A DNA stretch of 64,000 nucleotides from Candidatus Bathyarchaeota archaeon (GTDB lineage Archaea; Thermoproteota; Bathyarchaeia; TCS64). Location of the stretch: contig CAVYVF010000001.1 in NCBI GenBank assembly GCA_963771885.1, forward strand, positions 34,777 through 98,776, read 5' to 3'. A program made the position numbers and the translations under genes. Below, piece after piece: positions 1 through 64,000 of the stretch (position 1 is the stretch's first letter; the number at the start of each line of letters is the position of its first letter). Under the pieces are notes generated by a model, which was not told the origin of the DNA, ran no database searches, and saw only the letters and a list, made by a program, of their open reading frames with translations.

Positions 1-195
1 CTACATAAGACAGCTATTAACTGAACACACCCTCCACGTTTTCCAAAAATGTGCACGCAGGTGTCAGATCCCGACCAACACGCTTATACCCACTCGTATA
101 AGCGGATGAAAAAAACCGATGAAAGAGTATATTAGCTTGAAATAATCATATGCGAAGATTAATCTTCTCCCAGGTTACAGACTGTTGAAGGGTTT

Positions 196-471
196 ATGGA
201 TAAGCGACTGCTAGCCGGTTTGAGCCTGATGAGTGCGTTTTCACTCCGACAGCTCGACCCCAACTTGATAAATCAGATCGTCGCCGACATAAGTCTCACA
301 CAATACCTAACCCTTCTGATAACCGGATCAGTATTATTGGATTGGCTTAAGTGTGCAGGGTGGAGAGACAAAATTCCCTTCTACTTGATAAAGTGCGAGA
401 AACATGGCTATCAGCTCAGTTATCCGAGTGGATACGGAATGAAATTATTCTGCCCAAAATGCGTCGAATAA
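196..471 (+). CDS. Small hypothetical protein, probable Zn-binding
   Basis: CEKHG...CPKC motif pair; 91 aa ORF. Confidence 0.6.
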   Translation: MDKRLLAGLSLMSAFSLRQLDPNLINQIVADISLTQYLTLLITGSVLLDWLKCAGWRDKIPFYLIKCEKHGYQLSYPSGYGMKLFCPKCVE

Positions 472-573
472 TCAGCTAATAATTATACAGTCGCGCGCGC
501 GTTCGTAACGTATTCATGCACTACAACCCTTTTAATGCGCAAAAGTTCATAATATGAGAAGGAGGCCTAAAAA

Positions 574-780
574 ATGGAAACCCTAGAATTATCCAAATGC
601 GAACTCTGCGGAAAGACTGGAGAAGACCTGACACTACTCGGAGTCAGACACAAAGAGTTAGGCTGGATCGAGATCTGTGGAGACTGCTGGAAAAACAGCT
701 ACAATGAAAATAGTCTAGTAGCCGGGACAGGCGGTAAAAGCGGGGGCTGCAGCGGCTGCTGTGGCTGCAAATCCTGCTAA
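574..780 (+). CDS. Small Cys-rich hypothetical protein
   Basis: GGAGG SD upstream; CELC, CGDC and a C-terminal GGCSGCCGCKSC tail. Confidence 0.7.
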   Translation: METLELSKCELCGKTGEDLTLLGVRHKELGWIEICGDCWKNSYNENSLVAGTGGKSGGCSGCCGCKSC

Positions 781-876
781 ACACAATTCTCTCGTCGCTC
801 CCCCTTAGGAAGCGAAACCCTATACGAGACCAACAAATATGTTGGCGTGCAATATTGAATTACACCAGTGCGATTT

Positions 877-1140
877 CTAACGCGCGCATGACATTGGAAC
901 GCCTAAGACAATCTCCCCAACCTTACCAATGCAATCGACTCTATGACACGCCGCCAACCCGCACCGACTCGCCCCGTCGAAAAACACTCCACCCAGGTTA
1001 CCCTCGCCGAGTGGCTCGTCGCAACATGCGCATACGAGCCTATTAGCCTCAAAATCCCCCAGCAAACTCGCCCTCTCAAGCAATACATGAAGATGCGTGC
1101 TCGGGTAGGCGAAGCTGCACAACTTTTCCCGCTGAACCAT
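877..1140 (-). CDS. Small hypothetical protein (CxxC)
   Basis: CACC and C..C motifs; ends within an ACGCGCGCATG tract. Confidence 0.45.
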   Translation of the reverse strand: MVQREKLCSFAYPSTHLHVLLERASLLGDFEANRLVCACCDEPLGEGNLGGVFFDGASRCGLAACHRVDCIGKVGEIVLGVPMSCAR

Positions 1141-1177
1141 AAACCGTAGCCATGTCCAAACCCCTTTTTGACCTTTA

Positions 1178-1198
1178 CGGATTTAACCATTAAATCCG
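1178..1198. promoter_or_regulatory. Perfect 9-bp inverted repeat, putative transcription-factor operator
   Basis: CGGATTTAA-CCA-TTAAATCCG between divergent ORFs. Confidence 0.4.
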
Positions 1199-1287
1199 CG
1201 CACACTTAAGGAGGGCAGAGCGCGAAGAATCCTCGTAAACGTCTTAGACATGCAGCTGCGCCAACTCCTACGCAATCCAAACCCAAT

Positions 1288-1890
1288 ATGTTTAAAGGAC
1301 ATCATGGTACACATTTTTTGATGATTCTGAATAAAGATGACACAATATTCTCGCTACTAGCCATAATGGTCTTCTTTGTTTTCATAACAACTTTTTTCGG
1401 AATCATGGCAAACCCACAGATTGAGTATGGTTTAGCCTCAAACATAACCGCCAACGACACAATAAATGTTGACGAATACATTCGAATCAACGTCACAGTG
1501 AAAAACGCTGGTTATCTTTTAAGTAGCACCAAGGTGACGGTGAGGTTCTATAACTTAACAAGTCAGAATCACGATTACCTAGCCATCGACAAGGGAAACT
1601 ATAGCGAACAAACCATACCCTTCGACCTCAACACAGGGGATACAAAGCAAAAACAAATTGAATTGACCTTCCTCCCAAAAGAAAACGCTAACAACCTAGT
1701 CCTCTACGCGTACGCCGCGAAGAATTATAGTGGCGACCTAGTTCAAAACTATGGCACAAGCTTCAGCACCATCACACTCACTGGGAAAAACGTGCTATTA
1801 TTGAGCAAAGAAGGCGAAATCTACAAGAAAGGTGGTCAAGAGGAATTTAACGAGCTTTTAAAAACGTACCCCAATCTCCTCAAACGATAA
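1288..1890 (+). CDS. Membrane-anchored hypothetical protein with Ig-like extracellular domain
   Basis: N-terminal TM helix; INVTVKNAG (CARDB-like) segment; many N-x-S/T sites. Confidence 0.65.
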   Translation: MFKGHHGTHFLMILNKDDTIFSLLAIMVFFVFITTFFGIMANPQIEYGLASNITANDTINVDEYIRINVTVKNAGYLLSSTKVTVRFYNLTSQNHDYLAIDKGNYSEQTIPFDLNTGDTKQKQIELTFLPKENANNLVLYAYAAKNYSGDLVQNYGTSFSTITLTGKNVLLLSKEGEIYKKGGQEEFNELLKTYPNLLKR

Positions 1891-1918
1891 TATTTACGCG
1901 TTAAAGAGTCGGCGTGCG

Positions 1919-2377
1919 TTATCGAATATTAGTTATTAGCCCGACCAAAATTGTAAACCAAGCCACGCCGAATATTACGGGTAGAAACTGGGTGACGTAT
2001 GACAGACTTAGATAAGGCCTCTTTTGGGCTAGTGACTCGATTTCAACATAGCACTTGAACCGGTCTAACTCGGCATCCAGTTTAATGACTTGCTCCCTCC
2101 ACCTCTGCTGGAAGTATACCGCACCCCTCATCACGAGGAACCAGACTAAAGCCACACCGAGGCCGAGCAGAGGTATGCTAAGGCTAAGAAGTTTTGGGCT
2201 CACCTCAAGCCCGGGATAAGTTACTACGAAGGCTGAGAAGAGGCCCGCATGCGCGACAAGAAAAAAGTTCGCTCGCGACCAGAACTCGCGGGTATCCTGC
2301 TTAAAATGGTCGACAACCATCTGATAGACGACGAGGTCGCTCACACATGTAGCATCTTTAGAGTCGCTCATACCCAT
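1919..2377 (-). CDS. Small multi-TM protein resembling RipA-family/SLATT-like membrane proteins
   Basis: FWSRANFFLVAHAGLF followed by a second TM and WREQVIKLD; start moved to the ATG downstream of a TATA-like box. Confidence 0.55.
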   Translation of the reverse strand: MGMSDSKDATCVSDLVVYQMVVDHFKQDTREFWSRANFFLVAHAGLFSAFVVTYPGLEVSPKLLSLSIPLLGLGVALVWFLVMRGAVYFQQRWREQVIKLDAELDRFKCYVEIESLAQKRPYLSLSYVTQFLPVIFGVAWFTILVGLITNIR

Positions 2378-2496
2378 CGACTCTACTGTTGTCAACATCC
2401 GCCTAAAAGTATGAGCAGTTGAGCCCATCCCTTGACTGAATGATTTCAAATAGTAAGTTGCCTCGAGTAAATACAAAGTCCCATGCCGGGATGGCT

Positions 2497-4372
2497 ATGG
2501 CTGAGGAGAGAGACAAATACACAAGGAGCAGCCTTGTGATCGGTATCAACTTCCTCTTCTTCTTCCTCGGCATACTCGTGGTTGACATCTACGAGGAGGC
2601 GCTCTGGTTCAACTATACCCTGGTCATGCTCACATTCTTCTTCGCGCTCTTCGTCGCCATCGGCCTAAGCTTCCTCAACAGGACCCCAGTTGGAGGGGTG
2701 ATAATCGGGTTATCCCTATCCGGGTCTTACTGGATCGGCTTCCTGACAAGCCTACTCATCAAGTTCAGATTCACCTCGAACACGGACGCCATCAAGATCT
2801 TTCGGGCCCTACGCGCTATACGTCGCCGGAGCCTTCTCATGTCTGGGACTCTTCTTCGGGGTGCTTGGCTACCTCTCCGAGCGCCTCTTCATCGAAAACC
2901 CGATCATCGAGACCTACGTATACCGCGATTACTGGTCGAACGTCTACGGTCTAGGCAAGAACGTCAGGAGGGAGTACGAGAGCCTTGACAGGAAACTGAC
3001 CCGCGCACACGTAACCGTCGGCGACTGGTGGAGGCAGCAAATCCACCGCATCAAACAGGTAAAACCGGAACTCATGTACGTGGGCAACCCCTCAAAGACC
3101 GCGGGGAATAGGTTCGGCGACGTCTACGAGATCTCCTCAGGTAAGGGCCTCTACCAGGGCATAGTCGACCCCAGCGACCTCATCGGCGTCTATAAACCGA
3201 CCATAATCAGCATCCCGAGGACCTCGGATGAGGTTGGGGGAGGTAGGAGGCTCGCCTTCGAGGAGCTTGTTTCGAGGCTTCTGGGCTGGTTCGCCCAGTC
3301 TAGGGTAATCTGGGCGTTATACTTAGCAGCTTCATCGGTCTTCACCTACTCACTCTATGCATATTTCGATGGATTGGTGAAGTCATGGGGGAGCTACCTG
3401 TATAACAGCGACATCGAGGCCCTATTGATTACGGGCGTCGCTCTCTCCTCAATCACCCTGTATTTCGTCTACAGGTTTAGGTCGATATCTAAAACGCTTT
3501 TCGAGAATCGGCCGGACGAGAGGACGATGGTATTCGCCGTATACGTGATTCTATTCATGTTTTACGGACTGTATTATCAGGTCATCACCTCTATGGATGT
3601 CGTTATGCTAAACATGGTGTCCCTCTTCGACATAGGTCCCACGCCATGGATCATCGCGATAAAGTGGTTTCTGATCTTCACAGCGATTCTCACCATCACA
3701 TACGTCTTCATCCACAGAGAGTGCGAAATCTCAAATGTCTACCTCTACGACAATTCAACCAAAGGCGACACCTTGTCTTCGCCTTCCCCCTATCGCGACG
3801 AGAGGGATCGGCCGCATTGGCTGCAGGACGACGGGGTTGCTCAGTACTGGGTTCTACGCTTCATGTACTTCTGGCGCTACGAGCTAACCCTGATCCCCCA
3901 CAAGGACTGGGAGAGGGTTGAGGTATGGGTCGACGCGAAGACGGGTGAGGCAAAGTGGATAGTCAGCGACTACCACTACAGAGAGCTCTGGTACAAAGTC
4001 GAGGGAGATCTTCGAAATATGGGGCTTCACGTCGGATTCCTCGCAAACTTCCACACCCCGATACCATACGTGATCGAGGGTGAACTCAAAAGGTTCAGGG
4101 ACATTCTTAGCGAGAGTAGAAGGAGCCTCCTGAAGCTGCTAGCGAACGGCCGACTATACATGGGGGGCTCGATCGAGAAGAATTACTGCGTCTCTCACCC
4201 CGCGGACTGGGTTGAGGGCTTCGGGTTAAAGGGACTAGCCGCGAACTTTTGCAGCGACCTCAACTGGTGTTACTGGCGCTATCCCTGGGGAATCGACGAC
4301 TTGGATAGATACAGGGAGTATCCCTCGGCACTCCCGGAGGAGCAACCAGGTTTCTCGCTGGGCGCCGCCTAG
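2497..4372 (+). CDS. Large integral membrane protein with C-terminal soluble domain (one frameshift at ~2800)
   Basis: ORFs 2440..2988 and 2861..4372 join if one T is removed from ATCTTTCGGG; C-terminal PHKDWERVEVWVD motif. Confidence 0.7.
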
Positions 4373-4374
4373 GC

Positions 4375-4761
4375 TCATTCCTCAGTGAGGAACCCGAGCA
4401 TTCTCTCCGCGAATCTTTTGAAGGGCACCCGAATGTACTTTGTTACCTCGGGTGAGGGCTGGAAGAAGCCTCTCCTTGTTAGATCGAAGCCCAAGCCAGT
4501 GTAGTCGTCCACTATGACCGCCCTTATCGAGTCGAGCCCCCTGAGTTTCGCCGCCCTGAATCGGTGGTGGCCGTCGAGAACGGCGTAGAGGGTCTTTGAT
4601 GGGTGCTTGATGACGATTATGGGAGTAATTTTCCTAGGGTCGTGTCTAGTTAGGTCTCTGGCATAGCCCTCGTCGATTAGGTCGTCACTCTCAATTTGCG
4701 CGAGTGGGAGCTCTACGGCGTGCTCATCTGGGTTGATGTATGCTGTGATTAGATCTGTCAT
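4375..4761 (-). CDS. ParB/sulfiredoxin N-terminal domain protein (stand-alone)
   Basis: PIIV...YAVLDGHHRFRAA motif. Confidence 0.85.
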   Translation of the reverse strand: MTDLITAYINPDEHAVELPLAQIESDDLIDEGYARDLTRHDPRKITPIIVIKHPSKTLYAVLDGHHRFRAAKLRGLDSIRAVIVDDYTGLGFDLTRRGFFQPSPEVTKYIRVPFKRFAERMLGFLTEE

Positions 4762-4975
4762 CGGGCTATTCTTTCTAGTGTTAAGGTGCTTATTGCATTA
4801 TTGGAGGGCACGTAATGAACGTACACAGCGTCGAATGCACCTAGCGGCGTGCACGTACATAGAGGTAGACATCCACGAGCGTCCTAACCAGTACCAGAAT
4901 AACTAGGAAACCCATATTCCCCCGCGCGCGACTCTAGCGAGTGCGTTAGTAGGGACCCAATAGCAAACATACGAG

Positions 4976-6190
4976 TCACTCTGATGGTTTTGACCCCTTT
5001 TTTCTCTCGAGCTGTCTCCGACTATAAGTCTCAACCCCGAATACCGCCGTGATGACCCCGCTCACGAGCACTATCCCCGCCATGAAATAGAACGGGGTCT
5101 TGAGATCAGTCGTATCAGCAAGCACCCCCATGAGGAGAGGCCCTAGGATGAACGCAATGTCACCAAAGAACCTGAACACCCCCATGCTTATTCCACGAGG
5201 CTCCTTGTCCGTCGCATCCGTTACCATCGCAAAGGGCGCCTGCCCACTACCGATCGTCGCAACGCCCATGAAGACCGCCGCCAGGCTTAGAGAGAGGTAA
5301 TCACCTGTGAAAGGGTAGATGGCGCAGGAGACCGCGGATAATAGCAGAGCAATCCAAGTGATCGGCTTCCTGCCAAAGTAATCCACGCAGAATCCAACAG
5401 GCATAGTGAGAAGGAGCCCCATCAACGACGCATAAGTCAACACCGTCCCGATGCTCACCTGATCAAGGCCTAAAACGCTGCTGGCATAGAGGCTAATCAT
5501 GTAACCCCGGATACCGGTCATCATCAGAAAACCAGAGAAACTCGCAATACAAGCTATGGCGAAGGCTCGGATCCCGAGAAGGTGGCGAACATAGCCGATG
5601 CTGAACACGTGCGAACCCCCCTCAACTTTACGGGGAGGCTCAATCAAGAAGAAGTAGCTAAGCAACATACTCGCGATCCCAGCGATGAAGTACGCCATGA
5701 AGGGCGCCCGGATCCCCCAATACTCCGCGACGAATCCTCCTACCGTAGGCCCCATCGAGGAACCGAGGAGCATGAAAGTGGAAAAGTAACCCATTACGCG
5801 GCCCCTCTCCTCCGGCTTCAACATATCCGCCAGAATCGAAGTACGCGCCGTCTGCCACATGCTAGAGCCTACACCCTGTATGAATCGAAGAGCGATGAAC
5901 CAGGCAAAGTCCGGAGCGTAAAAGTTAAAGAAAGCGCCAAAAGCGAGCAGAATCGTACCCATGACTGTTAATCGGCGACCACCTATGCGATCCGCGAGAA
6001 TCCCCATGGGGATATCCGCGATCAGCCGCCCCACAGCGTACATACTAACCGCGAGGCTGACCAAGGTATAAGAAACCCCGAAGCTCTTCGCGTAGAGTGG
6101 CAGACTGGGAGTAACTATGTTCATCCCTAGGAAGACAAAGAAAGTCGGCAAGTAAAGCGAGAGAAAGTCGTTAAACTTAGAGCGCTCCAA
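4976..6190 (-). CDS. MFS transporter
   Basis: 12 TM pattern; motif A GILADRIGGRR; ERGRVMG. Confidence 0.92.
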   Translation of the reverse strand: MERSKFNDFLSLYLPTFFVFLGMNIVTPSLPLYAKSFGVSYTLVSLAVSMYAVGRLIADIPMGILADRIGGRRLTVMGTILLAFGAFFNFYAPDFAWFIALRFIQGVGSSMWQTARTSILADMLKPEERGRVMGYFSTFMLLGSSMGPTVGGFVAEYWGIRAPFMAYFIAGIASMLLSYFFLIEPPRKVEGGSHVFSIGYVRHLLGIRAFAIACIASFSGFLMMTGIRGYMISLYASSVLGLDQVSIGTVLTYASLMGLLLTMPVGFCVDYFGRKPITWIALLLSAVSCAIYPFTGDYLSLSLAAVFMGVATIGSGQAPFAMVTDATDKEPRGISMGVFRFFGDIAFILGPLLMGVLADTTDLKTPFYFMAGIVLVSGVITAVFGVETYSRRQLERKKGSKPSE

Positions 6191-6359
6191 CTCATACTCC
6201 TCAACAGCCTCTAGTACTTAACCTTCAGTCAAGCACTGATGAAGCGAGCAGCACATCTTCCATGACTCGGGTTGGGGAAGTATGGCCTCTCGAAGATTAC
6301 TGCATAAGAAAGGCACTTATGCACTGCCACAAACTCACACCGTTTTTATTTTTCGCGGG

Positions 6360-6857
6360 CTACTTGGCATGAGGCGCCTCATCTTTCGGTTGTTTGACGA
6401 CGAAGAGGCAGTGAGGATCGTCCTTCGTGAGTATCTCCGGGATTTGCACGTCTATATCTGGGCGGTAGGTCTGCCAAAATGCGTGGTGGAAATTCTGGCA
6501 GTAAACGAGGCCGAGGTCGGTGCCGTCGTGTGAGCGCCAAACCTTCTCGTAGGGGCATGCGTAGGTATAGCTTATCAACTCGTTATCTGTAAAGACCTTC
6601 CTCTCCTTTTTCGTGCCGGAAGTGCCGGGGAGGTCGTATACCTCGAAGAGACTGCGCATGTTAATGGGTAGATTCATTTCCTCATGCCTCACCCGGAGCC
6701 GCTCCCCCCGTGCAGCCCCATAGCTCCTCACGGCCCTCACTAACGCCGCCCTCCCCTCCTCGCCGAAGCTGTCAACCATCTCCTTAGCGAAGATGTAATA
6801 CATCAGGCTCCACAGGTCGCCGAACTCGTCGATATCCCTCTGAGATACCAAGGTCAT
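6360..6857 (-). CDS. L-2-amino-thiazoline-4-carboxylic acid hydrolase-family protein
   Basis: FGEEG...YG..RG, CPY..VW, LGLVYC, HCLF pattern. Confidence 0.75.
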   Translation of the reverse strand: MTLVSQRDIDEFGDLWSLMYYIFAKEMVDSFGEEGRAALVRAVRSYGAARGERLRVRHEEMNLPINMRSLFEVYDLPGTSGTKKERKVFTDNELISYTYACPYEKVWRSHDGTDLGLVYCQNFHHAFWQTYRPDIDVQIPEILTKDDPHCLFVVKQPKDEAPHAK

Positions 6858-7002
6858 CCATAAAATGGATGGCTCATTGGGTTAAAATTTCTCGCTTTGC
6901 ACTGAGCTCGCGCCAAAGGAGCTAGCCTGTGTCCCGGTTTTTAATTGGTAACTGTTCGTCACTTTATATCACGCTGTTTCCCTACTTCACCTGGAGATTG
7001 GC

Positions 7003-7500
7003 TTGGAGTTTAACGAAGTTCTGTCGAGTAGGAGAAGTATCCGCAAATACAAGGAGACCATCATCAAGAGGGAAACGATTCTGAGCATCCTCGAAGCCGC
7101 GAGGATAGCCCCATCAGCAAGCAACAAGCAGCCCTGGCACTTCATAATAGTTGAAAACAGGGAGACGATAAAGCAGCTCGCGAAATCAGAGTGGGCCCAG
7201 AATGCGCCACTCATGATCATCGGCTTGGCAGATCAGGAAGCCTCCCCCAGTTGGTGCGGCAACGACTTGGGCATCGCGTTCGAGCACATCGCCTTGGCCG
7301 TCACTAATCTCGGCCTCGGGGGATGCTGGATGGGTCAGACCGGCCGAGAGGACATGATTCGGAAGCTGCTGAACATCCCCGACAGGCTTAAGCCGGTTGC
7401 GGTAATGCCAATCGGCGTGCCCGATGAGAGCCCTCCGGCAAAGGAGAGGAAGAGTCTAAGCGACATCGTAAGCTGGGAGAAGTACGGCAAATCAAAATAA
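7003..7500 (+). CDS. Nitroreductase family protein
   Basis: RRSIRKY, APSASNKQPWHFI, LGLGGCW. Confidence 0.92.
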   Translation: MEFNEVLSSRRSIRKYKETIIKRETILSILEAARIAPSASNKQPWHFIIVENRETIKQLAKSEWAQNAPLMIIGLADQEASPSWCGNDLGIAFEHIALAVTNLGLGGCWMGQTGREDMIRKLLNIPDRLKPVAVMPIGVPDESPPAKERKSLSDIVSWEKYGKSK

Positions 7501-7899
7501 ATAACGCAGAGCGCACAACAAACTCCATTTTTTACGTGCTTCTCATACACGTCGTGCGTATATGTAAAATCCGCATCAAACACCTTCAACGCAGTAAATC
7601 TTTAATCTAGACTGCAGAAACCCTACAAATTCAACTATACACAAACAGTTAATTTGTTTTCTACCAGGTGCATGCTTATGTTAGTTTATGCGAAATAAAA
7701 CTCGTTAAAAAAAAACGGAAGCAATCTTGACGCACTTGTATTATTCGATTAATCTGCATAGTAATTAACCTAATTATTGACGAAAAATTGATTAGTTCAT
7801 ATTAAATGCAATTGTTCTAAATATATGGGACAATTATATGATTAAAATATCGGAACATAACCACTCTTGGTTACCAATTACACTTTCGAGGTAGCGCCA

Positions 7900-10021
7900 T
7901 TGAAGTATGTAAGAAAAAGATCGGGGAAGCTGCAGGAGTTCAACGCTGAAAAGATCAAGGAAGCCATACTACACGCCTTAATCGCGGTCGGTGAGAGGGG
8001 TGATGAGCAGGCGATTGAGCTAACGGAGAAAGTCGTGAGGCATCTAGAGAAGAATTTTGGCGAAGACGGAGTTCCCACGATCGAAGAGATCCAAGACGTC
8101 GTTGAAAAGACGTTGATAGACAACGGTTTGGCGCGCACCGCAAAGGCCTACATAATCTATAGAAAGGAACACCAAGACCTCAGGGAACTCGCTACCATCC
8201 TGAGTCAGGATGAGCTCGTGGACAAATACATAATGAAGGCAGATTGGAGAGTTCGCGAAAACTCCAACATGTCCTTCTCGCTGCAGGGTTTGAACAATTT
8301 CCTCTCATCGGAGATCACCTCGAAGTATTGGCTAAATAAGATCTACTCAAGCAGCATTAGGGAGGCACATGTATCGGGAGAGATCCACATACACGACCTC
8401 TCCGTGCTAGGTCCCTACTGTGTAGGGTGGAGCTTACCCGACCTCCTCCTCTCCGGCTTTAAAGGCGTGTCAGGGAAGATCGAGAGCGCTCCAGCCAAAC
8501 ACCTCTCTTCTGCCCTCGGCCAGATCGTGAACTTCTTCTACACACTCCAAGGAGAGGCAGCAGGAGCACAAGCTTTCAGCAACTTCGACTCCTACCTCGC
8601 ACCATTCATCAAGAACGACGATTTGAGTGAGAGAAGACTGAAGCAGAATCTGCAGGAGTGGCTATTCAACATGAATATACCCACCCGCGTAGGCTTCCAG
8701 ACACCTTTCACAAACATCACAATGGACATCAAAGTCCCAGATTTCCTTAAGGAATGAACCCGTGATAATTGGCGGAAAAATGCAATCCGAGACATACTCT
8801 GAATACCAAGATGAGATGGATCTTTTCAACACCTGCTTCGCAGACGTCATGGAGGAGGGGGACGCAAAAGGCAGAGTCTTCACCTTCCCCATCGCAACCT
8901 ACAGCATCACTGATGACTTCGACTGGGAGTCGAAGACCTCTGAGAGCATATTCCGCATGACCGCCAAGTATGGAACCCCATACTTCTCCAATTTCGTGAA
9001 CAGCGACATGAAACCCGACGATGTTCGGAGCATGTGCTGCAGACTGAGGATAGACAACAGGGAGCTAAGAAAAAGAGGAGGAGGATTATTTGGGTCAAAC
9101 CCACTCACAGGGTCAATAGGAGTAGTGACAATAAACCTCCCCCGGATAGCCTACGTCCAAGGAAACGAAACCAGATTCTTCGAAAAACTCGACGAGCTGA
9201 TGGATACGTCGCGGGACAGCCTTGAAAACAAGAGAAAAATCCTTGAAAAGTTTTCCGACGCAGGACTATTCCCCTACTCCTCCTACTATCTACGCAACCT
9301 AAAGGAAGCATATGGACAGTACTGGCACAACCACTTCTCCACAATAGGTCTCATAGGCATGGCAGAGGCCATTCGCAACCTACTAGGAATAAGCATAGCG
9401 ACGCCTGAAGGGCTAAGCTTCGCACAGAAGGTACTCGAACACATGAGGAGCAGGCTTAGCGACTACCAAGACAAGACGGGAAACATCTACAACCTCGAAG
9501 CAACACCCGCCGAAGGCACCTCATATCGTCTAGCCAGTATAGACAAGAAGAAGCACCCAAACATCATCGTAGCGAATGAGAAGGAGCTGGCAAAGGGAAG
9601 TGCACCATTCTACACCAACTCATCCCAACTGCCAGTTGATCAAACCACGGACCTCTTCGAGGCACTTGTGCACCAAAACCAGCTTCAGCCCCTATACACC
9701 GGTGGCACAGTATTCCACACTTTCCTCGGCGAGAGAATGCCCAGCTGGAAAGCCACCGCCCAACTAGTCAAGAAGATGACAGGCTCCACTAAGATACCAT
9801 ACTTCACAATCACACCCACATTCAGCGTCTGCTCAGAACACGGATACATCGCAGGTGAACACTTCAAGTGCCCAACCTGTGAAAAGACCGCTGAGGTCTA
9901 CTCGAGGGTAGTCGGATACATGAGGCCAGTAACACAATGGAACGACGGAAAACAAGCCGAATACAGCATCAGAAACACCTTTGACGAGGCAACGCAGAAG
10001 ACAAGCGTGTTCACGAAATGA
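7900..10021 (+). CDS. nrdD: Anaerobic (class III) ribonucleoside-triphosphate reductase with ATP cone; one frameshift at ~8752
   Basis: ATP cone VRKRSG...IEEIQD; HIHDL; SMCCRLR; EATPAEG; glycyl-radical loop YSRVVGYMRPV. Removing one base in AAGGAATGAACCC restores K[D/N]EPVIIGG. Confidence 0.93.
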
Positions 10022-10692
10022 AGTTCAGCGGGATCCAGAAAACCAGCCTGATAGATTACCCAGACAACGTCTCCACTATCCTCTTCACACCAGGGTGTAA
10101 CCTGAGATGCCCCTACTGCCACAACTGGAGGATCGTACTCGGAGAAGCAGAGCCCCAGATCTCCGAAGAGGACGCCGTGAAGAGCCTCGAGCAACGTAAG
10201 GAATTCATCGACCACGTCGTCATCTCAGGCGGGGAGCCAACTCTACAGAGAGACCTCCCCAAATTCCTGTCCCGGCTTCAAACCCTCGATTTTAAGCTGA
10301 AACTTGACACCAACGGGTTGCTCCCCGAAGTACTAGAGGAGTGTTTACCATACCTGGACTATGTAGCGATGGATGTGAAGACGTCAATAGAGCGGTACCC
10401 GCAACTTGGAGCAGTAGAGCCGGACGCTTTGATTAGAAGTATAGGATTACTGAGGGACGGAGGGGTCGACTATGAGTTAAGGTGCACCGCAGCACCAGGG
10501 TTCGTTGACCTTGACTCTGTCAGGGATATGGGGGAGATTGTAAGGGGAGCTAAGAAATTCGTATTCCAGCAATATGTACCCGCGGACACGCTGGAACCAC
10601 AATTCACCAAGAGTACCTACAGCAGTAATGAGATATTATGCTTCGCCAAATTGATGAGAAATTACGTCATTGAGGTTCAAATCAGGATCTAA
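10018..10692 (+). CDS. nrdG: Anaerobic RNR activating radical SAM enzyme
   Basis: CNLRCPYCHN, SGGEPTLQ, KLDTNG; overlaps the nrdD stop (ATGA). Confidence 0.93.
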   Translation: MKFSGIQKTSLIDYPDNVSTILFTPGCNLRCPYCHNWRIVLGEAEPQISEEDAVKSLEQRKEFIDHVVISGGEPTLQRDLPKFLSRLQTLDFKLKLDTNGLLPEVLEECLPYLDYVAMDVKTSIERYPQLGAVEPDALIRSIGLLRDGGVDYELRCTAAPGFVDLDSVRDMGEIVRGAKKFVFQQYVPADTLEPQFTKSTYSSNEILCFAKLMRNYVIEVQIRI

Positions 10693-11003
10693 ACTCTAAC
10701 CCTCAAATTATCTATAATATTCACGTGCGCACGAGTGTGGAAAAACAGAATTTTTCTGGAAATATATAAAAAAAAATAGCGCGCGCAAAATCAAGTCAGG
10801 CTTTACAGAACAGATAAGCAGGACGCATTTCAAGTTCTTCAAGTCCCTAGGATTGCCTCTCGAGAAGATTAACGGAGTATTCTGCGGGGGTGGCTTGGAT
10901 CAACTGGAACTAGTTCACGCGATTATCGAATAACTTTCGGATACGTACTTGCGCACGCATGAGCTCATCCTGTTGTAAGGATTGACATTCTTTAAAAAAA
11001 ATG

Positions 11004-12860
11004 TCACCTTCTTCTAAAAAGTAGAAGCATCATCACGCTAAGTATGACGCCTATCGCGATGACCTCGGTTGGGTAGCCCGGTACCCCACCACCTCCACCC
11101 GTGCTTTGAGTTTGCAGAGTTATCGATGCGGTGACGCTGCTTCCGGCGGTAACTACCGCTGCTCCCGAATTAGTAACATAACCCGACTTGCTCGCTTCAA
11201 AGGTGTATGAACCAGCAGCAACATTTGTGAAGGTGACGGATCCATCCGTCCCTGAGACGCCGCTCAAGACTGCCTGCCCTGAGGGCGTAGTCTTCGATGA
11301 TACTGTGGAGCCGATTATAGGTTTGCCGTCTTTATCTAGAACGGTGATCTTGACCCCGCCGGTGGTTACCGGGGGTGTTGTAACGGTGAAGGCTGAGGAC
11401 TCGCTTCCCGCGGCGTTATACTGCGCATTCCCAGCCCACGAAGCCTCAACACTCCATAAGCCCACAACGGATGGCGCATAACTGTCAATATACCTACCAT
11501 CGCTCCCGGTTATAGCGGTTCTCGATAGTTCGGTTGTGCCCGACTTATACTCAACCTGTACAGATGCGCCTGCGACAGCGGGCGTGATTGCCCCAGAGAC
11601 AGTGAGTGTATCACCTAGTTGGATGCTAGATTTGTCTGGAGTACATGTGACCAAGCTTGACTGTTTATTTGAAAGTGGATTATCCTCTCCGACGACTACC
11701 CCGGATATCTTACCCGAGTTTTCGGAGGGGACCGTCACCAACTTGAAGTTGATGCTAGATGTAGTGCTACCAGTGGTGACGGAGACACCGGTCTTTTCCT
11801 GTGACTGATAACCGGGTGCTGAAGCCGATACTGTGTAGGTTCCTGTTGGTAGTCCACTCGCAATCTGGTAAATGCCCTCCGAGTCAGTTAGGTCGTGTCC
11901 CGAACCAGCTGAGACACTTGCCCCGACTATGGGATTATTATCAACGTCTAAGACGACACCCGTAATTATTCCAGATAATTGGATGATCACATCAAGTGTT
12001 AGGTTCACATTAGCGGTATCTTGGCCGACTGTAGCCGCTATGTTTGTTTTCTGGTCGAAACTTACGCCTGAGAAGACGGTCACGGTGTAGGTGCCTGTGC
12101 CGAGGCCGCTCTCAATCCTGTAACTTCCATCCGCCTCTGTGGTTGCGAATCCGTTATAGTTTTGGCCTCCGTCTGATACGGCGGATACTATTACCCCTCT
12201 TACTGGCTGGCCGGTTGGAGTTAATACTTTACCCGATATTATTGCGGAGCGATCGAGAGATATGTTGACGTTTTTTGTTTCGACGCCGGCTGTGACGCTC
12301 ACTGCGCCAATTGTCTTTGAATTATGTCCAGAGGCAGAGGTGACAGTGAGGTTATAAACCCCGGTTTCAAGGTTGGAGATTATCTTATAGTTGCCATTCG
12401 AGTCTGTATTTGCGAACCAGCCATAAGTTTCATTGCTGAATGCCGTGATTATGACATCCGCGATTCCAGCCCCTGACACAGAGTCGATGACCTTACCGCT
12501 AATCCCGCCTGAGCGTTTGAGGTTGAAGTTGATGTTTGCAGTGAGAGATCCGACGGTGACGGGAACTCCTCCAATGTTCTGATTAATATAACCTTCAGCA
12601 TATGTGGTGACGTTGTAAGTTCCCGCCGTTAGGCCCTCAGTGATTATGTAGTTGCCATTCGGCAGCGTAAAATTGAATCCGTGCCCATCATCGTTAGTGG
12701 CGATTATGATCGCTCCGGAAACAGGGGAATCGGGGTTCGCGGCCGCGCTGAGAATTGTGGGATACACTATCTGCGACGTTACTCCGAGTATTAATAAGAG
12801 AAAGATTGTATAGGATACTATTCGCTGATTCAAATTATTTTTTTTACTCAAAACTATCAC
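11004..12860 (-). CDS. Cell-surface protein with tandem carboxypeptidase-regulatory-like (Ig) domains and C-terminal sorting signal
   Basis: Signal peptide; repeated G.ISGKV...TD..G.Y.I..L..GTY.VT; C-terminus GGGGGVPGYPTE-TM-RRR. Confidence 0.85.
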   Translation of the reverse strand: MIVLSKKNNLNQRIVSYTIFLLLILGVTSQIVYPTILSAAANPDSPVSGAIIIATNDDGHGFNFTLPNGNYIITEGLTAGTYNVTTYAEGYINQNIGGVPVTVGSLTANINFNLKRSGGISGKVIDSVSGAGIADVIITAFSNETYGWFANTDSNGNYKIISNLETGVYNLTVTSASGHNSKTIGAVSVTAGVETKNVNISLDRSAIISGKVLTPTGQPVRGVIVSAVSDGGQNYNGFATTEADGSYRIESGLGTGTYTVTVFSGVSFDQKTNIAATVGQDTANVNLTLDVIIQLSGIITGVVLDVDNNPIVGASVSAGSGHDLTDSEGIYQIASGLPTGTYTVSASAPGYQSQEKTGVSVTTGSTTSSINFKLVTVPSENSGKISGVVVGEDNPLSNKQSSLVTCTPDKSSIQLGDTLTVSGAITPAVAGASVQVEYKSGTTELSRTAITGSDGRYIDSYAPSVVGLWSVEASWAGNAQYNAAGSESSAFTVTTPPVTTGGVKITVLDKDGKPIIGSTVSSKTTPSGQAVLSGVSGTDGSVTFTNVAAGSYTFEASKSGYVTNSGAAVVTAGSSVTASITLQTQSTGGGGGVPGYPTEVIAIGVILSVMMLLLFRRR

Positions 12861-13063
12861 GAGTAATCTTAGTAAAACATTTTATATGAACTTATAGTTT
12901 CTATCTCATATCATAAGAGCTAGGAATAACTATCCTCTAGCCTTCCTCTTAGCTTTCCCAATCTCTTCATGAGCCGTTCCTTACGCTGTGCGCGATGATA
13001 ATTTTATAGTGATTTTACGCGAAAATTGCGTGTATGACCTCATTCACGTGGGCGACAGATTGA

Positions 13064-13960
13064 ATGGTTTATTGGACGCAGGCATGTAACCCAGTATCAG
13101 ATGGAGAACAACCCTTGGGAATTTCACGTAGACTCAGCGTAGTTCAGAGTGCTCGCCTTGCCCAGTACCTGGAGCGTGAGAACTGCATCAGACAGCGCCT
13201 AAGAAGTCCTGAGGGATACAAACTCAGATTCGACAAACCTTACCTACGGGCAAGCGAGATCGCTGAGCAGTACTACTGCGAGAAAAAGGTGGAGATGACC
13301 AACATCCACGGCCGCGTGGAGACAGAGACTAAGAGACAGGGAAGCGAAGGACACGAGTCACTACTCGCGGAATCCACCATAGTCGACCGCGGTGATGTGC
13401 TCGAGGAGATATTCTACGGCGACCAAGTCATCATTCAGGAGATGCCCCTACTCGCTGAGCACAGTGGCGTACCCCTCGTCGGGCAGCCAGACGCCGTCGC
13501 CTTCAGGGAAGGCAATCCCACCATGGTCCTCGAGGCAAAATTTAGCCACTCACCCCTCCCCTACCGGAGCTACCACGCTCAGGCAAGGGTCTATGGGAGG
13601 ATGCTCGACGGTGCTGGTTTCGACACAAGCGACTTATTCTACGTGATAGCGGTGGCCCCAAGGGATAGGCGGGGCGACGAAACAATTTTCCGTAAAGTCG
13701 TCGATGCTCTTAGGGATAGGGGAGCCTCCGAGGAGAGCTTCGAGGTCGACGGTGTGCACGTCTACGTCTACGAATACAGGCAGACGGAGGCGGTAAAGGA
13801 TCTGGATTGGGCCATTGAGTACTGGACTGGATCAAGAGAAGCGGAGCCCGCGGAAAACGGTGCGAAGTGTAGAAGTTGTGAATATCAAGCGGAATGCATC
13901 AACGCCTCGAACTCCCACGATACGCGTCCACTCAACCCGAAGACTCCATCAAAGGAGTAG
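13064..13960 (+). CDS. Stand-alone Cas4/Exo5-like PD-(D/E)XK nuclease with 4Fe-4S Cys motif
   Basis: ASEIAEQYYCEKK, GQPD, VLEAK, QARVYG, CRSCEYQAEC; true start uncertain. Confidence 0.8.
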   Translation: MVYWTQACNPVSDGEQPLGISRRLSVVQSARLAQYLERENCIRQRLRSPEGYKLRFDKPYLRASEIAEQYYCEKKVEMTNIHGRVETETKRQGSEGHESLLAESTIVDRGDVLEEIFYGDQVIIQEMPLLAEHSGVPLVGQPDAVAFREGNPTMVLEAKFSHSPLPYRSYHAQARVYGRMLDGAGFDTSDLFYVIAVAPRDRRGDETIFRKVVDALRDRGASEESFEVDGVHVYVYEYRQTEAVKDLDWAIEYWTGSREAEPAENGAKCRSCEYQAECINASNSHDTRPLNPKTPSKE

Positions 13961-14073
13961 AGATTATAATTCACCGCGCGGTATACATCTAAAAAGCATG
14001 CATGACTGCTGCGCTCTAGAAGCGATCGAATAAATAAACGAAGCCCCATCATCGTTGTATCTGCTTTCTACGT

Positions 14074-14367
14074 TCAACACCTCGCTCTATGATTTCCAGC
14101 GCCTTCAAGTCTCTGAGCTGTTCTGCCTGTCAGAGTCTCGTTAATTCGCTCGCGAACCAACTGGTATGGCGTATCCTGGGTGAAGATGCCAACCTCTCGT
14201 ATCCTGAGATATGTCCTACCTAGTATCTCCTTATCCTCTCCGACGCTGGCGTAGGAGGACTCTAGCGCAATCTTAATGGTCCCATCCCCCTTAACGCACT
14301 GAGGTAGTGTGTTCTTCCTAAGAGCTAGATCTGTCGTATCCACGGGTTCATCCTCGTCGGAGTTCAA
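14074..14367 (-). CDS. Hypothetical protein
   Basis: 97-aa ORF filling an otherwise empty interval. Confidence 0.45.
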   Translation of the reverse strand: MNSDEDEPVDTTDLALRKNTLPQCVKGDGTIKIALESSYASVGEDKEILGRTYLRIREVGIFTQDTPYQLVRERINETLTGRTAQRLEGAGNHRARC

Positions 14368-14452
14368 TAAAGTAGTAATACAACCTATTCAAGCTTATCC
14401 GTAAACTCGTGCATTCGATTGGAGCGTGCACTTTTCGCATCGTTTACCTTAG

Positions 14453-14848
14453 CTACCAGAGGCCACCCTTCGTCTGCAGCGTGACCGCTCCCTCAAGCGA
14501 GCCGAAGCCTATAGTGCCGAATGTAAAGGTGTAGTGCCCCGGGGAGATGGTAAGCCAACCGCTCCGATACGAAGTCTGTGATCCCTGGGAGGCAGAGTGG
14601 CTCCAAACCGTCACGTTACCAGATACGAGCATCGCCCCCCAAAGGGCGTTTCCATTCGTAACACTCACCTCAATATTGTACCAATCCTGAAGAGGGGGAA
14701 CATCAAACTCAATGGTTTTCGACTCAGCACCGAACTTGAATGAAACAGGTATAGTAGCTACAGTCTTGGGGTAGGTTAGGGCGGCGTACCCTCCAACTAC
14801 TATCAACGCTACTAAGACCAGCACTATAGGGACAGAGACCCTTGGCAT
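14453..14848 (-). CDS. Membrane-anchored hypothetical protein (GOLD-like beta domain)
   Basis: N-terminal TM; PGHYTFTF. Confidence 0.7.
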   Translation of the reverse strand: MPRVSVPIVLVLVALIVVGGYAALTYPKTVATIPVSFKFGAESKTIEFDVPPLQDWYNIEVSVTNGNALWGAMLVSGNVTVWSHSASQGSQTSYRSGWLTISPGHYTFTFGTIGFGSLEGAVTLQTKGGLW

Positions 14849-14918
14849 AGATTATGCCTTCTAGTCATACATTAAAAACAATGTGGAGCCTATGCAATAA
14901 CTCGCACCATGTAGGTAA

Positions 14919-15203
14919 CTAGTTGATTGTTACCGTCCTCGTATACGAGATCAACTTACCCGCATTAGGAGTACCCAGTTCAAGCCAATCCCTCATAAAC
15001 TTGAAGTAATTATCCGAGTGCCCCGGAGCCTCAAAGGCTAGAACAACATTCTCTGCAACGCCGAGGGCGTTTCCCCCAAAAAGCAGAACCAATCCATATT
15101 TCTTCGCCATCTCGGTCCACTTCGGTATGAAGCTCTCCCTCTCCTTGAGTGATAACTGGAGAAACTGCGGAGTAACCATGACGAAGCAGATGTAGTGAAC
15201 CAT
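14919..15203 (-). CDS. Small hypothetical protein (dimeric alpha-beta barrel/GYD-like)
   Basis: 94 aa; AKKYGL..LF.G...GV.E...YTRTV pattern; TATA about 25 bp upstream. Confidence 0.7.
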   Translation of the reverse strand: MVHYICFVMVTPQFLQLSLKERESFIPKWTEMAKKYGLVLLFGGNALGVAENVVLAFEAPGHSDNYFKFMRDWLELGTPNAGKLISYTRTVTIN

Positions 15204-15456
15204 GCCCCCACTAGCTACATAAATAATATAACATTATCGTATGCGTAAACCTGTGAGCCAGACGGCTTCAACGTCAGAATGACAGAATTCGACCATAGGT
15301 CCACCCCGGTAAAAGGTTGAACTCTCGAAACAAGGCCACAAATAGAGGTGGGGGACGTGAGGTCGACCCAAGCGCGCATAATAGTGCTACGCTTGCAATT
15401 CCATGAGAATAAATCCGCATAGAAAGCAGCTTAATACATAGAAACAAAGTGGAAGG

Positions 15457-16806
15457 ATGATATTGAGCTTGAACGAGGCAAGGACTCGTCTGCTAAAAAA
15501 GGGTAAGTCAACTACAGGTCCAGTAGTTTACTGGATGAGTAGAGACCAGCGCGTCGAGGATAACTGGGCTCTTATCTATGCACAGCAAATAGCGCATGGA
15601 ACCAGTCAACAGTTATACATAGTTTTCTGCATTAGCCCAAACTTCCTGAATGCCTCACGGTGGCAATACGAGTTCATGATCGAAGGCTTACGATTAGTTG
15701 AACAACAGTCAGCCGCTCTGCAAATCCCATTTATACTATTAATCGGCGAACCATCAAGGGAAATACCTAAACTCGTTGAATCGATAGGAGCATCAGCGCT
15801 GGTAACAGACTTCGATCCTTTAAGAACGAAAAAAAATTGGAAACAGGGAGTAGTTGAGGAAATCCAGATTCCCATTTATGAGGTCGACTCACATAATATA
15901 GTTCCCTGTTGGGTTGCATCAACGAAACAAGAATACGCGGCCTATACGTTGAGGCCGAAGATAAACAGGCTTCTACATGTTTACCTTGAGGAATTCCCAA
16001 CTCCAAAAAAAATGCCGTATAAGGTGAAGGAGAGGGGTGATGCCTCTAACTGGGATAAGGCTCTTGAACTAATCCCTGAGGACGCCAACAAACCTTCTAC
16101 TTTACAAAAGTCAGGGTCAGAGAACGCGAAGAGAAGCCTACAGAGAATTCATAACCAATAGACTTACCGGCTACTCAGAGGCTCGAAACGATCCTAATTT
16201 GGATGGCCAATCAAGGCTCTCACCATATCTTCACTTCGGACAAATATCCGCCCAGAGGGTCGCATTGGAGGTAAAAGCTAGTTCTTCAGCCATGATCGAT
16301 AAAGATGCGTACCTTGAAGAACTCATCGTTAGGAAGGAGCTCTCAGATAATTTTCTAAATTACAACGATCATTATGACACTTTTCATTGCCTCCCAGCTT
16401 GGTCTAAGAGAACTCTGGACGAGCATAGGTGGGACCGAAGAGAATACACTTATAAATTAGCTGAGTTTGAGCGAGCTGAGACCCACGATGAGTTATGGAA
16501 CGCAGCTCAGAGACAAATGCTCAGAACAGGAACGATGCATGGCTACATGAGGATGTACTGGGCTAAGAAGATCCTTGAGTGGTCAGCTAGTCCAGAAGAA
16601 GCCTTCGAGGCCGCATTAGCCTTAACGATAGATATGAGCTCGACGGAAGGGATCCCAATGGCTACGCAGGCATCGCTTGGAGTCTGGGTGGTCTTCATGA
16701 TAGGGCGTGGGGTGAGAGGCCAATTTTTGGAAAGATAAGGTACATGAGCTATAAGGGATGCAGATCAAAATTTGATGTAGATAGATACATAAGAAAATTT
16801 AGTTAG
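15457..16806 (+). CDS. phr: Class II CPD photolyase (two frameshifts, ~16143 and ~16620)
   Basis: [52 protein letters not shown]; shifted frame gives [21 protein letters not shown] ending at TAG 16806. Confidence 0.92.
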
Positions 16807-16875
16807 CCAATTTTCGGATAATTAAACGCGTTTTTCTGAATTAGGTAGCGCGTACACTAGGTCTCGCGTGTATTA

Positions 16876-17739
16876 TTATACGCGCGCGGCGGGAGCCGTT
16901 ATTGTAAGCAAATCCTCACCTAAGACAACTTCACCAGTGAAGTCCCGCCTGACCTCCACAACCATCCTATCAAGTAGTTCACGGGGCTTCTCCCTAATGT
17001 GGGTGAGGACCAGCTTGGAAACCCGGGCGTAACATGCCAGTTTCCCGACCTCGAGAGAACTCAAGACGTGCTTCGAGATAAGCTTGGTATCGAAGTCGTT
17101 AACCTCCTCCCCAGAATAATAGCATCCCGCCACCATGATATCGGCGCCTCTAGAAAAATCGATAAGTTCTTCGCTGATGACCGCGTCACCCGTGATCACG
17201 GTACTCACTCCACCCTCTGAGACCCGGATTGCATGGCAAGGCCACTCATGCCTACTCAAGCCAAGCCCGTGACCGTGGTTAACATCACACACGTCCACCC
17301 TCCAACCGCCTTTAGAGATAACCTGCCCAGCCACAACATCATGCACCTTAACCATGTCACGTATATCGACCAGCCTCTCCGTGGTTAACGCCGTCTCCTG
17401 AAGCCTATACCAGATATCCCTCTCATGGGCATCCAGTAGACTCTTAACCATCGCAGAGGTACCCGCCGGCCCATAGACGTTTATAACCCTGTTCGTAGCC
17501 AGGTTCCAGCTGCTAAAAAGAAGGTCAGCCAACCCCGAGGTATGATCAAAGTGAAGATGGGTCAAAAATACATCACTGAATTCGGTCACCTTGACACCGG
17601 CTTGAACCAACTGAGTGGAGACACCACGCCCAGCGTCAACAATCAGGTTTCCCGAGTCGAGCCTCACCAAAACTGAAGGCCCCATCCTGTTGGGGTCAGG
17701 TCTAGGCCCACCTGTCCCAAGGAGAGTGATCCTCATCAA
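16876..17739 (-). CDS. MBL-fold metallo-hydrolase (RNase Z/arylsulfatase-like)
   Basis: ITLLGTGGP, THLHFDH, ITGD, LVLTH. Confidence 0.88.
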   Translation of the reverse strand: MMRITLLGTGGPRPDPNRMGPSVLVRLDSGNLIVDAGRGVSTQLVQAGVKVTEFSDVFLTHLHFDHTSGLADLLFSSWNLATNRVINVYGPAGTSAMVKSLLDAHERDIWYRLQETALTTERLVDIRDMVKVHDVVAGQVISKGGWRVDVCDVNHGHGLGLSRHEWPCHAIRVSEGGVSTVITGDAVISEELIDFSRGADIMVAGCYYSGEEVNDFDTKLISKHVLSSLEVGKLACYARVSKLVLTHIREKPRELLDRMVVEVRRDFTGEVVLGEDLLTITAPAARV

Positions 17740-18002
17740 ATACTCCTCGTCGTCCCACCTAATAACTCGCGCATGAATTTCGGTTAGACCCCGCGCGCTC
17801 CTGCGCGTATTCTTACGCTTTGGATAGTCTAATTACAATGACAGAACCATTTTGAGGAACGAACCGACAACGCATACGCGCATATCCAACATCGGGTTTA
17901 ATCATTAGGGTAAACTAGTTGCATTAACTATTTTCTTCGAATCACAAGTCCGAAAGAGTCGCCCCAACTCCTTTTAAATAATTATTAACCATATACCTCA
18001 CA

Positions 18003-18302
18003 CTGTCCCATAACAAGCCTCAGTTCGAGATATGTCTCGAACTATTAACCCAAGTAAAGCTAGGAAACTGCCACAAAAATGCGCTGATGAGGTGTGCCAA
18101 TCTGTCACAACATGAATTTGAGGAACTAGTATCTCCCCTACTATCAAACAATATATTGATACAAATGAGGGGCAGCGAAGCCACGGGGTCCCAGTATCAG
18201 CTCACTTCCCAAGGCGAACATTTCATCGACTTCCTCATCCTCGGACTCAACTATGTAGAACTTGGGGACAACACTGAAAAACCGAAAGTTATGCATGGAT
18301 AG
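18003..18302 (+). CDS. ArnR1-like winged helix-turn-helix protein, probable CTG start
   Basis: In-frame extension LSHNKPQFEICLELLTQVKLG upstream of the called ATG; YQLTSQGEHFI; TTTTAAATA about 25 bp before the CTG. Confidence 0.75.
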   Translation: MSHNKPQFEICLELLTQVKLGNCHKNALMRCANLSQHEFEELVSPLLSNNILIQMRGSEATGSQYQLTSQGEHFIDFLILGLNYVELGDNTEKPKVMHG

Positions 18303-18369
18303 AGGGATATCGAGCTAACTACATCAGCTCAAGAACCTAAGATAGATCTTCTTCACCTATACATCGAAT

Positions 18370-18585
18370 TCAATCAGACTTTAAACCGAGAAGCGCCATC
18401 GTCTTATCGGATAACGCATATCTCTTCCCACAAGAGGTGTTCAGCACCAGAATACCCAGCTTCTTCATATGTTCACGGGTAACCTTGTTCAAAACTTTAC
18501 TGGCAATGATTCCGGAGTACATCTTAAGAAGAGCAGATCGATTAAACTCCACCATGTTTTTGAAGCTATATTCTTCAAAGTCCAT
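18370..18585 (-). CDS. Small hypothetical protein (wHTH-like C-terminus); start uncertain
   Basis: FKNMVEFNRSALLK...KKLGIL...RYALSDK. Confidence 0.55.
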   Translation of the reverse strand: MDFEEYSFKNMVEFNRSALLKMYSGIIASKVLNKVTREHMKKLGILVLNTSCGKRYALSDKTMALLGLKSD

Positions 18586-18945
18586 CTCTCGCAGATAAGT
18601 CCGATCTGAAAACACGGATTCACTCGGTTCCAACCATGCATACCTCCAACACTGATGGATTAGCAACTTGAGTAAGGGGTAGGTTATTTCGCCCCTTAGT
18701 AAATTGATATGAAAAAATCTTATAAAATGTTTATTGATGTGAAATATGTATCCGGAAAACTCAATCAGTATACTGCTCGCTTGCGCGACAGTGACGAAGA
18801 CCGCGGCGACCAGCATCTCTACCACAATCGAGGTGATGGGAAACCGGGAAACACCACCAATGCGTAAAGACCTCTATTTTCACTTCACAAAATAAGGTAA
18901 GAAGCTGACAAGCAGCTCCTAGTGACCCGCGAGTGCGCTTCAGGC

Positions 18946-19938
18946 TTAGAGATTTAGGAGATTACGAGGATTCTTTTGGACCAGGGTTTTTATCGACTCT
19001 GAGCTTATCCCAAGGTCAAGTAGGCAGGCGATAAACTCTCTCATTCCCTCTACGGGTGGGGGTAATGTGTAGACCCCGAGATCTGAAGCGATTAAACAGT
19101 GGTCTTCGCCATATCGTCTAATATGGTCTGCCACGTTCTTGATTGTGAACTTGGGGTAATTTCCAGGGATTGGATCAGAAGCATATTCAAGCTCTACATA
19201 ATAGTCCGTCTTTCTAGTTCCCGTGCTGTGCGTGTAACCCGCAAGGGTATATTCTAAGTATGCACCATACTTGACCATCTCGTCGAGCTGCTCCAGCGTC
19301 GCCAGCTTCGGGATTGTGCTGCTTACAACAACTTTGTTTATTCCATAATCCTTTGCCAGCTCACACAGCCTAACCGATTCCTCCGGTGAAACATGCCCTG
19401 TGATCATGTAGACATCTGGGTTTTCAGCAATAAGCTGCAGCACCTCGTCGATCTCGGGAGTCGGCTTCCCCCCGGGTATCCTTATGCTGCGGCCTAGTTC
19501 CTCCTCCTTGAACTTCGAGAATCTAACATGGCTAGGCATCCATTGACCATCTACATATTGGCCTTCTCTGCTCGTCATCCAATGTGTGCTATGTGTTCCG
19601 AAGGCTACGTACTTAGCACCGTCTCCGTAGTATAGTGCAGTTTTAACGGCGCGTGGGTTCACACCGTTGTAGACGGTATTTAGGTTGATTCCACCGAATG
19701 TCTTGATGCCGTCGACTACTCGGTTGACTATCCAGCTTGTGCCGTTGCTTGATTTGAAGACGTCCATGTAGACTATCGCAGCCATACCAGCCTCTTTTGC
19801 CTGAACCGCGGCCTGAAAGGGGTCGACGCTCCGGGGACTTGATTTTAGATGTGGCCCAGCGTGTACATGGATATCCACCGCGCCTCTAAGCAGCTCGCTG
19901 CTTAACTCGTAGCTTCTACCTTCTGGCAGCACGTTCAT
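18946..19938 (-). CDS. DUF6282-family amidohydrolase-like protein
   Basis: GAVDIHVHAGP, TGHVSP, ASDLG, PVEGMREF. Confidence 0.8.
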   Translation of the reverse strand: MNVLPEGRSYELSSELLRGAVDIHVHAGPHLKSSPRSVDPFQAAVQAKEAGMAAIVYMDVFKSSNGTSWIVNRVVDGIKTFGGINLNTVYNGVNPRAVKTALYYGDGAKYVAFGTHSTHWMTSREGQYVDGQWMPSHVRFSKFKEEELGRSIRIPGGKPTPEIDEVLQLIAENPDVYMITGHVSPEESVRLCELAKDYGINKVVVSSTIPKLATLEQLDEMVKYGAYLEYTLAGYTHSTGTRKTDYYVELEYASDPIPGNYPKFTIKNVADHIRRYGEDHCLIASDLGVYTLPPPVEGMREFIACLLDLGISSESIKTLVQKNPRNLLNL

Positions 19939-20948
19939 CCCTCCAACCCGAGGAGCTTCTCGGGATTGATTTTCGCCATGTTCTTTATCTCACTCTGGGA
20001 AAATCCGAGGTCAAGAAGACACGCCATAAACTCCCTCAGCCCCTCCACGGGCTCTGGCAGGGTATAGACGCCGAAGTCGGTGCATATTATACAGTGCTCT
20101 GATCCTAGGCGTCTTATCTGGTCTGCGGCTTGCCTTACACCGCCGCTGGGTTCACTGCTCATGCCCTCATCTATACTTGCGTACTCTTTCTCCACGTAGT
20201 AGTGGGTCTTTGGGATGGTTGTTGTGTGGGTGTAGGCTGCGAAGGTGTATTCTATGTAGGCGCTTCGAGACATTTCCCTGAGTTGTTCTTCAGTTGCTTC
20301 CTTGGTCACGGCGCTTGAGACCACCATTTTTTCTATTCCGTATTCTCTACCAAGTTCAACGAGTTTCATCGCCTCAGGGACCGATGTGTGACCGGTGATC
20401 AGGTATACGTCGGGGTTAGCTGTGATTAACTCCAATATCTCATCTACGCGCCGGTCTCGGCTGCCATCAATAGGTATTTGGATCGTATTCTTTAGTTCGT
20501 CTTTGAATCCTGGGTAAATTTCGCTGAGTGGTGTGAATCGGCCTTCAATTAATCTGCCCTCCCGCGAGGCCTGGTAATACGTGGAGTGTGCGCCGAAGCT
20601 GACATATTTTGCACCTTCGCCGTAGCTAAGGGCGGTTTTTACGGCTCTTGGGTTGATGCCACCGTAGACGGTGTTTAGGATGATGCCGCCGAAGGTTTTG
20701 AAGTTAGGCACAGCCCTGTTGACGAGCCAAGCCGTTCCATTGCTCATCTCAAAGACATCCATGAAGACTATGGCGCGCATCCCAGCGTCTCTCGCCTGGA
20801 TAGCCGCTTCTACGGGATCTATCCTTCGGGGACTGCTGAAGATATGGGGCCCAGCGTGCACGTGGATATCGATTGCGCCTCTAAGTAGTTCCCTGCTAAG
20901 TGCGAGGGTTCGGCCTTCAGGTAACATAGAGTAAAACTGACTGCCCAC
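19935..20948 (-). CDS. DUF6282-family amidohydrolase-like protein (tandem paralogue)
   Basis: GAIDIHVHAGP, TGHTS, CTDFG, PVEGLREF; collinear with neighbour. Confidence 0.8.
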   Translation of the reverse strand: MGSQFYSMLPEGRTLALSRELLRGAIDIHVHAGPHIFSSPRRIDPVEAAIQARDAGMRAIVFMDVFEMSNGTAWLVNRAVPNFKTFGGIILNTVYGGINPRAVKTALSYGEGAKYVSFGAHSTYYQASREGRLIEGRFTPLSEIYPGFKDELKNTIQIPIDGSRDRRVDEILELITANPDVYLITGHTSVPEAMKLVELGREYGIEKMVVSSAVTKEATEEQLREMSRSAYIEYTFAAYTHTTTIPKTHYYVEKEYASIDEGMSSEPSGGVRQAADQIRRLGSEHCIICTDFGVYTLPEPVEGLREFMACLLDLGFSQSEIKNMAKINPEKLLGLEG

Positions 20949-21009
20949 GGGATAAACCTACTACTTCTTTCTCGTATGAGAAGAGCTCTCCGAGGAAGCG
21001 GGTGTAGCA

Positions 21010-22146
21010 TTAGTCAACAATTGTTAGGTCTTTATGGAATTTTGTGAAGGGCTCTCCCCCTCTTTTCGTGACAAGGACGACGTCCTCGACCCGTGCGCTC
21101 CAGCTCTGAGGCAGCAATATACTCGGCTCAACGGTGAATGTCATGCCTTCTCTCAGTACGGTGTCGTCGGGTATGTAGAGGAAGGGTGGCTCATGAACGG
21201 TAACGCCGATGCCGTGGCCGAGCCTGTGCATGAAGTAGTCGCCGTAGCCAGCCTTCTCTATGATGATTCTCGCCTCATTATCTAGTTCCTGTGCTGTGAT
21301 CGACCCGTCTACCATCTTTTCTATGCCTTTCGCCTGGCTCTCCATCACTATGGCGTGTATCTTTTCAACCTCAGTTGGAGGATTACCGCAGAAGGCGGTT
21401 CTTCCGAAGTCGTTGGCGTAGCCTTCTAGTAGGCAGCCAAAGTCAAAGCTAACGGTGTCGCCTTTCTCCAGCTTTCTTTTATGTGGTGGAGCAAGTCCAC
21501 TTGGCTTCTTCGGGCTTCTGAATCTCGCCGCAGTTACGAAGCTGTTCTGTTCCGCGCCGTAAGCAGCATAGAGACGGTCTATCTCCTTCTCAACTCCCGC
21601 TTCGGTGACCCCACTCCTAAGATACTCAAGTGTCTCTGCGTATACCTTGTCTGTGAGCCTAGCTGCGGCTTTCATAGCCTCTATCTCTTCAGCATCCTTG
21701 ATCATTCTCATCTCGAAGATGACGGGTCCGGCGAGGCTGAGTTCAACGTTTGGTATGTTTCGCTTGATTGTGTCTATTGTCTGCGCCCACGCGCGGTCAT
21801 CGACCATGACTTGGCGGGGATTATGTCTCCTCAGAACCTCTTTCTGAACATCAGCGGGGTTCCTATGCTCATCGAAGATCAATACTTCAGTAACGTATGG
21901 TTTTCCATCGGCCTCAGCCCTCCACCCCGAGCCACCCATTCTGGGTCCAACTAGGGTGAGTTTATCCTGCGTAAGATAAGCGCCGCAGACGTAGTCGCCA
22001 TAAGCGTTGTGGTCCGTGAGTTCGGCTCCTCTGCGCCTTACACCGGTAAGGTACCAGAGGTTGGCGCCCCTGGTCAGGTATAGGAGATCAACTCCACGTC
22101 TCGTCATCTCTTGGCGGATCCTTCTGAGTCGCCCTGCATAATCCAT
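21010..22146 (-). CDS. Xaa-Pro peptidase (M24B)
   Basis: FDFG...DFGRT, HRLGHGIG..VHEPP, TVEP, RVED. Confidence 0.92.
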   Translation of the reverse strand: MDYAGRLRRIRQEMTRRGVDLLYLTRGANLWYLTGVRRRGAELTDHNAYGDYVCGAYLTQDKLTLVGPRMGGSGWRAEADGKPYVTEVLIFDEHRNPADVQKEVLRRHNPRQVMVDDRAWAQTIDTIKRNIPNVELSLAGPVIFEMRMIKDAEEIEAMKAAARLTDKVYAETLEYLRSGVTEAGVEKEIDRLYAAYGAEQNSFVTAARFRSPKKPSGLAPPHKRKLEKGDTVSFDFGCLLEGYANDFGRTAFCGNPPTEVEKIHAIVMESQAKGIEKMVDGSITAQELDNEARIIIEKAGYGDYFMHRLGHGIGVTVHEPPFLYIPDDTVLREGMTFTVEPSILLPQSWSARVEDVVLVTKRGGEPFTKFHKDLTIVD

Positions 22147-22309
22147 GCAATTTTTGAAGTATGGTAACGTTTAGCGTTTATCCCATAGCACCTGGAAATA
22201 TACGTATTTTAGTATCAGCATAGATGCTTCATACACAGTTTTTGTACATTGGTGCTCATTCCTTAAGAAGCATAAAGAAAATTATACTCGCGTTGGGCTA
22301 TGTAATTCT

Positions 22310-23713
22310 ATGAGTGAGCTCCGCGTAGCCCAGTCAAGCGTCGTCTTAGGTGATCCCCATATTTGTAGCGACTCAAGAACGAGGCTTAGTCTCCAAGCCG
22401 CCATCTATGAACCATTGGTTGGCCGTATAGGGCCAGGTCGATTCACTCCTCAGCTTGCAGAAGCGTGGGAAACTCGGGATGGGCGAGTTTGGGAGTTTCT
22501 TCTACGAGATGAGATAAAAGCGCACAACGGTGCCTCATTCGAGGCGGATGACGCTGTCGCCAACTTGATGAGCATCATCGATCCAAAGGTTGGAGGGGCA
22601 TTCGGAACCGAGGGCGTCTACGCAAGCTATCTTGGTAAAGCTGCCTTCACCGCAGTGGGGCGGCTTCGACTAAAAATTTCCCTCCCTGAGCCAATGGCTG
22701 ATTTACTGGAGCTACTGGTGGAGATGCCGATGCTGCCGGAGAATGTGATGGATGATCTGCCTGACACACACGTCGGGACTGGAAGATATTTGATCAGAGA
22801 CGTGAGCAAAGAGAACGTAATCCTTGAGCGCAACCCCTACTATTGGGGCTCCAAACCAAAATATGAAAAACTACACTGGGCGGGTATCGGTGGGGAAGCG
22901 GATAGACTGAGTCTCGTTAAGAAGGGGGAGGCCGACATCGCTTCGGGTCTCAGCAGGAGGGGGATAAAGGAAGCTCATCGAATTGGGGTAAGTACAGTTT
23001 CTCAGCCAGGTTATCTATCAGTGATCTTCATGTTCAACTGCGCATCTGAGCCCTTTAGCAACGTGAAAATTCGCCGAGCCCTCAACTATGCCACTGACGT
23101 TGGGGAGATCATCAGGGATGTGATGCATGGATCGGCGGACGGCCTGAACGGGCCATTTACGCCCCACCATTTTGGATACAACTCCGAAACAAGACCATAC
23201 ACCTACGACCCTGCAGAAACGAAGAGACTGCTCCGCGAAGCTGAGCGATCCGACCTCTCCGTAACAATGGATGTGCCAAGCGTCATGCCGGATGAATCCG
23301 TCGAGCTATCACGGGTAATTGCGAAGCAGTGGGGGGAAGTCGGGGTCAGCGTGACGACGAGGGTGCATGAGCACCGTGAACAGTACAGCCACATGGTTCG
23401 TGACAAAAAAATTGGTGATATTTGCTGCTTCGACTCAAGCCCGATGAGTTCATTCAGGGTGCTTAGGGAAAAGATCCACGGCGGGTTGAAGGGTCCCTGG
23501 TGGGAGGGCTACGAGAACCCGCGTGTGGACTCCCTAATAGATGAGGCCCAAGCAACGGTGAACGATGAGGCTAGGAGAAAAATCTATAGAAACGCGTACC
23601 AAATGATACGAGACGACGCGCCGTGGGTTTTCCTCTACAGCCCTCGACTACATTTTGCTTTGAAGGGTGTGGATTGGAAGCCAAGCTGGGAGGGAGTAGT
23701 TAGAATCGAATGA
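22310..23713 (+). CDS. ABC peptide/nickel-type substrate-binding protein (family 5), no signal peptide
   Basis: IYEPLV, PQLAEAWE, GTGRY, LERNPYYWG, KIRRALNYA, DDAPWVFLY. Confidence 0.88.
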   Translation: MSELRVAQSSVVLGDPHICSDSRTRLSLQAAIYEPLVGRIGPGRFTPQLAEAWETRDGRVWEFLLRDEIKAHNGASFEADDAVANLMSIIDPKVGGAFGTEGVYASYLGKAAFTAVGRLRLKISLPEPMADLLELLVEMPMLPENVMDDLPDTHVGTGRYLIRDVSKENVILERNPYYWGSKPKYEKLHWAGIGGEADRLSLVKKGEADIASGLSRRGIKEAHRIGVSTVSQPGYLSVIFMFNCASEPFSNVKIRRALNYATDVGEIIRDVMHGSADGLNGPFTPHHFGYNSETRPYTYDPAETKRLLREAERSDLSVTMDVPSVMPDESVELSRVIAKQWGEVGVSVTTRVHEHREQYSHMVRDKKIGDICCFDSSPMSSFRVLREKIHGGLKGPWWEGYENPRVDSLIDEAQATVNDEARRKIYRNAYQMIRDDAPWVFLYSPRLHFALKGVDWKPSWEGVVRIE

Positions 23714-23868
23714 TTCTTTTCTAGTGCCGCGCGTCTTCGCCAATACCCACCTTATTCCCCATCTAACGTACGTGACGCATGCCGATGTGAAATCCGGAAG
23801 ATTACATGTAAAAAAGGGGATAGGCTTGTCGTTCCACAAGTTAAGAAAAAGGGAGAGGGAGACTCAGA

Positions 23869-24066
23869 CTAGTCGGGGGTTTTCCTGATCACACGCAAGA
23901 CCCTGTTAGCGTTATTCACGCCTCTGCGGTCACCTCGAGAGAGGTATCTAATATATTGCCTCCAAAGTATCTCGTCTCGGTTAACCGCATACCTGCTCTC
24001 GAGCAGTTCCTCAGGAAACCCAGCCGTCCTCCCTGGGTTTATTGGCTCTTCGAGTTCAGCTATCAT
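23869..24066 (-). CDS. Small hypothetical protein
   Basis: 65-aa ORF with AT-rich upstream region. Confidence 0.4.
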   Translation of the reverse strand: MIAELEEPINPGRTAGFPEELLESRYAVNRDEILWRQYIRYLSRGDRRGVNNANRVLRVIRKTPD

Positions 24067-24435
24067 ATAATTTCAACTTCTTTAGGTCTGAAGGTTCTCC
24101 CTTCAGCATTTATTTCAGAATTAATTAACCAATATAAAGGAAACGGACAATTATTTCTAACTCCTCGTAATGCCCTCAAACATCGATATGGTCAGTTATG
24201 CTGACCTCGCGGACAGGTAGTCAAGCGCGCGTTAGGCAGTTTGGTTTCCTCTCAGCAGACCTGTACATTCGCTGGAGTGATGAGAGAGAAGCCCCATGGC
24301 AACGCCTCCGCCTAGCCGAGATCCAGAGGGGGCTAATTTGCCGGAACATCGCGTAAACATGCGAGACGCGCAACGGATCCGTGGGATTCACCTTACTTAC
24401 TCATCTTTTATCCCCCTGACTCCCAGTGCTAAGCA

Positions 24436-25554
24436 ATGTCTGACTCGAAAACGAAGCCGAGGGCGAGAGACCTGGGCATCCCGCTCCAAGGTAGAACGGG
24501 GAAATACAACGCCATAACTGACGTTCAAGGCGTAACTGTGGGCCACGAAACCATCATCGCCGGCGAAGGCAAGCTCGAGGTAGGCATAGGCCCCATAAGA
24601 ACAGGCGTAACAGCCATACTCCCCAGAGCCGACCACAGCGACCCCGTCTTCGCCGCCTGGTCCTGCCTGAACGGAAACGGCGAGATGACGGGAACCACAT
24701 GGGTGGATGAATCAGGCTTCCTTAGCGGCCCCATATTGATAACAAACACCCACAGTGTCGGAGTCGTCCACGACTCGGTCATTGAGTGGTCGCAGAGAAC
24801 CCGAAAATCTAGGGTCGGCAACCCCTGGTCTCTGCCAGTAGTAGCCGAAACCTACGACGGCTTCCTGAACGACATAAACGGCTTCCACGTCCGAAGGGAC
24901 CACGTTTTCAAAGCCCTCAACAACGCCTCTGGAGGCCCAGTTGAGGAGGGAAACGTCGGCGGCGGTACGGGTATGATCTGCCACAAGTTCAAGGGGGGAA
25001 TCGGCACATCATCACGAACTCTACGCTTGGCAGACTCAGACTATGTGGTTGGGGCGCTAGTTCAGGCAAACTACGGGCTCCGTGAGCAACTAACAATCTC
25101 AGGAGTCCCAGTAGGCCAAGAGATCCCCGACCTCTTGCCCGTGGAGAATGGGCAAACACCTCGAGACGGCGAACAGGGATCCATCATAGTAGTGATTGCC
25201 ACCGACGCGCCTCTTCTCCCACACCAGCTTCGCAGGCTAGCCAAGCGCGCGCCAATGGGCATCGCGAGGGTCGGGGGAATTGGCGGCAACGGTTCCGGCG
25301 ACATATTTGTCGCGTTCTCCACCGCAAATCCACACGTGATGAGTGATAAGGAGGTGAAGACAGTTCAGATGCTCCCTAACGAGTTGATGACTGACCTCTT
25401 CCAGGCTACAGTCCAGGTAGTGGAGGAAGCTATCTTGAACGCCCTCGTCGCCGCGAGAACAATGACGGGCATAGATGGCAACACGGTCTACGCGATTCCC
25501 CATGAGCGACTCAGAGAAGTGCTTAGAAAATTCAATCGTCTAGCCAAAGAATAG
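24436..25554 (+). CDS. dmpA: DmpA/P1 (S58) family L-aminopeptidase/D-esterase
   Basis: RARDLG, NAITDV.GV.VGH, NGNGEMTG, EEGNVGGGTGM, GSIIVVIATDAPL, NGSGDIFVAFST. Confidence 0.92.
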   Translation: MSDSKTKPRARDLGIPLQGRTGKYNAITDVQGVTVGHETIIAGEGKLEVGIGPIRTGVTAILPRADHSDPVFAAWSCLNGNGEMTGTTWVDESGFLSGPILITNTHSVGVVHDSVIEWSQRTRKSRVGNPWSLPVVAETYDGFLNDINGFHVRRDHVFKALNNASGGPVEEGNVGGGTGMICHKFKGGIGTSSRTLRLADSDYVVGALVQANYGLREQLTISGVPVGQEIPDLLPVENGQTPRDGEQGSIIVVIATDAPLLPHQLRRLAKRAPMGIARVGGIGGNGSGDIFVAFSTANPHVMSDKEVKTVQMLPNELMTDLFQATVQVVEEAILNALVAARTMTGIDGNTVYAIPHERLREVLRKFNRLAKE

Positions 25555-25621
25555 ATACGAATCTACCAAGCCTCAGCGCGCGCAGGTGACTGACATTAGT
25601 TTTATTAAAAAATGGAGTAAA

Positions 25622-28359
25622 TTACAAGTGGTGAGAATTTTTCCAATCCATCGTTTTACGAGTCGTCACGAGAGTTGTTAGACATATCGTTGTGATAATG
25701 AATCCCCCTGCTGAGGCAGTCATAATAGATCCCGAATATAGTGTCTCTGCTATTACCATCGTTACTATACTACCCAACCAGAAGAACAAGGCTAATTGTA
25801 TTGACTTAGTTGATGGTTTAACATTTATTTTACGATTCAATAAAAGTAGGAGTGGTAGAATATATATTAAAGTGAAAAGGAAACTAGCGCTAAAACCGGC
25901 ACAGATTATCCCAATCTCAGGATTCGAACTGAGTAAGTTGAAAGTTTGTTCGCTAATAAGCAGAATTCCGATAAGAGGATATAAAGCGACTTTCAAAGAT
26001 CCCCTCATGATCTCATTATTGCGGATGGTTGAGGCAATTGATGGACTGAAACCGTAGTAGAAAGAATAGAAAGCTGCCATAAAATTGCTCCCGGCAAATG
26101 TGCTTAGGACAGTATTATCCCTGAATCCCCTGAGAAACTGAACATCTGGGCTGAGTTCGGATATATAGGTGGCTACTTGGATGAAGCAATTGGAAGAGGA
26201 ACCGGGTGAAGTAGCCTTGACCTTGAACGAGTTGCTGACACCAGTCTTACCGCCTCCATTTGTTGTTATGGTTACGGCATCGGCTATCGTACCAAACCTT
26301 ACTTTGATTTTGCCGACACCATCAGAAATTGCCAAACTCGTTGGTTCAATGGGTATTGGAGTAGACGATAATGTGTTTGTACCTTGATAGTTGGTAATTG
26401 TGTAATTATGAGAATCTACCGCTGTTATATATATTTCAAAATATACCCCTACCTCTTGCTCAGGTATCTCATCAACGAATATTCCATCCGAAAATTGGAT
26501 TTTAAAATGATCTAATGAACCGAGAGGATAGTCTAAAACATCGAATGTATTACTAGTGCCATATTCATTTCCTTGCGATCTTACTGTTTTCAAATATTGA
26601 GAATGTCCAAGCATGCCTAAAGTAACTGAACCTTCCCAGATGCCTGATTCAAAGGTAATGCTTCTTGGTGACAACGGATCAAGTAATTCAAGGGTATTAC
26701 TGAATAACTTCAAGCTATTAACTTCAGAGTAACTCTCCACTAGCTGGTCTGATGCATCAACTGCAGTAATTTTAACACGGAATGGTGAATTCTTCACGAC
26801 TGAAGAACTAATTAAGTCAAAATTGAAGTGATGTAAAACTCTGGGAGACTCATCCTTGAGAGTAATAATTATAGAATTAACCGAACTTTCATCTATGAGG
26901 ACATTCTCTAGGTCTGCAATTTCGTTGCCTTTTTGTGCCTGTATCTTATAGATGCCGAGAATAAGCTCATCAAAAAGAACTGTGCCGCTTATCGGTGTTA
27001 TTTGTTCTTCAGGTATTGATTGTCCGGGAGGGCACTCTGTTATTCGTACAGTCGCTCCCTCAATTGCATCTCCACTAAGCTCAATAACTTTTACCTCTAA
27101 GCTCCTAGTCTCAGCAATTATTAGCGTGGTTCTTGTAACCTGACCTGCTGAAACCTCTGTTGATTGGCTTACTAGGACTTGTCCATCCCTAGATGTTTCA
27201 AGGGTATAGACACCAGGTCTTACCCCTTGAACTCAGCGATGCCATTCTCATCGGTAGTTCCCTGGAGTGGCGTCTGTCCCTCAGGCTGACTTGTCGAGAT
27301 GATATCTGCAGTACTTAGAGGCTCTCCTCGATTGTCGGTACATGCAGCTACTAAGGTTCCCGTAGTTGGTATGAACTTCTGGATTCTCCCATTACCAGTA
27401 TCCGCTATATAGAATGTTCCCCCTTTATCCACTGCGACTCCACGAGGATCGTTAAATTTGCCGTTTCCAGACCCTTGACCGCCCCACACATCAGTCAACG
27501 TACCGTTGACATCGAATCTCTGGATGCGACTATTATCGGAGTCAGCTATGTAGACATTGCTGAATATATCTACGGCAACATCCTCGGGATCAATAACCTG
27601 GCCTTCATTGTCACCATAACTTGCTAAAAAATATTCAAAGGTCCCATTACTGTTGAATTTCTGGACCCTATTGTTCTCTTCATCCCCAACATAGATGTTA
27701 CCTTCGCCATCTACTGCCACACTTTCGGGACAATTAAACTGGCCAGGTGCAACTCCATAAGATCCGAACTTAAATATGAAAGTCCCATTAGGATAGAACT
27801 TCTGGATTCGGTGGTTCTCTCTATCCGCGACATAGACGTTGCCATAATTATCAACAGCGATCCCCGCCGGATTTATGAACTGGCCCGGCCCAGAGCCAAA
27901 GCTTCCACTAATCCCTATGAAGGTTCCGCTAAGGTCGAATCGCTGTACGCGATGATTGTTACAATCTGTTACATATACTAATTTACGCTCACTATCTACG
28001 GCGATTCCCTCAGGATCGTTGAATTGCCCAGATCCTGTACCGGAGCCGCCCCAAGTTTTTAAAAGCGTTCCATTCGAATCATATTTATCAATCCGATTTG
28101 TGTTTCGTCCCGCGACGTACACGTTACCAAACTCATCCACATCAATAAAGTATGGATCCGGGTTCCCCCACTGAAGCTTATACTGGTAATTGCTGTCTGA
28201 CACAGCGTTAACGAAACCCGGCGCAAACGCTTGTCCAACAATAATAAAAACGAGATAAACCAATAGAATCATGTGCCTATTGCCCTGATTGTAGAGCATA
28301 AACAACATCACTATACTTCCAAGGAACAGTAAGATATTTAAAATAATGGCTATAACCAA
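25622..28359 (-). CDS. NHL-repeat beta-propeller surface protein with Ig-like domains and CFI-box-CTERM domain (one frameshift at ~27224; start uncertain)
   Basis: Six NHL repeats (GQFN.P.GIAVD..GNVYVAD..N.RIQKF). Adding one G in AAGGGGTAA reads through to 26797. CFIQVATY..LRGFRD..YYGFSP followed by TM helices. Confidence 0.85.
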
Positions 28360-28448
28360 CCGAGTTAACTGCGCTTGCGAAAAATGGAAGATATGTATTC
28401 TGAAACCGCATCACTTAAACAAGGTCAAACAAATCAAACCTTAGAGAA

Positions 28449-29600
28449 ATGGCGCAATCCCACAATCCAAAAACAATCACGGTGCTAAACGCCCTCATCC
28501 TACTCTCCCTACTAACACTTCCAACCCTAACCATCCTAACCATCGCCAACATCGCTGGAATAGCACAGACAATTAACCTCGAAGACACCAACCAAGCCTA
28601 CACTGAGAACAAGGTCACCATGTCAGCCACCCTCACCCTCAACAACCCCGGACCATTCCAAGCAGAAACAAACATCGAGGCAACACTCAGAGATACACAC
28701 GGAAACAAGTACCCGATAAACGGTCCACAGCTAATCCTCCCCCCGGGGCCGCACAGAGTCCCCGTAGAAGTAACCGTCGACCTAACCAACCTCCGGGAAG
28801 AACAGCTACAGAGCCTAGCACTCAACCCAGAGAATTTCACCCTGACAGCCGTCGCCACGGTAGGCCTGCAGCCCATCGCATCCATAACCGCGGATACGAC
28901 GGCGACCATTCACTGGATGCCACCCATGCACAACCTCACCATAAGCGAGCCGAGAATCACATCTATCACCCCCACCCAGATCACAATAGAGACACTGGTA
29001 TCATTCGACAACCAGTCACCCACGCAGCTCAACGCTGACCTACGGGTCAAAATCACAGACTCAAACAGCCAACAGGCGGGCGGAGGGTTACTAGCCATCA
29101 CAGCCGACCCCGGATCCCGATACTCGCAGCCCCTACAGCTAAACATAACACCGCCGACTAAAATAGACCCCTTAACAGACCACACTTACACCTATATGGT
29201 GACTCAGGAGCTCACACTAACCGATTACAATATCACACACCCAATCAGCCAACAACAGATCCAGATACAGTGGGCAGCCCTCATCAAGAACCCCCAGCTA
29301 ACAACCAGGATAACCCCATTAGACTCAACAAACAGCCTCCTCGCCTACGACATCACCTACACGAACAACAACCAATACATCCCCCTCGACGCAGCTATCA
29401 CCCCAAAGATACTGAATGACAATGGAACTATCCTAACAGGCCCCTCACAAACTATCCAAACTAACCCAGGCAGCCCCGGATCAATTAGTGGTCAGATCAC
29501 AATACCCAACACCACGCTACTGCAAGGCGGCCTAACACTAGTCCTACAGATTTCGAGCAGTTACGGAGACTACGAAGTGGAGGTGGGCACACTTGGCTAA
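28449..29600 (+). CDS. Membrane-anchored hypothetical protein (repeated LEA/WHy-like beta domains)
   Basis: N-terminal TM; repeated L.L.N..P motifs. Confidence 0.7.
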   Translation: MAQSHNPKTITVLNALILLSLLTLPTLTILTIANIAGIAQTINLEDTNQAYTENKVTMSATLTLNNPGPFQAETNIEATLRDTHGNKYPINGPQLILPPGPHRVPVEVTVDLTNLREEQLQSLALNPENFTLTAVATVGLQPIASITADTTATIHWMPPMHNLTISEPRITSITPTQITIETLVSFDNQSPTQLNADLRVKITDSNSQQAGGGLLAITADPGSRYSQPLQLNITPPTKIDPLTDHTYTYMVTQELTLTDYNITHPISQQQIQIQWAALIKNPQLTTRITPLDSTNSLLAYDITYTNNNQYIPLDAAITPKILNDNGTILTGPSQTIQTNPGSPGSISGQITIPNTTLLQGGLTLVLQISSSYGDYEVEVGTLG

Positions 29601-30114
29601 CACAACCCAGGGTTCTAAGCCCCTCAGCTACCTCCCCCGAGCGATCGCCGCGATCATACTCGCTACGTTAACCCTCGCAGTCCTCTACCTGACCCCAAGG
29701 GCACTCCAACTCGTAATCGCTGATGTATCGGAGCCTGAACTCCAAACAATTCTAAACCAGTTCATAGATCCAATCACTCCACTCATTGGAGCAATAGCAT
29801 CGGCGCTCGTCTGCGCAACCATCCTAGTCAGAAAGACGAAATTGGAAGGCCCCATGCTCCTACTCCTAGGCGCCACCTTGTTAGTATACTCCTACACGCT
29901 CTTCCAGGGAGGGTCAATCCCCATCCAGATACCGACGACAACCCTCCTGCAGGTCATCAATGAAAAGATACCCATAGACATAGCCGTTAACATAACCATC
30001 GACCTCTCAACAATAATGCTAGCCTCAATGCTAACCCCGCTACTGATAATCGTCAAAGGTTCATTGCTAATCTACACCAGTTTAAGAAGAACTAGGGTCT
30101 TACCCGCGAACTGA
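29593..30114 (+). CDS. Hypothetical membrane protein, coupled to upstream gene
   Basis: Four TM segments; overlaps the upstream stop; GGAGGTG SD. Confidence 0.7.
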   Translation: MANTTQGSKPLSYLPRAIAAIILATLTLAVLYLTPRALQLVIADVSEPELQTILNQFIDPITPLIGAIASALVCATILVRKTKLEGPMLLLLGATLLVYSYTLFQGGSIPIQIPTTTLLQVINEKIPIDIAVNITIDLSTIMLASMLTPLLIIVKGSLLIYTSLRRTRVLPAN

Positions 30115-30263
30115 TCTGTCTACTGTGCGCGCGACATTAGCATATTTTACTAAAAGCGCGCGGATGAGCCTATGGAATCCACAATGCATTGTAGACAAGT
30201 GTGCACGTAGATTGAGGTTAAGCTAGGGGTCCATTCAACCCTCGCGCTAAGGTGTCGCGCGCG

Positions 30264-30758
30264 TTAAAGCCCGATTTTATACTCATAAACTACCCCGTCA
30301 AGCCAGACACCATTCAACTCCACAGCCTTCTTCTTATAATCTACCGCTCTGAAGAAGAGCTTCTCAAGAACCCTCGTCGATGGCCTGTTTTCAGGGCTTG
30401 CCTCAGCTACGATGCGGTGCACACCCGATGCAAGGAGGTGACGGACCAGTGTGCGGACCGCGTCGGTGCAGACGCCCCTCCCGCGCGCCGGCGGAATTAC
30501 TCTGTACCCTATCTGATACGAGCCGTCATCTTGAAGACGGGCGACTATCTGCCCCACCTTCTCGCCGTCTTTAGTCTCGATCACATGCCAAAGAACCCCC
30601 GGCTTTTCTCGGGGCAGCCAACTATCGAGTTCGCCGCGGGTCACGGGCTCGAATGGCTCGTAGCGCCCAGTGTATTCGGGATCATTCCCCCATACGTAGA
30701 GGAAGTCGGCGTCCCCTGTATCGAAGGGGCGTAAATTTACCTTGTCTCCCTTGATCAA
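30264..30758 (-). CDS. GNAT (RimJ/RimL-type) acetyltransferase
   Basis: IGYRVIPPARGRGVCTDAV; N.PS.RVLEKL. Confidence 0.9.
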   Translation of the reverse strand: MIKGDKVNLRPFDTGDADFLYVWGNDPEYTGRYEPFEPVTRGELDSWLPREKPGVLWHVIETKDGEKVGQIVARLQDDGSYQIGYRVIPPARGRGVCTDAVRTLVRHLLASGVHRIVAEASPENRPSTRVLEKLFFRAVDYKKKAVELNGVWLDGVVYEYKIGL

Positions 30759-30886
30759 TACGCATGTAGCTATGCCGCCAACGTAAATATCATTGGCGTT
30801 CCATGTATGAAATCTAGTTTAAACAAGCATGCACCAAGTGACCATTATTCAGCCTGTTTAATTGATGATATGTAATTTCTTATCGA

Positions 30887-32537
30887 CTAGACTGCGAGTT
30901 GAGTAACTTTGTCTTCCCCCTCAATCAACGTGCTAGAGCTCAAGGGTAGTAAGACGGTGAAAACGGTTCCTCTTCCCAATCTCAGATTCGAACACAATCT
31001 TACCACCATGGGCTTCAACAACCTGTTTACAGATCGCCAACCCCAAACCAGTCCCCGACTTCTTCGTCGTGTAAAAAGGCGTGAAAATTCTAAGGGCGAT
31101 ATCCTCCGGAATCCCATTGCCCGTATCACTAACGGTGATGATAGCGTCTCCCCGGGAAGCCTCAACCTTGATCGACAGCCTTCCACCATCTTTCATGGCT
31201 TCCACTGCGTTCTTCACAAGGTTATCCATCACTCTCCTGACCTTGTACTGGTCGACCTCCACATAGACAGGGGCGCCGTAGCGAGCTTCGACATCAACCC
31301 CTTTAGTGATTACTGCGTTCTGAAGGCACACCTTCATCAATTCATTGAGGTCCACCCTTTCGGTCTTCAACTGCTGCGGTCCCATCATCACGTTGAGATC
31401 GTTCAAGATCTTCACTGCATACTCAACTGCGTCATTGATCTTTTTCGTAAACTCCTCGGCACCGATGTGCTTCTTGCTCATAAGATACGCGGCGTTCTGA
31501 ATCGTCTGAAGCGGGCCGCGGAGGTCATGACGAACCATGCTGACTAATTTATGCGCTCCCTCCATCATCTCCTTGGCCTTGCGCTCTTCCTGCTCCCTGA
31601 TCCTCGCAATCTCGCGTATCCTGTAAATCGCTGAGCCAACGTGGATGGCAAGAGTCTCTAGAAGTTTCTGGTCAACGTCGTCGAAGGCATCTTTCCTTAA
31701 ATCTTCCAGGTTAAGCACTGCTACGACTTCGCCGTCTAGTAACACGGGGACGGCGAGCTCTGAGAGAGAGTTGGTGGTTCCACGTAGGAAGTCGAGGTCA
31801 TTAGTAAGGTCGTTAACAAGCATCGACTTCTTATCCCTAACAGCCTTGGCGGTGAGCCCTTTACCTGATACCTGAACGAGTCTTCCGAGTTCAGATGCGC
31901 CTCGACTCTCAAAAACCCGAAGTGTGTCTCCCTCAACGATCATGAAGGAAGCGAGGTGGAACCCGATCACCGACTCGATCGCATCAAGCGTAGCTTCGCT
32001 GACCTGCTCAAGGGTTAACGAGTGGGAGAGATAGGTGGCGTGGGTATGCAATGCCATTACCTGGTTCTCAAATCTCTTCGATGCAGTCACATCTCGTTCC
32101 TGTGCGAGGACAGCAGGTTTTCCCTCGTAGATAATCGATGTTGTCGCCACCTCTACCTCGATGAAGTTGCCATCCTTTTTCCGCAGCTTCAATTCGTATC
32201 TATTAGGAACGCTCTCGCCTTGTTGCCTGCTGAGAGTCCTTAGCCTGATCCTCTCCTTCTCCTCATCAGGCAGGTTCTCAGACATGTCCAAGCCAATCAG
32301 CTCCGCGGCGTTATCGTAACCTAGAAGCCTCGCCTCACTTTGGTTTGCATAAATTATCTTGGTCCCAATGAGAATGACCACACCGTCGAGTGAGGCGTCG
32401 AGAATGTTACGGTATTGGTCATCTGGACACTTGGTCTCGGTGGATTGCTCCTGTGTGGCGATTTCTTGGGTAATGTTCCTGGCGATGGAGTCAATTTGAA
32501 GCTTGTTTCTCTCAGGTTGCGAGCCTATGTTAGCCAA
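30887..32537 (-). CDS. PAS-GAF sensor histidine kinase (C-terminal frameshift at ~30970)
   Basis: PAS, GAF (SELAVPV), H-box HDLRGPL, NLVKNA, DTGNGI, GTGLGL; shifted frame gives GTVFTVLLP. Confidence 0.9.
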
Positions 32538-32609
32538 CTATACCGCACATAATCGAGTTTTGTTTATATAGTAATTATCGAGGCTACATCTGGATTAACC
32601 ATCCATAAT

Positions 32610-32740
32610 ATGTTTAATAATTTGAATGAAAAACGAGAAGTTTCCAATACACGATCAGATCCATCAAGCGCAATATATCCCGGTATCCTGATTGTTGAGA
32701 ATAACGAGAGAGAATCACGTCTAATGAAAATCGCGCGCGC
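32610..32740 (+). pseudogene. Truncated response-regulator receiver fragment
   Basis: ILIVENNERESRLMKIA (receiver beta1-alpha1); similarity stops at CGCGCGCGC 32732-32740; divergent from the kinase. Confidence 0.5.
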
Positions 32741-32808
32741 CCTCTATCAAAAACCGATTATCAACATCTTCACCACATATTCTTTTAGCAGACAACGCTA
32801 CTGGTTGA

Positions 32809-33141
32809 GTGGTATTCATGCCAAGCTACAGAGTCAAGGTGACAATCCAGAAGAAGGTCGATCCTAACTATATATTCGATGGAAAAGTACCTAACCAGCC
32901 CGGGAAAGGCCGCCCATACACGGTCTGCCCAATTGATGAAAAGAGTGTGTGGATCGTTGAAAAGGACGGAAAGATGCCAGAGGGCTTCTGCAGTTGGGCC
33001 TGGAGAGACCTCTATAAGGACTTGGCTGTGCTGAGACACGGAGGCGGCTTTGAGGATTGGGTTGAGCTTCCCTACATGTTCACCTCTTGCTCGGATGGCA
33101 TAAGGCCAGTCAGCTTCAAACTAGAAGTACTGAGAGATTAA
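32809..33141 (+). CDS. TIGR04076-family protein
   Basis: MPEGFCSWAW..., SCSDGIRPVSFKLE. Confidence 0.85.
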   Translation: MVFMPSYRVKVTIQKKVDPNYIFDGKVPNQPGKGRPYTVCPIDEKSVWIVEKDGKMPEGFCSWAWRDLYKDLAVLRHGGGFEDWVELPYMFTSCSDGIRPVSFKLEVLRD

Positions 33142-33231
33142 GACGCGTGCTCCTCGTCTCAGGTGAGGGACTTACTATCCACTAGATAGTGCGTTGAAAC
33201 CTTCAACTCGAGGAACGACCGGCTTTAAAAC

Positions 33232-33561
33232 TCATGCCCTTTTCTCTACCACGATTGTACACTTGGTCGCAATCGCGGCGATGACGCCGAGGGCGGCCAT
33301 CCACGGTGCAAGTATTGCCCCGACGATTCCTACTGTTGCAGGAATCTCGAGCAGCAGTTTCCCAGAATCGTCCTTCACGATTATCCGGGTAACGTTGCCC
33401 TCATGAAGCAACTCCTGGACCCTCTTCATGACGTCGTCTGCGGCCACCGAGAACTCCTCGGTCACGTAGCTGCCGAGCCGGGTACCGCAGAACTTGCAGT
33501 AGGTCGAATCCTCAGGTATCTCTTGGCTACACTTTGGACAAGTTACCAATGTTATTCCCAT
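33232..33561 (-). CDS. Zinc-ribbon + DUF4342 protein
   Basis: CPKC..CKFCG; ELLHEGNVTRIIVK..LLEIP. Confidence 0.85.
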   Translation of the reverse strand: MGITLVTCPKCSQEIPEDSTYCKFCGTRLGSYVTEEFSVAADDVMKRVQELLHEGNVTRIIVKDDSGKLLLEIPATVGIVGAILAPWMAALGVIAAIATKCTIVVEKRA

Positions 33562-33793
33562 TAGTGTTTTTGATTCGGTGGATAATAGCCCTATCGGGTT
33601 CGCGCATAAGTAGGCAATACCAGTTTTTACCTAAGGTGAGAATTTGGGGCCTTTCGGCCCCTACGATGCCGGGAATGGCTTCAAGATTGGCAGACTCAGG
33701 AAGCGTGTTTAGTCACTGAAACATAGAATATGAATTAAATGGAGTAGTGAACTGTATGAGTTGTTCAGTTTTTTTGCCTAACGGTGAGGATAA

Positions 33794-34513
33794 TTAGTCG
33801 ATCAGTACGCTATGGCTTGTTATCGATGCATCCTCGCCGAGGTGTGAGCCATCGCAGAGCGGGTACATCTCCGATCTTCCACACCTACATAGGGTGACGC
33901 GGTTGCGCACCTCGTACACGTAGCCGTCGGTTGCCTCTATCTCAACGCCCCCCCTAACCCAGAGGGCACCAGGTACTCCATCCTGGTCTTCTGTGACGGC
34001 GATGCCTGGTTTGAGGTTAGGCTCGATGGCGTTTCCTCGTTTATCCCATTCGACTAGTCGGCCGGAGGGGCAGTCGGCAGCCTGCTGGATGGCGGTCTCC
34101 TTGTACTCAGGGGTGTCGCTGTTCACTGTGAGGTTCCAGATGTTTCCCGCCCTGGTGCAGAATCCCGCCCCGATGCAGAGTTCCTTTTTATCGGTCAGTT
34201 TTAGCTCGGGGCCTTCGTAGACCCTAGCATTCTCCAGGTACGGTGTCCTGTCGGCTGTCTCTACGCCCTTGAAACCAACTTTTTCGTGTGACCCGTCGCA
34301 GTAGGGTTTATTCTTGGATCTTCCGCAGCGGCAGAGTGAGTAGGTCTCCCTCACGGGGTATGTCTTCGTTTGGACCCAGTGTAGGGGGTAACCCTTATCG
34401 TCGACCTCGATAACCATCCCCGTTAATGGGAGGCCGCCGGTCACGATGTATGGACCGTTTTTCGTGACCTTTATCCTACCCTTCTTGTTGGCTCGCTTGC
34501 GCGGGGGTTCCAT
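33794..34513 (-). CDS. CDGSH iron-sulfur domain protein
   Basis: Two LCRCGRS...CDGSH motifs flanking a divergent 4Fe-4S domain (CIGAGFC..CPSG). Confidence 0.9.
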   Translation of the reverse strand: MEPPRKRANKKGRIKVTKNGPYIVTGGLPLTGMVIEVDDKGYPLHWVQTKTYPVRETYSLCRCGRSKNKPYCDGSHEKVGFKGVETADRTPYLENARVYEGPELKLTDKKELCIGAGFCTRAGNIWNLTVNSDTPEYKETAIQQAADCPSGRLVEWDKRGNAIEPNLKPGIAVTEDQDGVPGALWVRGGVEIEATDGYVYEVRNRVTLCRCGRSEMYPLCDGSHLGEDASITSHSVLID

Positions 34514-34573
34514 TGGGATATTGAGGGTGTTATGTAAAATAAAGGTGCATGTGGAGTCATCGGGTCTCACTAC

Positions 34574-35212
34574 TCACCGACGTCCAACATATCTAATTAT
34601 GAGCGCCATAATGAATCCCGCTACGAACCCGCCGACGTGCGCCATATAAGCGACGCCTCCCGTCTCTGAAGAGGCCGCAATTGAGCCTACGCCGTTGAAG
34701 AATTGTAAGACGAACCAGAACCCGAGCACTATCAGGGCGGGTAGGTGGGTTATGAAGCGGACGAGCAGTACGGTCACCCTCCTCATGGGGTATAATAGAA
34801 GGTAGGCTCCGAGGACCCCGGCGATGGCTCCCGAAGCGCCCAGGTTGGGGATGTTGGAGCCTAGGGTGAATGCGAGCTGCGCGGCTATCGCGGCTAAGCC
34901 GCTTAATAGGTAAAAGGCAAGAAAGCCTAGGTGGCCGAATCTGTCCTCGATGTTGTTGCCGAAGACCCAGAGGTAGAGCATATTTCCACCGAGGTGGAGC
35001 CATCCGGCGTGCATGAACATGGATGTGAAGAGTGTGACCGACTGTAGTGTTGGGTCGGCCATGAAGCGGCTGGGGATGAACGCCCATTTGATGATAAATA
35101 GGTCTCCTAGGCTGAGCTCGGTGATGAAGACGAGGATGTTTGCGACGATTAATGCGTAGGTTATCATTGGGGTGGTTCTGTTTGCGCTATCGTCGTCGGC
35201 GATTGGGATCAT
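34574..35212 (-). CDS. Rhomboid family intramembrane serine protease
   Basis: FMHAGWLHLGGNM, GASGA, AHVGGF. Confidence 0.93.
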   Translation of the reverse strand: MIPIADDDSANRTTPMITYALIVANILVFITELSLGDLFIIKWAFIPSRFMADPTLQSVTLFTSMFMHAGWLHLGGNMLYLWVFGNNIEDRFGHLGFLAFYLLSGLAAIAAQLAFTLGSNIPNLGASGAIAGVLGAYLLLYPMRRVTVLLVRFITHLPALIVLGFWFVLQFFNGVGSIAASSETGGVAYMAHVGGFVAGFIMALIIRYVGRR

Positions 35213-35368
35213 GTGTTACGAGTAGTTTATCGAGGATTTACGGCTTTAATCTTGGGGTGAATGGAGTGCGCGTGAGGGCAGCATCTAAATGATAGCACTC
35301 ACCGAGAGAAAAAATCGGGTAAATAATCGGATTCTCTCACTCGCGGGAGTACAGAAAAGAAGGCCTGT

Positions 35369-35773
35369 CTAGTATTCCACTACTCGTCCAAGCTTCTTAG
35401 CCTGCTCAACCCAATCCTTCACCGCGCTCATCGGAGGAGGACGGTTAACCAAGTTCTTCTTCTCGTTAACTTCAAGGATCTTCGCGTGAAGGTTCTCAGG
35501 TACTCTCTTAGCCAACTCAGCCACCGTATCAACACCAGCTTCCTCGAGGAGATCCGAGTACTCTGAACCGATCCCCTTGATCCTGAAGAGGTCAGCGAGG
35601 TTAACCCACTCCAATATAAGCTTCTTATCAATACCCGTCTTCTCGGCGAGTTCCTCACGCGTTTTCACGGCCGCCCCAGCTTTTAGCAACTCGTCTGTTG
35701 TCTTGATTCCAATTTCACCTAGCTTCTTCGCGTAGACTGGTCCGATTCCCTCAATATCTACAATCTTCGCCAT
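35369..35773 (-). CDS. DUF4332 domain (HhH) protein
   Basis: IEGIGP.YA.KL, WVNLADLFRIKGIG.EYSDLLEEAGVDTV. Confidence 0.9.
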   Translation of the reverse strand: MAKIVDIEGIGPVYAKKLGEIGIKTTDELLKAGAAVKTREELAEKTGIDKKLILEWVNLADLFRIKGIGSEYSDLLEEAGVDTVAELAKRVPENLHAKILEVNEKKNLVNRPPPMSAVKDWVEQAKKLGRVVEY

Positions 35774-35841
35774 TGCATCGCCAATTGAAAAGAGGGAGAG
35801 AATTAATTTTTAAAGCATTTGCTCTGAAAAAAAGGGTGATT

Positions 35842-36240
35842 CTATTTGAGCTTCGTCTTGGAAAGCTGCTTGCTAAGCCAGAATACTACCAAGGCGATTA
35901 TAATGAAGTCGATAAGGGCTCCCGCGAAGTCACCTAGGAGGAACTTAATCGGCCCTACTTCGAATACCGCGGTTCTCCAATCCCCACCTGGGATGATGAC
36001 TGCGATTATGGGCATAATTAGGTCGCTTACGAGTGCTGAGATGAGTCTGCCCGCGGCGCCTCCTATGATGAAGGCGATAGCTAGGCCAACTACACCGAAT
36101 TTGTTGAGAAAGTCCATGAACTCCTCGCTGAAGGATTTCTTGGCCGGGGGAGGTGTCGGAGGGGCTGGCTTGGGGGTTAGCAACTCCTTGATCTCCATAA
36201 GGGTTGTTAACATCTTATCTTGGGTTACCTTGTCTGCCAA
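35842..36240 (-). CDS. mscL: Large-conductance mechanosensitive channel family protein
   Basis: EFMDFL..VVGLAIAFIIG.A..LV.DLIMP..G.F..A.IDF; TTG start after GGTGA. Confidence 0.85.
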   Translation of the reverse strand: MADKVTQDKMLTTLMEIKELLTPKPAPPTPPPAKKSFSEEFMDFLNKFGVVGLAIAFIIGGAAGRLISALVSDLIMPIIAVIIPGGDWRTAVFEVGPIKFLLGDFAGALIDFIIIALVVFWLSKQLSKTKLK

Positions 36241-36380
36241 ATTCTTCACCGAGTAAATCATTGTCGCTTTTCTTATATAAATTGGAAAGGATATGAGGGA
36301 AAATCTGGGCACATTACGAACATAGTTAAGAAGTCTCTGGTCCTGTGGCAGTCTCCGCGTAGAGTTTTGCCGCCATTATG

Positions 36381-37017
36381 TTACTCTATCCCTATCATCT
36401 GGCGTAACTTAAGATAAGCAGTTCTTCGCTCGTCGACGTTATTCGTGTTGAAACGTAGGAAAAAGGGTCGATGCTTCATGTCGAACGGGGAATCAGCCTT
36501 GCCATGTATGAAGAAAAGCATCGCCGCGAAATGTACCGCAACCGTACCCTCCCGCTTGAGTACGCCCCTGAATAACTCCTCAACCACATCTGGAGGGTGA
36601 TAATGCTCGACGATGTTAAGGGTCTGAGATAATCCTCCATAAAAGTTGGTAACTTGAAGTGCCTCAACAAGAGCTTTGAGACGGTCCGCTTCACTTACCA
36701 GCTTCGGCGCGTATCTTATGATTCCTATGCGTACCTCGGCACCGCCGTCGTGGAAGGCTGCCATAAGTGCCTTCCTCGAATTTGTGCTCCCAAGCGCTGC
36801 TAAGGCCTCGATGTCCCGCCAATCTAGAGGACTTCGGTTGATGAGAAGTTTCTCAATCTCATCGCGTTCATCGGGCTTTGCCTCGCGGACTGCTTCAATG
36901 TCGTAGCCGACGCCGTCGTGCCATTTCTCATAGGTTGATCATCATGCTGTTTTTGAATCGGTTGAAGGGAGTGTCTCGTTTTTCAGTATCTGTCTGGTGC
37001 TCATTTTTTGGCTTCAT
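36381..37017 (-). CDS. Hypothetical protein (one frameshift at ~36923)
   Basis: Removing one C gives SMMINYEKWHDGVGYDIEA... in frame with ORF 36381..36764. Confidence 0.65.
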
Positions 37018-37242
37018 TCAATCACCATGATCAGGCATCTTGAACCACGCGTGTATTGGGCGATGTTTGATACATTGTAATTGATCTTAATCGTCCTTAT
37101 CATTTTAATAGAATCTGCTTAACATGCGGGTGAGTCCTCTATGGCGCGCGCGGTTTGAATCTTTTAATCTTGGGCATTTTTTGTTTAGCTTAATGATTTT
37201 TCATTCTCAAAGCTTAGATTTATCAACGCTTACCTTTCTACC

Positions 37243-39655
37243 ATGAACCTCCCGCCGGAGCGCCTGGGATCATTTTACCTCGGTGCCAAATACGACTTAG
37301 ATAAGGGTAGAGTCACACCTGAGCCGGTTAACTACGATGCAAGGGACCTAACCACGCATATGGTTTGCCTCGGGATGACGGGGAGTGGGAAAACCGGCTT
37401 ATGCATCTGTCTCCTCGAAGAGGCGGCTCTCGACAAGGTTCCAGCCATAATCATTGATCCAAAGGGGGACATCACGAATCTCCTACTGCAGTTCCCCGAC
37501 CTCGAGACGAAGGACTTCCAGCCATGGATCAACGCCGACGATGCACGGCGAAAAGGTATGTCGCTAGACGAGTACGCAGCTAGCACGGCTGACACTTGGA
37601 AGAAGGGCTTAGCGGATTGGGGAATCACAGGCGAAAGGATAGCTCAACTTAAGCAATCGGTCGAGTACACGATTTTCACTCCGGGCTCAGAGTCAGGCAT
37701 ACCAATCAGCATTCTAAGTAGCCTCGCCTCACCCAAGCTAGACTTCAAGGTCGACGGCGAATTGGCACGTGACCGTATAACAGGTACCGTTTCTGCCCTC
37801 ATTGATCTTCTCGGCTTGAAGATAGACTCCACCCGGAGCCAGGAGGGGATCCTATTGTCAAACATCTTCGAGTACTACTGGAGTAGAAACGAAGACTTGA
37901 CGCTGGAGAAACTCATCACCTCCATCCAGAAGCCACCATTCGCGAAGCTAGGGGTCTTCGACCTAGAGACCTTCTATCCGTCGAAGGACCGCTTTCAACT
38001 GGCTATTGCGATGAACACCCTCATCGCGTCACCCAGCTTCCAAAGCTGGCTCGAGGGTGAAACACTCGACGTCGATAGGCTTCTATATAACAGCGGAGGG
38101 TAAACCCCGACACAGTATATTCTACCTAGCCCACCTAAGCGATGCTGAAAGGATGTTCATTGTGACGCTACTCCTTGAAAACATTCTCACATGGGTCAGG
38201 CGCCAGCAAGGGACGACGAGCCTCAAAGCCATCCTATACTTCGACGAGGTCTTCGGATTCATGCCCCCAGTGGCCGAACCGTCCTCAAAGAAGCCCCTCA
38301 TTACGCTACTCAAGCAGTCCCGGGCAATCGGGCTAGGCGTCACACTCGTGACCCAGAATCCAGTCGACATCGACTACAAAGGTCTAACAAATACGGGCAC
38401 CTGGCTCATTGGAAAGCTGCAGGCGGAGAGGGATAAGGAAAAGGTTATCGAAGGACTCCGCGGGGCAATCGCCGAGTCCAGCGGGGTAGGTGGAGAGACG
38501 AACTACCACTTACTCATCAACAAGTTATCAAGCAGGGTCTTCCTGATGCACAATATCCATCAGGGTCCCCCACAGGTGATTACCTCGAGGTGGGCGATGA
38601 GCTACCTCCGCGGCCCGCTTACAAAACCCCAAATCAATGAGCTAATGAGGGACAAACTGACTAAAAAAGCGGAGACGAAGGTCGAGGCCAACTAGACAAG
38701 GCGACCTTTTCAACTCACCGCCTAGTTTAGATCCCAGAATTAAGCAGGTGTTCCTAGACCTAGGAACAAATGGACAAGCAGGCAACATCCTCCTCGAGCC
38801 TAACTCAGTATTTGTCTATAAGCCTCACTTGATGGCGAAGGCAACTGTAAATTACTTCGATAAGAGGCTGGGAGTCGATCGTCAAATATCTGAAACATGT
38901 CTCTTTGAGGCTGACGAGCAAGCGGGGGTAGGTCTGGGAAAACGCCAGCGTTATTCCCTCAAATCAGCTAAGATACTCAGCGAATCCATACACAAACGCC
39001 TCATTCACAACGATTCCACCTCACATTAACACCTATGAAAAACTCACCCAACTCGGCAAATCCGTCATTAACTACCTAGTCCAGAACTCGAGGCTCAGGA
39101 TCCTCTCGCATAAAGAGTTGAACCTCACCCAGGGGAACAACGAGGACGAGCGTACATTTATCATCCGACTCAGAGACGCGGCCCGCGAGCTAAGGGACGC
39201 CGAAGTCAAGAAGATCCAGGACGACTACGAGGAGAAGATCGACAGAGTGGAGACGAAGATGCGCTCCCTCGAAAGAGGGCTTCAGAGCGATAAGGATGAG
39301 GTTCAGGCTCGTAAACGCGAAGAGTACGTTGGAGTAGGTGAAACCCTTCTTGGCTTCTTCATTGGGCGCAAAAGAACCACCGGCATAACAACCGCTTCCA
39401 GGCGTAGGAGGATGACGGAGAAAGCGGAGGACGAGGCAGAGGAGAAGACGGCGAAGATAGGAGACCTAAAAAAAGACATAGACGAGCTCGAGTCCGACCT
39501 CAAACATGCAATAGATAAGGTCACATATAGGTGGGAAAACGTTGAGAAAACCGTTTCAGTCGTGGAGTTGAAGCCGAAAATTGGGGATGTTCAAACTAAA
39601 TCAATTAGCCCTCGCCTGGGTTCCGAAATCTCAGATGATTACACCCCAAGAATAA
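37243..39655 (+). CDS. HerA/FtsK-superfamily ATPase (DUF87/DUF853-like) with coiled-coil tail; four frameshifts
   Basis: [33 protein letters not shown]. Single extra bases at ~38090, ~38687, ~38931 and ~39595 give one ORF ending [14 protein letters not shown]. Confidence 0.85.
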
Positions 39656-39686
39656 TCATCTTGTTGCGCGCGAATGAACACCGGAT

Positions 39687-39968
39687 TCAATCGCTGTTTT
39701 CTACATCAACGTATTGAAATGCTATTTCCATTAATTCGATGAACTGTTCTCCCTTAGAAGAAATTTTGTAAACCTCATCAGCTATCAATGGGTTCTCCGA
39801 TTCGCTCTTCTTAATTAGTCTCTCCGAGACGAGCGGATCCAAAGCATCTTTCAGATCCTGTCTTGATAGCCTCATGCATTTAGCTAGATCTTCGCAACTA
39901 CATGTACCCCCCTTGACCTGAGTTAGTATTTCGAGGTAAAACTCGAATTTCGACCTGTGATGATACAG
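39687..39968 (-). CDS. ArnR1-like winged helix-turn-helix protein, probable CTG start
   Basis: Extension LYHHRSKFEFYLEILTQVKGG; YKISSKGEQFI; TTTATAT about 25 bp upstream; paralogue of 18003..18302. Confidence 0.78.
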   Translation of the reverse strand: MYHHRSKFEFYLEILTQVKGGTCSCEDLAKCMRLSRQDLKDALDPLVSERLIKKSESENPLIADEVYKISSKGEQFIELMEIAFQYVDVENSD

Positions 39969-40233
39969 TGTATTTACGGTTTTTCAATTTATGATATAAA
40001 ATGTGTGGACTAATTATTCTAATTAATTTAATTCGATTATTTTGACGCCTATTCACCGCCTCCCCACTCACGTGCATCCCTAGACGACTCTAGGGGCTGA
40101 AGGTTGTCTCTAAGTGGGTGCAGGCTGAGTTTTTTACCGAGTATTTACCTGAACCAATTATAGTGTTCAATTATTAAGTTCGGGTCCATAATTCTTATCG
40201 TCAGATTAGCCATAGGTTCGGCTGTCATAACTT

Positions 40234-40470
40234 ATGATAGTCTTTGAGGAAGAGCCCCAAGGGCAATATGGGTTCAGCAGCGACATGCAAAAGGACGAGA
40301 CCGAGTGTCGAAAATGCGTCTATTTAGAGGGGCTTAACACCAAGACAAAGATAACTGTCTGTAAGATCTGTGACCAGTTTAAGATGAGTGGCAAGGAGCA
40401 CATGCGTAAGCATGAAGATATCAAATATACTCGTAAAGAAATCGTAAAAATATTGTTAGATATTCCGTGA
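40234..40470 (+). CDS. Small Cys-rich hypothetical protein
   Basis: CRKC..CKIC; ATG about 30-40 bp after an AT-rich box. Confidence 0.5.
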   Translation: MIVFEEEPQGQYGFSSDMQKDETECRKCVYLEGLNTKTKITVCKICDQFKMSGKEHMRKHEDIKYTRKEIVKILLDIP

Positions 40471-40641
40471 GGATGTGGAAAAAAACCTTGATGGATGCGT
40501 CAGGGATACGCTAGATATCTTGTGAAGATGGTCAATTGAGAGAACGCGTTTACTTTATGAAAGCGAGGTAACAGGACGCGTGGTTTTTCTGGTGAAAACA
40601 ATTTTTACGCGTGGATTTGAACAAGGGGTACAATCGTAAAA

Positions 40642-41418
40642 CTAGTTAGTTAAATCCAGTATCTCGGCAATCGAGGCGTTTCTCTTTACGGACTCGATAC
40701 CATTCAGCCTGTCTCCTGGATTGGTGTAGCCTTGGCTAACCGCGATAATCTCGTTATTCGCGGCGATGAGCCTGAACCTATATTCGCCACCTGAGTCCCT
40801 ATAGGTCTCAAATCTGGCTCTAAACACGAGCCCCTTGGTCTCAGACTCCTCAATCGGGGCATAAGCAGCTATCCTCTTAACGACTTCAACCCCATTTATG
40901 CAGCCGTTAAGATTTTCATATGACTCACTGGCAGCGATGATCAAATGATTTGGTGCCTTAAGCCTAAATCTGAACCCGCCCGCCTTATCCTCATAGACCT
41001 CGAATAGCGGCTCTGACTCTCTTGGGAGACTGACGTCTGAGAATCTGGCATCGCTTATGTTTATGTCGTGATCGTTATGGAGAGAATAGAATACTCCAAG
41101 TGGTTTTAGGGCACGATCAATTTTCTGTATTAGGAGAAGTTGATCCTCTAGGTCCGGGGTTTTGTACCAGTTGAAGGAAAAGTCGTATTCTCCGATCTCT
41201 GCGTGGTATTTGTCGATTAATGTGCTACATCTTTCTTCAGTTATTCCGCCAAATGATCGGAAGTAGCTCATTATCCCTTCTTGGTTGTCAAACATTGGTT
41301 GACTCAATGCAATGTATGGGTCCATTATACAGACTTGTGGTGTTTTGATAGAGATAGCTTCGAGCGCCTTGATGGCTTTCCCGAGTGGGGGTCCCATTAT
41401 CTTTACATAAGTCTTCAA
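40642..41418 (-). CDS. Fusion of an archaeal unknown domain with tandem YegP/DUF1508 domains
   Basis: Two FE.Y.D..G..RFRL.A.N..IIA.S..Y...NG.E.VK repeats at the C-terminus. Confidence 0.8.
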   Translation of the reverse strand: MKTYVKIMGPPLGKAIKALEAISIKTPQVCIMDPYIALSQPMFDNQEGIMSYFRSFGGITEERCSTLIDKYHAEIGEYDFSFNWYKTPDLEDQLLLIQKIDRALKPLGVFYSLHNDHDINISDARFSDVSLPRESEPLFEVYEDKAGGFRFRLKAPNHLIIAASESYENLNGCINGVEVVKRIAAYAPIEESETKGLVFRARFETYRDSGGEYRFRLIAANNEIIAVSQGYTNPGDRLNGIESVKRNASIAEILDLTN

Positions 41419-41557
41419 AGAGGATCAATATTTTTTTCTTCACCGTGAATAATAAAGGTGAGCTACCCCGCCCTTTAGTCAATCTAGCAAGGCGGTTTTA
41501 GTTATTCAGAAAGACTCGAAGTGCCAGATAAGATTAATTATTCCTATTAGCACATCG

Positions 41558-42247
41558 ATGATCATGCCCTTCTGTATCCACTGTGGAAAACCCGTTATAT
41601 CAACAGACAAATTTTGCGGAAATTGTGGGAAGCCCGTCTCGAACTCTCAAGAAACAGGAATTTCGGAAGTTAAATCGGCGTCATCTTCCCAATTAAAGAC
41701 CTCTGAAGTAGCTGTTAGCGTAGTCGCCACCAACTCACAGCCAAACTTTGTTGGATCAGCGGGTAAACCCCTCCCATCAGTTGAAACGATGAAGATGATC
41801 GTCCCAGACCAAGTAAGGATCTATGGATTTGGAAAGTCAGACACATTCAACCTCATCATTACGACTCATAGGAGCATATTTGCCAAACTCACGAAGAACA
41901 TTAAGGAGCAGGCCCAAAAGAAGATGAATGAGAAAATGGACGGGGCGAAGATGAATAGAGTGATCAAGTGGATGGCTAAACGAATCGATTACAGCGCCTT
42001 CCTTAACTGGTATGCTGAGAAGACGCCTCAGGAGGTCTTGGATGAAACTCCCGGCAACTACGCCATTGATAACATTGACATCATTGACGTGACGGTTAAT
42101 GATAATAGCGTTGATTCGGAGGAGGGAGGCAAGATCGCTGACTATGAGCTGGTTATTACTACTCGGGAGAAAACACTGAAGTTTAAGTCAATAATTAACC
42201 CGACTAATGTTCGGGGCCAGAGCATATACAACGCTTATAAAAATTAA
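41558..42247 (+). CDS. Zinc-ribbon domain protein
   Basis: FCIHCG...KFCGNCG. Confidence 0.8.
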   Translation: MIMPFCIHCGKPVISTDKFCGNCGKPVSNSQETGISEVKSASSSQLKTSEVAVSVVATNSQPNFVGSAGKPLPSVETMKMIVPDQVRIYGFGKSDTFNLIITTHRSIFAKLTKNIKEQAQKKMNEKMDGAKMNRVIKWMAKRIDYSAFLNWYAEKTPQEVLDETPGNYAIDNIDIIDVTVNDNSVDSEEGGKIADYELVITTREKTLKFKSIINPTNVRGQSIYNAYKN

Positions 42248-42707
42248 TGCTCCTTTCAAAGTACCTGCACACGCGCGCAGAATTCTCGGCAGTTAGATTC
42301 AGCTTCGATTTACGTTTAATAAATTAAAGGCAGTTGCGGAGCCACGATACATCACTGTAAAATGCGCGCGCACGCCACAGCCATTTTAGGAAGCCTGTGA
42401 ATTTAGGCCACTCCTATTTCTACCGTGCAATTATTGCCCACCCGAGTAAGCCAAGGTGAAAGTTTTTATCCACAAACTCCGCGCTGTTCTCTTAGCCGTG
42501 TCGCGCGCGTGAGCTCAGAGAACAGAGACATTTAACATACTCGTCCCCGATGGCGAGTGGCACGACGGGGCTAGATCTGCGCGCGCATCTTTACCTTTTT
42601 CAAATACATTACTTTGCTTAATAAAATGGGAAAAAATCGGACAAATTTATAGTATGATTATATTTTACTATACAAAACTAATATAAATTACCGTTTATTA
42701 CAAACAT

Positions 42708-42953
42708 ATGGTAATTCTGATGGCTGAGGTTGTAATAGTGTTAATGATGCTTGAGCCCGACACAGAGAGAGATGTATTAGAAAAACTTCGTGTTCTTTCA
42801 AACGTCTCAGAAGCCCATTTTCTATATGGCCCTTATGATGCATATGTCAAAGCTGAGGCTAAAACTACTGCTGAGCTTGAGAAACTTGTTTTAGATAATA
42901 TTCGTAGCATTAAAGGTGTGAGATCAACGACAACTTGTTTTGTAGCAGATTAG
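42708..42953 (+). CDS. Lrp/AsnC ligand-binding domain protein
   Basis: EAHFLYGPYD...IRSIKGVRSTTT. Confidence 0.88.
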   Translation: MVILMAEVVIVLMMLEPDTERDVLEKLRVLSNVSEAHFLYGPYDAYVKAEAKTTAELEKLVLDNIRSIKGVRSTTTCFVAD

Positions 42954-42980
42954 CCACAAGCGAGTAACCCCGTCCGGGGC

Positions 42981-43285
42981 TCAGCCGATGAATCGCCAAC
43001 CGGTCATCGGTGTGACTGCTACAGGGGCAGTGGAGTTGATCTCGTGGGTGTAGGCGCCCATGCTGGGGTCGTCGGCCCAGACCTTATGCAGGCTCCGGTT
43101 AGAATGTTCTTGACTTGGCTGAACCTCGCCCTCAGCGACCTGTCCTCATCTAACTGGATTGTGATGGGGTTTGTGTAGTCTCTCGTCGAGTTATTGATGA
43201 TCCAGCAGTCGAAGCTCCAGCCTAGGGATGGTATGGCTTCAATCCTGCTGGAGTTTCCCTGATTAAGAAAGTAGCTGCCGGCCTC
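42981..43285 (-). pseudogene. Fragment of a surface protein with InlB-B/Flg_new-like repeats
   Basis: GSYFLNQGNSSRIEAIPSLGWSFDCW..NPITIQLDEDRSLRARF, then after a frameshift GAYTHEINST..VTPMTGWRFIG*; no start codon; begins at CGCGCGCG 43285. Confidence 0.65.
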
Positions 43286-43495
43286 GCGCGCGTGGGTGCA
43301 TGCATTATTTGATCATATTTGCAGATTATTTAATGAAAATGGATTAATGATTCGTAATTATTAACGATAAAAGTAATTAATATGTGTAATCGTACTGTCT
43401 GATAGACGCAAAAGTTCAAACGCTTTTAAAAAGTGTTAACCAACGATAGCTCAGGTCTTATTTATTTAGCCAACTTTTTCTTAGGAGAGGGTTTA

Positions 43496-43650
43496 ATGTC
43501 TGATGCCTTCCGGTAACAGTCGTGGCAACACTCCCCAACGTGGGGGACGTAGGCAATCAGATCACTCAACGGTTTGCCACAGACGCGACATACAGGAGAT
43601 ATGTCTCTAACCATTTAATTCGGGGTATTCTTGTTGAAGTTACTATTTAG
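43496..43650 (+). CDS. Possible small protein hidden by a one-base deletion
   Basis: AGGAGAGG SD then ATG; adding one C gives a 51-aa ORF MSDAFPVTVVATLP...VEVTI*. Confidence 0.3.
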
Positions 43651-43908
43651 ATTTAAAGGACAATTAATTCTTAATAAGGATTCATAAAAGGAGGTGAAGT
43701 TATGTGCTTTTCGCGCGCGCGGTCGAAGTAGTCAAGCGCATACGCCTCTATCCTCAATTGTACCGTTTGGGTTGGATGCCTTTGGCATCGTTTTACTCGG
43801 TGCCTCGGTCTTCGTCTTGTGGAAGAACCCTTAGTGTTTCCTCGGGTGCACGTGGAGTGAGGGCTTAGGAAGATGCTCCGAGCACAGTTCATATTTTCTT
43901 GTGTTGAT

Positions 43909-44385
43909 TCAGTCTCTAGCGAAGTGCTTGGTAACTTGGGCTTGATTCACTAAATAATTACTAATTTGTGTGTCTTGCTTATGCTCATGTTGCTTTGAAT
44001 GCTCAATTAGCCTGTCGACTGCGTCCTCTAGCTGTTCGAGGTTAGCAGGTTTTTCGAACACGCAGTTGAATAAGCTTAGTGAGTCGGGGGGTATAGCGTT
44101 TTTAAACCCTGTTAGTAGCACTAACCCGATTTTAGGAGTGGCGACTCTTAGCCCCGCGGCTAGCTCGTCTCCCTTCATATCGGGGAGCGAGTAGTCAATT
44201 ATTGCACAGGGGTATTTTCCGATATTGTTCTTTACGATGGCTGCTTCTCCGCAGTAGGATACTTCGACGCGGTAGCTCATGTTCAGAAAGGTTTCCTTGA
44301 GAAGGTCGACTATACGCCTATCATTGTCAACGATTAATAGTCGGCGCCCATGCGTTGGAGTTAAATGCGTACGACCTTCTAACAT
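43909..44385 (-). CDS. Single-domain response regulator (receiver)
   Basis: LLIVDND, IIDYSLPDMKG, LLTG, EKP. Confidence 0.88.
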   Translation of the reverse strand: MLEGRTHLTPTHGRRLLIVDNDRRIVDLLKETFLNMSYRVEVSYCGEAAIVKNNIGKYPCAIIDYSLPDMKGDELAAGLRVATPKIGLVLLTGFKNAIPPDSLSLFNCVFEKPANLEQLEDAVDRLIEHSKQHEHKQDTQISNYLVNQAQVTKHFARD

Positions 44386-44498
44386 CTCATTTTTTTTAAC
44401 ATATTATGTGAAGATAAGTAAAGTGGATTATTCATATGGATAATTCATCAGATGCAAACTCGGGGATACAGGCGCCTTTACGCGCGCATAAAGAGAAC

Positions 44499-44531
44499 CG
44501 TTTACAAATTATTTGTATACATTTGTAAACG
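44499..44531. promoter_or_regulatory. Inverted repeat, putative operator
   Basis: CGTTTACAAAT-N11-ATTTGTAAACG with a third ATTTGTA half-site in the spacer; lies between divergent genes. Confidence 0.5.
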
Positions 44532-44581
44532 TAGTTGCTTAATCGGTTATTAACGGTTTTTTACATGCCCTAAGAGGTATA

Positions 44582-44881
44582 ATGAAAATGAAGTTCATAT
44601 GGCACTGGGAGTGGAAGTGGGAGGACTACGACAAAGAGATGCACCAGTCTGAAGTGATGCGAAAAGCGATGGAGGAAGACCCTAAACAATTCCCCAAAAT
44701 GCTCACGAATACATGCTTCACAGAACGTGGAAAAGGCTTTAGACTCATCGAGGCAGAAAACGAGGAACAATTAATGAACCTAGCCTTACTTTGGTGGTCT
44801 GCTGAAAACTGGAGATTCGAACCTTACCTCGAAGCAGGGGAAAAGATGGGAAAAATTTGGGGTAAGTGGATTAAACGCTAA
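44582..44881 (+). CDS. DUF3303-like small protein
   Basis: KGFRLIEAENEEQL...FEP. Confidence 0.7.
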   Translation: MKMKFIWHWEWKWEDYDKEMHQSEVMRKAMEEDPKQFPKMLTNTCFTERGKGFRLIEAENEEQLMNLALLWWSAENWRFEPYLEAGEKMGKIWGKWIKR

Positions 44882-45049
44882 ACCAATCGATGCCATGAAG
44901 AATTGCTCTTTTGTTAATAAAAGTGTACAAACTCGAAGAGAGTAGATAATTTATAAGATTTTGACGCACATGCATACCTGATCCTAGATGAGGTTCAAAA
45001 TTGTTAATAATTAAATTACGAAGACTAAGTTGGCGCTGATGGGAGGATC

Positions 45050-46300
45050 TTGATGAATTATTTGAACGCGCTTGAAGGTTACGAGCTCAACAACCTATCG
45101 AAGCAGCTCGTAGGTCCAACGCTTGTGAGGGTCGACATTAACGTCCCAGTAAGGCAAGATGGACGGATAAATCGGGAGCACCCTAATCTAAGGCTCAAGA
45201 CATACGGTCGTATCCTGGATCTTTATTCAAGGTTCTCTCCTATCGTGGTGATGGCTCACCAGGGGAGGCGAGGCGAAAAGGACTTTGTAGAACTCAGCGA
45301 CCACTACAATGTACTCGGCACCGTAATAAGACACGGCAAGGTTGAATTCGAATCATTTGTCGAAGCCGAAGAATATCTAACGGGCAGGCTTGCGAGAAGG
45401 ATAAAGAACCTGAAGAAGGGCGAGATCCTGCTTCTCGATAACATGAGGTATATGGACTGTGAGGAGAAATTCGACGCTCAGACGTGCCCATACATAGAAT
45501 TCTTCAAGAAGGCTGGAATAAAGACCTGTGTTAACGATGGATTACCTCTCTGGCACCGTGCAAATTCGAGTGTGATGGCCCTTCCACATATTGCCAAGAC
45601 ATACGTTGGGGTGAGGTCCCACTATGAGCTTGGAATTCAAGAGGGTTTGATGGATAGTGAGAATGGGGGAGATAAGGCGATCGTGATCGGGGGTAAGAAG
45701 CCAAAGTTTGAGGCTATTCCAAGGCTGGCAAGCAAGATGGACTTGTTCACTGGAGGCCTGACTGCGACTCAGGTGCTTCGAATGCAGGGGGTTAAGCTTG
45801 GAGAGAGTAATATGAAGCTCTTGGAGAAACTCTACAGTAAGCCTAAGGAGAACGAGTTACTCGCAGAGATTGTGAAAAAGTTTAACATCGAAACGCCGAA
45901 GGACTTCGTCATTCAGGATGGGGTGAACATCATCAAGGACGTGCCAGTATCGGAGCTTTGCAAGCATCCAGATGCCTTGATTAAGGATGTAGGCATGGCG
46001 ACAGTTGACTATTACTCGGATAAGTTGCAGGCTTATGAGAGGAGGATCAGGGCAGGTCCGATGGGGGTTTATGAGGAGGGCTTCAACAATGGTTCCGAGC
46101 TAGTTAGGTCGATTGTTGGCCCAGGCTTTATCGCTGTAGGCGGCGACACAGTGGAGGAGCTGCAGGACAACGAGTTGGGGGACCCAATCATCGCGGCGGG
46201 TGGGACTGTGCTTCTTGGTGGAGGCGCACACCTTGATGGCTGGGCAGGCGACCCATACCCTTCGGTGGACGAGTTGTTGAAATTGCAGAAACACTCGTGA
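45050..46300 (+). CDS. pgk: Phosphoglycerate kinase-like protein (divergent)
   Basis: LVRVDINVP, AHQGR, LLDNMR, ND...HRANSS, GG.K, DVG, GPMGVYE, GGDT, GGGA. Confidence 0.8.
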   Translation: MMNYLNALEGYELNNLSKQLVGPTLVRVDINVPVRQDGRINREHPNLRLKTYGRILDLYSRFSPIVVMAHQGRRGEKDFVELSDHYNVLGTVIRHGKVEFESFVEAEEYLTGRLARRIKNLKKGEILLLDNMRYMDCEEKFDAQTCPYIEFFKKAGIKTCVNDGLPLWHRANSSVMALPHIAKTYVGVRSHYELGIQEGLMDSENGGDKAIVIGGKKPKFEAIPRLASKMDLFTGGLTATQVLRMQGVKLGESNMKLLEKLYSKPKENELLAEIVKKFNIETPKDFVIQDGVNIIKDVPVSELCKHPDALIKDVGMATVDYYSDKLQAYERRIRAGPMGVYEEGFNNGSELVRSIVGPGFIAVGGDTVEELQDNELGDPIIAAGGTVLLGGGAHLDGWAGDPYPSVDELLKLQKHS

Positions 46301-46446
46301 CCAAACGCTTGCAAGCTCGATGATCCGAAGTTGAGTCAGTTAAATGGGTATACTGTTCCTGCGAATATTATTTTTAAGGGAAGGAGGCTGAGAGTGCCTT
46401 TTTCGGGGTTAAGAGCGCATTTGATTAACTAATCATTGAGCTTGGG

Positions 46447-46704
46447 TTAGAAAGGACACACACACGCGGGGATACCGTTTGAGGCGTGGAATTTTAACAG
46501 GTAGTTCTGAGCTGGCTTGAATGAATAGTCCTGCACGTCATCGATCCTAATTATCACTGGCGGTTGTTTTCCTACGTTGTGATCTGTTGGGCTTGTTTCG
46601 CTTGATCTCTGGACTAAGCCAGCTGAGTAGAATCCGATGACTGCGCTACTTGTAACCAGGATGGCGATTGTAGCAGCTAGTATGATTCTCTCTATAGGCG
46701 CCAA
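46447..46704 (-). pseudogene. N-terminal fragment of a polysaccharide deacetylase/DUF2334-like protein
   Basis: TM then VIIRIDDVQD..LLKFH..GIPA, cut off by the GCGTGTGTGTGT tract. Confidence 0.6.
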
Positions 46705-46881
46705 GGTGGAGCAAAATAGGATGGTTGGGGAAAAGGATAATGGATTAATAATATTAGGAAACCCCTGCCAACATCTATTGACAAACCAGATTCCGGGTTA
46801 GGGGTTTAACCAGTATAGGGCCTACGCGTTCCTATCTGTAGTTCGTAAAGTAGAATATGGGGGAGAGGTAGTATTCTCCTA

Positions 46882-47202
46882 ATGGTAGAATTCACATACA
46901 TCCTGGTCTCGGGGGCCTTATTCACAATTGGTCTACTTGGAGATGTGATCACGACTTTATGGAGTTCTAGATACCCGGATATTTCCGTAAAGTATCCTTT
47001 TCAGAGATGGTTCATTGAAAAGGGGCTCTATACGGTAAGTCATATTGCTTTGCTTGTAACTGGCCTAATTCTTCTCTACATGTTCCGTAATGACCTGATC
47101 ATGATTATTGGCATCGCATTATTAGGGCTGGGACTACTTATTCCAACGTATTCTAATCTAAGAGCTATTAAGAAATCCAATAAGTTAGGTAAACATTCGT
47201 GA
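46882..47202 (+). CDS. Small membrane protein (DUF5658-like)
   Basis: Three TM; GDVITT.W motif. Confidence 0.6.
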   Translation: MVEFTYILVSGALFTIGLLGDVITTLWSSRYPDISVKYPFQRWFIEKGLYTVSHIALLVTGLILLYMFRNDLIMIIGIALLGLGLLIPTYSNLRAIKKSNKLGKHS

Positions 47203-47300
47203 AATAAGCCAGTGGCTTCGCTCGCGTGTGGTCATTTCTTTTCTAGTGCACGCGCGCCACGTATATGTCCTCACTATAGCCGCACGCACTCAATCACACT

Positions 47301-48257
47301 TTACCTTAGAATATGCTCCTTGCCTTCGAGGAACTTCTTGACATCGGCGATGGTTGGGATCGCCTCTATGTCGCCTCGAACAGTTATACTGAGCGCCCCC
47401 GTTGCATTCGCAAACTCCAGAGTCTCATCGAGATCCATACCTCTCATCCTACATGCTAGGAAGGCGGCGTCGAATGCGTCGCCGGCACCCGTGACGTCGA
47501 CGACAGGCACTTTGAAGGCTTCTCTCATCGATGTTTCTCCATCCCTTGTGGCCACGTATGCTCCTCGCTCACCCATCTTGATGACGGCTGTGTCCACCCC
47601 CATGTCCAGGTATCTTTTAGCCGCGAAGGCGGGTTCTCCCTCCCCCAGCAGTATCTCCGAGTCCTGGATGTCAGTGAATAGCACATTCGTCTTGGAGAGG
47701 TACGGGGTTATGACTTTCCTAGCCTCATCAGGGGACCAGAGTTTCAGTCGAATATTCGTATCAAAAGATACTTGCACTCTTGACCCATGAGCGATCTCGA
47801 TTGCCTTATCCACCGTCTTCCTGCAGGATTCGCTCAGTGCTAGGGTAACCCCGGTCGTGTGGAAGACCTTGGCGGAGGCTAGGTACTCTACGTCGATGTC
47901 CTCGGGCGCCAGCTTACTAGCCGCGGATCCCTTCCGATAGTAGTATATCACGCTCTTACCTGGTATCGGGTAGTCTCTCTGCACGAAGTATAGCCCAGTC
48001 GGCGCACCGGCGTCGAACCTAACCTTTGATACATCGACGCCCTCCCCCCTGAGGAAGCCGTGGATGTACCTGCCCAACTCTTCGTCGCCTAGCTTGCTTA
48101 TCCACCCGGCAGAGTAGCCCATCCTGACCATGCCCACGGCTACGTTGGACTCCGTTCCTGCGGCGTGCTTCTCGAAGTAGTTCACGTATCTGAGCGGCCC
48201 CGAGGTGAAGGCGTTCAACTGAATCATCGTTTCACCCATAGAAACTAGGTCAACCAA
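47301..48257 (-). CDS. kdgK: 2-keto-3-deoxygluconate kinase (PfkB family)
   Basis: AGTESNVA, YYRKGSAAS, SFDTNIRLKLW, DVTGAGDAF. Confidence 0.85.
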   Translation of the reverse strand: MVDLVSMGETMIQLNAFTSGPLRYVNYFEKHAAGTESNVAVGMVRMGYSAGWISKLGDEELGRYIHGFLRGEGVDVSKVRFDAGAPTGLYFVQRDYPIPGKSVIYYYRKGSAASKLAPEDIDVEYLASAKVFHTTGVTLALSESCRKTVDKAIEIAHGSRVQVSFDTNIRLKLWSPDEARKVITPYLSKTNVLFTDIQDSEILLGEGEPAFAAKRYLDMGVDTAVIKMGERGAYVATRDGETSMREAFKVPVVDVTGAGDAFDAAFLACRMRGMDLDETLEFANATGALSITVRGDIEAIPTIADVKKFLEGKEHILR

Positions 48258-48935
48258 CTACTTCACCGCCCTCGCCTTACTGATCCACGTAATGCAGCGC
48301 TCTACACTTTCCCTAATCTCCCCATACCTGCGCTCGGCCATCAACTCCCTGCTAATAAGCGCTGAGCCCATGTTCACGGCAGCCGCGCCCGCCTTAACCC
48401 ACTCCGCGACATTCTGCTCGCTTAGGGTGATTCCTCCGGATGGCATCAGCAGTGTCTGCGGCGATGGACCTCTGAGGTCTCTGACGAATTCGGGACCTAA
48501 GACGCTGGCTGGGAACAGCTTCACGATCTCTGCCCCCAGTTCCTCCGCCTCAGATATCTCGCTGGGTGTCTGGCAGCCTGGGATATACAACACTTTTCGG
48601 CGGTTGCAGAGCCTAGCTATTTCTGGGCTGAAGGAGGGACCTACTATGAAGTTTGCTCCAGAGTTAATGTAGAGGGCTGCTGTTGGGGCGTCGACCACTG
48701 TGCCTGCCCCTAGGACAGCGTCGGGCAGCTCATCGTCAAGGCGCTTCGACAAGACGTTGAAGACGGCGATGGCCCTGTCGCCTCGATTCGTGAACTCGAT
48801 CAGCCGCGCCCCTCCTTCGACGCAGGCACGCGTGACTCCAGCGGCGATCTCGATGTCCCCATTATAGAAGACGGGAACAAGCCCGACCCGGAGGGCCTCC
48901 CCGACAACCCTATGTCTCAAAAACCTTGCCATCAA
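48258..48935 (-). CDS. eda: KDPG/KHG aldolase, bacterial Eda type
   Basis: IEFTNRGD, GAGTV, PGCQTPSEI, VKLFP, MPSGG. Confidence 0.88.
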   Translation of the reverse strand: MMARFLRHRVVGEALRVGLVPVFYNGDIEIAAGVTRACVEGGARLIEFTNRGDRAIAVFNVLSKRLDDELPDAVLGAGTVVDAPTAALYINSGANFIVGPSFSPEIARLCNRRKVLYIPGCQTPSEISEAEELGAEIVKLFPASVLGPEFVRDLRGPSPQTLLMPSGGITLSEQNVAEWVKAGAAAVNMGSALISRELMAERRYGEIRESVERCITWISKARAVK

Positions 48936-49111
48936 ACCACGGCTCTACTTCGGTCAATCGATTCTTTAAAACATCGTATGCGCAGCGCGCACCAACAGCA
49001 TTCCCATACGCTTGGGATTCCGGGGTAATAGATGCGCATCTGCGATTAGCGGAGTTCTACTTGTATAAGACTATAAGACCCATTCACTATGGTAATGATG
49101 GCTGTTCAACA

Positions 49112-49501
49112 TTGGTAAAATTCTGGTTTGACCATCTACATTTGGTTGTCCCCGACCCTGAGAGAGTAGCTGATTTCTTTGCAAAGGCCTTCGGAGCCGA
49201 GAAGGTTTCCACGGATAAGCTGCCTGATGGGCGTATCCGGGCAGAGCTTCGCATCTCCGGTGGCAGGATGATTATAAACACCCCTCAGCCGAAGGATACC
49301 CGCGTACAGGATAACCCGCAGGGCCGCTACGGAACTGAGCACTTCGGAATGAAGGTGGATAACCTGGAGAAAGCGCTCCAGCAGTGTCGAGATGCAGGCG
49401 GAAGAGTAACGATGGAACCTATACAGATACGGCCGGGTACGCGGATCGCCTTTTTCATGGGACCCGAAAACGTCCTAGTGGAACTCCTCGAAGCGAAGTA
49501 A
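49112..49501 (+). CDS. VOC (glyoxalase/bleomycin resistance) family protein
   Basis: FDHLHLVV, EHFGMKV, FMGPENVLVELLE. Confidence 0.88.
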   Translation: MVKFWFDHLHLVVPDPERVADFFAKAFGAEKVSTDKLPDGRIRAELRISGGRMIINTPQPKDTRVQDNPQGRYGTEHFGMKVDNLEKALQQCRDAGGRVTMEPIQIRPGTRIAFFMGPENVLVELLEAK

Positions 49502-49779
49502 CCACAACCAACGCGTCTAAATTTCTAGCTAGAGGGCAAGGGAATTGCATCCATCTACTCTTTGAGAGAATTATTTGGGGGCCTTCCGGCCCCTTATTAA
49601 AAGATGGCTGGCTGTCGGACCTAAATGGAGAGTATGGATCTTCCGACAAAGAAAGCATGGTTTCTGTACTCTTACCCCTTTTCAAATAATTATCTAATAA
49701 TATTTTTCATCTAGGCTTTAACTTAATTAGATTGCCACGGCGCACTATAGTAACTAGTCAAACTACTCGAGCATCAGCT

Positions 49780-49889
49780 TCGAAGCGAAGATCAGCTACG
49801 AGTTCCTAGTAGTCCTCGACGACCTTCTCTCACCTCTCCGTCGTGAAGTACCTCCCTCCATCATCCGCCCTAAGGTAGTTGCTTGTTCA
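49780..49889 (-). pseudogene. Decayed C-terminal fragment of a wHTH protein
   Basis: SNYLRADDGGRYFTTER*EKVVEDY*ELV (YxTTExG wing motif with two stops); starts next to GCGCGCGC 49890. Confidence 0.45.
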
Positions 49890-49962
49890 GCGCGCGCATC
49901 CAATCATCTTCTTAGTATTAAATGGAAGTGAGGATAAGAAAAAAAGTCTATGCGCATACAAC

Positions 49963-50690
49963 CTACTCTACCCTTCTCCCACATTGAGAACAAAAAACAC
50001 TATTCGCAGTTAGAGAGCCGCCACAATATTTACAAAAACTTGGTTTTTGAACCTGATTTAGAGTTGGAGTGGTCGCAGTCGTCGACTTTTCGCGGATCTT
50101 AGCGGGCATTTGTACAGTTGGATCTTTTTTCGAAATTTCTAGAAGAATAGTTTCCACCCACTCATGCTTACCCTCATCGGAAACAACATTCATGAGAGGC
50201 CCAACTACGGGTTTCCCAATTCCAATAAGCACGTTAGCAGCAAATGGGCTCGCGTCCACGTTTCCAAGCAACTTTACAAGTTAGGGATGAAGGGCTCTAA
50301 GGAAGGACCCCCAAAATTCAGTAAAGTAACACCTGCGATTGCGCGAGTCTGTGGGCTTTTATTAGATAAGGTATCTATCAAACCCGAAATAATTATTGGT
50401 AGAGTATTGTTCTTCGTCTTCCCCATCTCGTTTAACGCCGTAGCTGCGAAGGTCTTTTTTGAATCGTCGCCTAGGGCATCTAATAATGCGGGTATTGCTG
50501 GTTCACCCATTTCACTTAATAATATTGCAGCATAGGCATTCCGACTTGGGTCTCCTAGAACATTGATCAGTTGCGGGATAGCCGCTTTTCCAATCGTCTT
50601 TAGCATACGTATTGCGCTTGCTCGTGAATCTTCATCAGCTAAATTTTTTATCTCGTAAGCGATCGAACGATCTCTAAATCCGTTAAACAT
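49963..50690 (-). CDS. HEAT-repeat protein with C-terminal zinc ribbon (one frameshift at ~50280)
   Basis: IGKAAIPQLI, MGEPAIPALL repeats; adding one C joins to LVKLLG...FCKYCG..FCSQCG. Confidence 0.78.
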
Positions 50691-50999
50691 AGTGTTACTC
50701 CCCTCTACTGATTCTTTGTTTAAGAAATAAATAAAATATGTGAATATTTGGATCAGTGGAGTGATTGTTATTTTGCGCGCACTGCTTACACCCAAGACTT
50801 AAAGTGGAATACCGGGGTACCCCATTCTCTCAGTTGTATTTGCCTTATTTATTTCGATAATAATATTATACCGAGGGAAATATCTACGCGCACCTAACTG
50901 AGGCTAAAGTTTATGCACTTATGAAAAGTCCCAGCGCGCAACTTGTGGAGAGGCGAGTGGATATTTAATAACCGCCGAAAAAATGAACTACCGAGGAAG

Positions 51000-51467
51000 A
51001 TGGATAGAAAAGCAATAATCATTTTCTTAATCCTTTTAGCAGTTGCATCGACGCAAGTGGATGTTTATGCGGATATACCATCAACCTTAAGCATCACACG
51101 AAGAAGCGAAGGCGGCAATCTTTTAATTGACGTGAGGGTTCGCCACGCTGACCCAACGCCGAGCCATTTTATTGCGCAGATCAATGTGGACCTAGATGGA
51201 ACGGTGAAGGCGTTCACAGATCTCACGAAGGCGACGAGCGTCGAGGCAACCTATACTGTTAACCTTGGTCCGGTTAGCCCCAAGTTGATTAAAGCTCAGG
51301 CAGTGTGTAATACTCACGGTCCCGGGGGATACTTGTCTGAAACCGGTGGTGGAGGATCAGCGGGCGGAGGCGGGATTCCCGCTTATCCCAATGAGTCGAT
51401 CATAGCGGGCATCGGGTTGGGAGTCGCCGCAATTGTCATTCTAACAAAGTTCAGACCAGTGAACTAG
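51000..51467 (+). CDS. Secreted superoxide-reductase/desulfoferrodoxin-like domain protein with C-terminal sorting signal
   Basis: Signal peptide; VRH...SHFI...CNTHG; GGGGIPAYPNE-TM-KFR. Confidence 0.65.
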   Translation: MDRKAIIIFLILLAVASTQVDVYADIPSTLSITRRSEGGNLLIDVRVRHADPTPSHFIAQINVDLDGTVKAFTDLTKATSVEATYTVNLGPVSPKLIKAQAVCNTHGPGGYLSETGGGGSAGGGGIPAYPNESIIAGIGLGVAAIVILTKFRPVN

Positions 51468-51525
51468 TAAGTTTTGTTTCCATAAGTGAAAAGGCGTTCC
51501 TAGTTCGCTGAGGCGAGGGGCGACG

Positions 51526-52042
<517 letters not shown>

Positions 52043-52095
52043 CGCGTGCATTAGAGGAGATTATTTAATGTATAAAATGGGATAAGCTACATCTG

Positions 52096-52503
52096 TTGCA
52101 CTTGTCTAGATCACCGAAGGTTTTCCCCACGATCACTAAGACGGTCTTACTGCTTAACGGCCTAGGGGACATTCTCCTAGGGTTAGGTATGCTACTCGCA
52201 GCCGAGCAATTCGCTTCGCTGCTGAACTTCGAATACTCGCCCGAGTTACAGTACCTCGCCGGGGGATGGGGTATAGCGACGCTGGCTCTAGGTGGATGGC
52301 GGGTAGTCTCGAGCAGGAGCAGCAGCCCGGATTTCGTATCTTATACCGTTATCTTCGGTCTGTTTGAGGCTGGCTTGCTTAGCCTTTTCGAGGTTATGAT
52401 GGTGGTGTTGGGGGTGCTGAGTCTTCAGCAGGTGTCTCTGGGGCTTGGGTTCTCCTCGTTCTTCGCCTTAGCGTACCTATTCTGTATCATCAATAGCCGA
52501 TGA
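52096..52503 (+). CDS. Hypothetical membrane protein
   Basis: Four TM segments. Confidence 0.65.
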   Translation: MHLSRSPKVFPTITKTVLLLNGLGDILLGLGMLLAAEQFASLLNFEYSPELQYLAGGWGIATLALGGWRVVSSRSSSPDFVSYTVIFGLFEAGLLSLFEVMMVVLGVLSLQQVSLGLGFSSFFALAYLFCIINSR

Positions 52504-52560
52504 AAGAATAAATTAGCCGCACTGATACGCGATCTTGTAGAAACGAAGTCGCGTGCCGTT

Positions 52561-52902
52561 TTATTTAGCCGTGTAGTCCACGGTCTGGGACATCAAGTGT
52601 AGCTGATGTGTGCCGGGTATGATGATGTTGAAGAACTCCTCCGGGAACGTCTTAAGCTTGTCGTCCTTCATCATCATCTCAAATACCTTATTCCAGTCGC
52701 CGAAGTCATCCATCTCCCAGATCTCGAAGGAGTACCCCCACGTCCCGAAGGTTTCCGTGAAGGTTCTGTAGGACTTTACCATACGGAACTTGGCGGGGTC
52801 GCTTTTCAGAACCCCTTCGAGTCGCTGCAGAAGCGCGTTGTTGGCCGCTATCTTGTCAGGCTTTACTACGTAGGTTTCAACGACGAACACGTTCATACAC
52901 AT
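52561..52902 (-). CDS. NIPSNAP-like/dimeric alpha-beta barrel protein
   Basis: VFVVETYVVKPDK, EIWEMDD. Confidence 0.7.
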   Translation of the reverse strand: MCMNVFVVETYVVKPDKIAANNALLQRLEGVLKSDPAKFRMVKSYRTFTETFGTWGYSFEIWEMDDFGDWNKVFEMMMKDDKLKTFPEEFFNIIIPGTHQLHLMSQTVDYTAK

Positions 52903-53074
52903 TCATCCTCGTGGCGCTTCTGATCTCTTGAAAAATTGATTTATCATCTATGTTTACATATGTATTCAATCGCGCGTGCACGCGCAGTGAAATGTTCTCA
53001 GTGCACGAGAGCATCTTTTAGCCATAGTTAAATCCTCGGGTTCACTAGGAAACTCGAAGAGCGTTTCAGCTTCG

Positions 53075-53320
53075 GTGATGGTTGTGCGTAAGAGGTCTGG
53101 GACGGAGGATCGTATACCAATCAGTCCTCTTGAACCTCAGATGGTTCTTGCTGATGCGGATGGGGTAGTCAAGGGAGGCTCGTTGATCATCGGCGGCCAA
53201 AAAGGGGTTTCCGTTGCTCTGGATGAGAGACTTCTGTTCTCCGTTACTGTTCTGGTGGGAATCGTTATGCTTGTCGCTTTCATGTATTGGGTATACGCAG
53301 TCTCACTGACCACATTTTAG
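53075..53320 (+). CDS. Small hypothetical protein with C-terminal TM
   Basis: 81-aa ORF, one TM. Confidence 0.45.
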   Translation: MMVVRKRSGTEDRIPISPLEPQMVLADADGVVKGGSLIIGGQKGVSVALDERLLFSVTVLVGIVMLVAFMYWVYAVSLTTF

Positions 53321-53454
53321 TGTTCAGCACTCAGGTACTCGTGCAACGATTATCGCTCGTTTAGTGGCGGTTGTGGGACGGTAAACTGCTGGCGTAAAAG
53401 TAAATGAAGTCTACTTCTGAATCCCCATCTCTTGAGCTAGGCCGATACTTAATC

Positions 53455-54441
53455 CTAGAAGTCTCGCTCCATGAGAGTCAGCTTATTGTACCCGCCCCTC
53501 TTTTCTGCCTTCTTGTAGACGTAGTTCGCCACGATCACGTCTTCGAGAGCTAGGCCTATGTTAATAGCGAGTATTCGCTCCTTCGCGTTCTCCCTCCCCT
53601 TCTTCTTCCCAGCGACTATCTCTCCAAGTTCTGCGTAGAGTTTGGGGAGGCCGTCGGGGAAGGCGCCTTGCTCGTGGAAGTGGACGGTCTGGTCCCAGCT
53701 ATCTGTCACGAACTTAGAACCCAGTATGGCGTCGCCATACCAAGCCCTGCTCGCCTCCAGCCCCATCCCCAATGCACCCGCATTGAACCACTCATTCTTG
53801 ACCAGAGGCTTGGGGAGCCTTTGCGTCGCGGTAAGTATGATGTCTGAATCCTTGGCTGCTTCCTCGACACTCGCGACGGGAGTTATGTCTACGCCGTGTT
53901 GTTTCTCGAAATCGGTCTTGTAGCGTTTCGCCGCCTCTGGGTTGATGTCATATGCCTTTACCTTCTTGAGAGTGGGCGTGACCTCCTTGATTGCGCTGAG
54001 GGTCATTCTCCCCTGTACCCCGCAGCCTATGACGCCGAGGGTCTCTGCGTTCTTCGGGGCACAGAACTTCGCCGTGACTGCAGAGACGGCGGCGGTGCGC
54101 ACTGCCGTGATCCAGCGGCAGTCCATGATGGCGGTGGGTAGCCCCGTCTCCATGTCGTTTGTGATCATGACACCTAGAATCTGGGGGAGGCCGAGATCCC
54201 TGTTGCTCGGGTAGCCGCTCACCCACTTCAAGCCGCCTATTCCGAGTTTTCTGAAGTAGGCGGGCATGGCGTGTATGAAGCTGTCACTCTTCGCGTGTAT
54301 CCCCGGCTTTGGTGGGTTCTCCACCTGCCCGAGACCGTGTTCACGTAGTCCAACTTCGACGAGAGATATGATCTCCCTCATCGGGATGCCCATGTCCAAG
54401 ATGTCTTCCTGTGAGAGGTATAGCATCTCAACGCGTTTCAA
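53455..54441 (-). CDS. Ornithine cyclodeaminase/mu-crystallin (archaeal alanine dehydrogenase-like) family protein
   Basis: HAMPAY, KWVSGYPSN, ITAVRTAA, GCGVQG, ELGEIVAG, GLALED. Confidence 0.9.
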   Translation of the reverse strand: MKRVEMLYLSQEDILDMGIPMREIISLVEVGLREHGLGQVENPPKPGIHAKSDSFIHAMPAYFRKLGIGGLKWVSGYPSNRDLGLPQILGVMITNDMETGLPTAIMDCRWITAVRTAAVSAVTAKFCAPKNAETLGVIGCGVQGRMTLSAIKEVTPTLKKVKAYDINPEAAKRYKTDFEKQHGVDITPVASVEEAAKDSDIILTATQRLPKPLVKNEWFNAGALGMGLEASRAWYGDAILGSKFVTDSWDQTVHFHEQGAFPDGLPKLYAELGEIVAGKKKGRENAKERILAINIGLALEDVIVANYVYKKAEKRGGYNKLTLMERDF

Positions 54442-54589
54442 TAGGGTTCACCAAAACCTATCTACGCGATTCATGATTTAGCACTTCTCGCACACCTGTC
54501 GTGCGTGAACTGATGGAATATATTGAGATCTGATTCGCGCGCGCGAGAATGTTTATTTCACTATGACCATTATTTTGTATGATTCTAAG

Positions 54590-55114
54590 TTGGAAGTATA
54601 TGAAGCGATAAAGGCCAGGAAATCGATTCGCGCCTATGAGGCGAAGGAAATTCCTGAAGTTGCTCTGAAACGAGTTCTGGAAGCGGGGAGATCAGCTCCA
54701 TCGGCGGGTAATGCTCAGCCATGGCACTTTATTGTTGTTAGGAGCCAGGAGAAGCGTTCACTCTTATCTAAGCGTGTGTTCACGAGATTCCTCTCTGAAT
54801 CACCGGTTGTGTTAGTGGGGTGTGGGGAGAAGGAGAAGAGGTTTCACGTAGTCGACGTTAGTATCGCGATGCAGCAGATGGTGTTGGCAGCTACGGCGGA
54901 GGGGTTGGGCACCTGCTGGATAGGCGACTTCGATGACAAGGTTGTTCGAGACCTTTTGAAGATCCCAGAGAATTATGATGTAGTTTGTCTGCTGGCTATG
55001 GGTTATCCGCGTGAGAAATTGGATCTAGCTTCAAAGCTGATTGGGGCTCGTAACAGGAAAACGGTTGAAAAGATTGTGAGTTACGAAGAGTTTGGGAAGG
55101 CCGTACTGGATTAA
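54590..55114 (+). CDS. Nitroreductase family protein
   Basis: RKSIRAY, APSAGNAQPWHFI, GLGTCWIG. Confidence 0.92.
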   Translation: MEVYEAIKARKSIRAYEAKEIPEVALKRVLEAGRSAPSAGNAQPWHFIVVRSQEKRSLLSKRVFTRFLSESPVVLVGCGEKEKRFHVVDVSIAMQQMVLAATAEGLGTCWIGDFDDKVVRDLLKIPENYDVVCLLAMGYPREKLDLASKLIGARNRKTVEKIVSYEEFGKAVLD

Positions 55115-55386
55115 GCGCGGTCCTTTACGTAATATTTCGATAACTAATTTTTACGCACTCGAACAAGTAATCTAGTTCCGATTTAAGGGCTAAGTCAATC
55201 CGCGAAGAGTTTATCGTATGGGCGTAGATTCCAGTTCGCATACATGTGTGCGCGGCGTTTTAGTCATCGCTATTCTTTGGGAGAGGCTTCTAGTTGAGCG
55301 CGCGCAATGTGTGTCGGAAGTATGAGTGTTGGGAGTTGGTGTGGAGTGGGACTAGGTCGATATAAGAGGAATTGTCATGCGGTGGT

Positions 55387-55938
55387 CTAGTGTGCTGCTC
55401 GCTTGAAGTGTGCCTCGTTTGAGGTAACTGCGAATGTGTCTCCCCAGACGTGGTTGAGCTGCTGGGTCTTCCCCACGTTTATCGCCGAGTTCTCATTGCT
55501 GTAGTAGTCGTCTTTAGCGTCGGAGTCGAGCACCTCGCCGATTATCCATACGCTTCTGCTGGAGAGCTCGACGCTCTGGGTCATGCGGCACTCCATCCAG
55601 CCGTATGCCTCGGTTATCCTCGGCGGGGAGACTCGGTTTGATTTTGCTTCGGTTAGGCCGCATTCCTTGATCTCGTTTACCTCGTATGGGTAGTTTGTTT
55701 CGAGTTTCTCCATATGTTGTCCAAATTCCTCGCCGACCAGGTTGACGACGAATTCTTTGTTTTGCCTGATGTTTGTCCAGGTGTCGTGTTCAACTTCGCA
55801 GCAGAAGCCGAAGAGGGGGGTGGGTCTTGAGGCCATTGGTGAGGAGAAGCTGAAGGGGGCTGCGTTGGGTATGCCTCTTGGTGAGGTTGTGGTGATGACT
55901 ACTGTGGGTCTGGCTTGGAGTCTGTAAAAATCCTTCAT
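55387..55938 (-). CDS. Flavin reductase (flavoredoxin) family protein
   Basis: NAAPFS, HDT..NI...EFVVN, PPRI.E..MEC, IGEV. Confidence 0.9.
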   Translation of the reverse strand: MKDFYRLQARPTVVITTTSPRGIPNAAPFSFSSPMASRPTPLFGFCCEVEHDTWTNIRQNKEFVVNLVGEEFGQHMEKLETNYPYEVNEIKECGLTEAKSNRVSPPRITEAYGWMECRMTQSVELSSRSVWIIGEVLDSDAKDDYYSNENSAINVGKTQQLNHVWGDTFAVTSNEAHFKRAAH

Positions 55939-56454
55939 GGTTCAAGATGGGGTTGGATGGATAAGCGTCTTTCTGGGGTGCGCGCGCCCTTCAGGTGTCG
56001 AACGGCGTCGCCTAGTCCGATATCTTGGAGCTACAGATCGGGAGGCTGTCCGTGTCTGGTGATCAGTTGAAGAGTATCGAACCTTACATCCAGGAATTCA
56101 TCCAGGATAGGGCCGATGGCAGGATGCGCGCGCAAATCTGTATCCTTCTTTAGCGGCGAGGTAAGTGTAGACACTAGGGTACCTCAGGAAGTCGGCCTAA
56201 CGCCACCCTAGACGCGATATCTTACGGCTTATTGTGCTGTATCTATGTTTGGGGTATTACGATTGTTTAGAATCAACTGTCCATTTCCTTTATATGGTTT
56301 ATTTTTAGAGTGGAATAATTGCTGACGGGAGAACCATCAGAATATTTTGGAGTGAAATAGATTGCGCGCGCACTCGCATAATTTTGGGAGAAACAATGGG
56401 TCCTCGGAGGTGTTACTGGAGAGTAAAAACGTATGCGCTCGATTGGAGAAGTAT

Positions 56455-56643
56455 ATGAGTAATCAGGAGATTCGAGACTTTGCTAGATCGATTATACGTT
56501 CGAGCGGTGGCCAATGTGACTCCTTTGTTCTTTTTTCTGAGATGTCAATAGTGGGAGTGACGCCGGATCAATTTCAGAGCGCCATCAAGAAAGATTATGA
56601 AATCGAGGTATCAAAGGGCATGGCTCGTCTAATCGAGAAATGA
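56455..56643 (+). CDS. Small hypothetical protein
   Basis: ATG at 56455 (an in-frame CTG at 56416 follows GGAGGTG). Confidence 0.4.
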   Translation: MSNQEIRDFARSIIRSSGGQCDSFVLFSEMSIVGVTPDQFQSAIKKDYEIEVSKGMARLIEK

Positions 56644-56784
56644 GCCTCATCGATAGAGAATTCAGTAGAGAGCTACAATTTGCGCCTGCGCATGCATTAG
56701 CCTTACGAATGCATCTCGTATCGGGTTGAACACGCGCGAGGAGAATAATACTCTGACAGAGGCACGCACACAAAGTCTTATTCT

Positions 56785-59700
56785 ATGAGACTAACTACTC
56801 CGTCAATAAGGGGTGGATTGTTGTCATTTCCCGAATCCAACAAGGTCACTAAACGCATCGACGACTGGAAGCTGCGCCTAATTGATTTAACAAAGAGAAA
56901 CAAGGCTATCTACTTCCAGCCAACTAAAACCTCCCACCTCAGAATAACCTCACCCGACGTAGATACTACATACAATCGACTCGTCACCAAGGGAAGGAGC
57001 TCGGAGATACAGCGGCCACCGCAAACAAACCCCGGAGAAGCACCACCAGCTCCCAGAGCCGTTAAGATCTCAGAAATCACCCTCGTCTGGCCTGAACCAA
57101 ACCAATACGAAAAAGTCCTCAGAAACCTAAGCCGACGTAGTCAATCAGAATACACAGAACGAGGCATCAGAGTACTCTACGTCACATTCGGACAATTAAG
57201 ATGGGCCGAGAAAGAGAACCCACAAGAGATAACCTCCCCCCTGCTCCTATCACCGGTGGAGCTTACCAGAGAGTCATCACATGAACCATATCAAATTAAA
57301 ATACCCCCCGTCGAAGACCTCGTGCTCGTTAACCCAGCACTCAGACTCAAACTAAAGTACGAACACGGCTTCGAACTCCCACCACTTCCTGAGGATGAGG
57401 AGCAGACCCCCTCAACCTACCTTTCAACAGTCCAAAAGTTAGTCGAGGAACTCGGCTGGAAAGTCGAACCCACGCTCCATATTGGATTATTCAGCTTCTC
57501 AAAACTAGCAATCTATCAAGACTTAACAGACAACTTCAACCAAATCAAAGAACACCACATAGTCAAAGCCTTAGCCGGCATCACCGTCGAGGGACTCATC
57601 CGCAGCGGACTACCAAAGGTGGAGGACCTAGACCAAATACTAGACCCAGAAAAAATGTACCAGATTCTAGACGCAGACAGCAGTCAACAACTTTGCATAC
57701 AATACTCGTTGCGCGGACAATCATTCGTAATGCAGGGCCCACCCGGTACAGGAAAAAGCCAGACGATCGCAAATATTATCTCTGAATACATCGCGGACGG
57801 GCGAAGCGTATTATTCGTAAGCGAGAAGATGGCTGCACTCGAAGTCGTATACAATCGCCTCCGGGAGAAAAACCTCGACGAGTACTGCCTCGAACTCCAC
57901 AGCACGAAAGCTAACAAGCGGGAGGTAATCAACGAGCTCAGCAGATCCCTCACAGAGCACCTCAAATCAGGCAAGGGAATGAGTGAAGAGCAAATAGACC
58001 TATTGCGACACCGCAGGGCTCAACTTAATACCTACGTGGAAAGTCTCCACCGAAAGAAGCAGCCCTCAAACCTCAGCGCCTACGATCTACTGAACAAGTA
58101 TGCTGAACTCAACTCCACACCATACATCAACTCAGGCAACATTAATTTCTCCACGCTCGACCAGTTGACCATCTTCAAGCATGAGGAAATGATCAGACGA
58201 CTACAGAACACTTGGATCGTCGTAGAGGAAGGAGCATCATTCCCCTGGAGAGGCTGCAACGTCCAAACCTACTCGGTTGACGTCCGCGGAGAATGGCTCA
58301 ACACTCTGACATCGCTCATCAACTCCGCCAACAGGCTTCGGGTCGACGCCTACGATTACTGTATGAAGCTCGGACTAAGCAACCCAAGAGTCCTCGAAGA
58401 ATACGACGCCTTACAGAAACTAGCTAACATCATTGACGCCACTCCCTATCCTCCTCCAAGCTGGTTCACAACGGCAGACCTCACTAGCCTTCAACTAGAA
58501 GCAGAGACTCTCTGCAAAGCCTGGAGCGAATACTGGGATATTAGGACCGAGCTTGATAGAAAATATGACAGCCGATTCAGGGCTGTCCCAAAGGGTACAG
58601 CTGATGGAATTGTGGATGCATGGGCTAAAACGAATGAACTTCTACGGCCGAACCTGAAAGGTGACGGCGGTCTATTAAGATACTTCGACAATTTCAGCAA
58701 GTTCCTCGAACAGACAAGGAGGGACTCAGAGGTCTGGAGCGAGCTAATTGAAAGGCTAGCTGAGGCACTTGGGTTACCGACCGAACCAAAATCAATCAAC
58801 ATAGCTACAAGAATCTACTCAGTAGCGAAGCTCGCCGAAGCAAAGAACAAACCGGAACGAGCCTGGTTTGACAAATCAAACCTTGACCAGGCACAAATCT
58901 TCCTCACGCAATTAAAAACGCAGTACAAGAGAAGAAAGGAACTTGAGGCAAAACTCACTGCTTACAGGGACGAATTCCTATCCCTCGACCACGCTTCACT
59001 GATTACATACTTCAAAGGTTCAGGTTCATCCTTACTCAGATACTTTACCCCCAGCTACTACAGGATAAGATCAGAGGTAGCGAGGACAACCATCCGAGGC
59101 GAAGTCCCCTACACGATTCTGCAAGACCTAACTTATGCTTTTGAGCTAAAGGCGCTCATGAAGACAATCGCCTCTCAACAAGAAGAGGCTAGAAACAAAC
59201 TCGGGTCTTACAGCCGAGAGGGAGAACCCGATTTTGAGGCTGCTGAAGAAGCGATGAGAAACGCAGGTGAAGCTCTGCGCCTTATCGACTCGCAGAGAGC
59301 TCCTAAAACTTCTAAGAGACAACCTCTGCGTAGGAACGAAACCGGCAGAGACCCTATTAAGTTACTCTCAGAGCCTCGGAGACTCGCTTAGGAGATGGAG
59401 AACCACATCAAAGCCCTTACGGCACCTCCTCCCAAAGAAATTACCCGGTGATGAAAGAAGGTTCAAGGACCTCCCACTCGATGAACTGAAGAACTGGGCG
59501 TCGGACTTAAGTCGGAGACTGAACACCCTCCGAGAAGCAACTCGCCCAGCACTCATTGCCGCCTTGAACGAACCTCCGAATACTCTCACCAGACTAGTCT
59601 CAGACCTCAGAAAATCGGAGAGCCTTCAAGACTTCGAATTAGAGGAGGCTTTATTATCACCACAGAGAACGGAAAAGTTTGGAAGATTATATCAGGGTAC

Positions 59701-62368
59701 ATCAACCGACTGGCAAAAAACAATAGGCGGTATTAACTGGACAAGAGACCTCCTGAAAGCCCTGCCCAAGAACCCTCCCGGTGAATTGATCACCATCGTA
59801 ACCAATCCCTCAATCATTAAACCAAAGCTTGACTCGGAGAGATGCCTCAGAGAGATATATCGCCTCATTGACGAATTGAACTCCAGATTCAGTAGCCCCC
59901 TATGGGCAGCGGAGGCTCGGAGCCTCACTGTGGATGACGTTCAAAATGTGTCGGGGAAGATCGCACGCAGAATCGATGACCTTCAAGCCTGGGTGGACTT
60001 CAACAACACCTATGCGAGACTGATTGATGAAGGATTAGGTATTTTCGTCAAGGAACTTGTCGAGAAGCAGTTCAAACGAGTTGAACTAGTCGATTTATAC
60101 CGAAAAAGCATCTATGGCGGTCTACTTAACCGCTTTTCAGAGGAAGACTCAACTCTGGGAGCCTTCAGGGCGAGTAATATGGATCAGGCGGTCGAGGAGT
60201 TCCGAGCTCTCGACTCCGCCCTTATCGAAGAGGCATCCACCAAGGTCATACTGGCAGCAAATGCGAAGAAGCCTCAAGGTGTCTTCGTTGAGGCACCAGA
60301 CTCCGAGATCAGTATACTGCTCCGGGAGGCCTCGAAGAAGCGGAGACAGATGCCTCTACGTCAACTACTTAGCAGGATACCCAACCTGGTGAGGCGGCTG
60401 AAGCCGTGCTTCCTGATGAGCCCGATCTCCGTCAGCCAGTTTATACTACCCGACAAACTTCACTTCGACCTAGTCGTCTTCGATGAAGCCTCCCAGATAT
60501 TCACCGAAGACGCTATAGGCTCCATCTATAGGGGAGATACAATTATCGTCGCAGGAGACAACAAGCAACTCCCACCAACCCCATTCTTCCAATACATAGC
60601 CGACAGTGATGGCGACTGGGATGAGGAAACGGGGGACATTGGGGTATATGATAGCGTACTCGATGAGTGCATGGGCATGGGGCTCCCAGTGAGCATGTTG
60701 CGGTGGCACTACAGAAGCAAGCACGACTCACTAATAGTATTCTCCAACAAGGAGTTCTACGACAACAGACTCGTCCTATTTCCCTCAGCCCTTACAAGAG
60801 CCGCGGAGTTAGGAATAGAATTCATCTACGTACAAGACGGCGTCTACGACCGCGGGGGAGTACGCAATAACCCAAGGGAAGCCGAAGTCGTGGCTGACCT
60901 CGTCCTTCGTCACCTCTCAGAGCACCCAGACAAGTCCCTAGGCGTCATGACCTTCAGCATTAGCCAGATGAACACAGTTAGAGATGAAATAGAGTCCCGC
61001 TTCGCTGAGAAACCAGGCCATGAAAAGTTCCTACAGGAAGATCGCCTCAGAGGCTTCTTCGTAAAGAACCTAGAGAACGTGCAAGGTGACGAGAGAGACG
61101 TCATGATCATTGACGTAGGGTATGGCCCCGACAAGAACGGAGTCATGACGATGAATTTCGGACCACTCAACTCCTTGGGTGGAGAACGAAGATTAAACGT
61201 CGCCATAACTCGGGCACGTGAGAAAGTGATCCTCGTCAGCTCAATCAAATCAGGGCACATCGACCTATCCTCAACGAAATCAATTGGCGTAAGATGTTTA
61301 CACGATTATCTCGCCTACGCAGAACTCGCATCAATGCTTGAGCGAGAACGTAATGAGGTGACGCCAAGATCAGAGATCGAGAGAGAAGTCTCTGATGCCA
61401 TTCGATCGCTAGGCTATATTGCAGTCTCTCAGGTGGGCGAAAGCACGCTCAGGGTAGACATCGGCGTTAAAACCTGTGAAAACCCCGACAGATTCATACT
61501 CGGAATTTTACTCGACGGGGAAGGCTACCGTTCAACAGCTACAGCCAGAGACAGAGATAGGCTTAGGGAACAAGTACTTGAGGGAATGGGGTGGAATCTG
61601 CACAGAATATGGTCCCCCGAATGGGTTCAGAGGCGTGACACTGAGGTTGAACGCCTCGTGCAGGCGATTAAAGACGCTGAGAGGGGTAGAAGACGACCAA
61701 TAACAAGACAAAACTCAACCAACCAGAAGAAGAGAGGACTCGAACAAGAGAAAGTAATAGAGAGGAAAGGTAATCAGCTACCCGGATCAGAGCCCTACAA
61801 GAAGGCCGCCCTTATCCCCGCTCACACTTTCAACAACATACCATCAGCTCAGAGGGATCTATACTTAGACCTCTACAGGCTGGAAGTCAGGAACCTACTG
61901 CCAAAGATTGTAAACTCGGAAGGACCAATACACGTCGAGTACGCGTTCACTCGCGTAAATAAGGCTGTGAGCTTGAAACCAGCTCCGGCTGCATTTCACA
62001 AAGTGTACAATCGAGTCATAGATGAGCTTGAATCAAAGGGCAGATTTGAGAGACGTGGGGATTATCTGTGGTCAAATAGGGCAACGGGCGTCAAGGTGAG
62101 GGTACCCGTTGATGGGCCGGAAGGCGAAGTTAGGCCTATTGAGTATATTCCACCTGAGGAGGTTGATGCTGCCATTCTACACGTTCTAAACCACTCGATG
62201 GGACTCAGCGAGGAGTCTCTACTGCTTGGAACCGCCAACGTCTTTAAGATTAGACAGACTCGAAAAACTCTGAGTATACTAGAGAGACAACTAGACAAGC
62301 TGATAGAGAGTAAGAAGATTCTTCAAGTTGGGGAAATCCTATCGATCGCGCTAAAAGGAGAGGCTTGA
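56785..62368 (+). CDS. DUF4011 + SF1 (Upf1-like) helicase + Vsr/MTES_1575-like + DUF3320 protein, Hhe-like (one frameshift at ~59306)
   Basis: WKLRLIDLTKRN, LDADSSQ, QGPPGTGKSQTI, FDEASQ, GD.KQLPP, WHYRS, NVQGDERD, RLNVAITRA, RDRLR..L..MGW.L.RIWS, EGPIH. Removing one A in CCTAAAACTT joins both ORFs. Confidence 0.9.
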
Positions 62369-62462
62369 TTCTCGGATTAATTTATTAAAAAAAGTAATTT
62401 GTTTGACATTTTTCATACACACGCATCGTTATTTTCACGATTAATATAGATTAATTGGTGAA

Positions 62463-62684
62463 ATGGGGATGCAGGATCAAAGTGAAAGCGAGACGAATGT
62501 CCTGCCTTCATGGGTCTTCGACTCTAAAGTCAGAGATTTTCTCGGATCCGAGGGGATTGAGATAGTCATTCTAGAGGACGTTAAATTTAGGCGTGGTAAA
62601 AGCACTAAACCTCTAGTGATTCTACGCGGCTTGAGTTCATCAATTCAATCTTACCTCTACGTGCATGGGCGCCAAAGTCAATGA
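62463..62684 (+). CDS. Small hypothetical protein
   Basis: GGTGA SD; 73-aa ORF. Confidence 0.4.
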   Translation: MGMQDQSESETNVLPSWVFDSKVRDFLGSEGIEIVILEDVKFRRGKSTKPLVILRGLSSSIQSYLYVHGRQSQ

Positions 62685-62817
62685 AGGTGCGGTTTAGGGT
62701 ATTTCGTTAGGTTCGGGAATATCAGTTAAACATTAGTGCGTGTGTCGACTCGGGTGCGAGAGTTTCCATGTATATTTGGAAAAGTTTAATCCCTCAATTG
62801 ATATTGTAAGTATAACA

Positions 62818-63102
62818 ATGGGCTTCTTTGGTAGCGTTTGGAAATGGATTACAAGTCAAATCCCTACATGGGAGCAGGCTACAGATTGGAATTATTGGGT
62901 TCCTTCATGGGAGCAGGTGAAAGATTGGCATTATTGGGTTAGGCCTTTGGTGATAATTGGTGGGGTGATTATGGTGGGGGTAGGACTTGCTTCGCCCCCA
63001 TTTGTCTGGGTATGGGAACATGGGACCGATTACTTGATTGACTCATGGGATTATTGGTGGTGGTGGATAAATAAAGTACTTAATGGAGGTTTCATGAAGT
63101 GA
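62818..63102 (+). CDS. Trp-rich small membrane protein with internal 13-aa duplication
   Basis: 15 Trp in 94 aa; PTWEQATDWNYWV/PSWEQVKDWHYWV; one TM. Confidence 0.65.
   Translation: MGFFGSVWKWITSQIPTWEQATDWNYWVPSWEQVKDWHYWVRPLVIIGGVIMVGVGLASPPFVWVWEHGTDYLIDSWDYWWWWINKVLNGGFMK
62863..62940 (+). repeat. 39-bp imperfect tandem duplication
   Basis: cctacatgggagcaggctacagattggaattattgggtt / ccttcatgggagcaggtgaaagattggcattattgggtt. Confidence 0.85.
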
Positions 63103-63410
63103 CTCGCGCTCTCATTCTTCGGTGAGGCAGGACCACCACCTACGCGCATAATGTGCTCTTCCCATCCGAAACGTGCGCGCGTGGGGGTGCAGTTCGTATG
63201 ACATCACGTTACTGCCAGAGAGGATAGGGAGTGCCATCAGACTATGACCTCGGCGACCTCCTCATAATTGGTGGTCTTTGACGGTCGCCTCGACTGTTTC
63301 CCTGTAGAGTTCAATGGTAATCTTATGTTCCGGAGGTGATTGGAGTTTGTCGGCGTGTAATAGTTGAGTCAGCTTTAATAGAGGTAGTTCTATGTCTCTT
63401 CTTGATATGG

Positions 63411-63950
63411 ATGAGTTCTAAGGCTCCAGTTAATCGGCATGTGGTTTGGAGTGGCAGGCCCTGGATACTACCTTATGTGTTATTCAGGACTGCGCTCGTC
63501 GCCGCGGTAGCTGTTGGTGTGGCCATTGTGGAGAGTATGCTCGGTGTGTTGTACTCTCCTCTACAGTTTGGCTTGTCTGTTGTTGCTTGGACGGTCGTCG
63601 CCTTTTTTGGGGTCTGGGTCTTGTGGGTGCTGAGCTTGCTTGCTCTCTGGGGGACGCATTTGTATGTCTTGAGGGAGGATAGCCTCGAGGTGAAGGTCGG
63701 TTTGCTCACCACGAAGACGTCAATGATAGCGCCAACTGGTTTCTCGGATCTCGAGGTGATCCGGTCAATTGTTGGCAGGTTGTTGAATACTGGAGACATT
63801 CTGGTGAGGACTCAGAGTGAAAAGGACTTTGTTAGGCGGATGGTTAAGGTACGGGACCCCGATCGCGTCGCCTCCTTGATCAGGGAGGTTATGGCGAGGC
63901 CGATTTTTAGAATCGACGAGCGCGACCCGCGCTCGAGTGAAAAGGTGTAA
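63411..63950 (+). CDS. Bacterial PH (bPH_2) domain membrane protein
   Basis: WSGRP, two TM, GRLLNTGDILV, VRDP. Confidence 0.8.
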   Translation: MSSKAPVNRHVVWSGRPWILPYVLFRTALVAAVAVGVAIVESMLGVLYSPLQFGLSVVAWTVVAFFGVWVLWVLSLLALWGTHLYVLREDSLEVKVGLLTTKTSMIAPTGFSDLEVIRSIVGRLLNTGDILVRTQSEKDFVRRMVKVRDPDRVASLIREVMARPIFRIDERDPRSSEKV

Positions 63951-64000
63951 TGCTGCACACGTGCGCATTCGATAGACCCATCCAAGATAGCGCGATGTAT

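What the first reader, a model, noticed from the sequence alone, without database searches (positions are those of the whole stretch)
492..63968. Intergenic code of (CG)n / alternating purine-pyrimidine tracts at nearly every gene boundary
Seen: almost every spacer between transcription units, though AT-rich, holds one or more RY-alternating tracts with a GCGCGC, ACGCGT or GTGCAC core, roughly 80-90 tracts of >=7 bp by eye. Nineteen pure (CG)4+ tracts sit at or between gene boundaries; I saw only one deep inside a CDS (25245, dmpA). At 25% per base the two 8-mers CGCGCGCG/GCGCGCGC are expected about twice in the whole 64 kb, and far less often in the AT-rich non-coding fraction. Many tracts lie 0-25 bp after a stop codon (471->492, 25554->25576, 30114->30124, 33141->33143, corrected HerA stop 39655->39665, 63950->63954). 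They are absent from overlapping operon junctions (nrdD-nrdG, the DUF6282 pair, eda-kdgK). Established: such tracts are the best Z-DNA formers under negative supercoiling and are self-complementary. Inference: this is an undescribed genome-wide signal, such as a recombination or insertion site for gene cassettes, a chromatin-protein or terminator/insulator site, or a Z-DNA torsional sink.
Basis: partly seen in the sequence, partly recalled or inferred. Interest (0 to 1): 0.9.

Follow-up and report, generated by a model that had tools for sequence, protein, structure and literature searches.

The report
CG-rich alternating tracts marking DNA joints
The spacers between genes of this uncultured sediment archaeon hold far too many short alternating C-G stretches, and these sit where pieces of DNA have been cut out, inserted or swapped between strains, so they look like seams of a shuffled genome, not gene-control signals.

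Summary
The window holds 20 pure (CG)n tracts of 8-10 nt. Sixteen lie in spacers, against 0.36 expected from dinucleotide shuffles. Perfectly alternating purine-pyrimidine (RY) runs of 12 nt or more number 15 against 2.5. ORFs are at chance. Only 34 of 61 window spacers carry a tract, and about 10% genome-wide.

The tracts have no flanking motif, no palindromy beyond alternation and no fixed distance to starts or stops. They are not repeated elements. Only alternating repeats are enriched ((CG)4 24x, (CA)4/(TG)4 2-4x, (TA)4 2.4x, (GA)4/(TC)4 1x).

The assembly, a Bathyarchaeia bin, holds two strains. Of 120 sharp homology breakpoints, 27 lie within 3 nt of a CG-cored tract (5.4 expected; four control features 0.4-1.5x). 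In one clean case GCGCGCGCGC replaces 2,078 nt, truncating a gene, and the longer allele has no tract at either end. In two cases tracts flank the extra segment. A contig from another sample joins window 41084 to 43404 through CGCGCGCG.

Best reading (0.55): seams of the flexible genome, written as filler at some joints and reused as self-complementary microhomology at others. A tuned Z-DNA switch is poorly supported (no gyrase found, lowest density between divergent genes).

This scan noted the same on other Bathyarchaeia DNA. I found nothing in print.

The parts
492..502 (.). RY tract CGCGCGCGCGT, 20 nt after stop of ORF 196-471
880..890 (.). RY tract ACGCGCGCATG, 12 nt from stop of ORF 903-1205(-)
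4923..4930 (.). (CG)4 in spacer 4762-4975
10722..10733 (.). RY tract CACGTGCGCACG, 29 nt after nrdG-like stop
10779..10787 (.). GCGCGCGCA in convergent spacer
10950..10961 (.). RY tract TGCGCACGCATG, same spacer
16848..16857 (.). RY tract GCGCGTACAC
16877..16888 (.). TATACGCGCGCG, overlapping last codons of ORF 16876-17739(-)
17870..17885 (.). 16-nt RY tract ACGCATACGCGCATAT in divergent spacer
25245..25252 (.). GCGCGCGC inside peptidase S58 CDS, the only one deep in a supported gene
25576..25584 (.). GCGCGCGCA, 21 nt after stop, convergent spacer of 67 nt
30124..30133 (.). TGTGCGCGCG, 9 nt after stop
30256..30264 (.). CGCGCGCGT abutting stop of GNAT ORF 30264-30758(-)
32732..32740 (.). CGCGCGCGC in divergent spacer
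37046..37056 (.). RY tract CACGCGTGTAT
37144..37152 (.). GCGCGCGCG, 90 nt before HerA-like start
42266..42279 (.). TGCACACGCGCGCA, first of four tracts in spacer 42248-42707
42362..42375 (.). ATGCGCGCGCACGC, second of four
42502..42511 (.). CGCGCGCGTG, third of four
42578..42588 (.). TGCGCGCGCAT, fourth of four
41085..43403 (.). 2,319-nt stretch that one contig of run X4 lacks; in that contig CGCGCGCG stands between the two sides
   Evidence: tables 5 and 5c (one contig, depth 3.8, shorter side 46 nt)
43285..43294 (.). CGCGCGCGTG (GTGCATGCAT follows); a contig of run X1 loses likeness 11 nt beyond, at 43316
43712..43721 (.). (CG)5 in a small unsupported ORF
44479..44490 (.). TACGCGCGCATA in divergent spacer
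46456..46468 (.). ACACACACACGCG; two contigs of run X1 lose likeness inside it (46457, 46466)
47246..47257 (.). GTGCACGCGCGC in 98-nt convergent spacer; a contig of run X2 loses likeness at 47249
49890..49899 (.). GCGCGCGCAT
49949..49960 (.). TATGCGCATACA, 2 nt from a stop, at the edge of homology with contig C17
52971..52986 (.). 16-nt CGCGCGTGCACGCGCA in divergent spacer
54536..54545 (.). (CG)5, 17 nt before nitroreductase ORF start
55237..55254 (.). 18-nt CGCATACATGTGTGCGCG
55298..55306 (.). GCGCGCGCA
55978..55987 (.). GTGCGCGCGC
56124..56134 (.). ATGCGCGCGCA
56363..56373 (.). TGCGCGCGCAC at the first codons of an unsupported ORF
56687..56697 (.). TGCGCATGCAT
63141..63150 (.). TACGCGCATA
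63171..63183 (.). ACGTGCGCGCGTG
63954..63968 (.). TGCACACGTGCGCAT, 3 nt after stop of ORF 63336-63950

Best explanation
The tracts are the seams of this lineage's flexible genome. They are short, self-complementary, perfectly alternating pyrimidine-purine stretches, mostly CG, that stand at the joints left by illegitimate recombination (deletion, insertion or swapping of gene-sized segments). Shown: sharp homology breakpoints coincide with them. At one joint the tract is extra DNA that neither parental flank holds. At other joints a tract stands at both ends of the extra segment and once in the shorter allele. Inferred: (1) during end joining, 3' ends are extended with alternating C and G, less often other Y and R letters; (2) two such tails can pair with each other in any register, because (CG)n is its own complement, so any two ends can be joined; (3) once present, a tract is ready-made microhomology for the next event, so tracts breed tracts; (4) joints survive only where they do no harm, which is why tracts fill spacers, lie close behind stop codons and avoid the 25 nt before start codons; (5) point changes then erode them quickly. 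The enzyme is unknown.
For: Breakpoint association. All-against-all blastn of the assembly (508 HSPs) shows that the bin holds pairs of contigs 90-97% alike (C10/C20, C5/C6, C14/C15, C2/C3, C7/C21). Of 120 breakpoint pairs of HSPs at 80% identity or more, 27 have a CG-cored RY tract within 3 nt in at least one copy, against 5.4 expected. Control features at the same breakpoints: RY runs without a CG core 12 against 7.8, non-alternating G/C runs 5 against 13.6, A/T runs 13 against 9.5, purine or pyrimidine runs 15 against 13.6. By age: 13 of 49 breakpoints at 90% identity or more, 14 of 71 at 80-90%, 9 of 370 at 60-80%, with chance about 2.7%. In 21 of the 27 the tract is in one copy only.

Filler case. 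C10:22657-22666 GCGCGCGCGC replaces C20:10073-12150 (2,078 nt). That stretch holds a binding-protein gene and residues 1-127 of a 146-residue PNPOx gene. C20 has no tract at either end.

Tract-to-tract cases. Segments of 2,199 and 595 nt in C6 have a tract at both ends, and C5 has one tract there, with HSPs overlapping by 8-9 nt.

Patchwork. A 134-nt copy of a C23 stretch sits in a C2 spacer with a tract on each side.

In the window. A contig of run X4 joins 41084 to 43404 with CGCGCGCG between (table 5c). Three of the 24 loose ends shown fall inside tracts: 46457, 46466 and 47249.

Orthologous PGK loci lose all likeness just past the stop codon, and 6 of 10 have an RY tract within 30 nt there. 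L079 and L067 share TGCGCGCG 9 nt after the stop and then diverge.

Consistent with seams and not with signals: unique flanks, no flanking motif, no positional rule, location in long spacers (median 299 against 94 nt), and fast turnover.

A Ku, LigD primase-polymerase and ligase-phosphoesterase operon is present.
Against: Only one joint is a clean de novo filler. In 3 of the 12 two-sided events no tract is present, and a fourth has (CA)4/(TG)4 ends instead. 93 of the 120 breakpoints have no tract.

Direction cannot be told without an outgroup, so tracts could be fragile sites that attract breaks and not products of joining.

The L038/L080 pair differs at a tract by 16 substitutions and no indel, which is not an insertion.

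Long mixed tracts such as TGTACGTGTGCATGCGCACA are hard to derive from pure (CG)n by decay. Strain differences in run X1 are only about 1.7 transitions per transversion, so the process would itself have to write mixed RY sequence.

Ku does not track tract abundance. Genus g13 has Ku in 0 of 3 genomes, one of them a single contig, yet 98-250 GCGCGCGC. Genus g5 genomes with and without Ku overlap, at 4-34 against 2-45.

The evidence inside the window itself is thin: one contig of depth 3.8, and loose ends taken from a shown subset of 24 of 69.

The breakpoint statistics come from other contigs of a mixed bin (contamination 6.66%), and BLAST ends are exact only to a few bases.
Confidence: 0.55

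Rival explanations
1. Neutral simple-sequence DNA. The tracts are degenerate dinucleotide microsatellites ('cryptic simplicity') that grow by replication slippage in unconstrained spacers and erode by point changes. Breakpoints fall at them only because such DNA is fragile.
For: No positional rule and no flanking motif. Location in long spacers. Fast turnover between loci 95.5% alike. ORFs at chance.
Against: (GA)4/(TC)4 are not enriched, at 17 against about 21 expected, while (CG)4 is 24 times expected. General slippage does not predict this. Run lengths form two components and not one geometric decay: runs of 4-7 nt are at 0.92-0.97 of expectation and runs of 13-16 nt at 5-13 times. No 2-nt length differences at tracts appear among the 12 indel rows shown for four runs, though 19 rows were not shown. 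The 10-nt tract that replaces 2,078 nt is not slippage. Pure CG tracts stop abruptly in this genome: 18 of 10 nt, none of 11-14 nt and one of 15 nt in non-coding DNA.
Confidence: 0.2
2. Selected structural element. The tracts are Z-DNA-prone flipons, or sites for a protein that reads alternating YR steps, and act as supercoil sinks, domain insulators or chromatin marks between transcription units.
For: Perfect alternation without any sequence or palindrome constraint. Enrichment order CG much greater than CA/TG, which exceeds TA, with none for GA/TC; this is the order of Z-forming propensity as I recall it from Ho et al. 1986. The tract component has a constant GC of about 0.6 at all lengths from 9 to 16 nt. 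Prokaryotes in general suppress GC6, GC8 and RY12 patterns (PMC4060949, passages read), so an excess needs a cause.
Against: No GyrA was found in a 92% complete assembly, so there is no obvious source of global negative supercoiling. Density is lowest in divergent spacers (25.2 per 100 kb) and highest in convergent ones (46.8), the reverse of a negative-supercoil sink. Most tracts are 8-12 nt, short for B-Z transition. They are not conserved between close relatives. No z-alpha match was found, though that search rang in no control genome and so says little. A function would not by itself explain why tracts stand exactly at strain-specific joints.
Confidence: 0.12
3. Target sites of an unrecognised mobile-DNA enzyme. 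A transposase or integrase makes staggered cuts in (CG)n-like palindromes and duplicates the target, so each insertion adds a tract.
For: Two segments (2,199 and 595 nt) are flanked by near-identical tracts where the other strain has one. A 134-nt fragment is flanked by tracts. Several tracts often share one spacer.
Against: The segments have no terminal repeats or transposase of their own. No Y1 transposase and no PF00589 recombinase were found, and Cas1 appears only as a partial match. The C10/C20 joint has a tract only in the shorter allele.
Confidence: 0.1
4. Artefact of sequencing, assembly or binning.
For: The window has probable single-base indel errors (table 4). The bin mixes strains and GC classes.
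Against: Tracts are shorter than assembler words. Contigs of four other runs cover tract-bearing parts of the window (table 8). The same excess is seen in other genomes of the genus and family and in metagenome contigs from other projects.
Confidence: 0.01

Closest known systems
Filler or N-type insertions at end-joining junctions (bacterial and archaeal Ku/LigD NHEJ; Pol theta terminal-transferase insertions, PMC4912351, abstract seen in a search listing only)
   Same: Extra letters stand at a deletion joint that neither flank encodes. A Ku, LigD primase-polymerase and ligase-phosphoesterase operon is in the genome.
   Different: Known fillers are random or copied from nearby DNA. Here the filler is one defined kind of sequence, alternating CG or YR of 8-16 nt. 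Ku presence does not follow tract abundance across the family.
REP/BIME elements with RAYT transposases (recalled; PMC4690160 seen in a listing only)
   Same: Abundant, G+C-rich, self-complementary, intergenic, often behind stop codons.
   Different: No conserved sequence, no stem-loop beyond alternation, only 8-23 nt long. No Y1 transposase found.
Integron attC sites and attC clusters without an integrase (CALINs)
   Same: Sites stand at the borders of gene-sized segments that differ between strains.
   Different: attC sites are 57-141 nt structured sites read by a tyrosine integrase (recalled). Here the tracts are tiny, the genes point both ways with their own spacers, and no PF00589 match was found.
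Z-DNA flipons and RY boxes (for example the alternating purine-pyrimidine box of the Halobacterium bop promoter; recalled)
   Same: Perfect purine-pyrimidine alternation with CG, CA/TG and TA steps.
   Different: No tie to promoters, lowest density in divergent spacers, no gyrase found.
DRT3b, a reverse transcriptase that makes alternating poly-(dCdA) without a nucleic-acid template (PMC13174585, summary and passages read)
   Same: It shows that an enzyme can enforce alternating pyrimidine-purine addition by itself, which the filler reading needs.
   Different: It is a bacterial defence enzyme whose product is free DNA, not genomic joints. No RVT_1 match was found in this genome.
Alternating purine-pyrimidine tracts in Nitrososphaera spacers, and (CG)n joints in other Bathyarchaeia
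   Same: The same kind of tract, the same intergenic excess and, for Bathyarchaeia, the same tie to rearrangement joints.
   Different: Those are unchecked AI notes on other genomes. Here the joint association was measured with controls in this assembly.

Membership tests
Z-DNA flipon (supercoil-driven B-Z switch) | Alternating purine-pyrimidine sequence with CG > CA/TG > TA preference | tested here: met
   RY runs of 13-16 nt are 5-13 times expected in non-coding DNA. (CG)4 is 24x, (CA)4/(TG)4 2-4x, (TA)4 2.4x, (GA)4/(TC)4 1x.
Z-DNA flipon (supercoil-driven B-Z switch) | A source of negative supercoiling, and enrichment where it accumulates (divergent promoters) | tested here: not met
   No GyrA match in the 92% complete assembly. 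Density per 100 kb: divergent 25.2, tandem 32.1, convergent 46.8.
Z-DNA flipon (supercoil-driven B-Z switch) | A Z-alpha-type reader protein | tested here: inconclusive
   No PF02295 match, but the search rang in none of 14 control genomes.
Z-DNA flipon (supercoil-driven B-Z switch) | The left-handed form actually adopted | not testable with these tools
   Needs chemical or antibody probing.
REP/BIME with RAYT | Conserved imperfect palindrome of about 20-40 nt forming a stem-loop | tested here: not met
   The longest palindrome in 485 RY runs equals that of alternation-preserving shuffles, 6.09 against 6.07. Flanks show no consensus.
REP/BIME with RAYT | Y1 (IS200/IS605-like) transposase in the genome | tested here: not met
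   No PF01797 match; the control rang in 6 of 14 genomes. The assembly is 92% complete.
Integron attC / CALIN | Structured attC site of 57-141 nt, and cassettes in one orientation | tested here: not met
   Tracts are 8-23 nt. Flanking genes lie on both strands.
Integron attC / CALIN | Tyrosine integrase | tested here: not met
   No PF00589 match at E <= 0.001; the control rang in 14 of 14 genomes.
Dinucleotide microsatellite | Growth by slippage: all unit types affected, and unit-length polymorphism | tested here: not met
   (GA)4/(TC)4 are at chance. No 2-nt indels at tracts in the 12 indel rows shown, 19 rows not shown. Most long tracts are not pure repeats.
End-joining filler | Letters at a joint that neither parental flank holds | tested here: met
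   GCGCGCGCGC replaces 2,078 nt at C10:22657-22666 against C20. CGCGCGCG stands between window 41084 and 43404 in a contig of run X4.
End-joining filler | Dependence on the known NHEJ machinery (Ku/LigD) | tested here: not met
   The operon is present. But Ku was found in 21 of 61 genomes of the order and does not follow GCGCGCGC counts.

The most novel reading that the evidence does not exclude
This family of Bathyarchaeia has a dedicated, undescribed way of joining DNA. Ends are tailed with alternating pyrimidine-purine letters, mostly CG. Such tails are their own complement, so they act as universal sticky ends, or as a duplicated palindromic target. This lets single genes and fragments be cut out, inserted and swapped without a site-specific integrase, and leaves a (CG)n seam at each joint.
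Probability: 0.25. Interest if true: 0.85.

Novelty: new variant of a known kind. Interest (0 to 1): 0.7.

Why it matters
Surveys report that prokaryotes as a rule suppress (CG)n and alternating purine-pyrimidine runs (PMC4060949). Here they are 24-44 times too common between genes and stand at strain-specific joints. If the seam reading holds, it points to a sequence-defined form of illegitimate recombination that builds the flexible genome of a very abundant sediment and soil archaeal group. It would also give a simple sequence mark for finding recently moved DNA in their genomes. And it names a testable biochemical activity, alternating C/G tailing of DNA ends.

Tried and rejected
Fixed position relative to genes: none.

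Flanking motif, TATA box or T-run at a set distance: none.

Palindrome or hairpin reading: no excess over alternation.

Repeated mobile element (MITE): window spacers are unique, with 4 unrelated short hits.

Known RNA families in the window: 0 at gathering score.

B-Z energy threshold as a length limit: tract composition does not change with length, so there is no support. The energies were recalled, not looked up.

Pseudogene remnants in long spacers: only small conserved ORFs turned up.

Aligning spacers with relatives: genus genomes are only about 70% alike in genes and not syntenic. PGK loci from genomes and metagenomes align only within the gene.

C5 cytosine methyltransferase: no match.

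Reverse transcriptase and Prim-Pol: no match.

Ku as the responsible system: present but uncorrelated.

RNA data: no RNA holder listed among 21 runs, so transcript ends could not be examined.

Parts of the window without contig cover in runs X2-X4 say nothing.

Literature: three full-text searches found no paper on (CG)n or RY tracts in Bathyarchaeia spacers or as archaeal joint filler. Subscription journals and supplements were not searched.

Full report
WHAT IS THERE. The window is G000:C1:34777-98776 of a 2.46-Mb, 23-contig assembly. Relatives found with its phosphoglycerate kinase are titled Bathyarchaeota or Bathyarchaeia MAGs. The window has 48.5% G+C and a normal CG dinucleotide level (observed/expected 0.97). 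It holds 20 pure alternating C/G tracts of 8-10 nt. Contig C1 has 40 hits to the two 8-mers, against 1.7-2.3 expected.

With a crude greedy-ORF gene model, 22 of 26 tracts on C1 lie outside ORFs, 89 against 5.4 per 100 kb. The same contrast holds on every large contig. In the 61 window spacers of 30 nt or more, dinucleotide-preserving shuffles give these comparisons: 0.36 (CG) tracts of 8 nt or more against 16 observed, 2.5 RY runs of 12 nt or more against 15, and 14.6 tract-bearing spacers against 34. ORFs are at chance.

An unbiased ranking of all 6-mers and 8-mers in non-coding DNA puts GCGCGC, CGCGCG and RY-alternating variants (CGCGCGCA, GCGCACGC, CGTGCACG) on top. This holds in both the low-GC and the high-GC contigs. 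'Nearly every boundary' does not: 34 of 61 spacers here, and 207 of 2,138 genome-wide for (CG) tracts of 6 nt or more.

ANATOMY. The pure CG tracts are the extreme of a wider family. Perfectly alternating purine-pyrimidine runs in non-coding DNA are at 0.92-0.97 of expectation at 4-7 nt. They rise to 2x at 10-11 nt and 5-13x at 13-16 nt. The 182 runs of 12 nt or more are all different, mixing CG, CA/TG and TA steps, with G+C of about 0.6 at every length from 9 to 16 nt.

The tracts are no more palindromic than alternation alone gives, 6.09 against 6.07 nt. Among dinucleotide repeats only the alternating ones are enriched: (CG)4 205 against 8.4, (CA)4/(TG)4 22 against 7.3, (TA)4 31 against 12.8, (GA)4/(TC)4 17 against 20.8. 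In this genome pure CG tracts stop at 10 nt, with 18 of 10 nt, none of 11-14 nt and one of 15 nt. Relatives have a few of up to 18 nt.

The 40 nt on either side show no motif. Window spacers are unique DNA, and no Rfam family matches. Tracts sit in long spacers (median 299 against 94 nt) without a preferred distance to genes. Against random placement in the same spacers they are mildly enriched 0-10 nt behind stop codons (10.9% against 6.6%). They are depleted in the 25 nt before ORF starts (7.6% against 13.7%). Density per 100 kb is 46.8 in convergent spacers, 32.1 in tandem ones and 25.2 in divergent ones.

WHERE ELSE. In the genus, 10 of 12 other genomes have 46-429 CGCGCGCG. The two with one hit each are about 35% G+C. 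In a 49% G+C member (G011), sampled spacers hold 37 CGCGCG/GCGCGC against 2.1 expected. Across 61 genomes of the order, 50 of 52 family members have the 8-mer, with counts from 0 to 512. Seven of the eight genomes of three other families have none and the eighth has one, although the two I sampled are about 55% G+C.

Twenty DNA runs from 14 studies hold parts of the window, and contigs of four of them cover it. So this is not a platform artefact.

Surveys report GC6, GC8 and RY12 patterns as generally suppressed in prokaryotes (PMC4060949, passages). A preprint reports archaea about 1.7-fold enriched for predicted Z-DNA overall (10.64898/2025.12.30.697008, passages).

TURNOVER. Orthologous PGK loci from other metagenomes, 80-84% alike within the gene, lose all likeness just outside it. 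Even so, 6 of 10 have an RY tract within 30 nt after the stop (no null computed, and the lineages are not independent). L079 and L067 share TGCGCGCG 9 nt past the stop and then diverge. L038 and L080 are 95.5% alike over 1.9 kb, but a 33-nt patch right behind the stop differs at 16 positions without any indel, and only L080 has a tract there. Three loci keep a tract before the start codon that varies only by transitions. So the tracts are numerous but short-lived.

THE JOINT TEST. Two leads pointed to recombination joints. The first came from my read laying. One contig of run X4 joins window 41084 to 43404 with CGCGCGCG between (tables 5 and 5c). Contigs of other strains lose likeness inside tracts at 46457, 46466 and 47249 (3 of 24 loose ends shown; 45 not shown). 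The second lead was a set of earlier unchecked notes of this scan on other Bathyarchaeia.

I tested the idea in this assembly. It turns out to hold pairs of contigs 90-97% alike, that is, two strains (contamination 6.66%). Of 257 non-coding HSP ends, 10.5% fall inside a CG-cored RY tract, against 1.8% of all non-coding positions. Of 120 breakpoint pairs of HSPs at 80% identity or more, 27 have such a tract within 3 nt, against 5.4 expected. Four control features give 0.4-1.5 times expectation. The share rises with recency: 9 of 370 at 60-80% identity, 14 of 71 at 80-90% and 13 of 49 at 90% or more. In 21 of the 27 only one copy has the tract.

Twelve events could be resolved on both sides.
- In one, GCGCGCGCGC replaces 2,078 nt that hold a binding-protein gene and most of a PNPOx gene, with no tract at either end of the longer allele. 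This is a deletion with de novo filler.
- In two (2,199 and 595 nt), near-identical tracts stand at both ends of the extra segment and once in the shorter allele.
- Five more have a tract at or within about 10 nt of a joint in one allele. One of these is marginal, and two share a boundary.
- Three small indels have none.
- One 556-nt insert has (CA)4/(TG)4 inverted ends.
A C2 spacer is a patchwork in which a 134-nt copy of C23 DNA is flanked by tracts.

MECHANISM. I therefore read the tracts as seams, written as filler at some joints and used as crossover or insertion microhomology at others. They persist where joints do no harm. (CG)n is its own complement in any register, so two tailed ends could always pair. 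This step is inference.

A Ku, LigD primase-polymerase and ligase-phosphoesterase operon exists on C23. But Ku was found in only 21 of 61 genomes of the order and does not follow tract abundance. No Y1 transposase, PF00589 recombinase, reverse transcriptase or Prim-Pol was found, and Cas1 only in part. The enzyme is unknown. DRT3b shows that a polymerase can enforce alternating addition without a template (PMC13174585, passages). That is an analogy only.

RIVALS. The Z-DNA switch reading has the composition order in its favour. Against it are the missing gyrase, the spacer-type order, short lengths and lack of conservation. Plain microsatellite slippage fails on the absence of (GA)n excess and on the two-component length curve, but fragility of such DNA could explain part of the breakpoint association. 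A target-duplicating mobile enzyme fits the two flanked segments but not the filler case. Direction of events (filler against target) cannot be settled without outgroups.

LIMITS. The gene model is crude. The strongest evidence comes from other contigs of a mixed bin, and evidence in the window proper is one low-depth contig and a few loose ends. Kin are not independent. GC was known only for sampled relatives. No RNA data were available.

VERDICT. This is a real, strong, lineage-wide sequence feature. It is best explained as recombination seams, not as a regulatory code. The mechanism is not in print in the library I searched.

Noticed in passing
window 38094, 38682, 38933, 39590 (also 40496, 44557): Contigs of up to three other runs lack one base at each of these places (table 4). 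The first four lie where the HerA-like gene is split into ORFs 37243-38103, 38057-38695, 38748-39029 and 39118-39717. So the window probably carries single-base insertion errors or very recent frameshifts. nrdD (7867-8757 / 8762-10021) and the helicase (56785-59391 / 59267-62368) are split in a similar way.
   Followed up: partly
whole assembly G000: Contig G+C ranges from 0.44 to 0.58. Several contig pairs are 90-97% alike, and contamination is 6.66%. The bin mixes at least two related strains, and the window's contig belongs to the low-GC minority, where tracts are densest.
   Followed up: partly
G000:C23:379320-382859 (L088): A complete bacterial-type NHEJ operon: LigD primase-polymerase (289 aa), Ku (323 aa), and ligase plus 3'-phosphoesterase (435 aa or more). 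Ku was found in 21 of 61 genomes of the order, all within one family.
   Followed up: partly
G000:C7:118245-118802: A 556-nt insert is absent from contig C8. It is bounded by CACACACAC and TGTGTGTG in inverted orientation, and the two homology blocks overlap by 17 nt. This looks like a small non-autonomous mobile element with a target duplication (event 7).
   Followed up: no
L038:3226-3258 against L080:166-198: A 33-nt patch directly behind the PGK stop codon differs at 16 positions, 7 of them C in L038 and T in L080, while the surrounding 1.9 kb is 95.5% alike. This is either local hypermutation or a short-patch replacement.
   Followed up: no
window 51528-51973: A dense internal repeat inside ORF 51500-52051(-), which has no Pfam match. 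It blocked read laying.
   Followed up: no
window 571-777 (+): An unannotated small ORF in the 'spacer' 472-902, with relatives on contigs C17 (54% identity over 65 aa) and C7. My ORF model misses such small genes.
   Followed up: no
G013, G015 and six more genomes of three sister families: GCGCGCGC and CGCGCGCG are absent or nearly so, and CGCGCG is absent from 44 kb sampled at about 55% G+C, where about 10 are expected in ORFs. This is strong avoidance, the opposite of the window's family.
   Followed up: no

What the first reader, a model, noticed from the sequence alone, without database searches (positions are those of the whole stretch)
10779..56134. Orphan gene fragments start or stop at (CG)n tracts, suggesting the tracts are recombination junctions or scars
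Seen: at least four recognisable gene remnants break at a tract: the receiver fragment (ends at 32732), InlB-B-like repeat fragment (starts at 43285), deacetylase-like fragment (ends at 46468) and wHTH fragment (starts at 49890). Three more coding-like pieces are bounded by tracts (10787-10933, 43721-43834, 55988-56125). Inference: DNA is gained, lost or shuffled by recombination at these tracts, through microhomology between self-similar CG runs, Z-DNA-induced breakage, or a joining enzyme that leaves RY filler. That would explain the cassette-like mosaic of unrelated single genes without any integrase or IS in the window, as an integron-like but attC-free process.
Basis: inference. Interest (0 to 1): 0.85.

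Follow-up and report, generated by a model that had tools for sequence, protein, structure and literature searches.

The report
CG-repeat seams at archaeal DNA joints
Short runs of alternating C and G in this uncultured archaeon sit exactly where stretches of DNA have been lost, gained or moved, as if broken DNA were sealed with a small CG patch, which is a repair signature I could not find described.

Summary
The tracts are real. The window has 20 (CG)4-5 runs, and GCGCGCGC occurs 15 times against 0.46 expected. No other dinucleotide repeat is enriched. The window comes from a Bathyarchaeia MAG, where tracts lie mostly between genes and are densest in low-GC, gene-poor parts.

Two of the four claimed gene remnants truly end at a tract: the InlB B-repeat and the DUF2334/deacetylase fragment. 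The wHTH fragment is weak. The receiver fragment and the three 'coding-like pieces' are unsupported.

- Near-identical contig pairs within the assembly break homology within 5 nt of a tract 9 times in 109, against 0.84 expected.
- In one pair, (GC)5 stands where the sister contig has 2078 nt, and the joint cuts a PNPOx-like gene.
- A contig from another sample joins window 41084 to 43404 with CGCGCGCG in place of 2319 nt.
- Other samples carry the deacetylase reading on past the break.

Best reading: alternating CG (sometimes CA) filler laid down when ends are rejoined, and later reused. The enzyme is unknown. A Ku-LigD operon is present but does not track tract counts.

Three earlier notes of this scan report the same phenomenon in other Bathyarchaeia genomes.

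The parts
492..501 (.). (CG)5 tract between short ORFs
4923..4930 (.). (CG)4 tract, 46 nt past the stop of the MFS transporter gene
10779..10786 (.). (GC)4 tract in the convergent gap after the NrdG-like radical SAM gene. Homology to relative L009 (78% nt) ends at the stop, 10694, and the next gene differs
16881..16888 (.). (CG)4 tract overlapping the last codons of the metallo-beta-lactamase-fold gene
25245..25252 (.). (GC)4 tract inside the peptidase S58 gene, the only one of the 20 inside a Pfam-supported gene
25576..25583 (.). (GC)4 tract in a convergent gap
30256..30263 (.). (CG)4 tract abutting the stop codon of the GNAT gene, in a convergent gap
32732..32740 (.). 9-nt CG tract. The claimed receiver fragment here is not supported
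37144..37152 (.). 9-nt CG tract in the divergent gap before the HerA-like gene
41085..43403 (.). 2319-nt segment that one contig of run X4 lacks, with CGCGCGCG in its place. The left edge lies inside the DUF1508 gene. Neither edge in the window has a tract or microhomology
   Evidence: tables 5 and 5c (depth 3.78, shorter side 46 nt)
42364..42371 (.). (GC)4 tract in a gene-free stretch
42502..42509 (.). (CG)4 tract in a gene-free stretch
42579..42586 (.). (GC)4 tract in a gene-free stretch
43022..43312 (-). Remnant of one InlB B-repeat domain, with no start codon. It lacks the first 15 profile positions and begins at the tract
43285..43292 (.). (CG)4 tract at the cut end of the InlB B-repeat remnant. 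By my reading of 29 loose letters, a run X3 contig reads differently here and seems to lack the tract
   Evidence: table 7
43712..43721 (.). (CG)5 tract
46450..46797 (-). N-terminal remnant (membrane helix plus the first ~35 residues of the domain) of a DUF2334/polysaccharide deacetylase-like gene, cut at the tract
46456..46468 (.). ACACACACACGCG tract at the cut end of the deacetylase remnant. Contigs of X1 and X3 diverge from the window at 46457 and 46466, which leaves 46458-46465 (ACACACAC) as window-specific filler
   Evidence: table 7, 72
47246..47257 (.). GTGCACGCGCGC tract 44 nt past the PfkB stop. Contigs of X2 and X3 diverge at 47249 and 47260. The G014 orthologue has a CG tract directly at its PfkB stop
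   Evidence: table 7
49890..49897 (.). (GC)4 tract. The adjacent 'wHTH' reading has 3 in-frame stops and only weak support
54536..54545 (.). (CG)5 tract in a divergent gap, 18 nt before the nitroreductase start
55298..55305 (.). (GC)4 tract in a convergent gap
55980..55987 (.). (GC)4 tract
56126..56133 (.). (GC)4 tract
56364..56371 (.). (GC)4 tract

Best explanation
The (CG)4-5 tracts, and a few (CA)n or mixed purine-pyrimidine ones, are seams. They are short alternating filler left at the joint when two DNA ends that were not neighbours are rejoined after a deletion, insertion or transposition of a segment. They pile up where such events are tolerated: between genes, mostly past 3' ends, and in the low-GC, gene-poor flexible parts of the genome. 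Orphan gene pieces that start or stop at a tract are what remains of genes cut by such an event. Once present, a tract can be used again, because any CG run pairs with any other and with itself, so some later deletions run from tract to tract.

Shown: the tracts coincide with joints; in three cases the tract is seen in the shorter allele and at none of the longer-allele boundaries that could be read; and the joints cut genes.

Inferred: the tract is synthesised at the time of joining, and which enzyme makes it. The genome has a complete Ku / LigD-type polymerase / ligase-phosphoesterase operon and a PolX, which are candidates only.
For: 1) Specific excess. GCGCGCGC occurs 15 times against 0.46 expected. 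Only CG repeats are enriched among the dinucleotide repeats. Intergenic CG-run lengths 4 to 10 count 1800, 485, 148, 82, 73, 39, 20, with none at 11-14. That is a shoulder at 7-10 that other repeats lack.

2) No conserved flanks beyond an A at +1, so this is not a mobile element or a structured site.

3) Unbiased break-point test. Of 109 merged homology end points between contig pairs that are >=85% identical, 9 lie within 5 nt of a CG run >=8. Random intergenic positions give 0.84 on average, and at most 5 in 2000 draws.

4) C10 against C20. The same flanks are joined by (GC)5 in C10 and by 2078 nt in C20. The C20 edge lies at about residue 97 of a 115-aa PNPOx_N gene (46.1 bits). C10 is therefore the deletion allele and keeps a 19-codon stub next to the tract. 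C20 has no tract at either edge. Its internal tract is (CG)5, in the other phase, and cannot yield (GC)5 by simple retention.

5) Window. An X4 contig joins 41084 to 43404 with CGCGCGCG between them, and the window has no tract or microhomology at either edge.

6) Window. X1 and X3 contigs leave the window at 46457 and 46466. The letters before 46466, read by hand on the minus strand, continue the deacetylase frame much as the G016 homologue does. An uncut allele therefore exists, and 8 nt of ACACACAC are peculiar to the window's joint.

7) A 1.7-kb segment shared by C2 and C11 has a tract at its left joint in C2 and at its right joint in C11.

8) Two of the five in-alignment insertions >=12 nt between contig pairs contain a CG run >=8.

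9) The tracts also stand in short-read contigs of other studies (table 8), so they are not an artefact of this assembly.
Against: - Only 9 of 109 break points are at a tract. Of 12 distinct collinear indel events, 4 show no tract at all: C2/C3 120 nt, C3/C4, C7/C23 116 nt, and the C7 element.
- In three C5/C6 events the longer allele already has CG-rich tracts at one or both edges. That fits a pre-existing hot spot or site as well as it fits filler.
- Both longer alleles that I could read in full hold tracts inside the deleted segment (window 42364-43292; C20 11706-11715). Two deletions flanking a retained tract are therefore not excluded.
- The X4 joint rests on one contig of depth 3.78 with 46 nt on its shorter side, laid at 90% likeness.
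- Ku does not track raw tract counts. Ku-positive genera g49, g41 and g10 have 0-46 GCGCGCGC, while Ku-negative G101, G108, G292 and G132 have 300-601 (counts not normalised for GC).
- No known polymerase is reported to add alternating CG at joints.
- The hard ceiling of 10 nt is unexplained.
Confidence: 0.5

Rival explanations
1. The tracts come first. They are fragile non-B (Z-DNA-prone) sites or B-Z junctions at whose edges breaks occur, so deletions and insertions start there. The tract is a cause of the joint, not a product of it.
For: C5/C6 events: the longer allele has GGCGCGCGC and GCACGCG at the two edges of a 2199-nt segment, and TGCGCGCAC and ACGCGCTCGCA at a 595-nt one, while the shorter allele keeps one copy. 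Both alleles of the C10/C20 5.3-kb event have a tract near the same joint. Internal tracts exist in the deleted segments. Z-DNA-forming sequences are known deletion hot spots (Freund 1989 and Wang 2006, seen only as cited in passages of PMC13174585).
Against: It does not explain where a ~20-fold excess of 8-10-nt tracts comes from. In the three cleanest cases, every longer-allele edge that could be read lacks a tract, and two of those edges lie in coding sequence. Each of these cases then needs two independent deletions plus, for C10, a phase change. GC8 patterns are generally suppressed in prokaryotes (PMC4060949, abstract and passages).
Confidence: 0.25
2. A site-specific, integron-like cassette system. 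A recombinase acting in trans recognises the CG core and inserts, excises and reorders gene cassettes.
For: Indel segments often hold whole genes, such as 485-aa and 115-aa genes in C20. Two blocks are in swapped order between C5 and C6, with CG-rich tracts at the block ends. There is one tract in the short allele and two in the long allele at two C5/C6 events.
Against: No tyrosine recombinase (PF00589) was found in the 92%-complete assembly, while the control rang in 14 of 14 genomes. No integrase or transposase is among the 74 window ORFs. There are no conserved flanks or secondary-structure partner. Joints fall inside genes. The tract composition varies ((CA)4 at 46458-46465). Serine recombinases and other families were not searched.
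Confidence: 0.07
3. The tracts are an intergenic signal (for example for transcription ends or a DNA-binding protein) or a mutational or repair bias in unconstrained DNA. Their nearness to gene stubs is a by-product of both living in non-coding DNA.
For: Tracts occur between genes in the conserved high-GC core as well: 45 of 95 there lie outside ORFs, about 6x the coding density. They are denser in convergent gaps (0.53 per kb) than in tandem (0.31) or divergent ones (0.22). A tract lies beyond PfkB in both the window and G014.
Against: Break points coincide with tracts even against an intergenic-only null model. Tracts stand in place of kilobases. Their position relative to stops and starts is loose, with a median of about 100 nt. 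No C5 DNA methyltransferase (PF00145) was found to drive a methylation or very-short-patch bias. Other dinucleotide repeats are not enriched.
Confidence: 0.1
4. Assembly or binning artefact. The tracts or the joints would be products of a long-read assembly that also holds a foldback contig, duplicate haplotigs and a 446-T run.
For: C18 is a 98% self-inverted palindrome. T x446 plus A x64 lies at 51528-52037. There are several 1-nt frameshifts. Contamination is 6.66%.
Against: Short-read contigs of four other studies cover the tracts at 42364, 43285, 43712 and 49890 with few differences, and independently show the joints (tables 5, 7, 8). The same excess is seen in 15 of 17 genomes of the genus.
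Confidence: 0.03

Closest known systems
Filler or non-templated nucleotides at end-joining junctions (eukaryotic TdT, Pol mu and Pol lambda N-additions and plant filler DNA, all recalled; bacterial and archaeal Ku-LigD NHEJ, whose polymerase adds ribonucleotides at gaps and blunt ends and promotes microhomology joining: PMC4797286, passages)
   Same: A short insert that belongs to neither flank sits exactly at the joint of a deletion or rearrangement. The genome encodes Ku, a LigD-type primase-polymerase and a ligase-phosphoesterase in one operon, as well as a PolX.
   Different: The insert is not random or 1-3 nt long. It is a strict alternating CG (sometimes CA) run of 8-10 nt. No known NHEJ polymerase is reported to make this. 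Ku presence does not track raw tract counts across 301 Bathyarchaeia.
Z-DNA-forming (CG)n and (CA)n tracts as deletion hot spots (Freund et al. 1989 and Wang et al. 2006, seen only as cited in PMC13174585)
   Same: The same sequences, and the same association with deletions and rearrangements.
   Different: In that work a pre-existing tract provokes loss of itself and its surroundings. Here the tract is found in the deleted allele and not at the longer-allele break points that could be read, and the tracts are over-represented rather than suppressed.
Integron attC sites, and REP/BIME extragenic palindromes
   Same: Short palindromic elements between genes, past 3' ends, at the borders of variable gene blocks.
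   Different: Only 8-10 nt long, with no flanking conservation, no imperfect hairpin, no integrase or RAYT-type gene found, and joints inside genes.
HIP1-type highly iterated octamer palindromes of cyanobacteria
   Same: A GC-rich 8-nt palindrome, many-fold over-represented, in one lineage.
   Different: HIP1 is spread through genes and is linked to cognate methyltransferases (recalled). Here the tracts are intergenic, vary in length and phase, lie at joints, and no C5 methyltransferase was found.
Enzymes that make alternating purine-pyrimidine DNA without a nucleic-acid template, for example the DRT3b reverse transcriptase that makes poly(dC-dA) (PMC13174585, passages)
   Same: It shows that a polymerase can be built to write a strict alternating copolymer.
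   Different: That is a bacterial defence reverse transcriptase. No RVT_1 domain was found in this genome, and its product is long, protein-primed and not known to be built into the chromosome.

Membership tests
End-joining junction filler | The insert lies exactly between two sequences that are not adjacent in the other allele | tested here: met
   C10/C20: (GC)5 against 2078 nt between identical flanks. X4: CGCGCGCG against window 41085-43403. ACACACAC at 46458-46465 between two break points seen in X1 and X3.
End-joining junction filler | The insert is absent from the unrearranged allele at both break points | tested here: met
   No tract at C20 10072 or 12151, nor at window 41084 or 43404. 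The X1 and X3 letters beside 46457 and 46466 show no tract. Caveat: there are tracts inside the deleted segments.
End-joining junction filler | Polarity: the allele carrying the insert is the derived one | tested here: met
   The C10 joint cuts a PNPOx_N gene that is whole in C20. The window's deacetylase is cut, while X1 and X3 read on in frame (frame read by hand). For X4, the cut falls in the non-domain N-terminal part of the DUF1508 gene, which is less certain.
End-joining junction filler | Depends on an end-joining machinery (Ku, LigD-type polymerase, ligase) | tested here: inconclusive
   The full operon is present. However, Ku, found in 73 of 301 genomes, does not track raw GCGCGCGC counts. 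No GC normalisation was possible, and there is no functional test.
Z-DNA fragile site or deletion hot spot | The tract is present at the break point in the unrearranged allele | tested here: inconclusive
   Met in 3 C5/C6 events and at C20 4191-4198. Not met in the C10/C20 2078-nt, X4 and deacetylase cases.
Integron-like cassette array | A site-specific recombinase | tested here: not met
   PF00589: 0 matches in G000, while the control rang in 14 of 14 genomes. None among the 74 window ORFs. Serine recombinases were not searched.
Integron-like cassette array | A conserved, structured attachment site at each cassette end | tested here: not met
   Flanks of 131 intergenic tracts carry no information beyond A at +1.
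REP, MITE or other small mobile element | A repeated unit with conserved sequence or inverted ends beyond the core | tested here: not met
   A different ~570-nt element with CCACACACA...TGTGTGTGG ends exists in C7, but it is not the CG tract.
Methylation-driven iterated palindrome (HIP-like) | A cognate DNA methyltransferase | tested here: inconclusive
   No PF00145 C5 methyltransferase found. N4 and N6 methyltransferases were not searched.

The most novel reading that the evidence does not exclude
One group of Bathyarchaeia has an undescribed way of rejoining broken DNA. It writes 8-10 nt of alternating CG (rarely CA) into the joint. Because these seams pair with each other and with themselves, they then seed further tract-to-tract deletions and segment swaps. 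The result is a self-reinforcing, recombinase-free way of shuffling whole genes in the flexible genome.
Probability: 0.35. Interest if true: 0.9.

Novelty: new variant of a known kind. Interest (0 to 1): 0.8.

Why it matters
Junction filler is a fingerprint of the enzyme that joins the ends. A strict alternating CG filler would point to a polymerase or joining activity in archaea with a property not described so far. It would also give a simple sequence mark for reading the history of gene loss and gain in uncultured archaea straight from genomes.

It would further explain how a genome with no detectable integrase or transposase in this region keeps a mosaic, cassette-like flexible compartment. 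And it turns a sequence class that prokaryotes generally avoid (alternating GC of 8 nt or more) into a product of repair rather than a target of selection.

The idea can be tested directly with metagenomic long reads and with in-vitro end-joining assays.

Tried and rejected
- Metagenome collection: a protein scan with the deacetylase remnant and an exact 22-mer from it both found nothing, so I could not fetch the uncut allele as sequence.
- Receiver fragment: no family hit and 0 of 70 family genomes. Dropped.
- wHTH fragment: only a sub-threshold NCBIfam hit. Kept as weak.
- Three 'coding-like pieces': no hits.
- Terminator idea: a lone 8-nt palindrome cannot form a stable hairpin (my reasoning), and the distance to stops is loose. 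Not pursued.
- Microsatellite slippage: rejected, because other dinucleotide repeats are not enriched and the lengths do not step by two.
- Mis-binning of the low-GC contigs: rejected as the cause, because low-GC stretches inside the large contigs C2 and C22 carry the same tract density.
- Ku as the responsible gene by phyletic pattern: family-level co-occurrence among 31 relatives dissolved when 301 genomes were compared.
- Contig ends were checked for tracts as a sign of assembly breaks. None end in a long tract.
- Stretches without cover (for example 50033-50940 in X1) are not used as evidence.
- Not used: the search for homologous proteins, the search of protein representatives, structure and complex prediction. 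No open question here turned on them.

Full report
WHAT THE WINDOW IS

The window is bases 34777-98776 of contig C1 of a 2.46-Mb, 23-contig assembly. The assembly is 92% complete with 6.7% contamination. The best relatives of its NrdD gene are all titled Bathyarchaeota/Bathyarchaeia MAGs.

The window has 48.5% G+C against 55% for the genome. Pfam names about 50 of 74 ORFs. These are unrelated metabolic, sensory and defence-like genes on both strands, with no integrase or transposase.

THE TRACTS ARE REAL AND SPECIFIC

- The window holds 20 runs of (CG)>=4, each 8-10 nt long.
- GCGCGCGC occurs 15 times against 0.46 expected from 100 dinucleotide-preserving shuffles, with a largest value of 3.
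- Counted on both strands, the two CG octamers are 22-25x over a first-order expectation. (AT)4, (AC)4, (AG)4 and the rest are 0.8-3.1x.
- Comparing, 18 of the 20 tracts lie wholly outside Pfam-supported genes. One is inside the S58 peptidase (25245), and one overlaps the last codons of a metallo-beta-lactamase-fold gene (16881).

GENOME-WIDE PICTURE

The genome has 208 tracts. Density is 0.26 per kb on C1 and 0.046 per kb on the 1-Mb, 57.7%-GC contig C23. Low-GC stretches inside the large contigs C2 and C22 are as dense as the small low-GC contigs, so this is a compartment of the genome and not a binning error.

I used a crude gene map (ORFs >=90 aa, chosen greedily) and split the genome by local G+C:

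| Compartment | Tracts | Outside ORFs |
|---|---|---|
| Local GC <50% | 89 | 74 |
| Local GC 50-54% | 24 | 14 |
| Local GC >=54% | 95 | 45 |

- Non-coding DNA makes up 28% of the low-GC compartment and 13% of the high-GC one.
- Density per kb of gap is 0.53 in convergent, 0.31 in tandem and 0.22 in divergent gaps. The median distance to the nearest gene end is about 100 nt.
- Intergenic CG-run lengths 4 to 10 count 1800, 485, 148, 82, 73, 39 and 20. There are none at 11-14 and one of 15. This is a shoulder at 7-10 and a ceiling at 10 that no other dinucleotide pair shows.
- The flanks of 131 intergenic tracts carry no information except an A at the first outward position, in 125 of 262 flanks.
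- In the genus, 15 of 17 other genomes have 40-512 GCGCGCGC and two have one each.

- InlB B-repeat, 43022-43312(-). It matches Pfam Flg_new_2 at 25.6 bits, above the 23.6 cut-off. The match runs from residue 11, three bases after tract 43285-43292, and from profile position 16 of 73. This is a true stub that starts at the tract.
- Deacetylase, 46450-46797(-). A class-wide search found 271-409-aa open frames in five other genomes. The G016 protein (278 aa; DUF2334 at 58.1 bits, Polysacc_deac_1 at 43.7 bits) aligns over its residues 15-85 with residues 44-114 of the fragment at 34% identity. The alignment ends inside the tract ACACACACACGCG (46456-46468). The PGK gene ends only 150 nt further on, so the rest of the gene is gone.
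- wHTH, 49740-49889(-). It has in-frame stops and only a sub-threshold hit to MntR.
- Receiver. No support in Pfam or NCBIfam, and no match in 0 of 70 family genomes.
- The three 'coding-like pieces'. No hits.

If about one tract occurs per 700 nt of non-coding DNA, the chance that a given cut end falls within 3 nt of one is about 2%. Two confirmed stubs out of two doing so is therefore already unlikely by chance. This figure is my estimate, not a tool result.

AN UNBIASED TEST INSIDE THE ASSEMBLY

The assembly contains many contig pairs that are 87-98% identical: C2/C3, C5/C6, C10/C20, C7/C8/C9/C21, C12/C13, C14/C15, C17/C18, C3/C4 and C2/C11. They look like co-assembled strains or haplotigs. 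None involves C1.

I took every alignment end (>=85% identity, >=300 nt, away from contig ends, foldback C18 excluded) and merged ends within 15 nt. This gave 109 break points, 75% of them outside ORFs.

- 9 lie within 5 nt of a CG run >=8. Random intergenic positions on the same contigs give 0.84 on average, and at most 5 in 2000 draws.
- With runs >=7, the count is 10 against 1.43.
- The alignments were repeated without the low-complexity filter.

Some break points share an event, so they are not all independent.

INDIVIDUAL JOINTS

Chaining collinear alignments gave 13 indel events, 12 of them distinct. By my reading:

- 6 have a CG run >=7 at or within 25 nt of the joint.
- 2 have a weaker CG or purine-pyrimidine run (C14/C15).
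- 4 have none (C2/C3 120 nt; C3/C4; C7/C23 116 nt; a ~570-nt element in C7 with CCACACACA...TGTGTGTGG ends).

The clearest event is C10 against C20. C10 reads flank-(GC)5-flank, where C20 has 2078 nt between the same two flanks and no tract at either edge.

- The C20 segment holds a 485-aa solute-binding-type gene and most of a 115-aa PNPOx_N gene (46.1 bits).
- The edge falls at about residue 97 of that gene, inside the domain.
- C10 is therefore the deletion allele, and it keeps a 19-codon stub that abuts the tract.
- C20 has an internal (CG)5 at 11706-11715, but (GC)5 is not a substring of it with its flanks.

Other events:

- A second C10/C20 event replaces 5324 nt with 43 nt that contain ATGCGCGCGCAT. 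C20 has CGCGCGCG 5 nt inside its right edge.
- Three C5/C6 events have CG-rich tracts at one or both edges of the longer allele and a single one in the shorter.
- Two blocks lie in swapped order between C5 and C6, with tracts at the block ends.
- A 1.7-kb segment shared by C2 and C11 has its tract at opposite ends in the two contexts.
- Of the five in-alignment insertions >=12 nt, two contain a CG run >=8.

THE WINDOW ITSELF, IN OTHER SAMPLES

Twenty public runs from 14 studies hold part of 41500-50500. The best holds 53% of the sampled words. I laid Logan contigs of X1-X4, from four studies, on 36500-51400 at >=90% likeness.

1) One X4 contig joins 41084 to 43404, skipping 2319 nt, with CGCGCGCG between the two sides (depth 3.78; 46 nt on the shorter side). 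The window has no tract and no microhomology at either edge. The left edge is inside the DUF1508 gene.

2) An X1 contig follows the window up to 46457 and then goes elsewhere. An X1 and an X3 contig, with the same loose-end consensus, join the window at 46466. I read their preceding letters by hand on the minus strand. They continue the deacetylase frame with residues closely matching those that follow in the G016 protein. So an uncut allele exists elsewhere, and the eight letters ACACACAC (46458-46465) belong only to the window's joint.

3) X2 and X3 contigs part from the window at 47249 and 47260, which are the two ends of the tract GTGCACGCGCGC past PfkB. In G014, the PfkB orthologue has a CG tract directly at its stop, and its neighbours differ from the window's.

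4) Of the 19 loose ends shown, 11 are not at a tract: 50941, 40065, 40492, 38385, 40853, 43372, 36901, 36933, 37366, 37406 and 43144. Three are 12-19 nt away from one: 37164, 43304 and 42247. Four more loose ends were not shown.

The tracts at 42364, 43285, 43712 and 49890 lie within X1 contigs that differ from the window at few positions (table 8).

HOW IT MOST LIKELY WORKS

The association of tracts with joints is solid. For the direction of cause, three cases bear on it: C10/C20, X4 and the deacetylase. In each, the tract is seen in the shorter allele, no tract stands at any longer-allele edge that could be read, and two of those edges are in coding sequence. One deletion sealed by 8-10 nt of alternating filler explains each case. 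The hot-spot alternative needs two deletions on either side of a retained internal tract. Filler also explains where a 20-fold excess comes from, for a sequence class that prokaryotes otherwise suppress (PMC4060949, abstract and passages). The C5/C6 events show that existing tracts are used again.

The enzyme is not identified. Present in the genome:

- A three-gene operon on C23, as in the archaeal Ku-dependent pathway known from Methanocella (PMC4797286, passages): a LigD-type primase-polymerase (273.9 bits), Ku (133.5 bits), and a ligase fused to the LigD 3'-phosphoesterase.
- A PolX with a PHP domain on C2.

Evidence that does not favour Ku as the cause: Ku occurs in 73 of 301 Bathyarchaeia, and raw GCGCGCGC counts do not follow it. 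These counts are not normalised for G+C.

Not found in the genome: a Prim-Pol domain (PF09250), a C5 methyltransferase, an RVT_1 reverse transcriptase, or a tyrosine recombinase.

One could imagine reiterative or snap-back copying of a self-complementary CG end by a joining polymerase. That is speculation.

WHAT IS KNOWN

My searches were:

- 'GCGCGCGC' with 'archaea' (11 papers, none relevant by title).
- 'filler DNA' / 'alternating' / 'deletion junction' / 'prokaryot'.
- 'Z-DNA' / 'archaea' / 'intergenic' / 'alternating purine-pyrimidine'.
- LigD non-templated addition.

None found a description of CG filler at prokaryotic joints. Subscription journals are largely outside the library.

Three earlier notes of this scan describe the same phenomenon in other Bathyarchaeia genomes and reached similar readings. 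I treated them as leads and tested the claim here on this genome's own data.

VERDICT

- Observation: partly confirmed.
- Interpretation: supported in its core (joints) and best in its filler form. It is not integron-like.
- Novelty: a new variant of a known kind, junction filler, with an unknown enzyme.

Noticed in passing
window 51528-52037: A run of 446 T followed by 64 A. It is the only homopolymer of 12 or more in the whole assembly, so most likely an assembly or library artefact that may join unrelated DNA. I kept it out of the read-laying stretch.
   Followed up: partly
window 8757/8762 (NrdD), 16161-16790 (class II photolyase in three frames), 38057-38103 (HerA-like), 59267-59391 (DUF4011 helicase with MTES_1575 nuclease domain): Genes split by 1-nt frameshifts. 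NrdD has one extra base relative to relative L009. Other samples show 1-nt differences at 38094, 38682, 39590, 46730 and other places (table 4). Long-read indel errors are therefore likelier than real pseudogenes.
   Followed up: partly
G000 contigs C18; C2/C3, C5/C6, C10/C20, C7/C8/C9/C21, C12/C13, C14/C15, C17/C18: C18 is a 98% self-inverted foldback. Many small contigs are 87-98% identical copies of parts of others. These are co-assembled strains or haplotigs, which probably account for the 6.7% contamination figure.
   Followed up: yes
G000:C23:379235-382792 (L098:5235-8792): A complete archaeal end-joining operon: LigD-type primase-polymerase, Ku, and an ATP-dependent ligase fused to the LigD 3'-phosphoesterase. 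Ku is present in 73 of 301 Bathyarchaeia sampled.
   Followed up: partly
whole assembly G000: No tyrosine recombinase (PF00589) was detected, not even a Xer-type one, although the same search rang in 14 of 14 control genomes. The assembly is 92% complete, so absence is not shown.
   Followed up: no
whole assembly G000: Alternating CG runs stop abruptly at 10 nt: 25 runs of length 10, none of 11-14 and one of 15 at C22:151487-151501. The ceiling is unexplained.
   Followed up: no
G000:C7:118250-118801: A ~570-nt insert absent from the sister contigs C8 and C9. It has CCACACACA...TGTGTGTGG inverted ends and looks like a small non-autonomous mobile element.
   Followed up: no
window 56785-62368 and 37243-38695: Defence-island flavour. 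The window holds a DUF4011/AAA_11/AAA_12 helicase with an MTES_1575 restriction-endonuclease-like domain, a HerA-like ATPase, a PD-(D/E)XK/Exo5-like nuclease (13064-13960) and a ParB_N-like protein (4375-4761).
   Followed up: no
window 32809-33141 (+): A small TIGR04076-family protein (53.3 bits) sits just past the unsupported 'receiver' reading.
   Followed up: no
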